A stretch of DNA of 64,000 nucleotides, taken from NCBI RefSeq assembly GCF_036365525.1, contig NC_090418.1:10974856-11038855 (forward strand), read 5' to 3'. Both the position numbers and the translations under genes were made by a program. The stretch comes from Heterodontus francisci (taxonomy: Eukaryota). The notes under the pieces are model-generated. The model was given only the letters and a program-made list of their open reading frames with translations, was not told the DNA's origin and made no database searches. Every line of letters starts with the position of its first letter. Within the stretch, counting starts at the first letter, position 1. Below are positions 1-64,000 of the stretch, in pieces.

Positions 1-267
1 GGTAGACTTCCCACGTGCTGGAGGGACTCCAACCCATCGGCCATTGGGGCTCAGGGCAGGAATGCCATCCTCCACCATCCCCCACCCCCGGTTGAACCAG
101 ATGGAGTCGGGAACGGCGACAGGCATTCCCCGTCCCGCTTTCCCTTCCGATTCCACGACCTCCTACGAACCTATGAATTAGGAGCAGAAGCAGGCCATTC
201 AGCCCCTCGAGCCTGCTCCGCCATCAATAAGATCATGGATGATCTGTTTGTGTCTGAATTCCACACT

Positions 268-475
268 GCTTGGAAACATGTGTTTTGTGTTGCAGGTCTG
301 ACTGACTGGGGGCCAGGAGAGCAAGTCATCGGCGTAAAGAAGTTCACAGATGAGTTTTTCCTGTACCTTTGTGTGAGTCTGAAGACGCCTGAGGTTGGAA
401 AGGTCTCCATCAGTCCGGCAGTGAACGTAAACTCCATCCTCAAGGTCTTCCGTTGCCTGCTGCACCATCATGCTG
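268..475 (-). mobile_element. RTE-clade LINE RT fragment (part of junction ghost); also 31971-32178 and ~63154-63365
   Basis: RTDGDLSNLRRLQTHTKVQEKLICELLYADD; similar to 23709-23978. Confidence 0.85.
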
Positions 476-540
476 TGCAGGAAACGCGAGCAAACTCTGA
501 TCATTGTCAAATGATCAATAAAGCAATGATACTTGTATCT
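473..540 (+). pseudogene. Remnant 3' end of a divergent ZP3 paralog (LCRKREQTLIIVK* plus polyA signal); also 32176-32243 and 63363-63430
   Basis: ctgtgcaggaaacgcgagcaaactc..aatgatcaataaagcaatgatacttgtatct aligns with ZP3 exon 9 and 3' UTR ([12 protein letters not shown]). The last 31 bp are identical to 29590-29620. Confidence 0.85.
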
Positions 541-599
541 GGTAGCTCATTTGTCACTGGATCCTCTTAATTGACTCATTTAATGTATCTAATCACTGG

Positions 600-1330
600 T
601 ATCAGCCTGGAACGAGACTTGAGGTGGTGAGGTAGAACTGGATGTTATCAACATATATGTGGAAACTGACTGTCTTTAGATCACCAAGGGGCAGCATGCC
701 AATAAATAAGAGGGAGCTGATCGAACCTTGTGCCACACTGGAAAGTGTTTCTGGAGTAGCACGAGTAGATGTTCCTATGGCTCGGACTGGATTGCTAAGA
801 ATAGAAGCAGGTGACTTTAAAGCAGCTGCCCAATGAGGGAGAGGAATTGGAGAAGCAGGTTGTGGTTGCTCCTGGCAGACTGCAGCTAGGTCAGGAATGA
901 CGGAGGGATAGTTTATCACGGTTGCAACATTCCATTATGTTTTTGATGAGCCATTCTGGTGTTGCGATCGCCGTACTGCTAATTGGAGTGATGACAAACA
1001 TGGGGGTCCCATTTGTCTGGAACTCAATATGGGAGGTGTCATGTTCAAGGATGTTGGTGATGGAGAGAGAGGTAGATTACAAGGACAGAGGGGTCAGCTT
1101 GCTTGAGAAGGGGGGGGTAATGATGGCAGATGTGAAGGGGAGTGGAACAAATGAGAAGCAAGTATCAGCTAATTTAGGGGCCGAGAAGGGAAATTGGGTG
1201 GTTTGCAGTTTAGTGGGAATAGGGTTGAGAAGATGAGGTGGGGTGTCAGACAAGATGAGCTTGGAGTGGCACTGAGGGAAGATAGAGGAAGATACATTTT
1301 AGGGCAGGGTGTCAGGTGATCCTTTAGCCC
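600..1330 (-). mobile_element. Degenerate L2-like LINE fragment; unit 2 ~32303-33033
   Basis: AQGSI..LLFI..MLPLGD..SFHIYVDNIQFYL resembles the L2 RT core (PQGS..YADD). Boundaries approximate. Confidence 0.6.
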
Positions 1331-1509
1331 AGCAGGCCAAACATGTTGTTAGGAAGTAGCAGAAGCAGCTGAATGGTCTTTGTAGTTAGATGTGAGCGTG
1401 GGGTTAGAGAGTAAATCTCCCTCGACTCTGTCCCATCTAACACTCCCAGGACAAGTTAGAGTGTAGATGGCATGTAACCTCTGCAGCATGAGGGAAACCC
1501 TGGTCCATA

Positions 1510-3010
1510 CGTACATCCTAGCTGCATCTACCCTGTCTATCCCTTTGAAACTTACAAAATACTTAATGAGATCACCTCTCATTCTTTGAAATGCGAGAGA
1601 ATACAGGCTCAGTTTCCCCAATCTCTCTTCATAGGACAGTCCCATCATGCCAGGAAAAAGTGTGGGGAATTTCTGTTACACTCCCTCGATGGTAATAATA
1701 TCCAGGTGCTGTCTAACCAAGGTTCTATACAATTCCCACGTTCTATTCCATCTGCCACATTCTTGCCCACTCACTAAGTCTGTCCAAATCCCTTTGAAGC
1801 CGCTTTGCATCTTCCTCACAACACACATTCCCACCTAGTTTTGTGTCATCCGCGAACTTGGAAATACTACATTTGGTCCCCACATCCAAATCATTGATAT
1901 GTATTGCAAACAGCTGGGGCCCAAGCACTGATCCCTGCGGCACCCCACTAGTCACAGCCTGCCAACGTGAGAATGCCCCATTTATTCCTACTTTCTGTTT
2001 TCTGCCTGTTAACCAATCCTTAATCCAAGCCAGTATATTACCTCCTATCCCATGTGCTTTAATTTTACTAACCAACCTCCTGTGGGGGACTTGATCAAAA
2101 GCCTTCTGCTTATCCTCGTATACTACGTCCACCGACTCCCCTTTATCAATTCTGTTAGTAACATCCTCAAAAAAACTCCAAGAGGTTTGTCAAACATGAT
2201 TTCCCATTCATAACTCCATGTTGAGTATGCCCAATCAGATCATTATTTCCCGGTGTCCCTTTATCACATCCTTTCGAAAAGATTATAGCATTTCCCCAAC
2301 AGGTCTGTAATTCCCTGTTTCTCTCTCCCTTCCTTCTTATTTTCTACCTTCCAATCTGCAGGAACCAATCCAGAATCTATAGAATTTTGAAAGGTGATCA
2401 CCAATGCATTCACTATCTGAATAGCTACCTCTTTCAACACTCTGGAATGTAGAATATCAGGTCCTGAGGACTTATCAACCTTCAGCCCCTTAATTTCTCC
2501 AATACAACCTGCTTACTAATACTAATTTCCTTCAATTCCTCATTCTCCCTAATCCCTTGGATCTCTAATTCCGGGAGATTTCTTGTATCTTCCTCAGTGA
2601 AGACAGACACAAAGTAATCATTTAGCTTCTCTGCCATTTCTCTATTCCCCATTATAAATTCTCCTGACTCTGTCTGTAATGCCTATGTACTGTCATGTGT
2701 ATTCATGTATTTTCCCAATCCACCTCAGCCACTTAGGCCCTTATTCTTCAAAATTCCCTTTGTTCAAATTTAACACCCTGGCTTCAGATTGAACTACCTC
2801 ACTTTCAAACATAATGTAATATTATGGTCACTCATCCCTAAAGGTTCTTTTACAACAAGATTATTAATTAGCCCTTTCTCATCACATATACTAGATGTAA
2901 AATAGCCTGTTCCCTAGTCGGTTCCACAACATACTGCACCAGAAAACCATCCCTAGCACACTCCAGACACTCGACCTCCACAGCATTAATGCTCATTAGG
3001 TTTACCCATT
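1510..3010 (-). mobile_element. CR1 LINE ORF2 fragments, internally deleted; unit 2 ~33213-34713
   Basis: [39 protein letters not shown] and LSYEERL..MRGDLI. Confidence 0.9.
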
Positions 3011-3156
3011 CTATAGTTATTTTCTTTGCATTTCAAAAGAAGTCAAATGCAGACACTATCAATCAATACCTGCCTGTGTCACACAGCTTCATGCAGCTTT
3101 TATGAAAACTTAGAAACTTCAAGCACACCGTGGACCAATTCTGTAGCACAATCCAC

Positions 3157-3158
<2 letters not shown>

Positions 3159-3192
<34 letters not shown>

Positions 3193-3200
3193 GCACACAC
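3159..3200. repeat. (CA)n microsatellite, shorter in unit 2 (~34864-34885)
   Basis: Direct inspection; length differs between units. Confidence 0.9.
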
Positions 3201-4687
3201 TCTCTCCCCAACTTTTTCTTCTGGTCACACATTCCAGAAGCATCAAGGTAATTAAACAATCAGAATCAACACAAATTGTCGACTCTGTGAAATAGCTTAG
3301 AAATTCCAAAATGCCAATTTCTGATGGAATACAGGGATAATAGGCTGGAGTAGATATATTTTCGGCATACTTAATATATTATACCTCTTAGAATTAAAGA
3401 TTGAGTGAATGGTTAGGGTTTCAAGACTCACTGACATTCCCCTTTAAGAAGGTAGACTTAGAAATTTCGAGGTCCCTGTTGCAAACTTTTAAGTTGGAGA
3501 ATCCATTTCAGTGCCTCTGTTGCGAGGGACTTGGTAGATAAACTTGCACATTGAAATATCCTGCGTCATATCAGTAACAGGTAACCATAAATTTAACTAA
3601 TTGATGGTGTTGGTAAATGTCGACAGATTGACCCACAAGGGAAGTTCAAACTACAATAAAAAAGGCAATCAAGAGTACTCACAGGAACAAGAGGTCAGGT
3701 AAACACAATTATAAACATTTTGACCAGATAAATGCTCACAACTTCAAGAGCAAGAGAACTCCAGTAAAACATTAAGTGGAGATGGTAAAGATATGGATTT
3801 TAAAAAACAAGGAAAACACACACAGGAAGGTAACGCCTATATGCTAAAAGTCAGATGACACTTCAGAAACAGTAAAAACATGAGAAGTTTGAAGCAAAGA
3901 TTAGAAATGTTGAATCCTCAAAAATGCTTCTCAACTACGGGGAATTTAAGGTAAAATTTTTACTTTAAATTTTGATGGAAATTCGGGATATTCTAAGATA
4001 TTTTGCTGTAACATTAGCAAGGTTAAACTTTTGGATTCTATGTTAGAAATAAGATTGTGTTACATCTTTTAGTAATATTTAATATTGTAATATACTTATC
4101 CACTTAGACGTGTATTGCATGTTAACATTTATATATTTATTAAATAATTTAATAAATTGCCACATGTAACATTCTGTATACAACTGCAAAGAACCCCCTC
4201 TCTGTGTCTCTTTAAGTGGAGAGATACGTATTGAAGAGAGTTCCCAGACCCTGACAATATCTGGGATATTTATGACTTAGCCATAATTATTAAAAGTAGG
4301 CTATCCGAAAGATGGTAATATTCTCTGTTGGTTTTCTTTTCTTGAGGGAAACCTAGTACAATTCTTTGGACCCAAATAAGTGTCTGAGAATTTGTCTGGT
4401 TTGAACTTGATTAAAGGAGATTCATAGGGATGTACTCCTGATTTGGTTTGGTCCCTATAAGAGGTTAAAGTCATAAATCACTTCAAATTATTGATTTGAT
4501 AATCTCATGTTCCAGAATTAGAGACTCTCATGCAATTCACAACAACCAGAATTTCACCGTGGCCGCAATAAAAGACCGGTTTTCACAACTTAATATGTTA
4601 ATCAAACTGAACGTGTGCTCCTCGTGTCTCAGGAGCTGAAGAGGCATCTGACTGCTGCTCCTCCGTACATAATGTCTTCAGGCACAT

Positions 4688-5110
4688 GGGAGACGGTGGT
4701 GGAAGTGGAAATGTCATTGAACTAGTACTCCAGAGGCCCAGGCTAATGACCTAGGGACATGGATTCAAATGCCACCATGGCAGCTGGTGGAAATTAAATA
4801 TTCAATTAAACAATTAAAAAATCAATTAATTCACAAAAATCTGGAATCAAAAGGTAGTCTCAGTAACGGTGCCATGAAACTATCATCGATTGTTGTAAAA
4901 GCCCATCTGGTTCATGAATGCCCTTGAGGGAAGGAAATCTGCCATCCTGACCTGGTCTGACCTACATGTGACTCCAGACACACAGCAATGTGCTTGACTC
5001 TGAACTGCCCTCTGAAATGGCCTGGCAAGCCACTCAGTTCAAGGGCAATTAGGGATGGGCAATAAATGCTGGCCTTGTCAGTGATGCCCACATCCCAAGA
5101 AAGAATGAAA
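4688..5110 (+). mobile_element. tRNA-derived SINE; unit 2 ~36373-36795
   Basis: Degenerate A/B boxes (ggattcaaatgcc), central ccatctggttca..gggaaggaaatctgcc..gtgactccaga domain, tail gggatgggcaataaatgctggcc; same family as 30819-31197. Confidence 0.8.
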
Positions 5111-5374
5111 AGACTTGAACCATGCGGATTTGGGACTCCAAAGTTAGAGATGATAAAGTGGGATGTGGAAAGGAGCAGTGACCGCACTCCGTGTCCCAAA
5201 GCCCCCTTGTCAACTTTTGGAGCTATAGTTTCTGCTCTCATGGACTTACAATCTCACCTCACTTTATTCCAGATGAGAATTGAGGATGAAACACAATTCC
5301 CACAACATTGAGAAATAATAAAAAGGAGAAGAGAGTTTCAATCTGGCAGTGGTGATTAGGGATAGGTATTCCCA

Positions 5375-6685
5375 CAGTGCTGTTGGGAAGGGAATTCCAG
5401 GATTTTGACCCAGCGACAGTGAAGGAACGGCGATATAGTTCCAAGTCAAGATGGTGTGTGGCCTGAAGGGGAACTTGCAGGTGCTGGTGTTCCCATGCAT
5501 TTTCTGCCCTTGACCTTCTAGGTGGTAGAGGTCACAGGTTTGGAAGGTGCTGTCGAAGGAGCCTGGGCGCGTTGCTGCAGTGCGTCTTGTAGATGGTACA
5601 CACTGCTGCCACTGTGCGACGGTGGTGGAGGGAGTGAATGTGTATGGATGGGGTGCCAATCAAGCGGGCTGCTTTGTCCTGGATGGTGTCGAGCTCCTTG
5701 AGTGTTATTGGAGCTGCACCCATCCAGGCAAGTGGAGAGTATTCCATCACACTCCTGACATGTGCCTTGTAGATGGTGGACAGGCTTTGGGGAGTCAGGA
5801 GGTGAGTTACTCACCGCAGGATTCCCAGCCTCTGACCTGCTCTGGTAACTACGGTATTTATATGGTTACTTTAGTTCAGTTTCTGGTCAATGGTAACCCC
5901 CAGGATGTCGATAGCAGGGAATTTAATGATTATAATTCCATTGAATGTCAAGGGGTGATGGTTAGATTCTCTCTTGTTGGAAATGGTCATTGCCTGGTAC
6001 TTGTATGGCGCGAATGTTACTTGCCACTTATCAGCCCAAGCCTGGATGTTGTCTACACAGGCATTTCTACACGGATTGCTTCAGTATCTGAGGAGTCGCA
6101 AATGGTGCTGAACATTGTGCAATCATCAGCGAACATCCCTACTTCTGACCTTATGACTGAAGGAAGGTCATTGATGAAGCAGCTGAAGATGGTTGGGCCG
6201 AGGACACTACCCTGAGGAACTCATGCAATGATGTCCTGGGACTGAGATGATTGACCTCCAACAGACACAACCATCTTCCTTTTCACTAGGTATGACTCCA
6301 TCCAGTGGAGAGTTTTACCCCTGATTTCCATTGACTCCAGTCTTGCTAGGGCTCCTTCATGCCATACTCGGTCAAATGCTGCCTTGATGATACCTCACCT
6401 CGAGAGTTCAGCTCTTTTGTCCATGTTTGAATCATGGCTGTAATGAGGTAAGAAGCTGAGTGGCCCTGGCAGAACCCAAACTGAGCATCAGTGAGCAGAT
6501 TATTGCTAAGCAAGTGCCGCTTGATAGCACTGTTAACGACACCTTCCCTCACTTTACTGATGATCGAGAGTAGACTGATGGGGCGGTGATTGGCCGGGTT
6601 GGACTTGTCCTGCTTTTTGTGTACAGGACATACCTGGGCAATTTTACACATTGCCGGGTAGATGCCAGTGTTGTAGCTGTAATGG
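5375..6685 (-). mobile_element. CR1/L2-group LINE ORF2 fragment (Crack/Daphne-like, clade uncertain); unit 2 ~37060-38370
   Basis: KIAQVCPVHKKQDKSNPANHRPISLLSIISKV..QFGF and MEYSPLAWMGAAP..LDTIQDKAARLI. It lies ~140 bp past the NAT16 stop. Confidence 0.85.
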
Positions 6686-6825
6686 GGCATGGCTTATTTT
6701 GGGGCACAGGTCTACAGTACAATTGCAGGAATATGACTATGATTGTGCAGACAATGAAACCGTTGCCTAGATTGCAACATATTGGGGAAGGAGGGACAGT
6801 CAGTCGGAGTCTATGTTTGGTCTGA

Positions 6826-9800
6826 TTAAAATCTAGTCAGAATTTGGAATATATCCCCCTCTGCTATAAACACATCTTTCCAATATTGTTTCCCTTTCTG
6901 AAGCCCCAGTTCCTTGGTACAGAATTCCCACATCTGGGGGGACAGCGATGGATTTACAGGCAGTAGGCAGATTACATTGCCTTGTAAAGGAGGCAGGTTT
7001 TGCAGCTGAGAGAGGAAGACACTTTTCACAGCTGATAAATCTTTCCCAAACATGTCTATTCTGTAAACATAGTTTCCCATTGGATCTCTGTAGGGAGCTG
7101 TGCCCAAACTCACAGCACGTGTGTTCTCCTTTCTATCTGCTATCCAGCTGATATCCCGCTTCAGTAAAATATCCAGGTTGCTCTCCAGTGGTTTGAATAC
7201 GCCTCCTCTGTGAACGATTCTCCTGCCCGGCAGCACTGTGTCAATTACGGTTCTGTTCAGGAATACCGACCTCACTTCATCTGGTTGCAGGGAGATCGGT
7301 TCCCAATATTCAGCCCCACTTTTCTTCATGTTACTGATCAGCTCACTCTTCAAAGTGGGAACATTTATTGATGGAAATCGAAGAGAAATCAAGGACTGGA
7401 AACAAAAGATATCGGGGAAAGGGTTAGTGATGAAATGTGAGATGAGGATTAAATATTAAATACATGAAATTTAATGCAAAGTGATACATTTTGGTCAGGA
7501 GCACGAGGAGAGGCAATACAAAATAAAGGGTCCAATTCTAAAGGGGCTTCAGGAACAGAGGGACCAGGGGGCTATGTGTACACAAAGCATTGAAAGTGGG
7601 TAATAAGGCACATGGGATCCTGGGCTTTATAAATAGAAGCATTGAGTCGAAAGACAAGGAAGTTATGAAGGATCTTTATAAAAACATTAGTTTGGCCTCA
7701 ACTGGAGTATTGTGTCCAATTCTGGACACTACATTTAGGAAGGATGTGAAGGCTTTAGAGAGGATGCAGAAAAGATTCACAAGAATGGTTCCAGGGATGA
7801 GGAACTTCAGTTACGTGGATAGATTGGAGAAGCTGGGGCTGTTCTCCTCCGAGAAGAGAAGGTTGAGAGGAGATTTGATAGAGGTGTTCAAAATGATGAG
7901 GGATCTAGACAGAGTAGATTGGGAGAAACTGTTCCTATTGGCAGAGGGGTCAAGAACGAGAGGACAATGATTTAAAGTGAATGGCAAAAGAACCAAAGGC
8001 AACATGAGGAATTATTTTATTTACACACAGCCAGTGGTTACGATCTGGAATTCAGGAGCTGAGAGGGTGATGGAGGAAATATCAGCAGGGCTACGAGGAA
8101 AGGGAGGGGAGAGTGGGACGGACTAAATTGTTCTTGCAGAGAGCCTGCACGGACATGATGGGCTGAATGGCCTCCTTCTGTGCTGTTATCATTCGATGAT
8201 TCTATATTATTCACCAGTGGAATGTTTAATAGTAAAAATATTCAGAGAATCTCTCACTATCTCCTTCTTGTAAAATATGCATTTCTGACAAACCTTTTCT
8301 GTCAAACCTCATCTGAAACTATTTTCCAGTATAACAGAATTTGTTTATTACTGGGGTTTGTTAAAATATTCCAGGTGAAATCATTATGCTAATCAATGCA
8401 AATCTATGTGAGAGTTTAGCTGCATGTTAATCGCACCTGTTTGCCTCGTGGATGAAATCCCTTGAAAATGTCTTGCCCTGTGACACCGCTCTGGTTCTTC
8501 ACCTCCGGGTACCTCGCTCTTATACACTGGAGAATGTGTTTGTAAATCAGCCGTCCAATTCCTTTGCCCCTTTCTGAAGGATGAACATTTAATGCTTCCA
8601 TTGCAGCTGTCTGTCCATCATCCACGATGTGAGCAGAAACCAGAGCGACCTGGAAATAGAGAGGAAGACAGGGAGGATTCCCACTGGTGTCCATGTATCA
8701 GAAGCACAAGTGTATAAAGCAGAGCGACTGACCTGTTCTTTCTGCCTGATGCTATGGGTTTACATTGGTGTTTCACCTGAAACACTCCAAACTTCTAAGA
8801 CTTTGCTTCAGATTTCCATCATCTGCAGATCTTTTGCCATTTGGTTTTAAAGAAAAACAAATCCAGAGTGCGGAGAGAACATTCTAGAATCCAACAGCAC
8901 AGAAGGAGGCCATTCTACCCATCAAGCCTGTGCCGGCTCTCCAATTCGTCCCACTCCAGCCTCCCACGTTTTCATTCAATTTTCTCAATGTTTGGGGCCT
9001 TGGATAGTGAGGAGAGAGGGGGTAAATGGGCAGGTATTACACCTCCTGCGATTGCAGGGGAAGGTGACGTGGGACGGGGACGAGGTGGTGGGGGGTAATG
9101 GAGGAGTGGACCAGGGTGTCACGGAGGGAACGATCCCTTCGGAATGCTGACAGGGGAAGGGAGGGGAAGATACATTTGGTAGTGGCATCACACTGGATGT
9201 GGCAGAAGTGGCGGAGGATGATCCTTTGATCTGGAGGCTGGTGGAGTGGAAAGTCTGGACAAGGGGAACCCTGTCGCGGTTCTGGGAGGGAGGGAAGGGG
9301 TGAGGGTAGAGGTACAGGAAATGGGCCGGACACAGTTGAGGGCCCTGTCAACCACAGTGAGGGGGAATCCTCAGTTGAGGGAAAAGGAAGACATATCAGA
9401 AGCACTGTCGTGGAAGGTAGCATCATCAGAGCAGATGCGTCTGAGACGGAGAAACTGGGAGAATGGAATGGAGTCCTTACAGGAGGCAGGATGTGAAGTG
9501 TAGTCGAGGTAGCTGTGGGAGTCAGTGGGCTTATAATGAATATTATAAGCTCTCGTGCTCACATCTCTGTCCTGGGATTCCAGTGAACATCAACGCAAGC
9601 TCGACGAACAGCATCTCATTTACCGATTAGACACTGCAGCCTGCCGGACTGAACATTGAATTCAATAATTTCAGAGCATGATGGGTCCCACCCCCTTCTT
9701 ATGTCTATGGAGGAGTTGAGGAAAATAGCTGAGCAGTGTGGGATCACTGTACGTGGCAAGGCTCGGAAGTCTGAACTCCTAAGGCTAGTGGCCAACCATT

Positions 9801-12800
9801 TTCCCCTTGAATCTGAAGAAGCAGAAGCAGTGTTAGAAGCAGACCCAGACAGGGTACTGCTAGAAAAGATACAATTGGATCAAAGGAAACTTGAATTAGA
9901 AGACAGGGAAAGACAGATAGAGAGAGAGAGACAGGAGAGGGAGAAAGAGAGAGCCTTCCAGAAGGAAAGGGAAGAAATAGGGAGAGAAGAGAGAGAGAAA
10001 GAAAGGCAGCAGAAGGAAAGAGAGAAAGAGGAGAGAGAGAGAGAGACAGAGAAAGAATATGCCTGAAAGAATCCAAAGAAAGAGAGCTGAAGTGGCTTGA
10101 GTTAACTAGGGGGCGACAGAGTAACCCCAGTGAAAGCATGGTCAATATGCAGGAGCATAATTCAGAGCTGGGTACGAAATTGTTAAAACTCGCCCAACTC
10201 ATTCCAAAATTCAATGAGGAAGATTGGAAACGTTTTTTGTGTCTTTTGAGAAACTGGCAAGGCAGCTAAAATGGCCAGCTGCGACCTGGTCTCTCTTAAT
10301 ACAAAGCAAGCTAACTGGAAAAGCCCATGAGGTTTATTCCTTGTTGCCAGATGAGAGTTCTCCTCGGAACATATGAATTAGTACCCGAAGCCTACAACCA
10401 AAAGTTTAGAGCCCTCAAAAAGCAAGTTAATCAAACTTATCTGGAGTTTGAAAGAAGTAAGCAGCTGACTTTTGACCAGTGGCTGGTTGCTCTTAAAATA
10501 CAGCTCAGCTATGAGACTCTCAGAGAAGTAGTTCTGTTAGAGGAATTTCAAATATCTCTCCCACTCACAATAAAGACCCAGGTAGAAGAGCAGTGGGTTC
10601 AGGGAGCCATTCGGGACGATGAGTTTGCTTTAATTTTTAAGTCGGTTTTCCCGGGGACAACCTTTCCTAATCACCCCACAAATCCGAAAGGGAAAAAGGG
10701 TGAGAAGGTGATATCTGCCCAGGCAGTCCTGGGAGAGAAAGGAAAGCAGGAGACACGGGCAGGTCTGGGGATTGGGGGGTCCTCCTCTAGCCAAAAAGGA
10801 AGGTGCTATGAGCAAGAGGACCTGCGTGCTTCCATTGTAATAAAGCAGGGCATTTTAAAGCTAACTGCTGGAAACTAAAGGGAAAACCAGTAGAGTTAAA
10901 CAGGGCACACCCGCTCAGTGAAGACGGAATCCTGATGGAAGGCACAGAACAAGCTGTAACTGCATTACGAGTGCAACCCAGGAAGCTTACTGCGGCCAGT
11001 GCAAGAAAAGGTAATAAGGTTCCTGAAGGTTATCAGGGTTTTATGTCTGAAGGGGAAGTAACCCCATACCCCTCGAGTGGAGCAAGCAAGCCCATAGTGA
11101 TTCTCAGGGATACAGGAGCCTCTAGATCCCTTTTCATGGGAAAAGGCCTGACCTTTCCCCCAGAGAGTGCAGTGAACATCACAATGGTGGTGAGTGATAT
11201 TGGAGGGCAGTGTATACCTGTACCTGTACACTGGGTAAACCTGGAGTGCGACCTGGTTTCGGGACCAGTGACCATAGGGATTGTCTCTAGTTTGCCTGTG
11301 GACAGGGTTGACCTGCTCCGAGGTAATCTGGAGGGGGCAAAGGTGCTAGCGCCCCCAGTAGTGAAAGAAAGACCGCAGGAGGTCAGAGAGACAGGGCGGT
11401 GGCAGAAGACGGTCTCCTGCAGTTTCCCTGAATGTGTAGTGGGTCAGGCCATGATCAAACCAGATCCCCCAGAGGAGACTGCATTGGTGCTGCAGGCAGA
11501 TGGCCAGGCTCGCCTGTCCGAGACTTTCTTTGGAAAGTTAGGAGACCGAGGGAATGAATTAAATGGATTTTCCCCAGCTGAGGCTTAGCGAGCTGAATCA
11601 GTATTGCGAGAGTTAGCACAGACTGCCCAGTCTGAAAGTGAAGCAGAGGGAGTCCCTGATTGCTACTATTTAAAGAATGAGGTAATGGTGAGGAAATTGA
11701 GTTCTCCTCACAGATCTGAGGGCAAGGAGTGGACCGTAGTCCACCAGTTAGTGGTGCTGCAGAGGTACCGGGGAGCAATATTAAGAAGGGCCCAAGAGAC
11801 TACCGTGGCTGTACATGCTGGTATACGAAAGACCAAAGCCCGCATAAGACAACAGTTTGACTGGCCAGAACACCACAAAGATGTGGTGGAGTACTGCAGG
11901 AGTTGTCATGTGCCAGGTTGAGGGGAAACAGCAAGCTGCAGTGAAACCTGCACCCCTAAGTCCCGTACCAGTGTTAGGAGGACCCTCCAGCAGAGGGCTG
12001 GTGAACTGTAAGGGACCCCCGCCGAGAACAAAAGGGGACAGGCAGGCACACGGTTGGCAAAAGTGTGGAAAGAGAAGGGGAAAAAGTGACCAAGAGGGCA
12101 GGTTAAAGGAAACATTGGCACCTAGAAAAGACAATTCTAATCGGCTTTAAGATTGATGAATGAATGGAAGTGAATGAGAGAAATGCATGGTTTTTCTTTC
12201 TGTATCTTATATTTCTCTCAAACCTTTCAATGAAATGTGCCGTTTTTATTCAAATCACATTTCATTCCCCTGGGTGTGGAGGTGTCATGCAGACCCCCAC
12301 CTGCCAAGAATGAGACACATATTTCACCACATGCACATTGATTTTTAAACTGTTAGTGGAGTAAAGAAAGAATTGGTTTAAGAAAAAACCACCAGACCCT
12401 TGACTGGACAGACATTTGCATAGTAACAGACTGTAATTGGAAAAGTCAAAAAGGGGCCACTCCCTGCTTCAATTTAATCCATAATGGACTTTTGATTACC
12501 AGACGTTGAAGGTGGAGAGGTTAGCATTCCATGTTAACTGCTAAGATGGCCGAATACACAAACAGACGTGGTCAGACCAGTTTGGTCACATGACTAACTG
12601 GCTTTTGGAGTTTTTTGAATTTGAACTTGCCACAGAGAATTTGAACTCAGAAAGCTGCTTGCTCCTGGATTGAAAAGACCTCGCTCCTGTTTGCTCATCT
12701 CTTTCTCACCAGCTTTGGAATCCATTGAAGACACAGGAACCCCAAGAGAGAAAAGTCTCCTACAGTGAACAAGGTTTAAGAAGAATACTGGGCCCCAATG

Positions 12801-14623
12801 AAAAGCAAGAATTGCCAACAAGCAAGAACTACCTATAAAAAGGACGACAGTGAGCTCGAAGCACAGGAACAAGAAATTCTTCTGATATTGCCTCAAACCT
12901 CTCCACTTTATTTTTCTTCTGCTCTTTTCTGTCTCTATTTGCATGTGCGTACGGCTTATGCATGCCAGTGTCGGGCGCGCCTTGTATCAGTAGTCGCTAA
13001 CCGAATTAGAGTTTAAGTTTAGGTTTTAATAAATTTCGCTTTTCTTCTTTAAACCTAAGAAAGCCTGTTTATGCTCATTTCTTTGCCTTATAATTGGAAA
13101 GTGGTGAACAAGGATTCACCAAAGGGGGAGCTCAAAACACAGTGTGTTTAAAATTAAACCCTTGTTACAATAAGACCAGATGACGGCTGAGATAAACCCC
13201 TAGACATCTTTCTCACCTGGTCGTAACAGGACAAAATTGAACAAAAACAGAGATTTGTGGTGAATGGCTGTTTTTCAGACTTGAGAGGGGTATACTGTGG
13301 TGTTCCCCAGGATTCAGGACAAGAACAACTGATGTTTTTGATACCATTAATGACGTAAAATTGCAGGTAGAGGGCACGGTTTTGGAATTTGCAGTGTATG
13401 TGAAACTTCTTCTAAATGGTACACACTGCTGCCACTGTGCATCGGTGCAGGAGGGAGTGAATGTTGAAGGTGGTGGATGGGGTGCCAATCAAGCGGACTG
13501 CTTTGTCCTGGATGGTGTCGAGCTTCTTGAGTGTTGTTGGAGCTGCACCAATCCAGGCAAATGGAGAGTATTCCATCACACTCCTGACTTGTGCCTTGTA
13601 GATGGTGGACAGGCTTTGGGGAGCCAGGAGGTGAGTTACTTCCCGCAGGATTCCTAGCCTCTGACCTGCTCTTGCAGCCACGGTATTTGTATGGCTACTC
13701 CAGTTCAATTTCTGGTCAATGGTAACCCCTGGGATGTTGATAGTGGGGGAATTCAACAACCGTATTGCCATTGAATGTCAAGGGGAGATGGTTAGATTCT
13801 CTCTTGTTTGAGATGTCATTGGCTGGCACTTGTGTGGCCCGAATGTTACTTGTCACTTATCAGCCCAAACCTGGATATTGTCCAGGTCTTGCTGCATCGG
13901 GACACGGACTGCTTCATTATCTGAGGAGACACGAATGGTGCTAAACATTGTCCAATCATCAGCGAACATCTCACCTTATGATGGAGGGAAGTTCATTAAT
14001 GAAGCAATGTCACACGGACACTTTCACCATTCCTCCACGACGATCACAGCAACAATCTCTGGGCTCTAACAATTAGTGAGATGATGGCTATCTAAAGAAA
14101 ATGGTCCTGAGCAGAACGAGATACGATATAGGCCAATTAACGAGGAACGATGCAGCCAGATTTATATCGGCTTCCATTTTTGAGGAGACTGGATCAAAAG
14201 GTGCAGATGTTGTACCCGACTGTGACAAACTAGCAACGAATCCTTTGATCGGTTTTGATCCAATTCCTCTGTAACTGACAGACAAAGTTTTACCCTCAAT
14301 ATTAATGTGTTTATTACTGATATCACAGAGTGATTTCAGCTTCACTGATTTTGGTTGTAAATTATTTTAAATGGAGACAAGTGAAATTGTGATTTAAACT
14401 GGATTGATGCAAAGTGTAATCTAATAATCTATAACAGGATTATTTTCAAAATTCTAAAAGGAACTCACCACTCGACTGTTCCGTTTTGCTAAAATGACCA
14501 TTCGGTTTCTCTCTTTGAGCCAGTGGTGGTAGGTGCTTGGCAAGTAATCTGTCTCGTTGACAAGGAGGGAGAGAACCTGCTCAAAATCCTCTTCTGTAGC
14601 CTGGGAAAAGTCCAGGTCTAACT
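6826..14623 (-). CDS. nat16: NAT16/HISAT (histidine N-acetyltransferase)-like GNAT enzyme, copy 1, core exons 14623-14469, 8649-8437, 7395-6826
   Basis: Spliced translation LDFSQATEEDFEQVL..DYLPSTYHHWL..VILAKRNSRV|VALVSAHIVDDGQTAAMEALNVHPSERGKGIG..KQ|SLISLRF..VLPG..ESNL..IDMFG..FCTKELGL..EGDI follows the NAT16 family end to end. Acetyl-CoA motif A (RGKGIG) is intact, junctions are GT-AG phase 0, and the stop is TAA at 6826-6828. Confidence 0.9.
7465..8205 (+). mobile_element. CR1 LINE 3' fragment in the last NAT16 intron; unit 2 ~39150-39890
   Basis: KAHGILGFINR..RKDVKALERMQKRFTRMVPG..RRLRGDLIEVFK, plus 3' tail gggctgaatggcctccttctgtgctg. Confidence 0.9.
8985..9681 (-). mobile_element. Penelope-like element fragment with inverted 3' piece; unit 2 ~40670-41366
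   Basis: Minus strand: YKPTDSHSYLDY.SHP.SCKDSIPFSQFLRLRRICS (PLE RT thumb) and PCNRRRCNTCPF (linker before GIY-YIG). Plus strand ~9590-9681: QRKLDEQHLIYRL..LQPAGLNIEFNNFRA* (endonuclease C-terminus). Confidence 0.85.
9695..12282 (+). mobile_element. Decayed Ty3/Gypsy LTR retrotransposon internal region, Gmr1-like (gag-protease-integrase); unit 2 ~41380-43970
   Basis: E/R/K coiled-coil gag, SCAN-like capsid region, zinc knuckle CFHCNKAGHFKANC (~10828), protease ILRDTGASRS, then directly the integrase zinc finger HAGIRKT..FDWP..CRSCH and PAPLSPVP. Multiple frameshifts; no RT remains. Confidence 0.85.
12283..13228 (+). mobile_element. 3' LTR (~946 bp) of the Gmr1-like element; unit 2 43971-44916
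   Basis: Purine-rich gggtgtggagg immediately before TGTCATG; ends CGTAACA; internal AATAAA near 13027. No 5' LTR partner is visible. Confidence 0.75.
13415..14005 (-). mobile_element. Second CR1/L2-group LINE fragment (same family as 5375-6685); unit 2 ~45103-45693
   Basis: GVTIDQKLNWSSH..YKAQVRSVMEYSP..LKKLDTIQDKAVRLI. Confidence 0.85.
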
Positions 14624-14904
14624 CTGAGTACTTGACACATAAATAAAAGAAAAAGATTAATATCACAGCTGAATATAGCATGAGGTTTGGCTTCTGATTT
14701 ACAGGCGGAATGCGATGATCCCAGGCCTCAGGGGCTGACAGTCACTCAGGCACCAAGTGCAGAGTTTCGTTTGATTCGATAGTTCGTGTCTGCGTCTATA
14801 GATGGTAATTGAGTTAACAAACATGAAGAGCAACAACACGTATCAAGCAACATTGATATATGGGGAAGGGGTGATATGCCAGTGGCAGCTGAACAGATGC
14901 TTAA

Positions 14905-15640
14905 CATTTTCCAGCCCAGGCCTGGCGATGGACGGAGAAACCAATTGTGTGCCAGTTACATTGAAGTCTGCTCCCCTTGGATTTGAGATGGGCGAAGATG
15001 TGGGTCACACCTGGAGGAACCACGGTGAGAGAGAGAAAGAGTTTGACCAGGTGCAGGGAGACAATGATGGAAATGAGAGAGTGATTGAGCAGATCGGCAG
15101 CTGCAGAAGTGTTAGAGTGAATGGATGGCCAAAGGCTAGACAATAGGGAGTTTAAAAGTGCCACTGTAAATGGAGTGTGGGAGAGTTTCATCCAGGGTGG
15201 ATATCGCAATGACTGATGTTGGAATGGAGTTGGGAGATTGCAAGTGGTGAGTGATACGAGGAAGTGATCAGAAATGGTTTTGTCTGTGATGGAGATGAAG
15301 GGATTCGAGAGACTATGAGGGACGGCAAGGTCGAGGGAGTGGCCATGGAGATGGGTCATTAATTTATATGGAAGCAGAGGTTAAGGGAGGATCGGGAGGG
15401 AGTGAAATGAGAGGAGAGAGGGTACGGGCAGTTGAGATATAGTTTGAAATCACTGAGGATGAGGAGTCACCTAGTGCAGAGGCTGAGGGAGAGACGGAGT
15501 GAGGGGATCTCAGAGTGAGGTTTGGGTGGATGGTGGAGGACGTGGATTTTAAAGAAGAGGTGATAGGGGTGGAACAAAGTGAAAGAGTAAAAGGAGGAGA
15601 AGGTGCCAGAGGGGATGGGGTGGAGACCAAGGTCTGATTT
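14905..15640 (-). mobile_element. Degenerate L2-like LINE fragment (endonuclease region); unit 2 ~46593-47328
   Basis: THLHGHS/PLDLA..ISDHFLV resembles the APE C-terminal motifs (PTH..G..LDL, SDH). Confidence 0.6.
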
Positions 15641-15691
15641 GGTGAGACCTCTGCACGACCAGCATAATGAAAGGAGCTTGATATAACTTAC

Positions 15692-15785
15692 CCCCCTGGT
15701 ACAGCACATCCTCACTCCCGGCCGATCCATCAGTCGTGTACCTGGTGTTCTCCGGTAAGTGTGGATCCCAAAACCTGTCAGTGCC
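15692..15785 (-). CDS. Candidate upstream exon of NAT16-like gene (GTDRFWDPHLPENTRYTTDGSAGSEDVLYQG); copy 2 at 47380-47473
   Basis: Non-repeat island between two L2 fragments, with a ccag acceptor and strong G|GTAAGT donor. Its phase 1 end joins the CAG acceptor at 14623 in frame. Other acceptors or frames are possible. Confidence 0.5.
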
Positions 15786-16678
15786 CTGGATACAGGAGGG
15801 CTGGATGTGAGATGTGTGGAAGGGCAGAGCATGGAGGCAAATAAAATGAACTTTCAATGTAGTAATCTGAAACTGCAACATCAGTTTCTCCATGGAAACC
15901 GACACCCAGGTCCATCTCACCACCACCTCTCTCGACCCCTGTACTGTCTCTAAATTGTCAGACTGCTTGTTCAACATCCAACACTGGATGACTAGAAATT
16001 TGCTCCAACTAAATATTGGGAAGACCGAAGTAATTGAGCTGAATTTAATGCCGGAGGCGGTGGCCATGACAGTGGGCCGAAAAGCTGGGGGCAACCCCAC
16101 CGTAACTGACAACTGGAGCCCCGACACGATTCTATTCCCATCAGGCAATTAACTGCCTGGCATTGGCCACCCGTTCCTTTCAGAGCGGAGATCCCGCCTC
16201 CAAGAGCTGCCAGCCAATCGGAGGGCCGGCAGCTCACCAGTCGCAGTGGTGACACTGGGAGGAGTGGTCACTGCTGGGACTGCACCCGGCCAGGACCAAC
16301 AAGATGGAACATGTCCCTGAACCCAGGTAAGTGGGGTCAGGCTGACCGGGGCCAGTCAGGCTGGGTTGTTAGGGGGATGTTGGTGAGGGCAGAGTGGAGG
16401 GTGTTTCAGTGGGGGCAGCTCTCTCCACCGGCTGTCCCCTCCATGGGCCACAGGGTGCTCGATCAGGAGGGCTCCCCACAACCCGAGCCCACATGGAGGA
16501 CGACAGCTTTTACTGGGTAGACTTCCCACGTGCTGGAGGGACCCCCAACCCATCGGCCATTGGGGCTCAGGGCGTGAATGCCGTCCTCCACCATCCCCCC
16601 CCCCGATTGAACTAGATGGAGTCGGGAACGGCGACAGGCATTCCACGTCCCACATTCCCTTCCGATTCTACGGCCTCC

Positions 16679-19600
16679 TACGAATCTACGAATTAGGAGC
16701 AGAAGCAGGCCATTCGGCCCCTCGAGCCTGCTCCGCCATCAATAAGATCATGGATGATCTGTTTGTGTCTCGAATTCCACACTCCCATCTAACCTGATTA
16801 TCTTTGATTCCCTTACCTAACAATATTCAATGACCCCGCCTCCACCATCTCCTGAGGCAGGGAGTTCCACAGTCGCACAACCCTCTGAGAGAAAAAAATT
16901 CTCCTCCTCTCTGTCCGAAAAGGGCGACCCCTAATTTGAAAACAGTGCCCCCTAGCTCTGGACTCACCCACAAGAGGAAACATCCTTTCCACATCCACCT
17001 TGTCAAGACCGTTCAGGATCTTATATACTTTAATCAAGTCTCCCCTCACTCTTCTAAACTCCAGTGAAAACAAGCCCAGTCTGTCCAACCTTTCCTCATA
17101 AGACAACCCACTCATTGCAGGTATCAATCTAGTAAACCTCCTCTGAACCCCCTGCAACACAGTTACATCATAATAAAGGATAACATTCCATTAGCCTTCT
17201 TTATGACTTGCTCTGCCTGTATACTAACTTTTTGTGACTCCTGCATTAGAACACCTCGATCCCTCTGCACCTCGGAATTCTGCAGTTATTCTCTGTTTAA
17301 GTAATACTCAGATTTTTTTATTCTTCCTGCCAAAGTGAGCAACTTCACATTTCCCCACTTTATACTCCATCTGCCAGATTTTTTCCCACTCACTCAACCG
17401 ATCTATATTAGTCTGCAACCTCTTCATGTCCTCTTCACAACATACTTTCCTACCTATCTTTGTGTCATCTGCAAATTTAACTACCATGCCATTGCTCCCC
17501 TCATCTAAGTCATTGATATAAATTGTAAAATGTTGAGGCCCCAGCACAGACCCCTGCAGGATTCCACTCGTCACCTCCTGCCAATCAGAGAATGACACAT
17601 TTAGGCGTACTCTCTGCCTTCTGCCAGCCAGCCAATCTTCTATCCATGTTAATATGTTACCCCCAACACCATGAGCTTCTACTTTGCGCAATGACCTTTT
17701 ATGTTTTGCACTGGAGTGCTGTCTTGGGTTGCATTAGAGTGCTGAAGTGTGAGTGTTGTGACTGAGGGTAATCAAGGTTTAGTTGTATCTAAAATCTAGT
17801 GTTACTTTTAAGTGGAAAATTAACTTAACAGTTGCTGTTTGGGTTGGAGAAGGTGAGTTTTAGACTAGCTTTAAACAGAGTTCACTCAGGCTCTGCTTGC
17901 AGCTGCACCTTGTTCATTAGATAATTGGCTTAAACCAGTTTTCAGGGACTCGAGTCAGACAGTATAAAAGTGGGCCATCTTACAGTACTGACTTTGTTTG
18001 CACTGGAGCGCTGACTTGGGTTGCATTAGAGTGCTGAAGTGTGAGTTTTGTGACTGAGGGAGTTCGGTGATGAGGGAGTGAGGAGCTCCTTTCATTTCCT
18101 ACCTGTCCTCAAAGGGTGTGAGGGGAGCCGAGAGTTTCCACATAGCACAGCTGACTGGTGAGTAAGTCCTGGTGGGTATTTTTCAACCTGGATTGAATTG
18201 TAAGTCATTGTTTTAGCAAGACTTAGTTGAATGATTTTTTTTTACTATGATGGTCTTCTAAAGTTTTAAATTTAAAGGGTTTAGTAATGGCAGGAGAGCT
18301 TAAAACCGTGGGTTGCTCCTCTTGCTGCATGTGGGAATCCGGGAACATTTCCAGTCCCCGGGACCAGCATGTGTGCAGGAAGTGTGTCCAGCTGCAGGTC
18401 CTGGAAGCTCGGATTTCAGAGCTGGAACGCCGGCTGGAAACACTGTGGAGCATCCGCGAGTCTGAGAGCATTGTGGATAGCACGTATAGAGAGGTGGTCA
18501 CACCGCAGCTGAAGGGACTTGAGGAAGAAAGGGAATGGGTGACCACCAGGCAGTCCAAGAGAATCAGGCAGTGAGTTCAGGAGTCCCCTGGGGTCCCGCT
18601 TGCAAATCGGTATTCCATTTTGGAGGCTGATGAGGCTGGTTCCTCCAGGGAACGCGGACCGAGCCAAGCTTCTGGCACCACAAGCAGCCTGTCTGCACAG
18701 GAAAGGGGAAAGAGAGGAAGAGCAATAGTAATAGGGGATTCTATAGTCAGGGGAACAGATAGGCGCTACTGTGGCCGTCAACGTGACTCCAGGATGGTGT
18801 GTTGCCTCCCTGGTGCCAGGGTCCGGGATGTCACTGAATGGCTGCAGGGCATCCTGAAGGGGGAGGGTGATAAGGCAGAGGTCATGGTACATGTTGGTAC
18901 CAACAACATAGGTAGAAAGAGGGATGATGTCTTGCATCAAGAATTCAGGGAGTTAGGCAGTGGACTAAAAAGCAGGACCTCTCGGGTTGTAATCTCTGGA
19001 TTACTCCCAGTGCTAGCGAGTATAGAAATAGGAGAGGCAAAATTTGGTTAGGAATAGTCAGCATGGCTTTGTCAGAAGGAGGTCATGCTCACAAATGTGA
19101 TTGACTTTTTTGAGCATGTGACCAGGTGTGGAGATGAGGGTAGTGCAGTTGACGTAGTTTACATGGATTTCAGCAAAGCCTTTGACAAGGTCCCACACGG
19201 GAGCAAATGCACATGGGATACAAGGTAACTTGATAAGGTGGATTCAAAATTGGCTTAGCTGTAGGAGACACAGAGTGATGACAGACGGTTGTTTTAGTGA
19301 CTGGAAGCCAGTGTCCAATGGCCTACCACAGGGATCTGTGCTGGGTCCCCGACTGTTAGTCATCTATGTCGTTTATATAAATGACAATGTGGGGGGTAGG
19401 ATCAGTAAGTTCGCGGATGACACAAAGATTGGACGAGTGGTTAACAGTGAGGTTGAGTGTCTTGGGTTAGAAAATGGGCAAAAAAGTAGCAGATGGAATT
19501 TAACCCTGAAAAGTGTGAGGTGATACACTTTGGAAGGAGTAATGTGACATGGAAGTATTCAATGAATGGCCTGACACTGGGAAGTTCCGAGGAACAAAGG

Positions 19601-20745
19601 GACCTTGGCGTGTTTGTCCATAGATCTCTGAAGGCAGAAGGGCAGGTTAATAGGGTGGTGAAAAAGGCATATGGGACACTTGCCTTTATCAATCGAGGCA
19701 TAGATTACAAAAGCAGGGAGGTCATGTTGGAGTTGTACAGAACTTTGGTAAGGCCACAGCTGGAGTACTGTGTGCAATTCTGGTCGCCACATTATAGGAA
19801 GGATGTGATTGCACTGGAGGGGGTGCAGAGGCGATTCACCAGGATGGTGCCTGGGATGGAACATTTAAGCTATGAAGAGAGGTTGGATAGGCTTGGGTTG
19901 TTTTCGCTGGAGCAGAGAAGACTGAGGGGTGACCTGATTGAGGTGTACAAGATTATGAGGGGCATGGACAGGGTGGATAGGGAGCAGCTGTTCCCCTTAG
20001 TTGAAGGGTCAGTTACTAGGGGACACATGTTTAAGGTGAGAGGCAGGAGGTTTAAGGGGGACTTGAGGAAGAACTTTTTAACCCAGAGGGTGGTGACGGT
20101 CTGGAATGCACTGCCTGGGAGGGTGGTAGAGGCGGGTTGCCTCACATCCTTTAAAAAGTACCTGGATGAGCACCTGGCATGTCATAACATTCGAGGCTTT
20201 GGGCCAAGTGCTGGCATATGGGATTAGGTAGACAGGTCAAGTGTCTTTAATGCATCGGTGCAGACTCGATGGGCCGAAGGGCCTCTTCTGCGCTGTATTA
20301 TTCTGTGATTCTGTGATGTGGCACTTTGTCAAATGCCTGCTGGAAATCCAAGTACAGTGTGTCACTGGGCTCCACTTTGTCCACAGCACATGTTACTCCT
20401 TCAAAGCTCTCCAATAAATTGGTTAAACATGATTTCCCTTTAACAAGCCATGCTGACTATTCCCGATTACCTTGAGTTTTTCAAAGTGCCCAGCTATAGT
20501 CTCCTTAATGATCCATTCTAACACCTTCCCCATGATAGACATCAAGCTAACTGGCCTATAGTTACCTGTTTTCTGCCTCCTCCCCTTCTTGAAAACAGAG
20601 GTTATATTCGCGACTTTCCAGTCTGGTGGAACCTTTCTAGAATCCAGCGAAACTTTGAAAAATTAACACCAACCCATCTATAACCTCATTAGCCACCTCT
20701 TTTAAGACCCTCGGATGAAGCCCATCAGGACGCAGGGACTTGTCA
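16679..20745 (-). mobile_element. CR1 LINE (minus), interrupted at 17704/20316
   Basis: 3' tail at 16679, QRRFTRLIP..RGDLI, QGSVLGP..FADDTKIG. AFDKVPH|KRSLRKVEAHG reads through across the insertion. GCCTCC is duplicated at both ends. Confidence 0.88.
17705..20315 (+). mobile_element. Internally deleted CR1 LINE: repeated 5' UTR, ORF1 (zinc finger, zipper, SGNH esterase) joined to the RT half of ORF2; unit 2 48908-51477
   Basis: CSSCCMW..CRKC..LEARISELE, IVIGDSIVRG..CLPGARV..VHVGTN, then [31 protein letters not shown] and a 244 aa C-terminal ORF. Ends in ttctgtga repeats. Contains stops and frameshifts. Confidence 0.92.
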
Positions 20746-22569
20746 GCCTCCCACCGCCTCACTACCCATTCCCGTCAGCTAGTTTAAATTCCACCCATTG
20801 TCCTCGGTTCCCACCATAAACTCCTCTCCCTAGCTACCAACTCCCTAGTAACTGCCTGAGGTTGAACCAGACTGTTCACAACATCAGTGTCATATTTAAC
20901 CCCAAAATGAGCTTCCGACCACATCTCCGTACCATCACTAAGACTGTAACATCAACTGACTCCGCCACTGTCTCAGCTCATCTGCTACTGAAACCCTCAT
21001 CCATGCCTTCATTGCCTCTAGACTTGACCATTCCAACGCTTTCCTGTTCTACCCTCTGTAAACTTCAGCTCCGAACTCGCACCGACTCCCATTCACACTT
21101 CATCCCTGTGCTCACTGATCTACTTTGGCTCCCAGTTTAGCAACAACTCGATTTGAAAATTCTCATCCTTGTTTTCAAAACCCTCCACAGCCTCGCCCCT
21201 CCCTATCTCTGTAATCTGCTTCAGCTTCAAGATCCTCTGAGATAACAACACTCTTCCAATTCTGGCCTCTCCACCATTCCTGATTGTAATCGCTCCACCG
21301 TTGGTGTCGGTGCCTTCAGCTGTCGAGGTCCTAATCTCTGGAATCCTCTCCCTAACCCTCTCCGCCTCACTACCTTCCTTTCCTCCTTTAAGTCACTCCT
21401 TAAACATCGCTCTTAGACCAAGCTTTCAGTCACCTGTCCTAATATCTCTTTATATGGCTCGGTGTGGTATGTTCCTTTACAACACTCCTGTGAAGCACCT
21501 TGGCTCATTTAGATCATCGTGAAGAGAAGCGGCCCCAACCACTACCGATAATGTCAACACTTTGTTTACCAGAACACAACCCATTCAATACGTCAATGAT
21601 TCCAGGGTCTTCACCTCTATCATTCTGTTCAGAAGTCCCAACTAAGTATTGGCCACTCCCTGTTTATCATTCCTGATATCATTCCCAAAGTTACCTTTTA
21701 CTATTCAAACCTGTGTCGTTTGTTTAACCGTTTCCATATTGTTCACTATCTTATATATCACAATAAGATCACTGCTCAGGTAGCTCAAACGCCCAAGTCA
21801 CTCCAATCTTTCCTCATAACTCAGACCCTACTGCCTGGGGATCAGTCTTGTGTCTCTTCTCCTCACTGCCTCCGGTGTTTGAATGCCTCACTGGTGTTTC
21901 ATTGACCAGAACTGAACGTAGTCCTCAAGCTGTGATCTGACCAGAGTTTGATTACAATTTCTTGCTGTTCTGATCTATGGAGTTCAACATTGCATTAACC
22001 CTTAAATATCGAGGTGTTAGTGTGGAGAAAGAGAGGGATAAGGGCAGGATAGAAAGGACATTGAGAAAAAGTGAGAGAGGTTTATTCATAAGGAGAAATC
22101 AAACGGACAAACAGGGAGACAGGATCAGCAGCGTGAGAGAGAAAGATGACTTACAGAGAAAGAGAATACACAGAGGCAACGATTTCCCCTTTACTGTCTG
22201 TGTTACAGAATCTACCTGGTGTCTGGTACCCAATAAAACAATTACCTGTAGGAAGCTGAGAGACAGCGCTCCATATTCTCGAATCTTTCTCTGTCGTGTC
22301 GAATACTGATCCAACAAACACAGCTCCCTGCGATCGATGTGCTGGTTAATTTGAATTAGATTCAATGATATTTGGAACAGACCAGCAAACAGCACTCGGC
22401 ACCCCTTTCAGAGCCTGCAGTCGAGCCAGTTATATCTCAGAGCAGAGTTTGAAACTGTAGGAAGGGCTGGTAAAAAATACCTGAGGGAATAGATTAGGAT
22501 TCGTCAGACTTGGCAGCTGGACAGAAAAGCTTGGCAGTGAGTGAGACAGAATAACTGAGAGAATCTTAC

Positions 22570-22593
22570 CAGCGGGCAATGTGAAGCTGCCAT
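22570..22593 (-). CDS. Candidate first coding exon of NAT16-like gene (MAASHCPL); copy 2 at 53732-53755
   Basis: ATGG start followed by CTG|GTAAGA donor, phase 0. Compatible with the 15785 acceptor (351 aa total) or an AAG acceptor at 14630 (322 aa). Not confirmable without RNA data. Confidence 0.4.
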
Positions 22594-22883
22594 TTGAGAA
22601 ATAATGCAAAGTAACTTGTTATTCCTGATTAACTGTTCTGATAACAGCAATGTAGTTGGGAAACGAGTTTATCCTGTAACAAGCTCAGTTCAGTTCTAAT
22701 GAAATAATTCCTCATCATTAGCTTCAATATGTGATCCCACACAATGTGTCAATTTAATTCCTTTCATTACACTGCAAGGGAATTGCTCCCATTCCTCTTG
22801 GCATTTCCTCGCTGATGAAGATTTTGGGAAGGTTGTACCCACCGGTTGCAGGCAAGCTGGTGGTTGGTCAGGCCTTTCCGTCA

Positions 22884-25150
22884 TCAGCAGATTCTCCCAC
22901 AGTGGGTACAAGTGAAGGTGTAGTGGCTGCTGGGGGTAATTGGATCTATCCTTCTCCTCCTTTTCTCTTTCATGCTGGTTCTTCGCTCAGTCTCAGAGGT
23001 GTCTGTAGCCCTCTTGATGTAGCATCTCCAGGCATCACGATCTATGGCCTGCACTTCCCACTGGCGATGGTCGATGTGACACACAGAGAGGGACTTCTTC
23101 AGGGAGTCCTTGAAACATTTGCATGGGCCCCCTCTGTTCCTTTTACCAGTGGTCAGCTTCCCGTACACCATGATCTTGGGCAGGCGACTGTCGTCCATCT
23201 GACTAACCTGACCCACCCAACACAGTTGGCTTTGCAGGAGGATGGCCTTGATGCTGGTGATGTTGGCTGTTTCCAGGACTTCAATGTTTGTGATGCAGTC
23301 CTGCCAGTGGATCTTGAGGATGCTGCGGACGCAGCACTGATGGAGGTGGTCTAGAAGGCGTACATGATGGCGGTATAGGACCCATGACCTGGTGCCATAC
23401 AGAAGGGTGGTGAGGACTTTGAGTTTGTACACTTTGAATTTGGTCTTTGCTCTGAGGCTGTGGTTGCTCCACACACATTGGTATAGTCTGCCAAATGTAC
23501 TGTTTACTTTTGAAAGCCTATAGTCCACTTCCATGTCTATGGTGGCATCAAACGAGATGACACTCCTCAAATAAGTAAATTGCTTGACGGCATTCAGCTC
23601 GGTTCCCTCGATGACCATGCTCGGTGGTCTATATTCTTCTTGGGGTGCAGGCTGACGCAGGTCTTCAGTTTTCTTCACACTGATTTTTAGTTCGAAGAGT
23701 TGTGCTTCCTTGGAAATGTGTTGTTATGTGTTGCAGGTCTGACCGACTGTGGGCCAGGAGAGCACAGTCATCGGCGAAAAGAAGTTCACGGATGAGTTTT
23801 TCCTGTATCTTTGTGTGAGCCTGAAGACGCCTGAGGTTCAAAAGATCTCCATCAGTCCAGCAGTGAATGTAAACTCCCTCCTCAAGGTCTTCCGTTGCCT
23901 TCTGCAGCTCAGCCAGCCAGTCAAGAGAAAAAGACAGCCGACCGTCAAGCATGCAGCACCCTTTGCAGCATCATGCTGAAAAAGATGGTGAATAGGGTCA
24001 GGGCCAGCACACATTGGAGATACGGAAGGGACTCAAGAGGTCGTTGTTTTGCTTGACTTGTCCGTACTGATTTTCATGAAACTGCTTCACCATGGCCAGG
24101 AACCTGGGTGGACATCCAAGTTTTACCAGGACTTTCCAAAGTCTATCTCTGTTCACAGTTTCGAATGCCTTGGTGAGGTCGACGAAAGTGACGTATGGGC
24201 CTTTGTTTTGCTCAAGACACTTTTCTTGTAATTGTCTGAGTGCAAATACCATGTCTGTGGCGCCGCTGTTTGCTCTGAAACCACACTGGCTCTCTGGGAG
24301 GTTTTCTTCCGCAATGGTAGGCACAAGCCTGCTCAAAGGTATTCCAGCCAGGATCTTCCCAGCAATAGAAAGGAGGCTGATCCCACGGTAGTTGGAGCAG
24401 TCTGATTTTTCTCCTTTGTTTTTGTACAAGGTGATGATAACGGTAGCACGAACATCCCGTGGAATCCTGCCCTGTCCCCAGCAGGCCGTGAAACACTCCT
24501 GGAGCTTGGTGTAGAGGGCAGGGCCACCTTGTTTTAAGGCTTCGGGTGGAATTCCACCGGCTCTGGGGGCTTTGTTGTTCTTCGTCTAGTTGATGGCGGT
24601 CACAGTTTCCTCCAGACTTGGGCTCTCACCCAGTTCTTCTTTGGCAGGCTGTTGTTGGATGTGTTTGATGGCAGTATCATGCACTGTGCACTTGGTGCTG
24701 AAGAGAGTTTCAAAGTGCTCTGACCAGCGTTCCAGGACTGACTCCTTGTCGGTGTGTAGGGTCTTGCCATCGGTGCTCCTCAGGGGGTTTTGGATTTGAT
24801 TTGCTGGTCCATAGATAGATTTTAATGTTTCGTAGAAACTTCTTATGTGGCCAGTTTCAGCGTACAGTTGAGTTATTTCCACAAGTGTGATCCACCAGTC
24901 ATTGTGGATGTTCCTCAGTTTACATTGTCGGGTGCTGCATGCTTGACGGTCGGCTGTCTTTTTCTCTTGACTGGCTGGCTGAGCCGGGTGACCCTGATGA
25001 GCTGACCTTTCTCCTTGTCATTTTCATCAAACCAGTCCCTATTCTTCTTGGTGCTGGGTCCGATGACCTCGTTGGAAGTATCCAATACAGAATTGCTCCC
25101 ATTGGAGGAGAATCAAACATCGGAGACAGTGCGGATAAAAACCACGAGGT
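22884..25150 (-). mobile_element. RTE-clade LINE (BovB-like), degenerate, between the NAT16 and ZP3 5' ends; unit 2 ~54046-56312
   Basis: NYRGISLLSIAGKILA, ESQCGFR, LRQLQEKCLEQ, FVDLTKAF, LLFADDCAL, RLPKIMVYG..GKRNRGGP, terminal CTHCGRIC. Confidence 0.92.
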
Positions 25151-25649
25151 GGATTCCTAGCAGCGGGGTTCTGCGTTACGAGGAAAGTCGGGAGAGACTT
25201 GGGCTTTCCGACCTGTCTAAGAGGTGATCTTATAGACCAACAAAAGGTAGTAAATAATAGGGAGAAACTTTAACTGGTTTGAAATAAACTCTAAGGCCTC
25301 AGAATTGGGCTCCATCATGACGTCAGTGCCGGACTGACAGAAGCCCTGAAGGGAAATAATGGCGGATACGGGGAAAGAGCCAGGGAGTGGGACTTACTGG
25401 ATTGCACTTCGGAAGAGCCGGCACAGACTCGTGCTGAACTATCCTATGATTTCATAGACTATCCCAGCACAGAAGGAGGTCATTGTGCGACAGAGGCTGA
25501 AAATCCACAGTGCGTCTTAAATGCCAAAGTACTGAGATGCACCCTCTCAAAATCATAATGCTTTCCTGTAGGAAACAAATGGAAAACAACAATCCAGTCC
25601 AAGACTTCAAAGTTACAGCCTGATCCTTTGTGGAGTATCCTAGAATCAT

Positions 25650-26215
25650 ACAATTATAGAATCTTACCCTACAGATGGAGGCCATTCGGCCCATCGTGCC
25701 TGTGCTGACTCTTTAAAAGAGCTCTCCAATTTCGTCCCACATCCCAGCATTTTCCCCATAACCCTGTAAATTAGTTCTCTTCATGTACCTGCCCAATTGC
25801 CTTTTGATAGTTCCAATGGAATCAGATTGTACCATCCTTTCAGATCATCTGTTCCAGATCAGAACAAGCCTCCGGAGGCAGGAGTTTCTCTTCATTACCT
25901 TTCGAGTTCTTTAGCCAATTATTTGAAATCGGTGTCCTCTGGTGACCCACCCACTTCCCAGAGGGAGCGGTTTCTCCCTACTTGCTCTATCAAAGCCCCT
26001 CACGATGTTGGACACCTCGATTTAAATCTCCCCTTAACCTTCTCTGCTCTAAGGAGACCAATCCCAGTTTCTCCAGTCTCTCCACATTACTGATTCCCTC
26101 ATTCCTGGTATCATCCTGAAACTCTGACCCCTCTCCAAGGCTTTGACATCCTTCCTAAAGTACGGTGCCCAGAATTGGACACAATGCTCCAACTGAGGCT
26201 TAACCAGAGAGTTGT
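25650..26215 (-). mobile_element. Degenerate CR1 3' fragment; unit 2 ~56812-57377
   Basis: LVKPQLEHCVQFWAPYFRKDVKALE and tail ggaggccattcggcccatcg. Confidence 0.8.
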
Positions 26216-26218
26216 TTG

Positions 26219-26397
26219 AAAAAAAGAAAGTCTTGCATTCATATAGCACCTTTCACGAGCACAGGACATCCCAAAGCGCTTTATAGCCAATAAAACAACT
26301 TTTGAAGTGTAGTCGCTGTTGTAATGGAGGAAACATGGCAGCCAATTTGTGCACAGCAAGATCCCACAATCAGGAATGTGACATTGGCCAGATAATT
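26219..26397 (-). mobile_element. Deu-domain-type SINE 3' fragment directly upstream of the ZP3 promoter; unit 2 ~57381-57559
   Basis: ttgcattcatatagcacctttcac..caaagcgcttt..ttgaagtgtagtc.ctgttgtaatg..gcagccaatttgtgcacagcaagatcccaca resembles AmnSINE/SacSINE-type sequence (from memory). Confidence 0.65.
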
Positions 26398-26451
26398 CTA
26401 GATTATTGTATGAATAGTTTCCGTCAAAATGAGCAATCGTGGAGCTGATTT

Positions 26452-26637
26452 GTGTCAGGTGACATGGGGAAACTCAGAGTCACTCCTATTGGTCTAAATA
26501 AAATAGGCCCGCCTGGCAATGAATCCATGGGTTCTGCCATTGGGTGTAAATTGTGGAGATTGGGGCTGGTTAATTGGCTCAATGTTGCTGCTTCTGGGAT
26601 CATTGGTGTCAGGTGACTGCAGGTTGTGTGTATAAAA
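26452..26637 (+). promoter_or_regulatory. ZP3 proximal promoter: TATAAAA, two CAGGTG E-boxes, five inverted CCAAT boxes; copy 2 at 57614-57799
   Basis: TATAAAA at 26631-26637. GTGTCAGGTGAC occurs twice (E-boxes 26456-26461 and 26610-26615). ATTGG at 26488, 26539, 26559, 26573 and 26602. Confidence 0.75.
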
Positions 26638-26681
26638 GGAGCTGGTTGGTGGGTGAAGCAATGGTTGAGTTGTTTGGTATC

Positions 26682-29594
26682 ATGGGGGATTTTGTAATGA
26701 GGGGTTTGTTCCCAGTGCTGGTGTTAGTTGGAATTGTCTGTTGCTCTGATACTTGGCAACAGTTTCGAGACCAGAGGTTTCCATGGAGAAGAGTGAAAGC
26801 CACCCCTGTGCCTCAGAGAGTCCCTCCAACTGGGTCTCCCTTTGGTTCCCGTTTCCATGTGTCTGAGGGTCGAAGTGTGTCTCCACTGCAGACTGTGACG
26901 GTGCAGTGTGGAGAGCAGAACCTGCTGGTCAGGGTCCAGATGGATTTATTTGGAACCAGGCACCTGATTAAAGCTGCTGACCTGACCCTGGGGACAGCAG
27001 GTTGTCGGCCGACCAGGATCTACTCTCAGAACCACACTGTCCTCTTTGACTATGGGCTCCATGAGTGTGGCAGCAGATTACAGGTAATGAGTCCTTGACT
27101 CTTGCTCTAAGCTGGGTGTGTAGATTGTTGCTAACTCTTCATTCCAATACATTGTGAAATGTCATTGAGTTGTCTGTCTCCTGCATTATCAAACTTCAAT
27201 CTTGTTAGTTGTGTATTGTACTTTTGTTTTATCCAGTCTCTCCTTCTTTCCCACCTTTTATTATCAGCCCAATTGGTTTTGAACCTTCTCTTTGGTCTCT
27301 TCAAGCTTTCCTGTTTTTCTTATCCTCATTAATGAGTCTTTTCAGTTCTACTGCCCCTCATTAAACTGAACTTGAATCTTCAGTTTCAGTCCAGTTTTAT
27401 TTAATCTGGTTGACTCTTCAATGAACGGAATGAAAAATTAGATTTGATGCCACATTTCCTGCTTTCCCTGTAACTGGATTATGTGCAGCCCTGCTTCAAG
27501 ACTGGTTTATTTCTGAGCTCTAAATTGCTGTAACTTGTGGCTGTTAAGGGAATGGCCCAAAAGGACAGCTTCACTTTTATTTTGTTTAGTTCTTGTGCTC
27601 ACAGTCTCTCCTTTTTACTTGTGTTAATTCTCCAGAGCAACATGCTGTACAGCCCCTCTAGCTGCTTTTAAGATTGTGCTTAAACTTCTCCTCAAATTCC
27701 ATGTCCTCATCTCATTCTGATTCACTTTATGCCCAAAAAGATATCCATCCATCTTGAATATCATCCATGAGGATTTCTGTCTCGGGTAGAGAATTCCAAA
27801 GATTTATGGTTTTTTGAATGAAGCTTTTTTTAATCATGTCAACTGCAAGTGACCCTGTATCTGAGTCTACACTTCCTAATTTTACTAGTCAGTTGGGGAA
27901 CTGACTCAGCACTACCCTGTCAAGCCCACTAAGAACTGTTTTGTTAGGATCACTTCATTCTTAACTCCTGTACAGAGTATTTTCCTTTTTTGGTCTGATC
28001 TCCCTGCTTCAATATGATGTCTTTCAGATGGCTGGAGATTTCCTGGTCTACACCACCCACCTGAACCACACCCCCCAGTATCATGGATCTGTCATTGTGA
28101 GAACCAATGGAGCTGTCGTTCCCATCGAGTGTCATTATTTTAGGTAATAGATGAGTGATTTTTATTAATGAATTTTCAGTCCAATGCAAGTTCTCTGAAG
28201 TTGTCCTAAAATGACTCTCCTGTCCTTCCAGGAAGGGCAATGTGAGCAGTAACCCCATCAAGCCCACCTGGATCCCATTCAGCTCCACCAAGTCTGGAGA
28301 AGGGCATCTGTCATTCTCACTGCGCCTAATGAATGGTATGTGATGGGTGGATGGGGAGTGATTTCCTGTACTCACCCACTGGGAGTTGTACCCACTGTCT
28401 CCAACCCTTGTCCTCTTGTACTTCAGATGACTGGCTTACAGAGCGCACCTCGACTGTCTACTACCTGGGTGACCTCATTCACATTGAGGCCTCTGTTTTA
28501 ACGACCAACCACATGCCCCTGAAGCTCTACATTGACCACTGTGTAGCTACATTGAGCCCAGACAAGGATTCCACCCCGAGATACAGCATCATTGACTATA
28601 ATGGGTAAGGAGCTCTCTGCTTTCTCCAGTTGGTCCCATCTCAATGGCTTCACTTGATTCAATTCATGTCCCTTTTTTGAATCTTTCTCCAGTTGCCTCC
28701 TGGACAGCAAAGCTGAGGACTCCTTTTCAACCTTCGTGTTGCCAAGAGACGAGCGTGAGCTGGACAAGCTCCAGTTTGACCTGGATGCTTTCCTCTTCTT
28801 TGGAGATGACCTTTCCTTGGTAAGAGGAATCTGATCATTGGGCCCTCCATGTTTGGAGGGAGTCACTAAATAACTTGTGTTGAAATTTATCCCTCAGATT
28901 TTCATCACCTGTCACCTGAAAGTTGCTGCAGTGGATCGGAGAGATTCCATGAACAAAGCTTGTACTTTCCAGAAGATGCAGAATGTGTAAGTTCCCTTTT
29001 CTCTCCTGAGGGATGTTGTATGGAAAGGTGATGGACAACCTGGTTGAGCAACTTTCTCTTGTTTAGCTGGACCCCATTGGAGCAATCCAACAATGACATT
29101 TGTGCCTGTTGCCATGTGGGTAACTGTGGTGCCACAAGGGAGTTCCGATTTCCTTCCAGAGGAAGGAGGGATCTTGTACCTGAAGCTGGTAGGACATTGA
29201 TCCTCTAGATGTGGGAGATCTCCCTTTACCCCCTCTAACTGGCATGTTTGATATTGCAGAGAGTGAAGCTGGATTGAAGTGGGAGGGTGAGGCCTCACTT
29301 GGACCCCTGGTCATTCTGGATACTGAGGTGACTGACCTGGCAACGGAGTCCTTGAATGAGGTTGAGCGAAGGCTGCAGGCGAGGTCTCCAGGTGGTGAGT
29401 TGGCTGACTGCTAGTTTCCATTTTCCCCTCAGTGTTTCCTTCACTAACCATTGGTATCTCATTGCTTTGTAGGTGTGGAGTCTGAGGTGGTCCTGATTGT
29501 GGCCCTGACTGTGACAGCTGTCTGTCTGATCTCTGCTTCATTGATTGCTTTGTTCCTGTACAGAAAACGCAAGCAAACTCCAGTTCTCCAATGA
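26682..29594 (+). CDS. zp3: Zona pellucida sperm-binding protein 3-like (ZP3/ZPC), copy 1; exons 26682-27083, 28028-28143, 28232-28335, 28427-28604, 28693-28819, 28898-28986, 29067-29188, 29260-29394, 29473-29594 (464 aa)
   Basis: All introns are GT-AG with compatible phases and no internal stop. Protein has a signal peptide ([21 protein letters not shown]), ZP-N (VTVQCGE..DLFGT..LTLG..C..GLHECG..PIECHY), linker ([14 protein letters not shown]), ZP-C ([44 protein letters not shown]), ZP3 Cys cluster ([10 protein letters not shown]), furin site RGRR, external hydrophobic patch (SLGPLVIL), a TM helix and a basic tail. An in-frame ATG at 26661 is an alternative start. Confidence 0.95.
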
Positions 29595-29596
29595 TC

Positions 29597-29602
29597 AATA
29601 AA
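29597..29602 (+). terminator. ZP3 polyadenylation signal; copy 2 at 60761-60766
   Basis: AATAAA two bases after the TGA stop, followed by a T-rich tract. Confidence 0.75.
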
Positions 29603-30818
29603 GCAATGATACTTGTATCTTTTTCTATTTATTTCGTGTCAGCCCAATGAACAACAGCCCAGTTTAGTGATACTAGAGCATTCTCCTAATTGTGAAATAG
29701 ACCAATTTCTCCCGAACCTATTTCGGGTTTGGACTTGTCAAGTTGCAGCCTGACCTATAAGAAGGATTAGTGAAATGAATCCGATCTGAGCTGATTTATC
29801 TATTCAGCTGCATCTCAGTCCCATGTTGCTGAGATTTATCCACCAGTTAGAGGAGCTGTCTGGTTGGCCAATAAAGGTGAACATTCTGAGGTCCATGGAT
29901 GTATCCTCTCCACCTGAGTTCATGTCAATGTCCCATATCCCTGTGGTTTTCTACAACCTAAGGGCATTGCTGTGCAGAGTTGAGGCTGGTTGTTAGTTTC
30001 CTTTTGGCTTTCATTGACAGCTTAGGTTTTTTTTTTCATATGGGCATTCAACTGACTGTCACTTGTGGGAAGCTACAAGCATTGGGGAGGATGAGCAGTT
30101 TAGCTATGAGTTGCTTGGTCAAGTTCTCTAACTGTCGAAGACTAATTGGATTTTGAAGTTACTACCAAGTGAGTTGTTTGGCATGTTGTCTGTGGACCTC
30201 AAAAAGGTTCCCTGTAAGACTGAGGCAGCCTTTTCCACTTGGATGTGGTTTTTGGAGATACTAAGTGTTTATATTGACTGGGATGTGACCAGTGGTGATC
30301 CCTCGGGTTCTACAGTCTGTACTGGCTACTGTTACATGAAGGAATCTTGATGTGTTATATCCAAGTTTGCAGGTGATCTCCTGTGCCAATGAGAGCAGGA
30401 AGTTCCAAAAGGGGCACTGAGTGGATGGGCAGAGTGACAACTGCAGCTGACTGAAATTCTTCACTCAAGTCTGAAGATTAAAAATTTAAGTCAAATTCTC
30501 ACCAATGAGATTTGAAGGTCCAAGTCCTTTATTTTAATAAACTATAGCAAACATTTTGCTGAACTATAGGCTTGTCACAAAGTGGAATGGCTGATGGTTC
30601 AGTTGCTGTGTACTTTGTCCAAACTCCAATGTTTTGGAGTACTAAAAATTTTGGGCACTACATCTGGGAAGGATACTGCTGGATTTGGTTGGGTTGTAGC
30701 ACAGGTTGACCAGGGTTAAGTTGAGGGCTAGTTGCACAAACCTGTGAAGATGATTGGAAGAATGACCTAATCAAGGGCCTGTTAAATGTTAGGGTTTGAT
30801 AGGATAGATAGACATTAT

Positions 30819-31197
30819 GGGGAGGTGGTGGCCTAGTGGCATATCACTGGATTAGTAACCTGGAGACCCAGGGTATTTCTCTGGGGACATGGCTTCAAAT
30901 CCCACCACAGCAGAAGGTGGAATTTGAATTCAATTAATAAATCTGGAATTAAAAAGCTAGTCTAATGATGGCCATGAAACCATTGTCTGTTTAAAAACCC
31001 ATCTGGTTCACTAATTCCCTTTCTTTTTTTAGGGAAGGAAATCTGCTGTCCTTACCTGGTCTGGCCTGCATGTGACTCCAGATCCACAGCAATGTGGTTA
31101 ACTCTAACACTCAGTGCAAGGGCGATTGGGGATGGGTAATAAATGCTGGCCTGGCCTATGACACCCACATCCCGTGAAAGAATTAAAAAAAAAAAAA
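30819..31197 (+). mobile_element. tRNA-derived SINE with poly(A) tail; unit 2 ~61983-62366
   Basis: A box TGGCCTAGTGG, B-box-like GGCTTCAAATCCC, same body as 4688-5110, A-run 31185-31197. Confidence 0.85.
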
Positions 31198-31387
31198 CTT
31201 AATGTGGGGTGTTAAAGGGAGCTAAACTTAATAGATTATTCAGGAGTTATCTCTTACTCAGCCATTGTGTTGTGACGTGTGTTTGTCAGGTTGTCTCTGA
31301 CTATTTGAGCGGCACCATCTTTAGTCCTGGCATCCAGAAGTCGCAGTCCATGACGTTTTAGAGGCATTTGCGCATGTGCCACAGCAC

Positions 31388-31400
31388 TGCCACCTAGTGG
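31388..31400 (-). promoter_or_regulatory. CTCF consensus motif at the unit junction; copy at 62558-62570
   Basis: TGCCACCTAGTGG, reverse complement CCACTAGGTGGCA, matches the CTCF core. An NRF1-like TGCGCATGTGC lies just upstream in unit 1. Confidence 0.55.
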
Positions 31401-34400
31401 TAGTTTTTGGAGGGCCAGCAGCTCACCAGCCACAGTGGTGACACTGGGATGAGTGGTCACTGCTGGGACTGCACCCGGCCAGGAGCAACAAGATGGAACA
31501 GGTCCCAGAACCCAGGGAAGTGGGGTCAGGCTGACCGGGGCCAGTCAGGCAGGGTGGTAAGGGGGTTGTTGGCAAGGGCAGAGTGGAGGGTGTTTCAGTG
31601 GGGGCAGCCCTCCACCGGGTGTCCCCTCCATGGGCCACAGGGTGCCCGATCAGGAGGGCTTCCCCATAACCCAAGCCCACATGGAGGACGACAGCTTTTA
31701 CTGGGTAGACTTCCCACGTGCTGGAGGGACTCCAACCCATCGGCCATTGGGGCTCAGGGCAGGAATGCCATCCTCCACCATCCCCCACCCCCGGTTGAAC
31801 CAGATGGAGTCGGGAACGGCGACAGGCATTCCCCGTCCCGCTTTCCCTTCCGATTCCACGACCTCCTACGAACCTATGAATTAGGAGCAGAAGCAGGCCA
31901 TTCAGCCCCTCGAGCCTGCTCCGCCATCAATAAGATCATGGATGATCTGTTTGTGTCTGAATTCCACACTGCTTGGAAACATGTGTTTTGTGTTGCAGGT
32001 CTGACTGACTGGGGGCCAGGAGAGCAAGTCATCGGCGTAAAGAAGTTCACAGATGAGTTTTTCCTGTACCTTTGTGTGAGTCTGAAGACGCCTGAGGTTG
32101 GAAAGGTCTCCATCAGTCCGGCAGTGAACGTAAACTCCATCCTCAAGGTCTTCCGTTGCCTGCTGCACCATCATGCTGTGCAGGAAACGCGAGCAAACTC
32201 TGATCATTGTCAAATGATCAATAAAGCAATGATACTTGTATCTGGTAGCTCATTTGTCACTGGATCCTCTTAATTGACTCATTTAATGTATCTAATCACT
32301 GGTATCAGCCTGGAACGAGACTTGAGGTGGTGAGGTAGAACTGGATGTTATCAACATATATGTGGAAACTGACTGTCTTTAGATCACCAAGGGGCAGCAT
32401 GCCAATAAATAAGAGGGAGCTGATCGAACCTTGTGCCACACTGGAAAGTGTTTCTGGAGTAGCACGAGTAGATGTTCCTATGGCTCGGACTGGATTGCTA
32501 AGAATAGAAGCAGGTGACTTTAAAGCAGCTGCCCAATGAGGGAGAGGAATTGGAGAAGCAGGTTGTGGTTGCTCCTGGCAGACTGCAGCTAGGTCAGGAA
32601 TGACGGAGGGATAGTTTATCACGGTTGCAACATTCCATTATGTTTTTGATGAGCCATTCTGGTGTTGCGATTGCCGTACTGCTAATTGGAGTGATGACAA
32701 ACATGGGGGTCCCATTTGTCTGGAACTCAATATGGGAGGTGTCATGTTCAAGGATGTTGGTGATGGAGAGAGAGGTAGATTACAAGGACAGAGGGGTCAG
32801 CTTGCTTGAGAAGGGGGGGGTAATGATGGCAGATGTGAAGGGGAGTGGAACAAATGAGAAGCAAGTATCAGCTAATTTAGGGGCCGAGAAGGGAAATTGG
32901 GTGGTTTGCAGTTTAGTGGGAATAGGGTTGAGAAGATGAGGTGGGGTGTCAGACAAGATGAGCTTGGAGTGGCACTGAGGGAAGATAGAGGAAGATACAT
33001 TTTAGGGCAGGGTGTCAGGTGATCCTTTAGCCCAGCAGGCCAAACATGTTGCTAGGAAGTAGCAGAAGCAGCTGAATGGTCTTTGTAGTTAGATGTGAGC
33101 GTGGGGTTAGAGAGTAAATCTCCCTCGACTCTGTCCCATCTAACACTCCCAGGACAAGTTAGAGTGTAGATGGCATGTAACCTCTGCAGCATGAGGGAAA
33201 CCCTGGTCCATACGTACATCCTAGCTGCATCTACCCTGTCTATCCCTTTGAAACTTACAAAATACTTAATGAGATCACCTCTCATTCTTTGAAATGCGAG
33301 AGAATACAGGCTCAGTTTCCCCAATCTCTCTTCATAGGACAGTCCCATCATGCCAGGAAAAAGTGTGGGGAATTTCTGTTACACTCCCTCGATGGTAATA
33401 ATATCCAGGTGCTGTCTAACCAAGGTTCTATACAATTCCCACGTTCTATTCCATCTGCCACATTCTTGCCCACTCACTAAGTCTGTCCAAATCCCTTTGA
33501 AGCCGCTTTGCATCTTCCTCACAACACACATTCCCACCTAGTTTTGTGTCATCCGCGAACTTGGAAATATTACATTTGGTCCCCACATCCAAATCATTGA
33601 TATATATTGTGAACAGCTGAGGCCCAAGCACTGATCCCTGCGGCACCCCACTAGTCACAGCCTGCCAACGTGAGAATGCCCCATTTATTCCTACTTTCTG
33701 TTTTCTGCCTGTTAACCAATCCTTAATCCAAGCCAGTATATTACCTCCTATCCCATGTGCTTTAATTTTACTAACCAACCTCCTGTGGGGGACTTTATCA
33801 AAAGCCTTCTGATTATCCTCGTATACTACGTCCACCGACTCCCCTTTATCAATTCTGTTAGTAACATCCTCAAAAAAACTCCAAGAGGTTTGTCAAACAT
33901 GATTTCCCATTCATAACTCCATGTTGAGTATGCCCAATCAGATCATTATTTCCCGGTGTCCCTTTATCACATCCTTTCGAAAAGATTATAGCATTTCCCC
34001 AACAGGTCTGTAATTCCCTGTTTCTCTCTCCCTTCCTTCTTATTTGCTACCTTCCAATCTGCAGGAACCAATCCAGAATCTATAGAATTTTGAAAGGTGA
34101 TCACCAATGCATTCACTATCTGAATAGCTACCTCTTTCAACACTCTGGAATGTAGAATATCAGGTCCTGAGGACTTATCAACCTTCAGCCCCTTAATTTC
34201 TCCAATACAACCTGCTTACTAATACTAATTTCCTTCAATTCCTCATTCTCCCTAATCCCTTGGATCTCTAATTCCGGGAGATTTCTTGTATCTTCCTCAG
34301 TGAAGACAGACACAAAGTAATCATTTAGCTTCTCTGCCATTTCTCTATTCCCCATTATAAATTCTCCTGACTCTGTCTGTAATGCCTATGTACTGTCATG

Positions 34401-37400
34401 TGTATTCATGTATTTTCCCAATCCACCTCAGCCACTTAGGCCCTTATTCTTCAAAATTCCCTTTGTTCAAATTTAACACCCTGGCTTCAGATTGAACTAC
34501 CTCACTTTCAAACATAATGTAATATTATGGTCACTCATCCCTAAAGGTTCTTTTACAACAAGATTATTAATTAGCCCTTTCTCATCACATATACTAGATG
34601 TAAAATAGCCTGTTCCCTAGTCGGTTCCACAACATACTGCACCAGAATACCATCCCTAGCACACTCCAGACACTCGACCTCCACAGCATTAATGCTCATT
34701 AGGTTTACCCATTCTATAGTTATTTTCTTTGCATTTCAAAAGAAGTCAAATGCAGACACAACATCAATCAATACCTGCCTGTGTCACACAGCTTCATGCA
34801 GCTTTTATGAAAACTTAGAAACTTCAAGCACACCGTGGACCAATTCTGTAGCACAATCCACTTACACACACACACACACACACACTCTCTCCCCGACTTT
34901 TTCTTCTGGTCACACATTCCAGAAGCATCAAGGTAATTAAACAATCAGAATCAACACAAATTGTCGACTCTGTGAAATAGCTCAGAAATTCCAAAATGCC
35001 AATTTGTGATGGAATACAGGGATAATAGGCTGGAGTAGATATATTTTCGGCATACTTAATATATTATACCTCTTAGAATTAAAGATTGAGTGAATGGTTA
35101 GGGTTTCAAGACTCACTGACATTCCCCTTTAAGAAGGTAGACTTAGAAATTTCGAGGTCCCTGTTGCAAACTTTTAAGTTGGAGAATCCATTTCAGTGCC
35201 TCTGTTGCGAGGGACTTGGTAGATAAACTTGCACATTGAAATATCCTGCGTCATATCAGTAACAGGTAACCATAAATTTAACTAATTGATGGTGTTGGTA
35301 AATGTCGACAGATTGACCCACAAGGGAAGTTCAAACTACAATAAAAAAGGCAATCAAGAGTACTCACAGGAACAAGAGGTCAGGTAAACACAATTATAAA
35401 CATTTTGACCAGATAAATGCTCACAACTTCAAGAGCAAGAGAACTCCAGTAAAACATTAAGTGGAGATGGTAAAGATATGGATTTTAAAAAACAAGGAAA
35501 ACACACACAGGAAGGTAACGCCTATATGCTAAAAGTCAGATGACACTTCAGAAACAGTAAAAACATGAGAAGTTTGAAGCAAAGATTAGAAATGTTGAAT
35601 CCTCAAAAATGCTTCTCAACTACGGGGAATTTAAGGTAAAATGTTTACTTTAAATTTTGATGGAAATTTGGGATATTCTAAGATATTTTGCTGTAACATT
35701 AGCAAGGTTAAACTTTTGGATTCTATGTTAGAAATAAGATTGTGTTACATCTTTTAGTAATATTTAATATTGTAATATACTTATCCACTTAGACGTGTAT
35801 TGCATGTTAACATTTATATATTTATTAAATAATTTAATAAATTGCCACATGTAACATTCTGTATACAACTGCAAAGAACCCCCTCTCTGTGTCTCTTTAA
35901 GTGGAGAGATACGTATTGAAGAGAGTTCCCAGACCCTGACAATATCTGGGATATTTATGACTTAGCCATAATTATTAAAAGTAGGCTATCCGAAAGATGG
36001 TAATATTCTCTGTTGGTTTTCTTTTCTTGAGGGAAACCTAGTACAATTCTTTGGACCCAAATAAGTGTCTGAGAATTTGTCTGGTTTGAACTTGATTAAA
36101 GGAGATTCATAGGGATGTACTCCTGATTTGGTTTGGTCCCTATAAGAGGTTAAAGTCATAAATCACTTCAAATTATTGATTTGATAATCTCATGTTCCAG
36201 AATTAGAGACTCTCATGCAATTCACAACAACCAGAATTTCACCGTGGCCGCAATAAAAGACCGGTTTTCACAACTTAATATGTTAATCAAACTGAACGTG
36301 TGCTCCTCGTGTCTCAGGAGCTGAAGAGGCATCTGACTGCTGCTCCTCCGTACATAATGTCTTCAGGCACATGGGAGACGGTGGTGGAAGTGGAAATGTC
36401 ATTGAACTAGTACTCCAGAGGCCCAGGCTAATGACCTAGGGACATGGATTCAAATGCCACCATGGCAGCTGGTGGAAATTAAATATTCAATTAAACAATA
36501 AAAAAATCAATTAATTCACAAAAATCTGGAATCAAAAGGTAGTCTCAGTAACGGTGCCATGAAACTATCATCGATTGTTGTAAAAGCCCATCTGGTTCAT
36601 GAATGCCCTTGAGGGAAGGAAATCTGCCATCCTGACCTGGTCTGACCTACATGTGACTCCAGACACACAGCAATGTGCTTGACTCTGAACTGCCCTCTGA
36701 AATGGCCTGGCAAGCCACTCAGTTCAAGGGCAATTAGGGATGGGCAATAAATGCTGGCCTTGTCAGTGATGCCCACATCCCAAGAAAGAATGAAAAGACT
36801 TGAACCATGCGGATTTGGGACTCCAAAGTTAGAGATGATAAAGTGGGATGTGGAAAGGAGCAGTGACCGCACTCCGTGTCCCAAAGCCCCCTTGTCAACT
36901 TTTGGAGCTATAGTTTCTGCTCTCATGGACTTACAATCTCACCTCACTTTATTCCAGATGAGAATTGAGGATGAAACACAATTCCCACAACATTGAGAAA
37001 TAATAAAAAGGAGAAGAGAGTTTCAATCTGGCAGTGGTGATTAGGGATAGGTATTCCCACAGTGCTGTTGGGAAGGGAGTTCCAGGATTTTGACCCAGCG
37101 ACAGTGAAGGAACGGCGATATAGTTCCAAGTCAAGATGGTGTGTGGCCTGAAGGGGAACTTGCAGGTGCTGGTGTTCCCATGCATTTTCTGCCCTTGACC
37201 TTCTAGGTGGTAGAGGTCACAGGTTTGGAAGGTGCTGTCGAAGGAGCCTGGGCGCATTGCTGCAGTGCGTCTTGTAGATGGTACACACTGCTGCCACTGT
37301 GCGACGGTGGTGGAGGGAGTGAATGTGTATGGATGGGGTGCCAATCAAGCGGGCTGCTTTGTCCTGGATGGTGTCGAGCTCCTTGAGTGTTATTGGAGCT

Positions 37401-38510
37401 GCACCCATCCAGGCAAGTGGAGAGTATTCCATCACACTCCTGACATGTGCCTTGTAGATGGTGGACAGGCTTTGGGGAGTCAGGTGGTGAGTTACTCACC
37501 TCAGGATTCCCAGCCTCTGACCTGCTCTGGTAGCTACGGTATTTATATGGTTACTTTAGTTCAGTTTCTGGTCAATGATAACCCCCAGGATGTCGATAGC
37601 AGGGAATTTAGTGATTATAATTCCATTGAATGTCAAGGGGTGATGGTTAGATTCTCTCTTGTTGGAAATGGTCATTGCCTGGTACTTGTATGGCACGAAT
37701 GTTACTTGCCACTTATCAGCCCAAGCCTGGATGTTGTCTACACAGGCATTTCTACACGGATTGCTTCAGTATCTGAGGAGTCGCAAATGGTGCTGAACAT
37801 TGTGCAATCATCAGCGAACATCCCTACTTCTGACCTTATGACTGAAGGAAGGTCATTGATGAAGCAGCTGAAGATGGTTGGGCCGAGGACACTACCCTGA
37901 GGAACTCATGCAATGATGTCCTGGGACTGAGATGATTGACCTCCAACAGACACAACCATCTTCCTTTTCACTAGGTATGACTCCATCCAGTGGAGAGTTT
38001 TACCCCTGATTTCCATTGACTCCAGTCTTGCTAGGGCTCCTTCATGCCATACTCGGTCAAATGCTGCCTTGATGATACCTCACCTCGAGAGTTCAGCTCT
38101 TTTGTCCATGTTTGAATCATGGCTGTAATGAGGTAAGAAGCTGAGTGGCCCTGGCAGAACCCAAACTGAGCATCAGTGAGCAGATTATTGCTAAGCAAGT
38201 GCCGCTTGATAGCACTGTTAACGACACCTTCCCTCACTTTACTGATGATCGAGAGTAGACTGATGGGGCGGTAATTGGCCGGGTTGGACTTGTCCTGCTT
38301 TTTGTGTACAGGACATACCTGGGCAATTTTACACATTGCCGGGTAGATGCCAGTGTTGTAGCTGTAATGGGGCATGGCTTATTTTGGGGCACAGGTCTAC
38401 AGTACAATTGCAGGAATATGACCATGATTGTGCAGACAATGAAACCGTTGCCTAGATTGCAACATATTGGGGAAGGAGGGACAGTCAGTCGGAGTCTATG
38501 TTTGGTCTGA

Positions 38511-41500
38511 TTAAAATCTAGTCAGAATTTGGAATATATCCCCCTCTGCTATAAACTCATCTTTCCAATATTGTTTCCCTTTCTGAAGCCCCAGTTCCTT
38601 GGTACAGAATTCCCACATCTGGGGGGACAGCGATGGATTTACAGGCAGTAGGCAGATTACATTGCCTTGTAAAGGAGGCAGGTTTTGCAGCTGAGAGAGG
38701 AAGACACTTTTCACAGCTGATAAATCTTTCCCAAACATGTCTATTCTGTAAACATAGTTTCCCATTGGATCTCTGTAGGGAGCTGTGCCCAAACTCACAG
38801 CACGTGTGTTCTCCTTTCTATCTGCTATCCAGCTGATATCCCGCTTCAGTAAAATATCCAGGTTGCTCTCCAGTGGTTTGAATACGCCTCCTCTGTGAAC
38901 GATTCTCCTGCCCGGCAGCACTGTGTCAATTACGGTTCTGTTCAGGAATACCGACCTCACTTCATCTGGTTGCAGGGAGATCGGTTCCCAATATTCAGCC
39001 CCACTTTTCTTCATGTTACTGATCAGCTCACTCTTCAAAGTGGGAACATTTATTGATGGAAATCGAAGAGAAATCAAGGACTGGAAACAAAAGATATCGG
39101 GGAAAGGGTTAGTGATGAAATGTGAGATGAGGATTAAATATTAAATACATGAAATTTAATGCAAAGTGATACATTTTGGTCAGGAGCACGAGGAGAGGCA
39201 ATACAAAATAAAGGGTACAATTCTAAAGGGGCTTCAGGAACAGAGGGACCAGGGGGCTATGTGTACACAAAGCATTGAAAGTGGGTAATAAGGCACATGG
39301 GATCCTGGGCTTTATAAATAGAAGCATCGAGTCGAAAGACAAGGAAGTTATGAAGGATCCTTATAAAAACATTAGTTTGGCCTCAACTGGAGTATTGTGT
39401 CCAATTCTGGACACTACATTTAGGAAGGATGTGAAGGCTTTAGAGAGGATGCAGAAAAGATTCACGAGAATGGTTCCAGGGATGAGGAACTTCAGTTACG
39501 TGGATAGATTGGAGAAGCTGGGGCTGTTCTCCTCCGAGAAGAGAAGGTTGAGAGGAGATTTGATAGAGGTGTTCAAAATGATGAGGGATCTAGACAGAGT
39601 AGATTGGGAGAAACTGTTCCTATTGGCAGAGGGGTCAAGAACGAGAGGACAATGATTTAAAGTGAATGGCAAAAGAATCAAAGGCAACATGAGGAATTAT
39701 TTTATTTACACACAGCCAGTGGTTATGATCTGGAATTCAGGAGCTGAGAGGGTGATGGAGGAAATATCAGCAGGGCTACGAGGAAAGGGAGGGGAGAGTG
39801 GGACGGACTAAATTGTTCTTGCAGAGAGCCTGCACGGACATGATGGGCTGAATGGCCTCCTTCTGTGCTGTTATCATTCGATGATTCTATATTATTCACC
39901 AGTGGAATGTTTAATAGTAAAAATATTCAGAGAATCTCTCACTATCTCCTTCTTGTAAAATATGCATTTCTGACAAACCTTTTCTGTCAAACCTCATCTG
40001 AAACTATTTTCCAGTATAACAGAATTTGTTTATTACTGGGGTTTGTTAAAATATTCCAGGTGAAATCATTATGCTAATCAATGCAAATCTATGTGAGAGT
40101 TTAGCTGCATGTTAATCGCACCTGTTTGCCTCGTGGATGAAATCCCTTGAAAATGTCTTGCCCTGTGACACCGCTCTGGTTTTTCACCTCCGGGTACCTC
40201 GCTCTTACACACTGGAGAATGTGTTTGTAAATCAGCCGTCCAATTCCTTTGCCCCTTTCTGAAGGATGAACATTTAATGCTTCCATTGCAGCTGTCTGTC
40301 CATCATCCACGATGTGAGCAGAAACCAGAGCGACCTGGAAATAGAGAGGAAGACAGGGAGGATTCCCACTGGTGTCCATGTATCAGAAGCACAAGTGTAT
40401 AAAGCAGAGCGACTGACCTGTTCTTTCTGCCTGATGCTATGGGTTTACATTGGTGTTTCACCTGAAACACTCCAAACTTCTAAGACTTTGCTTCAGATTT
40501 CCATCATCTGCAGATCTTTTGCCATTTGGTTTTAAAGAAAAACAAATCCAGAGTGCGGAGAGAACATTCTAGAATCCAACAGCACAGAAGGAGGCCATTC
40601 TACCCATCAGGCCTGTGCCGGCTCTCCAATTCGTCCCACTCCAGCCTCCCACGTTTTCATTCAATTTTCTCAATGTTTGGGGCCTTGGATAGTGAGGAGA
40701 GAGGGGGTAAATGGGCAGGTATTACACCTCCTGCGATTGCAGGGGAAGGTGACGTGGGACGGGGACGAGGTGGTGGGGGGTAATGGAGGAGTGGACCAGG
40801 GTGTCACGGAGGGAACGATCCCTTCGGAATGCTGACAGGGGAAGGGAGGGGAAGATACATTTGGTAGTGGCATCACACTGGATGTGGCAGAAGTGGCGGA
40901 GGATGATCCTTTGATCTGGAGGCTGGTGGAGTGGAAAGTCTGGACAAGGGGAACCCTGTCGCGGTTCTGGGAGGGAGGGAAGGGGTGAGGGTAGAGGTAC
41001 AGGAAATGGGCCGGACACAGTTGAGGGCCCTGTCAACCACAGTGAGGGGGAATCCTCAGTTGAGGGAAAAGGAAGACATATCAGAAGCACTGTCGTGGAA
41101 GGTAGCATCATCAGAGCAGATGCGTCTGAGACGGAGAAACTGGGAGAATGGAATGGAGTCCTTACAGGAGGCAGGATGTGAAGTGTAGTCGAGGTAGCTG
41201 TGGGAGTCAGTGGGCTTATAATGAATATTATAAGCTCTCGTGCTCACATCTCTGTCCTGGGATTCCAGTGAACATCAACGCAAGCTCGACGAACAGCATC
41301 TCATTTACCGATTAGACACTGCAGCCTGCCGGACTGAACATTGAATTCAATAATTTCAGAGCATGATGGGTCCCACCCCCTTCTTATGTCTATGGAGGAG
41401 TTGAGGAAAATAGCTGAGCAGTGTGGGATCACTGTACGTGGCAAGGCTCGGAAGTCTGAACTCCTAAGGCTAGTGGCCAACCATTTTCCCCTTGAATCTG

Positions 41501-44500
41501 AAGAAGCAGAAGCAGTGTTAGAAGCAGACCCAGACAGGGTACTGCTAGAAAAGATACAATTGGATCAAAGGAAACTTGAATTAGAAGACAGGGAAAGACA
41601 GATAGAGAGAGAGAGACAGGAGAGGGAGAAAGAGAGAGCCTTCCAGAAGGAAAGGGAAGAAATAGGGAGAGAAGAGAGAGAGAAAGAAAGGCAGCAGAAG
41701 GAAAGAGAGAAAGAGGAGAGAGAGAGAGAGACAGAGAAAGAATATGCCTGAAAGAATCCAAAGAAAGAGAGCTGAAGTGGCTTGAGTTAACTAGGGGGCG
41801 ACAGAGTAACCCCAGTGAAAGCATGGTCAATATGCAGGAGCATAATTCAGAGCTGGGTACGAAATTGTTAAAACTCGCCCAACTCATTCCAAAATTCAAT
41901 GAGGAAGATTGGAAACGTTTTTTGTGTCTTTTGAGAAACTGGCAAGGCAGCTAAAATGGCCAGCTGCGACCTGGTCTCTCTTAATACAAAGCAAGCTAAC
42001 TGGAAAAGCCCATGAGGTTTATTCCTTGTTGCCAGATGAGAGTTCTCCTCGGAACATATGAATTAGTACCCGAAGCCTACAACCAAAAGTTTAGAGCCCT
42101 CAAAAAGCAAGTTAATCAAACTTATCTGGAGTTTGAAAGAAGTAAGCAGCTGACTTTTGACCAGTGGCTGGTTGCTCTTAAAATACAGCTCAGCTATGAG
42201 ACTCTCAGAGAAGTAGTTCTGTTAGAGGAATTTCAAATATCTCTCCCACTCACAATAAAGACCCAGGTAGAAGAGCAGTGGGTTCAGGGAGCCATTCGGG
42301 ACGATGAGTTTGCTTTAATTTTTAAGTCGGTTTTCCCGGGGACAACCTTTCCTAATCACCCCCACAAATCCGAAAGGGAAAAAGGGTGAGAAGGTGATAT
42401 CTGCCCAGGCAGTCCTGGGAGAGAAAGGAAAGCAGGAGACACGGGCAGGTCTGGGGATTGGGGGGTCCTCCTCTAGCCAAAAAGGAAGGTGCTATGAGCA
42501 AGAGGACCTGCGTGCTTCCATTGTAATAAAGCAGGGCATTTTAAAGCTAACTGCTGGAAACTAAAGGGAAAACCAGTAGAGTTAAACAGGGCACACCCGC
42601 TCAGTGAAGACGGAATCCTGATGGAAGGCACAGAACAAGCTGTAACTGCATTACGAGTGCAACCCAGGAAGCTTACTGCGGCCAGTGCAAGAAAAGGTAA
42701 TAAGGTTCCTGAAGGTTATCAGGGTTTTATGTCTGAAGGGGAAGTAACCCCATACCCCTCAAGTGGAGCAAGCAAGCCCATAGTGATTCTCAGGGATACA
42801 GGAGCCTCTAGATCCCTTTTCATGGGAAAAGGCCTGACCTTTCCCCCAGAGAGTGCAGTGAACATCACAATGGTGGTGAGTGATATTGGAGGGCAGTGTA
42901 TACCTGTACCTGTACACTGGGTAAACCTGGAGTGCGACCTGGTTTCGGGACCAGTGACCATAGGGATTGTCCCTAGTTTGCCTGGGGACAGGGTTGACCT
43001 GCTCCGAGGTAATCTGGAGGGGGCAAAGGTGCTAGCGCCCCCAGTAGTGAAAGAAAGACCGCAGGAGGTCAGAGAGACAGGGCGGTGGCAGAAGACGGTC
43101 TCCTGCAGTTTCCCTGAATGTGTAGTGGGTCAGGCCATGATCAAACCAGATCCCCCAGAGGAGACTGCATTGGTGCTGCAGGCAGATGGCCAGGCTCGCC
43201 TGTCCGAGACTTTCTTTGGAAAGTTAGGAGACCGAGGGAATGAATTAAATGGATTTTCCCCAGCTGAGGCTTAGCGAGCTGAATCAGTATTGCGAGAGTT
43301 AGCACAGACTGCCCAGTCTGAAAGTGAAGCAGAGGGAGTCCCTGATTGCTACTATTTAAAGAATGAGGTAATGGTGAGGAAATTGAGTTCTCCTCACAGA
43401 TCTGAGGGCAAGGAGTGGACAGTAGTCCACCAGTTAGTGGTGCTGCAGAGGTACCGGGGAGCAATATTAAGAAGGGCCCAAGAGACTACCGTGGCTGTAC
43501 ATGCTGGTATACGAAAGACCAAAGCCCGCATAAGACAACAGTTTGACTGGCCAGAACACCACAAAGATGTGGTGGAGTACTACAGGAGTTGTCACATGTG
43601 CCAGGTTGAGGGGAAACAGCAAGCTGCAGTGAAACCTGCACCCCTAAGTCCCGTACCAGTGTTAGGAGGACCCTCCAGCAGAGGGCTGGTGAACTGTAAG
43701 GGACCCCCGCCGAGAACAAAAGGGGACAGGCAGGCACACGGTTGGCAAAAGTGTGGAAAGAGAAGGGGAAAAAGTGACCAAGAGGGCAGGTTAAAGGAAA
43801 CATTGGCACCTAGAAAAGACAATTCTAATCGGCTTTAAGATTGATGAATGAATGGAAGTGAATGAGAGAAATGCATGGTTTTTCTTTCTGTATCTTATAT
43901 TTCTCTCAAACCTTTCAATGAAATGTGCCGTTTTTATTCAAATCATATTTCATTCCCCTGGGTGTGGAGGTGTCATGCAGACCCCCACCTGCCAAGAATG
44001 AGACACATATTTCACCACATGCACATTGATTTTTAAACTGTTAGTGGAGTAAAGAAAGAATTGGTTTAAGAAAAAACCACCAGACCCTTGACTGGACAGA
44101 CATTTGCATAGTAACAGACTGTAATTGGAAAAGTCAAAAAGGGGCCACTCCCTGCTTCAATTTAATCCATAATGGACTTTTGATTACCAGACGTTGAAGG
44201 TGGAGAGGTTAGCATTCCATGTTAACTGCTAAGATGGCCGAATACACAAACAGACGTGGTCAGACCAGTTTGGTCACATGACTAACTGGCTTTTGGAGTT
44301 TTTTGAATTTGAACTTGCCACAGAGAATTTGAACTCAGAAAGCTGCTTGCTCCTGGATTGAAAAGACCTCGCTCCTGTTTGCTCATCTCTTTCTCACCAG
44401 CTTTGGAATCCATTGAAGACACAGGAACCCCAAGAGAGAAAAGTCTCCTACAGTGAACAAGGTTTAAGAAGAATACTGGGCCCCAATGAAAAGCAAGAAT

Positions 44501-46311
44501 TGCCAACAAGCAAGAACTACCTATAAAAAGGACGACAGTGAGCTCGAAGCACAGGAACAAGAAATTCTTCTGATATTGCCTCAAACCTCTCCACTTTATT
44601 TTTCTTCTGCTCTTTTCTGTCTCTATTTGCATGTGCGTACGGCTTATGCATGCCAGTGTCGGGCGCGCCTTGTATCAGTAGTCGCTAACCGAATTAGAGT
44701 TTAAGTTTAGGTTTTAATAAATTTCGCTTTTCTTCTTTAAACCTAAGAAAGCCTGTTTATGCTCATTTCTTTGCCTTATAATTGGAAAGTGGTGAACAAG
44801 GATTCACCAAAGGGGGAGCTCAAAACACAGTGTGTTTAAAATTAAACCCTTGTTACAATAAGACCAGGTGACGGCTGAGATAAACCCCTCGACATCTTTC
44901 TCACCTGGTCGTAACAGGACAAAATTGAACAAAAACAGAGATTTGTGGTGAATGGCTGTTTTTCAGATTTGAGAGGGGTATACTGTGGTGTTCCCCAGGA
45001 TTCAGTACAAGAACAACTGATGTTTTTGATACCATTAATGACGTAAAATTGCAGGTAGAGGGCACGGTTTTGGAATTTGCAGTGGATGTGAAACTTCTTC
45101 TAAATGGTACACACTGCTGCCACTGTGCATCGGTGCAGGAGGGAGTGAATGTTGAAGGTGGTGGATGGGGTGCCAATCAAGCGGACTGCTTTGTCCTGGA
45201 TGGTGTCGAGCTTCTTGAGTGTTGTTGGAGCTGCACCCATCCAGGCAAGTGGAGAGTATTCCATCACACTCCTGACTTGTGCCTTGTAGATGGTGGACAG
45301 GCTTTGGGGAGCCAGGAGGTGAGTTACTTCCCGCAGGATTCCTAGCCTCTGACCTGCTCTTGCAGCCACGGTATTTGTATGGCTACTCCAGTTCAATTTC
45401 TGGTCAATGGTAACCCCTGGGATGTTGATAGTGGGGGAATTCAACAACCGTATTGCCATTGAATGTCAAGGGGAGATGGTTAGATTCTCTCTTGTTTGAG
45501 ATGTCATTGGCTGGCACTTGTGTGGCCCGAATGTTACTTGTCACTTATCAGCCCAAACCTGGATATTGTCCAGGTCTTGCTGCATCGGGACACGGACTGC
45601 TTCATTATCTGAGGAGACACGAATGGTGCTAAACATTGTCCAATCATCAGCGAACATCTCACCTTATGATGGAGGGAAGTTCATTAATGAAGCAATGTCA
45701 CACGGACACTTTCACCATTCCTCCACGACGATCACAGCAACAATCTCTGGGCTCTAACAATTAGTGAGATGATGGCTATCTAAAGAAAATGGTCCTGAGC
45801 AGAACAAGATACGATATAGGCCAATTAACGAGGAACGATGCAGCCAGATTTATATCGGCTTCCATTTTTGAGGAGACTGGATCAAAAGGTGCAGATGTTG
45901 TACCCGACTGTGACAAACTAGCAACGAATCCTTTGATCGGTTTTGATCCAATTCCTCTGTAACTGACAGACAAAGTTTTACCCTCAATATTAATGTGTTT
46001 ATTACTGATATCACAGAGTGATTTCAGCTTCACTGATTTTGGTTGTAAATTATTTTAAATGGAGACAAGTGAAATTGTGATTTAAACTGGATTGATGCAA
46101 AGTGTAATCTAATAATCTATAACAGGATTATTTTCAAAATTCTAAAAGGAACTCACCACTCGACTGTTCCGTTTTGCTAAAATGACCATTCGGTTTCTCT
46201 CTTTGAGCCAGTGGTGGTAGGTGCTTGGCAAGTAATCTGTCTCGTTGACAAGGAGGGAGAGAACCTGCTCAAAATCCTCTTCTGTAGCCTGGGAAAAGTC
46301 CAGGTCTAACT
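38511..46311 (-). CDS. nat16: NAT16/HISAT-like, copy 2, core exons 46311-46157, 40334-40122, 39080-38511
   Basis: Same structure and splice sites as copy 1, open frame. Differs by I>V (QCI/VR) and V>E (KDV/EF) in the core. Confidence 0.9.
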
Positions 46312-49300
46312 CTGAGTACTTGACACATAAATAAAAGAAAAAGATTAATATCACAGCTGAATATAGCATGAGGTTTGGCTTCTGATTTACAGGCGGAATG
46401 CGATGATCCCAGGCCTCAGGGGCTGACAGTCACTCAGGCACCAAGTGCAGAGTTTCGTTTGATTCGATAGTTCATGTCTGCGTCTATAGATGGTAATTGA
46501 GTTAACAAACATGAAGAGCAACAACACGTATCAAGCAACATTGATATATGGGGAAGGGGTGATATGCCAGTGGCAGCTGAACAGATGCTTAACATTTTCC
46601 AGCCCAGGCCTGGCGATGGACGGAGAAACCAATTGTGTGCCAGTTACATTGAAGTCTGCTCCCCTTGGATTTGAGATGGGCGAAGATGTGGGTCACACCT
46701 GGAGGAACCACGGTGAGAGAGAGAAAGAGTTTGACCTGGTGCAGGGAGACAATGATGGAAATGAGAGAGTGATTGAGCAGATCGGCAGCTGCAGAAGTGT
46801 TAGAGTGAATGGATGGCCAAAGGCTAGACAATAGGGAGTTTAAAAGTGCCACTGTAAATGGAGTGTGGGAGAGTTTCATCCAGGGTGGATATCGCAATGA
46901 CTGATGTTGGAATGGAGTTGGGAGATTGCAAGTGGTGAGTGATACGAGGAAGTGATCAGAAATGGTTTTGTCTGTGATGGAGATGAAGGGATTCGAGAGA
47001 CTATGAGGGACGGCAAGGTCGAGGGGGTGGCCATGGAGATGGGTCATTAATTTATATGGAAGCAGAGGTTAAGGGAGGATCGGGAGGGAGTGAAATGAGA
47101 GGAGAGAGGGTACGGGCAGTTGAGATATAGTTTGAAATCACTGAGGATGAGGAGTCACCTAGTGCAGAGGCTGAGGGAGAGACGGAGTGAGGGGATCTCA
47201 GAGTGAGGTTTGGGTGGATGGCGGAGGACGTGGATTTTAAAGAAGAGGTGATAGGGGTGGAACAAAGTGAAAGAGTAAAAGGAGGAGAAGGTGCCAGAGG
47301 GGATGGGGTGGAGACCAAGGTCTGAGTTGGTGAGACCTCTGCACGGCCAGCATAATGAAAGGAGCTTGACATAACTTACCCCTCTGGTACAGCACATCCT
47401 CACTCCCGGCCGATCCATCAGTCGTGTACCTGGTGTTCTCCGGTAAGTGTGGATCCCAAAACCTGTCAGTGCCCTGGATACAGGAGGGCTGGATGTGAGA
47501 TGTGTGGAAGGGCAGAGCATGGAGGCAAATAAAATGAACTTTCAATGTAGTAATCTGAAACTGCAACATCAGTTTCTCCATGGAAACCGACACCCAGGTC
47601 CATCTCACCACCACCTCTCTCGGCCCCTGTACTGTCTCTAAATTGTCAGACTGCTTGTTCAACATCTAACACTGGATGACTAGAAATTTGCTCCAACTAA
47701 ATATTGGGAAGACCGAAGCCATTGAGCTGAATTTAATGCCGGAGGCGGTGGCCATGACAGTGGGCCGGAAAGCTGGGGGCAACCCCACCGTAAATGATTC
47801 CTGGAGCCCCGACACGGCTCTATTCCCATCAGGCAATTAACTGCCTGGCATTGGCCACCCGTTCCTTTCAGAGCAGAGATCCTGCATCCAGGAGCTGCCA
47901 GCCAATTGGAGGGCCGCCACCTCACCAGTCGCAGTGGTGACACTGGGAGGAGTGATCACTGCTGGGACTGCACCCGGCCAGGACCAACAAGATGGAACAG
48001 GTCCCGGAACCCAGGGAAGTGGGGTCAGGCTGACCGGGGCCAGTCAGGCTGGGTTGTAAGGGGCTTGTTGGTGAGGGCAGAGTGGAGGGTGTTTCAGTGG
48101 GGGCAGCTCTCTCCACCGGCTGTCCCCTCCATGGGCCACAGGGTGCTCGATCAGGAGGGCTCCCCACAACCCGAGCCCACATGGAGGACGACAGCTTTTA
48201 CTGGGTAGACTTCCCACGTGCTGGAGGGACCCCCAACCCATCGGCCATTGGGGCTCAGGGCGTGAATGCCGTCCTCCACCATCCCCCCCCCGATTGAACT
48301 AGATGGAGTCGGGAACGGCGACAGGCATTCCACGTCCCACATTCCCTTCCGATTCTACGGCCTCCTACGAACCTACGAATTAGGAGCAGAAGCAGGCCAT
48401 TCGGCCCCTCGAGCCTGCTCCGCCATCAATAAGATCATGGATGATCTGTTTGTGTCTCGAATTCCACACTCCCATCTAACCAGATTATCTTTGATTCCCT
48501 TACCTAACAATATTCAATGACCCCGCCTCCACCATCTCCTGAGGCAGGGAGTTCCACAGTCGCACAACCCTCTGAGAGAAAAAAATTTTCCTCCTCTCTG
48601 TTCTAAAAGGGTGACCCCTAATTTGAAAACAGTGCCCCCTAGCTCTGGACTCACCCACAAGAGGAAACATCCTTTCCACATCCACCTTGTCAAGACCGTT
48701 CAGGATCTTATATACTTCAATCAAGTCTCCCCTCACTCTTCCAAACTCCAGTGAAAACAAGCCCAGTCTGTCCAACCTTTCCTCAGAAGACAACCCACTC
48801 ATTGCAGGTATCAATCTAGTAAACCTCCTCTGAACCCCCTGCAACACAGTTACATCATAATAAAGGATAGCATTCCATTAGCCTTCTTTATGACTTGCTC
48901 TGCCTGTGTGAGTCTTGTGACTGAGGATAATCAAGGTTTAGTTGTATCTAAAGTCTAGTGTTACTTTTAAGTGGAAAATTAACTTAACAGTTGCTGTTTG
49001 GGTTGGAGAAGGTGAGTTTTAGACTAGCTTTAAACAGAGTTCACTCAGGCTCTGCTTGCAGCTGCACCTTGTTCATTAGATAATTGGCTGAAACCAGTTT
49101 TCAGGGACTCGAGTCAGACAGTATAAAAGTGGGCCATCTTACAGTACTGACTTTGCACTGGAGTGCTGACTTGGGTTGCATTAGAGTGCTGAAGTGTGAG
49201 TTTTGTGACTGAGGGAGTTCGGTGAGGAGGGAGTGAGGAGCTCCTTTCATTTCCTACCTGTCCTCAAAGGGTGTGAGGGGAGCCGAGAGATTCCACATAG

Positions 49301-52300
49301 CACAGCTGACTGGTGAGTAAGTCCTGGTGGGTATTTTTCAACCTGGATTGAATTGTAAGTCATTGTTTTAGCAAGACTTAGTTGAATGATTTTTTTTTAC
49401 TATGATGGTCTTCTAAAGTTTTAAATTGAAAGGGTTTAGTCAAGGCAGGAGAGCTTAAAACCGTGGGTTGCTCCTCTTGCTGCATGTGGGAATCCGGGAA
49501 CATTTCCAGTCCCCGGGACCAGCATGTGTGCAGCAAGTGTGTCCAGCTGCAGGTCCTGGAAGCTCGGATTTCAGAGCTGGAACGGCGGCTGGAAACACTG
49601 TGGAGCATCCGCGAGTCTGAGAGCATTGTGGATAGCACGTATAGAGAGGTGGTCACACCGCAGCTGAAGGGACTTGAGGAAGGAAGGGAATGGGTGACCA
49701 CCAGGCAGTCCAAGAGAATCAGGCAGTGAGTTCAGGAGTCCCCTGGGGTCCCGCTTGCAAATCGGTATTCCATTTTGGAGGCTGATGAGGCTGGTTCCTC
49801 CAGGGAACGCGGACCGAGCCAAGCTTCTGGCACCACAAGCAGCCTGTCTGCACAGGAAAGGGGAAAGAGAGGAAGAGCAATAGTAATAGGGGATTCTATA
49901 GTCAGGGGAACAGATAGGCGCTACTGTGGCCGTCAACGTGACTCCAGGATGGTGTGTTGCCTCCCTGGTGCCAGGGTCCGGGATGTCACTGAATGGCTGC
50001 AGGGCATCCTGAAGGGGGAGGGTGATAAGGCAGAGGTCATGGTACATGTTGGTACCAACGACATAGGTAGAAAGAGGGATGATGTCTTGCATCAAGAATT
50101 CAGGGAGTTAGGCAGTGGACTAAAAAGCAGAACCTCTCGGGTTGTAATCTCTGGATTACTCCCAGTGCTAGCGAGTATAGAAATAGGAGAGGCAAAATTT
50201 GGTTAGGAATAGTCAGCATGGCTTTGTCAGAAGGAGGTCATGCATCACAAATTTGATTGACTTTTTTGAGCATGTGACCAGGTGTGTAGATGAGGGTAGT
50301 GCAGTTGACGTAGTTTACATGGATTTCAGCAAAGCCTTTGACAAGGTCCCACACGGGAGCAAATGCACATGGGATACAAGGTAACTTGATAAGGTGGATT
50401 CAAAATTGGCTCAGCTGTAGGAGACACAGAGTGATGACAGACGGTTGTTTTAGTGACTGGAAGCCAGTGTCCAGTGGCCTACCACAGGGATCTGTGCTGG
50501 GTCCCCGACTGTTAGTCATCTATGTCGCTAATATAAATGACAATGTGGGGGGTAGGATCAGTAAGTTCGCGGATGACACAAAGATTGGACGAGTGGTTAA
50601 CAGTGAGGTTGAGTGTCTTGGGTTAGAAAATGGGGAAAAAAGTAGCAGATGGAATTTAACCCTGAAAAGTGTGAGGTGATACACTTTGGAAGGAGTAATG
50701 TGACATGGAAGTATTCAATGAATGGCCTGACACTGGGAAGTTCCGAGGAACAAAGGGACCTTGGCGTGTTTGTCCATAGATCTCTGAAGGCAGAAGGGCA
50801 GGTTAATAGGGTGGTGAAAAAGGCATATGGGACACTTGCCTTTATCAATCGAGGCATAGATTACAAAAGCAGGAAGGTCATGTTGGAGTTGTACAGAACT
50901 TTGGTAAGGTCACAGCTGGAGTACTGTGTGCAATTCTGGTCGCCACATTATAGGAAGGATGTGATTGCACTGGAGGGGGTGCAGAGGCGATTCACCAGGA
51001 TGTTGCCTGGGATGGAATATTTACTATGAAGAGAGGTTGGATCGGCTTGGGTTGTTTTCGCTGGAGCAGAGAAGACTGAGGGGTGACCTGATTGAGGTGT
51101 ACAAGATTATGAGGGGCATGGACAGGGTGGATAGGGAGCAGCTGTTCCCCTTAGTTGAAGGGTCAGTTACTAGGGGACACATGTTTAAGGTGAGGGGCAG
51201 GAGGTTTAAGGGGGATTTGAGGAAGAACTTTTTAACCCAGAGGGTGGTGACGGTCTGGAATGCACTGCCTGGGAGGGTGGTAGAGGCGGGTTGCCTCACA
51301 TCCTTTAAAAAGTACCTGAATGAGCACTTGGCATGTCATAACATTCGAGGCTTTGGGCCAAGTGATGGCATATGGGATTAGGTAGACAGGTCAAGTGTCT
51401 TTAATGCATCGGTGCAGACTCGATGGGCCGAAGGGCCGAAGGGCCTCTTCTGCGCTGTATTATTCTGTGATTCTGTGATGTGGCACTTTGTCAAATGCCT
51501 GCTGGAAATCCAAGTACAGTGTGTCACTGGGCTCCACTTTGTCCACAGCACATGTTACTCCTTCAAAGCTCTCCAATAAATTGGTTAAACATGATTTCCC
51601 TTTAACAAGCCATGCTGACTATTCCCGATTACCTTGAGTTTTTCAAAGTGCCCAGCTATAGTCTCCTTAATGATCCATTCTAACACCTTCCCCATGACAG
51701 ACATCAAGCTAACTGGCCTATAGTTACCTGTTTTCTGCCTCCTCCCCTTCTTGAAAACAGAGGTTATATTCGCGACTTTCCAGTCTGGTGGAACCTTTCT
51801 AGAATCCAGCGAAACTTTGAAAAATTAACACCAACCCATCTATGACCTCATTAGCCACCTCTTTTAAGACCCTCGGATGAAGCCCATCAGGACGCAGGGA
51901 CTTGTCAGCCTCCCACCGCCTCACTACCCATTCCCGTCAGCTAGTTTAAATTCCACCCATTGTCCTCGGTTCCCACCATAAACTCCTCTCCCTAGCTACC
52001 AACTCCCTAGTAACTGCCTGAGGTTGAACCAGACTGTTCACAACATCAGTGTCATATTTAACCCCAAAATGAGCTTCCGACCACATCTCCGTACCATCAC
52101 TAAGACTGTAACATCAACTGACTCCGCCACTGTCTCAGCTCATCTGCTACTGAAACCCTCATCCATGCCTTCATTGCCTCTAGACTTGACCATTCCAACG
52201 CTTTCCTGTTCTACCCTCGGTAAACTTCAGCTCCGAACTCGCACCGACTCCCATTCACACTTCATCCCTGTGCTCACTGATCTACTTCGGCTCCCAGTTT

Positions 52301-55300
52301 AGCAACAACTCGATTTGAAAATTCTCATCCTTGTTTTCAAAACCCTCCACAGCCTCGCCCCTCCCTATCTCTGTAATCTGCTTCAGCTTCAAGATCCTCT
52401 GAGATAACAACACTCTTCCAATTCTGGCCTCTCCACCATTCCTGATTGTAATTGCTCCACCGTTGGTGTCGGTGCCTTCAGCTGCCGAGGTCCTAATCTC
52501 TGGAATCCTCTCCCTAACCCTCTCCGCCTCACTACCTTCCTTTCCTCCTTTAAGTCACTCCTTAAACATCGCTCTTAGACCAAGCTTTCAGTCACCTGTC
52601 CTAATATCTCTTTATATGGCTCGGTGTGGTATGTTCCTTTACAACACTCCTGTGAAGCACCTTGGCTCATTTAGATCATCGTGAAGAGAAGCGGCCCCAA
52701 CCACTACCGATAATGTCAACACTTTGTTTACCAGAACACAACCCATTCAATACGTCAATGATTCCAGGGTCTTCACCTCTATCATTCTGTTCAGAAGTCC
52801 CAACTAAGTATTGGCCACTCCCTGTTTATCATTCCTGATATCATTCCCAAAGTTACCTTTTACTATCCAAACCTGTGTCGTTTGTTTAACCGTTTCCATA
52901 TTGTTCACTATCTTATATATCACAATAAGATCACTGCTCAGGTAGCTCAAACGCCCAAGTCACTCCAATCTTTCCTCATAACTCAGACCCTACTGCCTGG
53001 GGATCAGTCTTGTGTCTCTTCTCCTCACTGCCTCCGGTGTTTGAATGCCTCACTGGTGTTTCATTGACCAGAACTGAACGTAGTCCTCAAGCTGTGATCT
53101 GACCAGAGTTTGATTACAATTTCTTGCTGTTCTGATCTATGGAGTTCAACATTGCATTAACCCTCAAATATCGAGGTGTTAGTGTGGAGAAAGAGAGGGA
53201 TAAGGGCAGGATAGAAAGGACATTGAGAAAAAGTGAGAGAGGTTTATTCATAAGGAGAAATCAAACGGACAAACTGGGAGATAGGATCAGCAGCGTGAGA
53301 GAGAAAGATGGCTTACAGAGAAAGAGAATACACAGAGCCAACGATTTCCCCTTTACTGTCTGTGTTACAGAATCTACCTGGTGTCTGGTACCCAATAAAA
53401 CAATTACCTGTAGGAAGCTGAGAGACAGCGCTCCATATTCTCGAATCTTTCTCTGTCGTGTCGAATACTGATCCAACAAACACAGCTCCCTGCGATCGAT
53501 GTGCTGGTTAATTTGAATTAGATTCAATGATATTTGGAACAGACCAGCAAACAGCACTCGGCACCCCTTTCAGAGCCTGCAGTCGAGCCAGTTATATCTC
53601 AGAGCAGAGTTTGAAACTGTAGGAAGGGCTGGTAAAAAATACCTGAGGGAATAGATTAGGATTCGTCAGACTTGGCAGCTGTACAGAAAAGCTTGGCAGT
53701 GAGTGAGACAGAATAACTGAGAGAATCTTACCAGCGGGCAATGTGAAGCTGCCATTTGAGAAAAAATGCAAAGTAACTTGTTATTCCTGATTGACTGTTC
53801 TGATAACAGCAATGTAGTTGGGAAACGAGTTTATCCTGTAACAAGCTCAGTTCAGTTCTAATGAAATAATTCCTCATCATTAGCTTCAATATGTGATCCC
53901 ACACAATGTGTCAATTTAATTCCTTTCATTACACTGCAAGGGAATTGCTCCCATTCCTCTTGGCATTTCCTCGCTGATGAAGATTTTGGGAAGGTTGTAC
54001 CCACCGGTTGCAGGCAAGCTGGTGGTTGGTCAGGCCTTTCCGTCATCAGCAGATTCTCCCACAGTGGGTACAAGTGAAGGTGTAGTGGCTGCTGGGGGTA
54101 ATTGGATCTATCCTTCTCCTCCTTTTCTCTTTCATGCTGGTTCTTCGCTCAGTCTCAGAGGTGTCTGTAGCCCTCTTGATGTAGCATCTCCAGGCATCAC
54201 GATCTATGGTCTGCACTTCCCACTGGCGATGGTCGATGTGGCACACAGAGAGGGACTTCTTCAGGGAGTCCTTGAAACATTTGCATGGGCCCCCTCTGTT
54301 CCTTTTACCAGTGGTCAGCTTCCCGTACACCATGATCTTGGGCAGGCGACTGTCGTCCATCTGACTAACCTGACCCACCCATCACAGTTGGCTTTGCAGG
54401 AGGATGGCCTTGATGCTGGTGATATTGGCTGTTTCCAGGACTTCAATGTTTGTGATGCAGTCCTGCCAGCGGATCTTGAGGATGCTGTGGACGCAGCACT
54501 GATGGAGGTGGTCTAGAAGGCGTACATGATGGCGGTATAGGACCCATGACCTGGTGCCATACAGAAGGGTGGTGAGGACTTTGAGTTTGTACACTTTGAA
54601 TTTGGTCTTTGCTCTGAGGCTGTGGTTGCTCCACACACATTGGTATAGTCTGCCAAATGTACTGTTTACTTTTGAAAGCCTATAGTCCACTTCCATGTCT
54701 ATGGTGGCATCAAACGAGATGACACTCCTCAAATAAGTAAATTGCTTGACGGCATTCAGCTCGGTTCCCTCGATGACCATGCTCGGTGGTCTATATTCTT
54801 CTTGGGGTGCAGGCTGACGCAGGTCTTCAGTTTTCTTCACACTGATTTTTAGTTCGAAGAGTTGTGCTTCCTTGGAAACGTGTTGTTATGTGTTGCAGGT
54901 CTGACCGACTGTGGGCCAGGAGAGCACAGTCATCGGCGAAAAGAAGTTCACGGATGAGTTTTTCCTGTATCTTTGTGTGAGCCTGAAGACGCCTGAGGTT
55001 CAAAAGATCTCCATCAGTCCAGCAGTGAATGTAAACTCCCTCCTCAAGGTCTTCCGTTGCCTTCTGCAGCTCAGCCAGCCAGTCAAGAGAAAAAGACAGC
55101 CGACCGTCAAGCATGCAGCACCCTTTGCAGCATCATGCTGAAAAAGATGGTGAATAGGGTCAGGGCCAGCACACATTGGAGATACGGAAGGGACTCAAGA
55201 GGTCGTTGTTTTGCTTGACTTGTCCGTACTGATTTTCATGAAACTGCTTCACCATGGCCAGGAACCTGGGTGGACATCCAAGTTTTACCAGGACTTTCCA

Positions 55301-57843
55301 AAGTCTATCTCTGTTCACAGTTTCGAATGCCTTGGTGAGGTCGACGAAAGTGACGTATGGGCCTTTGTTTTGCTCAAGACACTTTTCTTGTAATTGTCTG
55401 AGTGCAAATACCATGTCTGTGGCGCCGCTGTTTGCTCTGAAACCACACTGGCTCTCTGGGAGGTTTTCTTCCGCAATGGTAGGCACAAGCCTGCTCAAAG
55501 GTATTCCAGCCAGGATCTTCCCAGCAATAGAAAGGAGGCTGATCCCACGGTAGTTGGAGCAGTCTGATTTTTCTCCTTTGTTTTTGTACAAGGTGATGAT
55601 AACGGTAGCACGAACATCCCGTGGAATCCTGCCCTGTCCCCAGCAGGCCGTGAAACACTCCTGGAGCTTGGTGTAGAGGGCAGGGCCACCTTGTTTTAAG
55701 GCTTCGGGTGGAATTCCACCGGCTCTGGGGGCTTTGTTGTTCTTCGTCTAGTTGATGGCGGTCACAGTTTCCTCCAGAGTTGGGCTCTCACCCAGTTCTT
55801 CTTTGGCAGGCTGTTGTTGGATGTGTTTGATGGCAGTATCATGCACTGTGCACTTGGTGCTGAAGAGAGTTTCAAAGTGCTCTGACCAGCGTTCCAGGAC
55901 TGACTCCTTGTCGGTGTGTAGGGTCTTGCCATCGGTGCTCCTCAGGGGGTTTTGGATTTGATTTGCTGGTCCATAGATAGATTTTAATGTTTCGTAGAAA
56001 CTTCTTATGTGGCCAGTTTCAGCGTACAGTTGAGTTATTTCCACAAGTGTGATCCACCAGTCATTGTGGATGTTCCTCAGTTTGCATTGTAGGGTGCTGC
56101 ATGCTTGACGGTCGGCTGTCTTTTTCTCTTGACTGGCTGGCTGAGCCGGGTGACCCTGATGAGCTGACCTTTCTCCTTGTCATTTTCATCAAACCAGTCC
56201 CTATTCTTCTTGGTGCTGGGTCCGATGACCTCGTTGGAAGTATCCAATACAGAATTGCTCCCATTGGAGGAGAATCAAACATCGGAGACAGTGCGGATAA
56301 AAACCACGAGGTGGATTCCTAGCAGCGGGGTTCTGCGTTACGAGGAAAGTCGGGAGAGACTTGGGCTTTCCGACCTGTCTAAGAGGTGATCTTATGGACC
56401 AACAAAAGGTAGTAAATAATAGGGAGAAACTTTAACTGGTTTGAAATAAACTCTAAGGCCTCAGAATTGGGCTCCATCATGACGTCAGTGCCGGACTGAC
56501 AGAAGCCCTGAAGGGAAATAATGGCGGATACGGGGAAAGAGCCAGGGAATGGGACTTACTGGATTGCACTTCGGAAGAGCCGGCACAGACTCGTGCTGAA
56601 CTATCCTATGATTTCATAGACTATCCCAGCACAGAAGGAGGTCATTGTGCGACAGAGGCTGAAAATCCACAGTGCGTCTTAAATGCCAAAGTACTGAGAT
56701 GCACCCTCTCAAAATCATAATGCTTTCCTGTAGGAAACAAATGGAAAACAACAATCCAGTCCAAGACTTCAAAGTTACAGCCTGATCCTTTGTGGAGTAT
56801 CCTAGAATCATACAATTATAGAATCTTACCCTACAGATGGAGGCCATTCGGCCCATCGTGCCTGTGCTGACTCTTTAAAAGAGTTCTCCAATTTCGTCCC
56901 ACATCCCAGCATTTTCCCCATAACCCTGTAAATTAGTTCTCTTCATGTACCTGCCCAATTGCCTTTTGATAGTTCCAATGGAATCAGATTGTACCATCCT
57001 TTCAGATCATCTGTTCCAGATCAGAACAAGCCTCCGGAGGCAGGAGTTTCTCTTCATTACCTTTCGAGTTCTTTAGCCAATTATTTGAAATCGGTGTCCT
57101 CTGGTGACCCACCCACTTCCCAGAGGGAGCGGTTTCTCCCTACTTGCTCTATCAAAGCCCCTCACGATGTTGGACACCTCGATTTAAATCTCCCCTTAAC
57201 CTTCTCTGCTCTAAGGAGACCAATCCCAGTTTCTCCAGTCTCTCCACATTACTGATTCCCTCATTCCTGGTATCATCCTGAAACTCTGACCCCTCTCCAA
57301 GGCTTTGACATCCTTCCTAAAGTACGGTGCCCAGAATTGGACACAATGCTCCAACTGAGGCTTAACCAGAGAGTTGTTTGAAAAAAAGAAAGTCTTGCAT
57401 TCATATAGCACCTTTCACGAGCACAGGACATCCCAAAGCGCTTTATAGCCAATAAAACAACTTTTGAAGTGTAGTCGCTGTTGTAATGGAGGAAACATGG
57501 CAGCCAATTTGTGCACAGCAAGATCCCACAATCAGGAATGTGACATTGGCCAGATAATTCTAGATTATTGTATGAATAGTTTCCATCAAAATGAGCAATC
57601 GTGGAGCTGATTTGTGTCAGGTGACATGGGGAAACTCAGAGTCACTCCTATTGGTCTAAATAAAATAGGCCCGCCTGGCAATGAATCCATGGGTTCTGCC
57701 ATTGGGTGTAAATTGTGGAGATTGGGGCTGGTTAATTGGCTCAATGTTGCTGCTTCTGGGATCATTGGTGTCAGGTGACTGCAGGTTGTGTGTATAAAAG
57801 GAGCTGGTTGGTGGATGAAGCGATGGTTGAGTTGTTTGGTATC

Positions 57844-60758
57844 ATGGGGGATTTTGTAATGAGGGGTTTGTTCCCAGTGCTGGTGTTATTTGGAATTGTC
57901 TGTTGCTCTGATACTTGGCAACAGTTTCGAGACCAGAGGTTTCCATGGAGAAGAGTGAAAGCCACCCCTGTGCCTCAGAGAGTCCCTCCAACTGGGTCTC
58001 CCTTTGGTTCCCGTTTCCATGTGTCTGAGGGTCGAAGTGTGTCTCCACTGCAGACTGTGATGGTGCAGTGTGGAGAGCAGAACCTGCTGGTCAGGGTCCA
58101 GATGGATTTATTTGGAACCAGGCACCTGATTAAAGCTGCTGACCTGACCCTGGGGACAGCAGGTTGTCGGCCGACCAGGATCTACTCTCAGAACCACACT
58201 GTCCTCTTTGACTATGGGCTCCATGAGTGTGGCAGCAGATTACAGGTAATGAGTCCTTGACTCTTGCTCTAAGCTGGGTGTGTAGATTGTTGCTAACTCT
58301 TCATTCCAATACATTGTGAAATGTCATTGAGTTGTCTGTCTCCTGCATTATCAAACTTCAATCTTGTTAGTTGTGTATTGTACTTTTGTTTTATCCAGTC
58401 TCTCCTTCTTTCCCACCTTGTATTATCAGCCCAATTGGTTTTGAACCTTCTCTTTGGTCTCTTCAAGCTTTCCTGTTTTTCTTATCCTCATTAATGAGTC
58501 TTTTCAGTTCTACTGCCCCTCATTAAACTGAACTTGAATCTTCAGTTTCAGTCCAGTTTTATTTAATCTGGTTGACTCTTCAATGAACGGAATGAAAAAT
58601 TAGATTTGATGCCACATTTCCTGCTTTCCCTGTAACTGGATTACGTGCAGCCCTGCTTCAAGACTGGTTTATTTCTGAGCTCTAAATTGCTGTAACTTGT
58701 GGCTGTTAAGGGAATGGCCCAAAAGGACAGCTTCACTTTTATTTTGTTTAGTTCGTGTGCTCACAGTCTCTCCTTTTTACTTGTGTTAATTCTCCAGAGC
58801 AACATGCTGTACAGCCCCTCTAGCTGCTTTTAAGATTGTGCTTAAACTTCTCCTCAAATTCCATGTCCTCATCTCATTCTGATTCATTTTATGCCCAAAA
58901 AGATATCCATCCATCTTGAATATCATCCATGAGGATTTGTCTGTCTCGGGTAGAGAATTCCAAAGATTCATGGTTTTTTGAATGAAGCTTTTTTTAATCA
59001 CGGCAACTGCAAGTGACCCTGTATCTGAGTCTACACTTCTTAACTTTACTAGTCAGTTGGGGAACTGACTCAGCACTACCCTGTCAAGCCCACTAAGAAC
59101 TGTTTTGTTAGGATCACTTCATTCTTAACTCCTGTACAGAGTATTTTCCTTTTTTGGTCTGATCTCCCTGCTTCAATATGATGTCTTTCAGATGGCTGGA
59201 GATTTCCTGGTCTACACCACCCACCTGAACCACACCCCCCAGTATCATGGATCTGTCATTGTGAGAACAAATGGAGCTGTCGTTCCCATCGAGTGTCATT
59301 ATTTTAGGTCATAGATGAGTGATTTTTATTAATGAATTTTCAGTCCAATGCAAGTTCTCTGAAGTTGTCCTAAAATGACTCTCCTGTCCTTCCAGGAAGG
59401 GGAATGTGAGCAGTAACCCCATCAAGCCCACCTGGATCCCATTCAGCTCCACCAAGTCTGGAGAAGGGCATCTGTCATTCTCTCTGCGCCTAATGAATGG
59501 TATGTGATGGGTGGATGGGGAGTGATTTCCTGTACTCACCCACTGGGAGTTGTACCCACTGTCTCCAACCCTTGTCCTCTTGTACTTCAGATGACTGGCT
59601 TACAGAGCGCACCTCGACTGTCTACTACCTGGGTGACCTCATTCACATTGAGGCCTCTGTTTCAATGACCAACCACATGCCCCTGAAGCTCTACATTGAC
59701 CACTGTGTAGCTACATTGAGCCCAGACAAGGATTCCTCCCAGAGATACAGCATCATTGACTATAATGGGTAAGGAGCTCTCTGCTTTCTCCAGTTGGTCC
59801 CATCTCAATGGCTTCACTTGATTCAATTCATGTCCCTTTTTTGAATCTTTCTCCAGTTGCCTCCTGGACAGCAAAGCTGAGGACTCCTTTTCAACCTTCG
59901 TGTTGCCAAGAGACGAGCGTGAGCTGGACAAGCTCCGGTTTGACCTGGATGCTTTCCGCTTCTTTGGAGATGACCGTTCCTTGGTAAGAGGAATCTGATC
60001 ATTGGGTCCTCCATGTTTGGAGGGAGTGACTAAATGACTTGTGTTGAAATTTATCCCTCAGATTTTCATCACCTGTCACCTGAAAGTTGCTGCAGTGGAT
60101 CGGAGAGATTCCATGAACAAAGCTTGTACTTTCCAGAAGATGCAGAATGTGTAAGTTCCCTTTTCTCTCCTGAGGGATGTTGTATGGAAAGGTGATGGAC
60201 AACCTGGTTGAGCAACTTTCTCTTGTTTAGCTGGACCCCATTGGAGGAATCCAACAATGACATTTGTGCCTGTTGCCATGTGGGTAACTGTGGTGCCACA
60301 AGGGAGTTCCGATTTCTTTCCAGAGGAAGGAGGGATCTTGTACCTGAAGCTGGTAGGACATTGATCCTCTAGATGTGGGAGGTCTCCCTTTACCCCCTCT
60401 AACTGGCATGTTTGATATTGCAGAGAGTGAAGCTGGATTGAAGTGGGAGGGTGAGGCCTCACTTGGACCCCTGCTCATTCTGGATACTGAGGTGACTGAC
60501 CTGGCAACGGAGTCCTTGAATGAGGTTGAGCGAAGGCTGCAGGCGAGGTCTCCAGGTGGTGAGTTGGCTGACTGCTAGTTTCCATTTTTCCTTCAGTGTT
60601 TCCTTCACTAACCATTGGTTTCTCATTGCTTTGTAGGTGTGAAGTCTGAGGTGGTCCTGATTGTGGCCCTGACTGTGACAGCTGTCTGTCTGATCTCTGC
60701 TTCATTGATTGCTTTGTTCCTGTACAGGAAACGCAAGCAAACTCCAGTTCTCCAATGA
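57844..60758 (+). CDS. zp3: ZP3-like, copy 2; exons 57844-58245, 59192-59307, 59396-59499, 59591-59768, 59857-59983, 60062-60150, 60231-60352, 60424-60558, 60637-60758
   Basis: Same exon structure with an open frame. Manual count gives 13 amino-acid differences from copy 1. The intron 2 donor is GTCATA instead of GTAATA. Confidence 0.94.
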
Positions 60759-62872
60759 TCAATAAAGCAATGATACTTGTATCTTTTTCTATTTATTTCG
60801 TGTAAGTCCAATGAACAACAGCCCAGTTCAGTGATACTGGAGCATTCTTCTAATTGTGAAATAGACCAATTTCTCCCGAACCTATTTCGGGTTTGGATTT
60901 GTCAAGTTGCAGCCTGACCTATAAGAAGGATTAGTGAAATGAATCCGATCTGAGCTGATTTATCTATTCAGCTGCATCTCAGTCCCATGTTGCTGAGATT
61001 TATCCACCAGTTAGAGGAGCTGTCTGGTTGGCCAATAAAGGTCAACATTCTGAGGTCCATGGATGTATCCTCTCCACCTGAGTTCATGTCAATGTCCCAT
61101 ATCCCTGTGGTTTTCTACAACCTAAGGGCATTGCTGTGCAGAGTTGAGGCTGGTTGTTAGTTTCCTTTTGGCTTTCATTGACAGCTTAGGTTTTTTTTTT
61201 CATATGGGCATTCGACTGACTGTCACTTGTGGGAAGCTACAAGCATTGGGGAGGATGAGCAGTTTAGCTGAGTTGCTTGGTCAAGTTCTCTAACTGTCAA
61301 AGCCTAATTGGATTTTGAAGTTACTACCAAGTGAGTTGTTTGGCATGTTGTCTGTGGACCTCAAAGGTTCCCTGGAAGACTGAGGCAGCCTTTTCCACTT
61401 GGATGTGGTTTTTTGGGAGATACTAAGTGTTTATATTGACTGGGATGTGACCAGTGGTGATCCCTCGGGTTCTACAGTCTGTACTGGCTAATGTTACATG
61501 AAGGAATCTTGATGTGTTATATCCAAGTTTGCAGGTGATCTCCTGTGCCAATGAGAGCAGGAAGTTCCAAAAGGGGCACTAAGTGGATGGGCAGAGTGAC
61601 AACTGCAGCTGACTGAAATTCTTCACTCAAGTCTGAAGATTAAAAATTTAAGTCAAATTCTCACCAATGAGATTTGAAGGTCCAAGTCCTTTATTTTAAT
61701 AAACTATAGCAAACATTTTGCTGAATATAAGCTTGTCACAAAGTGGAATGGCTGATGGTTCAGTTGCAGTGTACTTTGTCCAAACTCCAATGTTTTGGAG
61801 TACTACATAAATTTTTGGGCACTACATCTGGGAAGGATACTGCTGGATTTGGTTGGGTTGTAGCACAGGTTGACCAGGGTTAAGTTGAGGGCTAGTTGCA
61901 CAAACCTGTGAAGATGATTGGAAGAATGACCTAATCAAGGGCCTGTTAAATGTTAGGGTTTGATAGGATAGATAGAGATTATGGGGAGGTGGTGGCCTCG
62001 TGGCATTATCACTGGATTAGTAACCTGGAGACCCAGGGTATTTCTCTGGGGACATGGCTTCAAATCCCACCACAGCAGAAGGTGGAATTTGAATTCAATT
62101 AATAAATCTGGAATTAAAAAGCTAGTCTAATGATGGCCATGAAACCATTGTCTGTTTAAAAACCCATCTGGTTCACTAATTCCCTTTCTTTTTTTAGGGA
62201 AGGAAATCTGCTGTCCTTACCTGGTCTGGCCTGCATGTGACTCCAGATCCACAGCAATGTGGTTAACTCTAACACTCAGTGCAAGGGTGATTGGGGATGG
62301 GTAATAAATGCTGGCCTGGCCTGGCCTATGACACCCACATCCCGTGAAAGAATTAAAAAAAAAAACTTCATGTGGGGTGTTAAAGGGAGCTAAACTTAAT
62401 AGATTATTCAGGCGTTCTCTCTTACTCAGCCATTGTGATGTGACGTGTTTGTCAGGTTGTCTCTGTGTGACTATTTGAGCAGCACCATCTTTAGTCCTGG
62501 CATCCAGAAGTCGCAGTCCATGACGTTTTAGAGGCATTTGTGCATGTGCCACAGCACTGCCACCTAGTGGTAGTTTTTGGAGGGCCAGCAGCTCACCAGC
62601 CGCAGTGGTGACACTGGGAGGAGTGGTCACTGCTGGGACTGCACCCGGCCAGGAGCAACAAGATGGAACAGGTCCCAGAACCCAGGGAAGTGGGGTCAAG
62701 CTGACCGGGGCCAGTCAGGCTGGGTGGTAAGGGGGTTGTTGGCGAGGGCAGAGTGGAGGGTGTTTCAGTGGGGGCAGCCCTCCACCGGGTGTCCCCTCCA
62801 TGGGCCACAGGGTGCCTGATCAGGAGGGCTCCCCATAACCCAAGCCCACATGGAGGACGACAGCTTTTACTG

Positions 62873-64000
62873 GGTAGACTTCCCACGTGCTGGAGGGACT
62901 CCCAACCCATTGGGGCTCAGGGCAGGAATGCCATCCTCCACCATTCTCCTCTTCCCCCCCCCCCCCCCCCCCCCCGGTTGAACCAGATGGAGTCGGGAAC
63001 GGCGACAGGCATTCCCCGTCCCGCTTTCCCTTCCGATTCCACGACCTCCTACGAACCTATGAATTAGGAGCAGAAGCAGGCCATTCAGCCCCTCGAGCCT
63101 GCTCTGCCATCAATGAGATCATGGATGATCTGTTTGTGTCTGAATTCCACACTGCTTGGAAACATGTGTTTTGTGTTGCAGGTCTGACTGACTGACTGGG
63201 GGCCAGGAGAGCAAGTCATCGGCGTAAAGAAGTTCACAGATGAGTTTTTCCTGTACCTTTGTGTGAGTCTGAAGACGCCTGAGGTTGGAAAGGTCTCCAT
63301 CAGTCCGGCAGTGAACGTAAACTCCATCCTCAAGGTCTTCCGTTGCCTGCTGCACCATCATGCTGTGCAGGAAACGCGAGCAAACTCTGATCATTGTCAA
63401 ATGATCAATAAAGCAATGATACTTGTATCTGGTAGCTCATTTGTCACTGGATCCTCTTAATTGACTCATTTAATGTATCTAATCACTGGTATCAGCCTGG
63501 AACGAGACTTGAGGTGGTGAGGTAGAACTGGATGTTATCAACATATATGTGGAAACTGACTGTCTTTAGATCACCAAGGGGCAGCATGCCAATAAATAAG
63601 AGGGAGCTGATCGAACCTTGTGCCACACTGGAAAGTGTTTCTGGAGTAGCACGAGTAGATGTTCCTATGGCTCGGACTGGATTGCTAAGAATAGAAGCAG
63701 GTGACTTTAAAGCAGCTGCCCAATGAGGGAGAGGAATTGGAGAAGCAGGTTGTGGTTGCTCCTGGCAGACTGCAGCTAGGTCAGGAATGACGGAGGGATA
63801 GTTTATCACGGTTGCAACATTCCATTATGTTTTTGATGAGCCATTCTGGTGTTGCGATCGCCGTACTGCTAATTGGAGTGATGACAAACATGGGGGTCCC
63901 ATTTGTCTGGAACTCAATATGGGAGGTGTCATGTTCAAGGATGTTGGTGATGGAGAGAGAGGTAGATTACAAGGACAGAGGGGTCAGCTTGCTTGAGAAG
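62873..64000 (+). repeat. Start of tandem unit 3 (runs off the window)
   Basis: Matches 1-~1110 and 31704-~32813, with small private indels (longer C-run near 62954, extra GACT near 63190). Confidence 0.95.

What the first reader, a model, noticed from the sequence alone, without database searches (positions are those of the whole stretch)
6826..60758. Co-amplified head-to-head cassette: egg-coat ZP3 plus a NAT16/HISAT-like acetyltransferase, in a 31 kb tandem array
Seen: at least two full units and the start of a third. Each carries an open ZP3 gene and an open NAT16-like gene pointing away from each other, with candidate starts ~4.1 kb apart. Established: tandem zp2/zp3 expansions are known in fishes, and HISAT/NAT16 makes N-acetylhistidine, an abundant osmolyte-like metabolite in ectothermic vertebrates. 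I know of no description of the two genes amplified as a unit. Inference: this may be a dosage-amplified oocyte module coupling envelope protein with an acetylated small molecule or acetylation step. Alternatively NAT16 is a passenger. The ghost copy (separate finding) suggests this block has been duplicated more than once.
Basis: partly seen in the sequence, partly recalled or inferred. Interest (0 to 1): 0.8.

Follow-up and report, generated by a model that had tools for sequence, protein, structure and literature searches.

The report
Shark egg-coat array with passenger acyltransferase
In the horn shark, a few copies within a large array of egg-coat (ZP3) genes were duplicated together with a neighbouring acetyltransferase-family gene that is probably a passenger, although that gene has a remodelled substrate pocket and is unlikely to make acetylhistidine.

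Summary
The repeat is real: 31.2-31.7 kb units, 0.7% apart, each with an open 9-exon ZP3 (464 aa) and an open 5-exon NAT16-like gene (355 aa) in divergent orientation. The start codons are 4,408 bp apart, not 4.1 kb, with LINE remnants filling about two thirds of the gap. The window matches Heterodontus francisci RefSeq proteins. On that contig I saw 26 ZP3-like but only 7 near-identical NAT16-like proteins. Four ZP3s alternate with NAT16-like genes and form one supported clade, so this is a recent local sub-amplification inside an older ZP3 array. In both catsharks and the basking shark the two families were seen on different contigs. In ten other shark and ray genera ZP3-like proteins were found but no NAT16-like protein. 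NAT16-like as passenger is the best reading (0.7); expression could not be tested. The HISAT label fails at the active site: Trp246 is lost in 18 of 18 shark rows and kept in 14 of 14 bony-vertebrate rows, and the window's protein also lacks Tyr74. Fold and acetyl-CoA motif are kept. The shark clade is probably an acyltransferase for another amine. That is the more interesting lead.

The parts
1..31703 (.). Repeat unit 1 (phase arbitrary; true ends lie outside the window)
   Evidence: self-BLAST; alignment
31704..62872 (.). Repeat unit 2, 0.7% diverged from unit 1
62873..64000 (.). Start of repeat unit 3
   Evidence: 96.9% to 1-1,110; 5 of 6 variable sites private to this copy
22246..22274 (-). 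NAT16-like copy 1, coding exon 1 (29 nt, ATG at 22,274)
   Evidence: best of 193 ATGs by nucleotide distance; weaker by amino-acid score
15692..15785 (-). NAT16-like copy 1, exon 2 (Arg-rich N-terminal extension)
   Evidence: tblastn with P0001, 64.5% over 31 aa, E 1e-7; splice sites
14469..14630 (-). NAT16-like copy 1, exon 3 (alpha1-alpha2 loop, 3 residues shorter than human; Phe63 and Tyr79 equivalents kept as F57 and Y70)
8437..8649 (-). NAT16-like copy 1, exon 4 (GNAT core; Gly123 equivalent is A114; acetyl-CoA motif at residues 121-125)
6826..7395 (-). NAT16-like copy 1, exon 5 (second GNAT domain, Pfam Hisat_C; Trp246 equivalent is G230)
38511..53436 (-). NAT16-like copy 2 (exons 53,408-53,436; 47,380-47,473; 46,157-46,318; 40,122-40,334; 38,511-39,080), open, 2 amino-acid differences from copy 1; matches XP_067879904.1
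26682..29594 (+). ZP3 copy 1, 9 exons (26,682-27,083; 28,028-28,143; 28,232-28,335; 28,427-28,604; 28,693-28,819; 28,898-28,986; 29,067-29,188; 29,260-29,394; 29,473-29,594); matches XP_067879903.1
57844..60758 (+). ZP3 copy 2, 9 exons, 13 amino-acid differences from copy 1; matches XP_067879906.1
26380..26681 (+). ZP3 proximal promoter-like region: 6 reverse CCAAT boxes, 2 CAGGTG E-boxes, TATA at 26,631; 3 substitutions in unit 2
   Evidence: 6 observed, shuffle mean 1.4, 8 of 5,000 shuffles reach 6; densest CCAAT cluster in unit 1
22884..25017 (-). Broken LINE (RTE-type by recall) between the two start codons
   Evidence: ORF pieces; Pfam RVT_1 E 1e-15 at 24,001-24,585
25627..26215 (-). LINE 3' remnant (CR1-type by recall) between the two start codons
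   Evidence: multiple intra-window copies
473..540 (+). Ghost ZP3 3' tail (end of last exon, stop, AATAAA), abutting a LINE remnant at 269-464; repeated at 32,176-32,243 and, by offset, about 63,363-63,430
   Evidence: 85.5% over 69 columns, E 2e-16
9653..12150 (+). Broken Ty3/Gypsy-type retrotransposon remnant in NAT16-like intron 3, copied with the unit
   Evidence: Pfam SCAN, zf-CCHC, Integrase_H2C2
17219..17746 (.). 528-bp LINE piece present in unit 1 only (NAT16-like intron 1)

Best explanation
This is a recent, horn-shark-level segmental amplification inside a much larger and older ZP3 tandem array. ZP3 dosage drives the array: each copy carries its own promoter and encodes a normal secreted, furin-cleaved egg-envelope subunit (structure shown; dosage selection inferred from teleost precedent). 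A copy of a nearby NAT16-like gene came to lie among the ZP3 genes. Unequal crossing-over, helped by abundant LINEs, then copied a 31 kb block holding one ZP3, one NAT16-like gene, a ZP3 tail remnant and several dead retroelements at least four times (block and copy order shown; mechanism inferred). The NAT16-like gene is a passenger in this block. It is a double-GNAT acyl-CoA transferase of a shark-specific clade that probably still binds acetyl-CoA but acylates an amine other than histidine (fold and residue losses shown; activity and substrate inferred).
For: (1) Identity: unit-1 ZP3 has 0 mismatches to XP_067879903.1, unit-2 ZP3 has 1 to XP_067879906.1; NAT copies have 0 mismatches to XP_067879902.1 and 904.1 over residues 42-355. 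Accession order equals window order for these four. (2) Of the 41 numbers XP_067879877-917, 26 are ZP3-like, 7 NAT16-like and 8 were not seen. The alternating run is Z899 N900 Z901 N902 Z903 N904 (905 unseen) Z906 N907. (3) Z899, 901, 903, 906 form a clade with support 95/91, one of only 2 starred branches among 25 in a tree of 26 horn-shark ZP3s plus 2 outgroups. (4) A diverged NAT16-like paralogue (XP_067879865.1, 74% identity) lies 12 numbers before the first ZP3 seen and groups with the single sevengill gene (96/85). (5) Other sharks: S. canicula NAT16-like on a 16.1 Mb contig and ZP3 on 226 Mb; S. torazame 36.3 Mb and 376 Mb; Cetorhinus 13.0 Mb and 29.2 Mb or small scaffolds. ZP3-like proteins were found in Mustelus, Chiloscyllium, Hemiscyllium, Stegostoma, Rhincodon, Pristiophorus, Hypanus, Pristis, Mobula, Hemitrygon and Amblyraja, with no NAT16-like hit from them. 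(6) Dead retroelements and the ZP3 ghost were copied just as faithfully as the genes. (7) Promoter motifs cluster at ZP3 only. (8) Tandem ZP3 amplification with oocyte-only expression is documented in catfish (PMC13704971 abstract and passages). (9) Enzyme: AlphaFold model of XP_067879884.1 (98% identical to unit 2 over residues 42-355; pLDDT 86) matches human HisAT at TM 0.80, E 4e-34. Arg/Gly/Gly of the acetyl-CoA motif are kept in 18, 17 and 18 of 18 shark rows. Trp246 is kept in 0 of 18 shark rows and 14 of 14 bony-vertebrate rows.
Against: All 7 near-identical NAT16-like RefSeq models have an open core, and the two window copies differ by only 2 synonymous and 2 non-synonymous changes (omega 0.30, binomial p 0.23, not significant). 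Youth explains this as well as selection does, but selection is not excluded. NAT coding DNA differs less between units than ZP3 coding DNA (4 of 1,068 against 17 of 1,395, Fisher p 0.026). N883-885 share intron and flank retroelement pieces with the window and Z880 shares the ZP3 5' flank, so the pair may have been amplified in two places, which a selected module would also predict. In the sevengill shark both families are on one 29.8 Mb contig, so linkage may be old. Contig lengths and accession order are proxies for position; no DNA of other units or species was available. Only 15 of 33 and 15 of 38 members of the two largest non-horn-shark ZP3 clusters were listed. Pseudogenes have no protein accession, so broken NAT16-like or ZP3 copies are invisible here. 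One search scored only the top 8,000 candidates and missed human NAT16, so absences are soft. 10 of 16 shark rows that cover the loop have a Tyr six residues before the Tyr79 equivalent that might stand in for Tyr74; the window has Leu there.
Confidence: 0.7

Rival explanations
1. Selected oocyte module: the divergent pair is co-regulated, and NAT16-like dosage supplies an acylated small molecule or an acylation step during egg-envelope formation.
For: At least four alternating pairs and three more NAT copies nearby. Both genes open in both window units. Starts 4.4 kb apart, within enhancer range of the ZP3 CCAAT/E-box cluster. The inter-start region is among the least diverged parts of the unit (19 of 4,407, 0.43%).
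Against: 22 of 26 ZP3-like proteins seen are outside the alternating run. The families are unlinked in three other sharks and NAT16-like was not found in eleven ZP3-bearing genera. About 2.7 of the 4.4 kb are LINE remnants. The low divergence there is matched by 1-6,825 (0.41%). The enzyme has no hydrophobic signal-like stretch (max 19-residue hydropathy 1.15), so it should not meet ZP3 in the secretory path.
Confidence: 0.12
2. Independent dosage or diversifying selection on the NAT16-like gene itself, unrelated to eggs; ZP3 and NAT16-like each gain from the same duplications for separate reasons.
For: Catsharks expanded the same clade away from ZP3: 7 genes in S. canicula and at least 6 in S. 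torazame by accession and isoform labels, with isoform series that imply transcript support. The beta-bulge position (human Gly123) takes six different residues in 18 shark rows but is Gly in 14 of 14 bony rows. The first GNAT domain is less conserved among sharks (51-63%) than the second (72-88%), the reverse of the pattern against bony fish (38-41% and 33-36%).
Against: The horn-shark copies are nearly identical (96-100%), with no pocket diversification. Horn-shark exon 1 has 6 of 10 residues changed against catshark and has lost Gly2, which looks relaxed. Relaxed constraint or gene conversion of exon 5 would give the same domain pattern.
Confidence: 0.13
3. Assembly artefact: the two units are two haplotypes of one locus placed in tandem.
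For: 99.3% identity, with one identical run of 2,150 bp. Read depth could not be checked.
Against: Three copies overlap in the window and differ. Four distinct ZP3 proteins sit in the run, 4-11 mismatches from the window copies over residues 73-420, more than two alleles can give. Differences look biological: 133 transitions, 90 transversions, 40 CpG-type of 223, plus a 528-bp indel.
Confidence: 0.05

Closest known systems
Tandem zp3 arrays of fishes (catfish, PMC13704971; lineage-specific ZP duplications, PMC6262864)
   Same: Dozens of tandem ZP3-like genes, high identity, normal ZP3 anatomy; 20-22 ZP3 genes in catfish against 26 seen here.
   Different: Here a sub-run carries a non-ZP enzyme gene in every unit. 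The passages read do not describe shark arrays; PMC6262864 has no hit for 'shark'.
Human HisAT/NAT16 (PDB 9EMD, 9EMP, 9EN3; PMC12219266) and bony-fish HISAT
   Same: Double-GNAT fold (TM 0.80), Pfam Hisat_C, acetyl-CoA motif, Phe63, Asp78, Tyr79, Leu124 equivalents.
   Different: About 32% identity. Trp246 to Gly, three-residue deletion in the alpha1-alpha2 loop with no Tyr74, Gly123 to Ala, Arg161 and Asp163 lost; Arg-rich, acid-poor N-terminal extension. Human NAT16 lies between MOGAT3 and VGF (PMC12219266 section 10), not beside ZP3.
Shark 'histidine N-acetyltransferase-like' RefSeq proteins (Heptranchias, Scyliorhinus, Carcharodon, Cetorhinus)
   Same: One clade, support 100/100, stem 0.79; shared pocket changes and N-terminal extension.
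   Different: Catshark copies are expanded without ZP3 and are diversified; horn-shark in-array copies are near-identical and interleaved with ZP3. The names are automatic annotation; I found no functional study.
Passenger genes in segmental duplications (general concept, recalled)
   Same: A neighbour and dead repeats are copied with a dosage-driven gene in part of an array.
   Different: No specific test of neutrality was possible with two sequenced units.

Membership tests
ZP3 (ZPC) egg-coat subunit | ZP-N plus ZP-C module with 4+4 cysteines | tested here: met
   Pfam ZP-N E 1e-7 and ZP-C E 2e-13; Cys 76, 108, 129, 169, 246, 268, 314, 331 in both copies
ZP3 (ZPC) egg-coat subunit | ZP3-specific four-cysteine subdomain after ZP-C (feature recalled) | tested here: met
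   Cys 351, 353, 354, 359
ZP3 (ZPC) egg-coat subunit | Signal peptide, furin site, C-terminal transmembrane helix | tested here: met
   Hydrophobic spans 1-24 and 424-456; R-x-R-R at 370 (hydropathy only, no dedicated predictor)
ZP3 (ZPC) egg-coat subunit | Oocyte or ovary expression and incorporation into the envelope | not testable with these tools
   Promoter-like motifs only
ZP3 subfamily (ZP3.1, 3.2 or 3.3 of PMC6262864) | Phylogenetic and syntenic placement | not tested
   Best non-chondrichthyan hits were turtle ZP3-like proteins at 43-56% over exon 1; no subfamily tree built
HisAT-type double-GNAT protein (NAT16 family) | Double-GNAT fold closest to HisAT; Hisat_C domain | tested here: met
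   Foldseek top 3 are HisAT, TM 0.80, next best TM about 0.5 (model of a 98% identical sister copy); PF24066 99 bits against cutoff 27
HisAT-type double-GNAT protein (NAT16 family) | Acetyl-CoA binding motif in the first GNAT domain | tested here: met
   Residues 121-125 align with the human motif
Histidine N-acetyltransferase (EC 2.3.1.33) proper | Trp246 stacking on the histidine ring | tested here: not met
   Gly in the window; 0 of 18 shark rows keep Trp
Histidine N-acetyltransferase (EC 2.3.1.33) proper | Tyr74 stacking and carboxylate contact | tested here: not met
   Loop three residues shorter and no aromatic residue between F57 and Y70 in the window; other sharks often keep a nearby Tyr (10 of 16)
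Histidine N-acetyltransferase (EC 2.3.1.33) proper | Tyr79, Phe63 and the Gly123-Leu124 beta-bulge (oxyanion hole) | tested here: inconclusive
   Tyr79, Phe63 and Leu124 kept; Gly123 is Ala. The contact is through backbone amides (PMC12219266 sections 9, 11), so Ala may be tolerated. Thr160 alignment is ambiguous by one column.
Histidine N-acetyltransferase (EC 2.3.1.33) proper | Acetylation of L-histidine in vitro | not testable with these tools
   needs an assay
Bidirectional (head-to-head, shared promoter) gene pair | Transcription starts within about 1 kb sharing one promoter (definition recalled) | tested here: not met
   Start codons 4,408 bp apart with about 2.7 kb of LINE remnants between; transcription starts themselves are unknown, so an upstream untranslated exon is not excluded
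Conserved ZP3-NAT16 module in sharks | Adjacency kept across lineages | tested here: not met

The most novel reading that the evidence does not exclude
Sharks may have turned NAT16 into a different enzyme family: an acyl-CoA:amine N-acyltransferase with an opened pocket (Trp246 to Gly, shortened loop) and an Arg-rich, transit-peptide-like N-terminus, perhaps mitochondrial like the GLYATs, which catsharks diversified at the beta-bulge. In the horn shark, capture 4.4 kb from a ZP3 promoter would have given it oocyte expression, and the pair would be under dosage selection to load eggs with the new acyl-amine. I put the substrate shift alone at about 0.7, and the full chain including a selected oocyte role at about 0.1. 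No canonical Trp246-bearing shark protein appeared, but that search is incomplete.
Probability: 0.1. Interest if true: 0.7.

Novelty: new variant of a known kind. Interest (0 to 1): 0.35.

Why it matters
The cassette itself is a modest result: an apparently undescribed but probably accidental pairing (0 papers in the library hold both 'NAT16' and 'ZP3'; most subscription papers are not searched). Two side results have more value. Shark ZP3 arrays are very large (26 proteins seen on one horn-shark contig; clusters of 33 and 38 near-identical catshark and sevengill proteins), and I found no paper on them. Shark 'histidine N-acetyltransferase-like' proteins lack the histidine-binding tryptophan that is conserved from human to an archaeal homologue (PMC12219266 section 10), so the annotation is probably wrong and an unknown acyl-amine product is predicted. 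That is directly testable with one enzyme screen. It bears on why acetylhistidine is described for teleosts, amphibians and reptiles (PMC4496688 introduction; sharks are not mentioned there). RefSeq models of the horn-shark copies also miss the real first two exons.

Tried and rejected
First ZP3 exon model had wrong splice offsets and gave stops; corrected. Single-sequence AlphaFold of P0168 failed (pLDDT 37) and was not used. The bacterial promoter and terminator scan is not applicable. Rfam: 0 hits. Tandem Repeats Finder: only microsatellites. No ghost of any NAT16-like exon and no ghost of ZP3 exons 1-8 in the first 33 kb. Positive selection on ZP3 between units: omega 1.0 (13 non-synonymous, 4 synonymous), no signal; at 10 of the 13 sites both residues also occur in other paralogues, which points to gene conversion or shuffling. 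Alignment A1 misplaced exon 2 and was not used. The ESM Atlas gave only Hisat_C and GNAT clusters. The 50%-representative search (268 hits at E up to 0.001) returned unnamed proteins; I read only the table, so it did not settle whether sharks, rays or chimaeras keep a canonical NAT16. Supplement term search of PMC12219266 for shark names: 0 hits in 6 files; its alignment figures are not visible as text and could include a shark. A paper for CCAAT boxes in zebrafish zp3 promoters was not found, so that precedent is recalled only; Figla regulating zp2 and zp3 is from a passage of PMC8227731. No complex prediction was run, as no binding is claimed. Metagenome and viral contig collections were not searched; the bacterial genome, phage and plasmid collections are irrelevant here.

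Full report
1. The repeat. Self-BLAST shows two full units and 1.1 kb of a third, with a period of 31.2-31.7 kb. A global alignment gives 229 mismatches in 32,242 columns and 25 indels, including a 528-bp LINE piece found only in unit 1. Of 223 substitutions within the first unit, 133 are transitions and 40 are CpG-type. Where three copies overlap they all differ. This looks like real duplication; read depth was not available.

2. The genes. ZP3 has nine exons at 26,682-29,594 and 57,844-60,758, canonical splice sites and 464 codons. It has signal-like and transmembrane spans, 8 ZP cysteines, the extra four-cysteine cluster and a furin site. The NAT16-like gene has five coding exons and 355 codons in both units. 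Exon 2 was found by tblastn with shark homologues. Exon 1 at 22,274 is the best of 193 ATGs by nucleotide distance to the homologous N-terminus and has the right split codon and donor, though it scored poorly by amino-acid matrix. The start codons are therefore 4,408 bp apart. About 2.7 kb of that gap is LINE remnant. ZP3 has 6 reverse CCAAT boxes (shuffle mean 1.4, p 0.0016), 2 E-boxes and a TATA box within 300 bp; 22,275-22,880 has no CCAAT or TATA match. That such motifs drive oocyte expression is partly recalled; Figla control of zp2 and zp3 is from a passage of PMC8227731. A 68-bp ghost of a ZP3 3' end lies in each unit, so the block was cut out of an older ZP3 array.

3. Source and extent. 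The window's four genes match Heterodontus francisci XP_067879902, 903, 904 and 906 in that order, so accession order tracks position here. Of 41 numbers from 877 to 917 on this 19.5 Mb contig, 26 are ZP3-like, 7 NAT16-like and 8 unseen. The alternating run is Z899 N900 Z901 N902 Z903 N904 Z906 N907, and those four ZP3s form a clade (95/91) among 26 (only 2 of 25 inner branches are starred). N883-885 are three more copies (96-98%) that share intron repeats with the window, and Z880 shares the ZP3 5' flank. A diverged paralogue, 865 (74%), lies just outside. The models' invented N-termini come from retroelement DNA, which suggests little transcript support in the annotation (inference).

4. Other sharks. 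ZP3-like expansions are general (80 hits; clusters of 33 and 38 members, 15 of each listed). NAT16-like proteins were found only in Heterodontus, Heptranchias, two Scyliorhinus, Carcharodon and Cetorhinus. They were seen on a different contig from ZP3 in both catsharks and Cetorhinus, and on the same 29.8 Mb contig in Heptranchias, where the nearest listed ZP3 accession is 85 numbers away. No Carcharodon ZP3 was among the hits. Catsharks expanded NAT16-like on its own, to 7 and at least 6 genes. These are proxies from protein tables; one search scored only 8,000 candidates and missed human NAT16.

5. The enzyme. In human HisAT the histidine ring stacks between Tyr74 and Trp246, the carboxylate binds Tyr74, Tyr79 and the Gly123 amide, and Gly123-Leu124 form the oxyanion hole (PMC12219266, section 9 part 1 and section 11 part 1). 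Alignments to 9EMD and 9EMO place Gly230 at Trp246, Ala114 at Gly123, and a three-residue deletion in the Tyr74 loop, with Phe63, Tyr79 and the acetyl-CoA motif kept. In a 32-row alignment (18 shark, 14 bony vertebrate; left out: unnamed hits, redundant isoforms, the partial P0017, most teleosts, human), Trp246 is kept in 14 of 14 bony and 0 of 18 shark rows. Gly123 is kept in 14 of 14 and 8 of 18. Ten of 16 shark rows covering the loop keep a Tyr that could replace Tyr74; the window does not. Sharks form one clade (100/100) on a long stem; the tree is midpoint-rooted, and its grouping with Latimeria and Ambystoma is flagged as a possible long-branch join, so orthologue or paralogue status is open. 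A model of the 98% identical copy 884 matches HisAT at TM 0.80. Shark N-termini carry 6-8 basic and 0-2 acidic residues in about 40, unlike the short N-termini of four bony fish; this suggests a transit peptide, a lead only. So it works like HisAT (acyl-CoA transfer to an amine in a double-GNAT cleft, inferred) but fails two defining residue tests for histidine specificity.

6. Selection. Between units ZP3 has 13 non-synonymous and 4 synonymous changes (omega 1.0), and NAT16-like has 2 and 2 (omega 0.30, p 0.23). Neither is informative on constraint. At 10 of 13 ZP3 sites both residues occur in other paralogues, as expected from conversion.

7. Verdict. Shown: the repeat, both open genes, at least four alternating pairs in a clade, majority of ZP3 copies outside it, no conserved adjacency in three other sharks, altered enzyme pocket. 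Inferred: ZP3 dosage as driver, unequal crossing-over, passenger status (0.7), substrate shift (about 0.7). A selected oocyte module stays possible (0.12) until ovary RNA-seq is mapped.

8. Literature seen. PMC12219266: abstract, passages, section 9 part 1 of 2, section 10 whole, section 11 part 1 of 2, term search of 6 supplements. PMC4496688, PMC8455134, PMC6262864, PMC8227731: passages only. PMC13704971: abstract and passages. Yamada and Arikawa 2014: title in a reference list only. Searches for prior description; none returned a listing on this pairing or on shark NAT16-like function. The library lacks most subscription papers.

Noticed in passing
window 9,653-12,150 (+) and 41,338-43,838 (+): Broken Ty3/Gypsy-type retrotransposon remnant with SCAN, CCHC and integrase zinc-binding domains in NAT16-like intron 3; no long terminal repeat pair of 100 bp or more. 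The unit-2 copy has a 1-bp indel near 42,359.
   Followed up: partly
window 18,251-20,227 (+): LINE with an esterase-like (GDSL/OSK, below cutoff) ORF1 piece and reverse-transcriptase pieces in NAT16-like intron 1.
   Followed up: no
window 22,246-22,274 and 15,692-15,785 (-): Shark NAT16-like N-terminus is Arg-rich and acid-poor; catshark and sevengill proteins start Met-Gly with Ser6 (myristoylation-like, motif recalled), while the horn-shark copy has lost Gly2.
   Followed up: partly
P0001, P0003-P0013, P0171 against window NAT16-like: The catalytic first GNAT domain is less conserved among sharks (51-63%) than the second (72-88%), the reverse of the pattern against bony fish.
   Followed up: partly
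RefSeq XP_067879883-885, 900, 902, 904, 907: All near-identical horn-shark NAT16-like models use retroelement-derived 5' exons and miss exons 1-2; three add a spurious 35-aa exon from 12,892-12,996. Model 865 reads exon 2 in another frame.
   Followed up: yes
P0020: A ZP3 85% identical to exon 1 is deposited under Salmonella enterica on a 1.4 kb contig; likely a mislabelled or contaminating shark sequence.
   Followed up: no
P0113 and P0167: Catshark models with an internal repeat of first-domain exons (478 and 414 aa); real exon duplication or fused neighbouring genes.
   Followed up: no
P0017 (Carcharodon, 274 Mb contig): A second, degenerate white-shark NAT16-like model on a different chromosome from P0010.
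   Followed up: no
window 16,001-17,000 and 28,001-32,000: Unit divergence is patchy: 2.9% at 16-17 kb and 1.1-1.8% at 28-32 kb, against 0% at 9-11 kb, consistent with mosaic gene conversion.
   Followed up: partly
window 16,220-16,783, 31,409-31,970, 47,906-48,470, 62,579-63,153: A roughly 560-bp GC-rich repeat occurs twice per unit at 89-93% identity; not identified; a possible substrate for unequal crossing-over.
   Followed up: no

Follow-up and report, generated by a model that had tools for sequence, protein, structure and literature searches.

Positions 31409–32243 of the window, the 64,000-nt stretch of Heterodontus francisci DNA analysed here, are occupied by an 835-nt composite of three pieces of the surrounding tandem unit. 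The evidence supports the view that this composite derives from the locus, predates the present amplification and was then co-amplified. As to how it arose, we tentatively favour a one-step local insertion templated by DNA, with two forward template jumps and later co-amplification, a reading to which we give slightly less than an even chance.

Three colinear pieces in a NAT16-like/ZP3-like array

Self-BLAST showed that the window holds two periods of a ~31-kb tandem array of NAT16-like and ZP3-like genes. Positions 1–17220 matched 31704–48907 at 99.3% identity and positions 17747–32813 matched 48906–64000 at 98.6%, with substitutions between units of 0.55% and 0.88%. A CR1-like fragment of ~526 nt (17221–17746) is present in one unit and missing from the next. 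The NAT16/histidine N-acetyltransferase-like gene lies on the minus strand (6826–15829; Pfam Hisat_C and GNAT) and has four coding exons, with a degenerate LTR-retrotransposon-like element bearing a zinc knuckle (9650–13220) within an intron. The ZP3-like gene on the plus strand (26682–29620; coding 26682–29594) is intact, with nine exons and 463 codons. An RTE-like element occupies the minus strand at 22780–25103, with a target duplication of 14 nt (22780 and 25090). On the same strand, at 22100–22680, exon-like stretches with splice-site-like ends were seen (22249–22676), for which a six-frame search gave no Pfam family over the cut-off. The names MITE, CR1, RTE and L2 are what we take the window's repeats to be, judging by their translations rather than by a repeat library; the RTE has an RVT_1 hit.

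One ZP3 copy in the window is RefSeq XP_067879903.1 of H. francisci (455/455 ungapped columns) and the other closely matches XP_067879906.1 of the same species (431/432). At least 26 ZP3-like RefSeq models of H. francisci exist, all on a single 19.5-Mb scaffold; 13 end in QTLIN, 3 in QTPVLQ like the resident gene and 4 in other tails, and 6 are without a normal last exon. Models 880 and 882 match the window's upstream region at full amino acid identity over ~130 codons, and their ZP3 differs by 7%. Three distant cluster models (P0033, P0097 and P0090) combine a near-exact copy of the window's non-coding upstream region with a different ZP3 and thus represent mosaic units. Several sharks have large ZP3-like clusters, with 38 members grouped under a Heptranchias representative and 15 from Mustelus, on which the literature matches listed held nothing. 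In Heptranchias, ZP3 and NAT16-like models are placed on a scaffold of one length. None of the 17 protein matches of 114–366 aa was a NAT16 model of H. francisci. One shark-like ZP3 (P0003, 85% to the query) carries the source label Salmonella enterica, where contamination or mislabelling is likely.

The pieces, which we call A, B and C (562, 207 and 68 nt), follow the order and strand of their sources. Piece A (31409–31970, plus strand) comprises part of a MITE-like repeat and, over ~100 nt, the 3' tail of a CR1-like element on the minus strand. It copies 16220–16783, which lies on the plus strand 391 nt upstream of the first coding exon of the NAT16-like gene, at 94% in local alignment (528/560 ungapped columns), and the two share the MITE-like/CR1-tail junction. 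Piece B (31972–32178) is a fragment of the minus-strand RTE-like reverse transcriptase and corresponds to 23709–23978 of the RTE-like element: 31972–32167 align with 23709–23906 at 92% (180/196), and the match resumes at 32168–32178 with 23968–23978, beyond a 61-nt stretch present in the source alone. Piece C (32176–32243, plus strand) copies 29556–29620, the end of the last ZP3 exon with its stop region and AATAAA, at 59/64 ungapped columns (86% with gaps) and an alignment score of 87, whereas none of 40 shuffles scored above 29; the match stops 18 nt past AATAAA. The pieces meet at two junctions. The first, J1 (31970–31972), skips ~6.9 kb and shows TCC in both sources and TGC in the composite, from which we infer a TCC microhomology followed by one substitution. 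The second, J2 (32176–32178), skips ~5.6 kb at a CTG microhomology.

These alignments bear out the initial annotation in its reading of three colinear, same-strand pieces, including the shared repeat junction in A, the RTE origin of B (less the 61-nt stretch) and the ZP3 tail joined through CTG; self-BLAST and local alignment agree on the order. Its estimate by eye of 85–92% identity was slightly low for A and B (92–94%). It was also right that the composite is far less similar to its sources (6–8% diverged) than unit is to unit (0.6–0.9%). Differing sites in multiple and pairwise alignments numbered 36/560 in A, 17/207 in B and 5/64 in C, an even divergence (chi-square p 0.67) with a pooled distance of 0.073. 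The proposed origin from a NAT16–ZP3 block is not borne out by these alignments. The composite contains no NAT16-derived sequence, and its source span, 16220–29620, lies wholly upstream of NAT16 (6826–15829).

Piece B has an acceptor-like site at ~31997 and a 91-codon frame (31982–32273). In a predicted RefSeq model, XP_067879899.1, ZP3 exon 8 is joined to this acceptor-like site, so that the model ends inside the composite, which thereby misleads annotation; the tail is probably a prediction artefact, as the 91-codon frame continues past AATAAA. None of 24 candidates in a protein search matched the frame, a weak blank in that P0090 includes the frame as a non-representative member. On the evidence of that single predicted model, the patch gives ZP3 a possible alternative last exon and a second poly(A) signal. 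The composite is most likely without function.

Copies and age of the composite

The composite was found in all three periods sampled by the window: at 1–540, cut by the window edge (1–545 with the flanking repeat), at 31409–32243 and at 62579–63430 (62568–63435 with the flanking repeats), in each case on the plus strand. The third copy shows differences at 11/555 sites in A, at none in B (207) and at none in C plus flank (128), with several indels. A fourth copy is implied by XP_067879899.1, the last 91 aa of which match the composite frame at 90/91. The claim that such a 'ghost' sits at every unit junction thus stands as far as its recurrence goes; that the site is a junction is unproven, the phase of a tandem array being unreadable from inside. 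Positions 1–1110 and 31704–32813 do not differ at any of 1110 nt, against ~3% for the third copy, suggesting recent conversion or crossover. Substitutions between units are highest near the MITE-like regions at 16000–17000 and 31000–32000 (29 and 17/kb, versus 0–16 elsewhere).

In one read run, a 1034-nt contig covered 32214–33245, that is, piece C and the right flank, at a depth of 46, with only 30 nt on the short side of the right junction. Contigs from the same run gave depths of 48 and 50 for the resident 3' flank, 46 and 49 for the RTE 5' side and 57 for the NAT16 end, whereas the ZP3 core contigs stood at 116 and 157, so that the composite contig has about a third of the core depth, a measure that gives no exact copy number. 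The composite would accordingly mark a sub-array and not the whole cluster. An assembly artefact was rejected, as the copies differ from one another and from their sources and read contigs carry C with its flank. The read lay-out, which drew on 4 of 24 runs over 23400–38700, was swamped by repeats: summed contig depth in the bins of piece A exceeded 160,000, A and B being made of high-copy repeats, and the joints listed included no empty site or intermediate form. Reads of a second organism gave no cover at 29532–30553, and one contig departed from the composite at 31407 in the manner of the source; depth was low, and repeats may explain the cover to the right of the composite. A metagenome scan with the ZP3 3' end returned 14 loci, all matching over at most 27 nt, which we took as chance, and none extending into ZP3.

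In two respects the composite reflects the unit as it was earlier. One concerns the RTE-like source, which carries a younger templated insert on the plus strand at 23903–23969 (also 55065–55131), made up of a 55-nt exact inverted copy of 24930–24984, a filler of TT and a 6-nt duplication, TGCAGC, for a net gain of 61 nt. This insert, templated from 1 kb away and present in both units, interrupts the frame of the source RTE. Piece B lacks it, and its frame runs on uninterrupted: SMMVQQATEDLEDG. The other concerns the ZP3 tail. ZP3 proteins of other sharks end in QTLFNQSSNDQ or QTQFNSLSNDQ; the resident gene, with its QTPVLQ end, reads FSNDQ, whereas the composite keeps QTLI and reads LSNDQ in a shifted frame. 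From these proteins it appears that the resident gene suffered an 8-nt loss and the composite a separate 5-nt loss. Since the composite has neither the 61-nt insert nor the 8-nt loss, it would have split from the resident sequence before both changes.

For whale and zebra sharks a dS of 0.061–0.111 over ~50 My is given in PMC13100897; on that scale a distance of 0.073 corresponds to roughly 30–60 My. With the epaulette shark rate of 7e-10 per generation (PMC10587355), the same distance yields ~5e7 generations. We therefore place the age of the composite at roughly 30–60 My, a loose date. The older states show age and not mechanism, being retained by a relic and by an old insertion alike. Because that older unit state is preserved, the composite provides both a date and a root for a ZP3 sub-array, probably of a few copies, in a slowly evolving shark whose cluster has at least 26 models.

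Junctions, flanks and the origin of the composite

Four junctions lie within 835 nt. On the left, the plus-strand 6-nt sequence TGGTAG (31398–31403, also 62568–62573) is followed by a filler of five T (31404–31408, the same in the 62.5-kb copy) and then by piece A; on the right, TGGTAG recurs at 32243–32248 (also 540–545 and 63430–63435), its first T shared with piece C. The initial annotation had missed this arrangement, a candidate target duplication. TGGTAG with a pure T5 is found at both scorable left ends, and TGGTAG at the right end of all three copies. Among ~60,000 random pairs, 0.31% showed a repeat of at least 6 nt whose gap was empty or pure A/T and 1.5% one with any gap of up to 10 nt, a pure run of at least 4 occurring in 4 pairs; with the real right end held fixed, 46 and 247 of 30,700 left places qualified, all of these figures flattering the repeat because it was sought after the fact. 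Apart from dispersed repeats, the flanks of the composite matched nothing else in the unit, and both stop matching sharply. An 11/13 inverted match across the right junction (32205–32217 / 32250–32262) is one of 35 inverted pairs and was set aside. The chance of a right end 18 nt past the ZP3 AATAAA was 0.14% for this signal over the whole span, 0.7% for the last 3 kb and 1.5% for any of 11 signals.

The left end adjoins a putative CTCF-core-like motif on the minus strand (31389–31400), present also in the 62.5-kb copy; two matches occur per period on both strands together, against 0.04 expected. It lies in a stretch (31230–31408) with a CpG observed/expected ratio of 0.53, versus 0.11 upstream, which also has an NRF1-like palindrome; both motif assignments are presumptive. 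This stretch may be the remnant of a promoter or insulator. Across the presumed empty site, continuity with a CTCF upstream motif was not found, the offset being 19 as against 17 in the sites described in bioRxiv 2023.12.05.569896, which counts against the insertion favoured below.

In the reading that we favour, a slightly staggered break at 31398–31403, 1.8 kb downstream of a ZP3 gene, would have been repaired with copies of DNA from within the unit. At the free end a few T would have been added, after which 562 nt would have been copied from 15 kb upstream. A forward jump of 6.9 kb on a 3-nt microhomology would have been followed by the copying of 207 nt, and a second jump of 5.6 kb, again on microhomology, by that of 68 nt. 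Rejoining at the far end would have doubled 6 nt of the target, and the patch would then have aged by ~7% relative to its templates before being amplified with the unit. We infer that TGGTAG is a target duplication, that a single event took place and that the template was DNA. The direct repeat with its T5 filler points to insertion into an intact site, and the 61-nt insert in the RTE, with its local template, T filler and 6-nt duplication, indicates that templated insertions of this sort occur in the unit. Short islands joined by 3-nt microhomologies, with the sources still in place, are as in replicative templated insertion. However, a DNA-templated insertion leaves the right end at the poly(A) site unexplained, and the direct repeat measures only 6 nt, one base of it common with piece C.

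According to the initial annotation, the composite was a duplicate that had shrunk from ~13 kb by large deletions and was then co-amplified. It is indeed locus-derived, older than the array and co-amplified; the shrinkage is where we differ. For a collapsed sister unit, which several large deletions or a single complex one would have reduced and which would then have been amplified together with the adjoining unit, making the 31-kb unit a former dimer, the colinearity, the even divergence and the older states speak just as well as for an insertion. In its QTLI and LSNDQ frame the composite resembles other sharks and intact paralogs; the mixed tails and mosaic upstream regions of the ZP3 cluster show that birth, death and exchange do occur in it; and an end just past the poly(A) signal would be natural if the 3' flanks of the paralogs were unlike. 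Yet this account needs all four breakpoints within 835 nt, leaves the flanking repeat and the T filler to chance, and finds no remnant of NAT16 or of the flanks, which do not continue as unit sequence. In a crude simulation with uniform breakpoints and two sequential deletions, both junctions survived in a remnant of at most 835 nt in only 0.75% of 2,000,000 runs. When the region was searched with the last 140 aa of each of 123 ZP3-like proteins, the one strong match was XP_067879899.1, which fell on the composite; the flanks gave only matches with E of 0.01–0.05, a weak test because flanks are non-coding. Weak tblastn matches of similar E (0.01–0.05) to Heptranchias ZP3 exon-7-like peptides at ~35183–35278 on the minus strand are probably chance. 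We regard the collapse as unlikely, though a serious contender; an insertion of either kind, templated by DNA or by RNA, is in our judgement about twice as likely.

The RNA-templated kind, which taken alone we consider rather improbable, would start from a long unspliced plus-strand transcript ending at the ZP3 cleavage site, reverse-copied without a tail, and with two jumps of RNA template position, into a nearby downstream break; the T5 would represent untemplated A at the cDNA end. It explains why a repeat flanks the composite and why the right end falls 18 nt past AATAAA, and a divergent transcript could conceivably start at the left end, which is 391 nt upstream of the NAT16-like gene read in the opposite direction. 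LINEs are described as making double template jumps with direct repeats (PMC2104539), and tailless retrocopies exist (PMC5322556), but the tailless forms reported in the latter come from therians and the anole only. The right end has no poly(A) (3 A in 20), landing 1.8 kb from the template requires a mechanism in cis, and the 6-nt repeat is shorter than the duplications described for L1 (8–30 nt) and than the one at the RTE of this unit (14 nt). The RTE signature described in PMC6007223, in which the duplication starts with T ~10 nt after a T stretch, is missing; the plus strand starts with T but has no T stretch upstream, and the minus strand has neither. No GT..AG was found at the inner junctions in any of 18 placements, each on both strands; one GC..AG needs an extra mismatch and another placement gives GA..AG. 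Splicing at J1 or J2 on either strand was rejected on this ground, as was splicing followed by small deletions, for which both splice joints must have been erased, the nearest donor- or acceptor-like sites being 279, 19, 10 and 84 nt off. A minus-strand RNA would have A5 but no poly(A) signal (0/12 hexamers in three copies). More specifically, and more doubtfully still, the composite might record, as a germline fossil, a break repaired in cis from an RNA template, in which a cleaved, unspliced and untailed ZP3 read-through transcript served a break 1.8 kb downstream beside the CTCF-like site.

If the composite were templated filler at the first tandem-duplication breakpoint, with 31408 and 32244 as the true, unrelated unit ends, it would become a real unit junction, and short templated pieces are known at duplication junctions; since chance would then have to account for the poly(A)-site end as well as for the repeat at the flanks, we hold this to be very improbable. 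Least credible of all is a dispersed mobile composite or a set of three independent insertions. A and B do consist of high-copy repeats, but the nested-repeat junction in A, like the ZP3 tail, is specific to this locus and colinear with B, all three copies in the window have common flanks, and C with its right flank has a depth of 46, like the other sub-array contigs (46–57).

Significance and relation to known systems

Relics of birth and death and higher-order units are familiar from tandem gene clusters, where an old paralogous fragment may lie inside a younger amplified unit, as the composite does; a deletion relic gives no reason for a bracketing direct repeat with filler. Colinear 'ghosts' in gene clusters are easily taken for collapsed duplicates, and the marks of copy-and-paste seen here alter the count of birth-and-death rounds. 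If the template was RNA, the composite would be rare natural evidence of inherited, multi-jump RNA-templated repair in a vertebrate. Among the literature matches listed, from a collection with few subscription papers, nothing concerned a shark NAT16–ZP3 array or such a composite, which is weak evidence of novelty. The event itself is of a known kind.

Templated insertions by iterative template switching consist of short islands joined at microhomologies (PMC5120786), and 'cycles' re-replicate host sequence (PMC7025897). Like FoSTeS/MMBIR, cycles and local n-jumps as described in these two papers, the composite strings together short local templates with microhomologies and, if TGGTAG is a target duplication, returns to the host site with re-replication. 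Those cases are somatic or de novo, with the reference and the parent known, whereas the composite is a germline fossil ~7% diverged; its jumps are all forward on one strand, only 6 nt would be re-replicated, and it was amplified later in a gene array. With tripartite LINE chimeras formed by double template jump (PMC2104539) it shares three fused pieces between direct repeats. In that source, however, the chimeras join three different transcripts, with a LINE 3' end and 14-bp repeats, while the composite joins three colinear pieces of one locus, shows neither a LINE end nor a tail on the priming side and is bracketed by a 6-nt repeat. Tailless retropseudogenes (PMC5322556) resemble the composite in the missing A tail, the flanking duplication and the 1-nt overlap with the target; they differ in their dependence on relaxed L1, in duplications of 8–35 nt, in having been reported from therians and the anole rather than a shark, and in having no internal multi-kb jumps.
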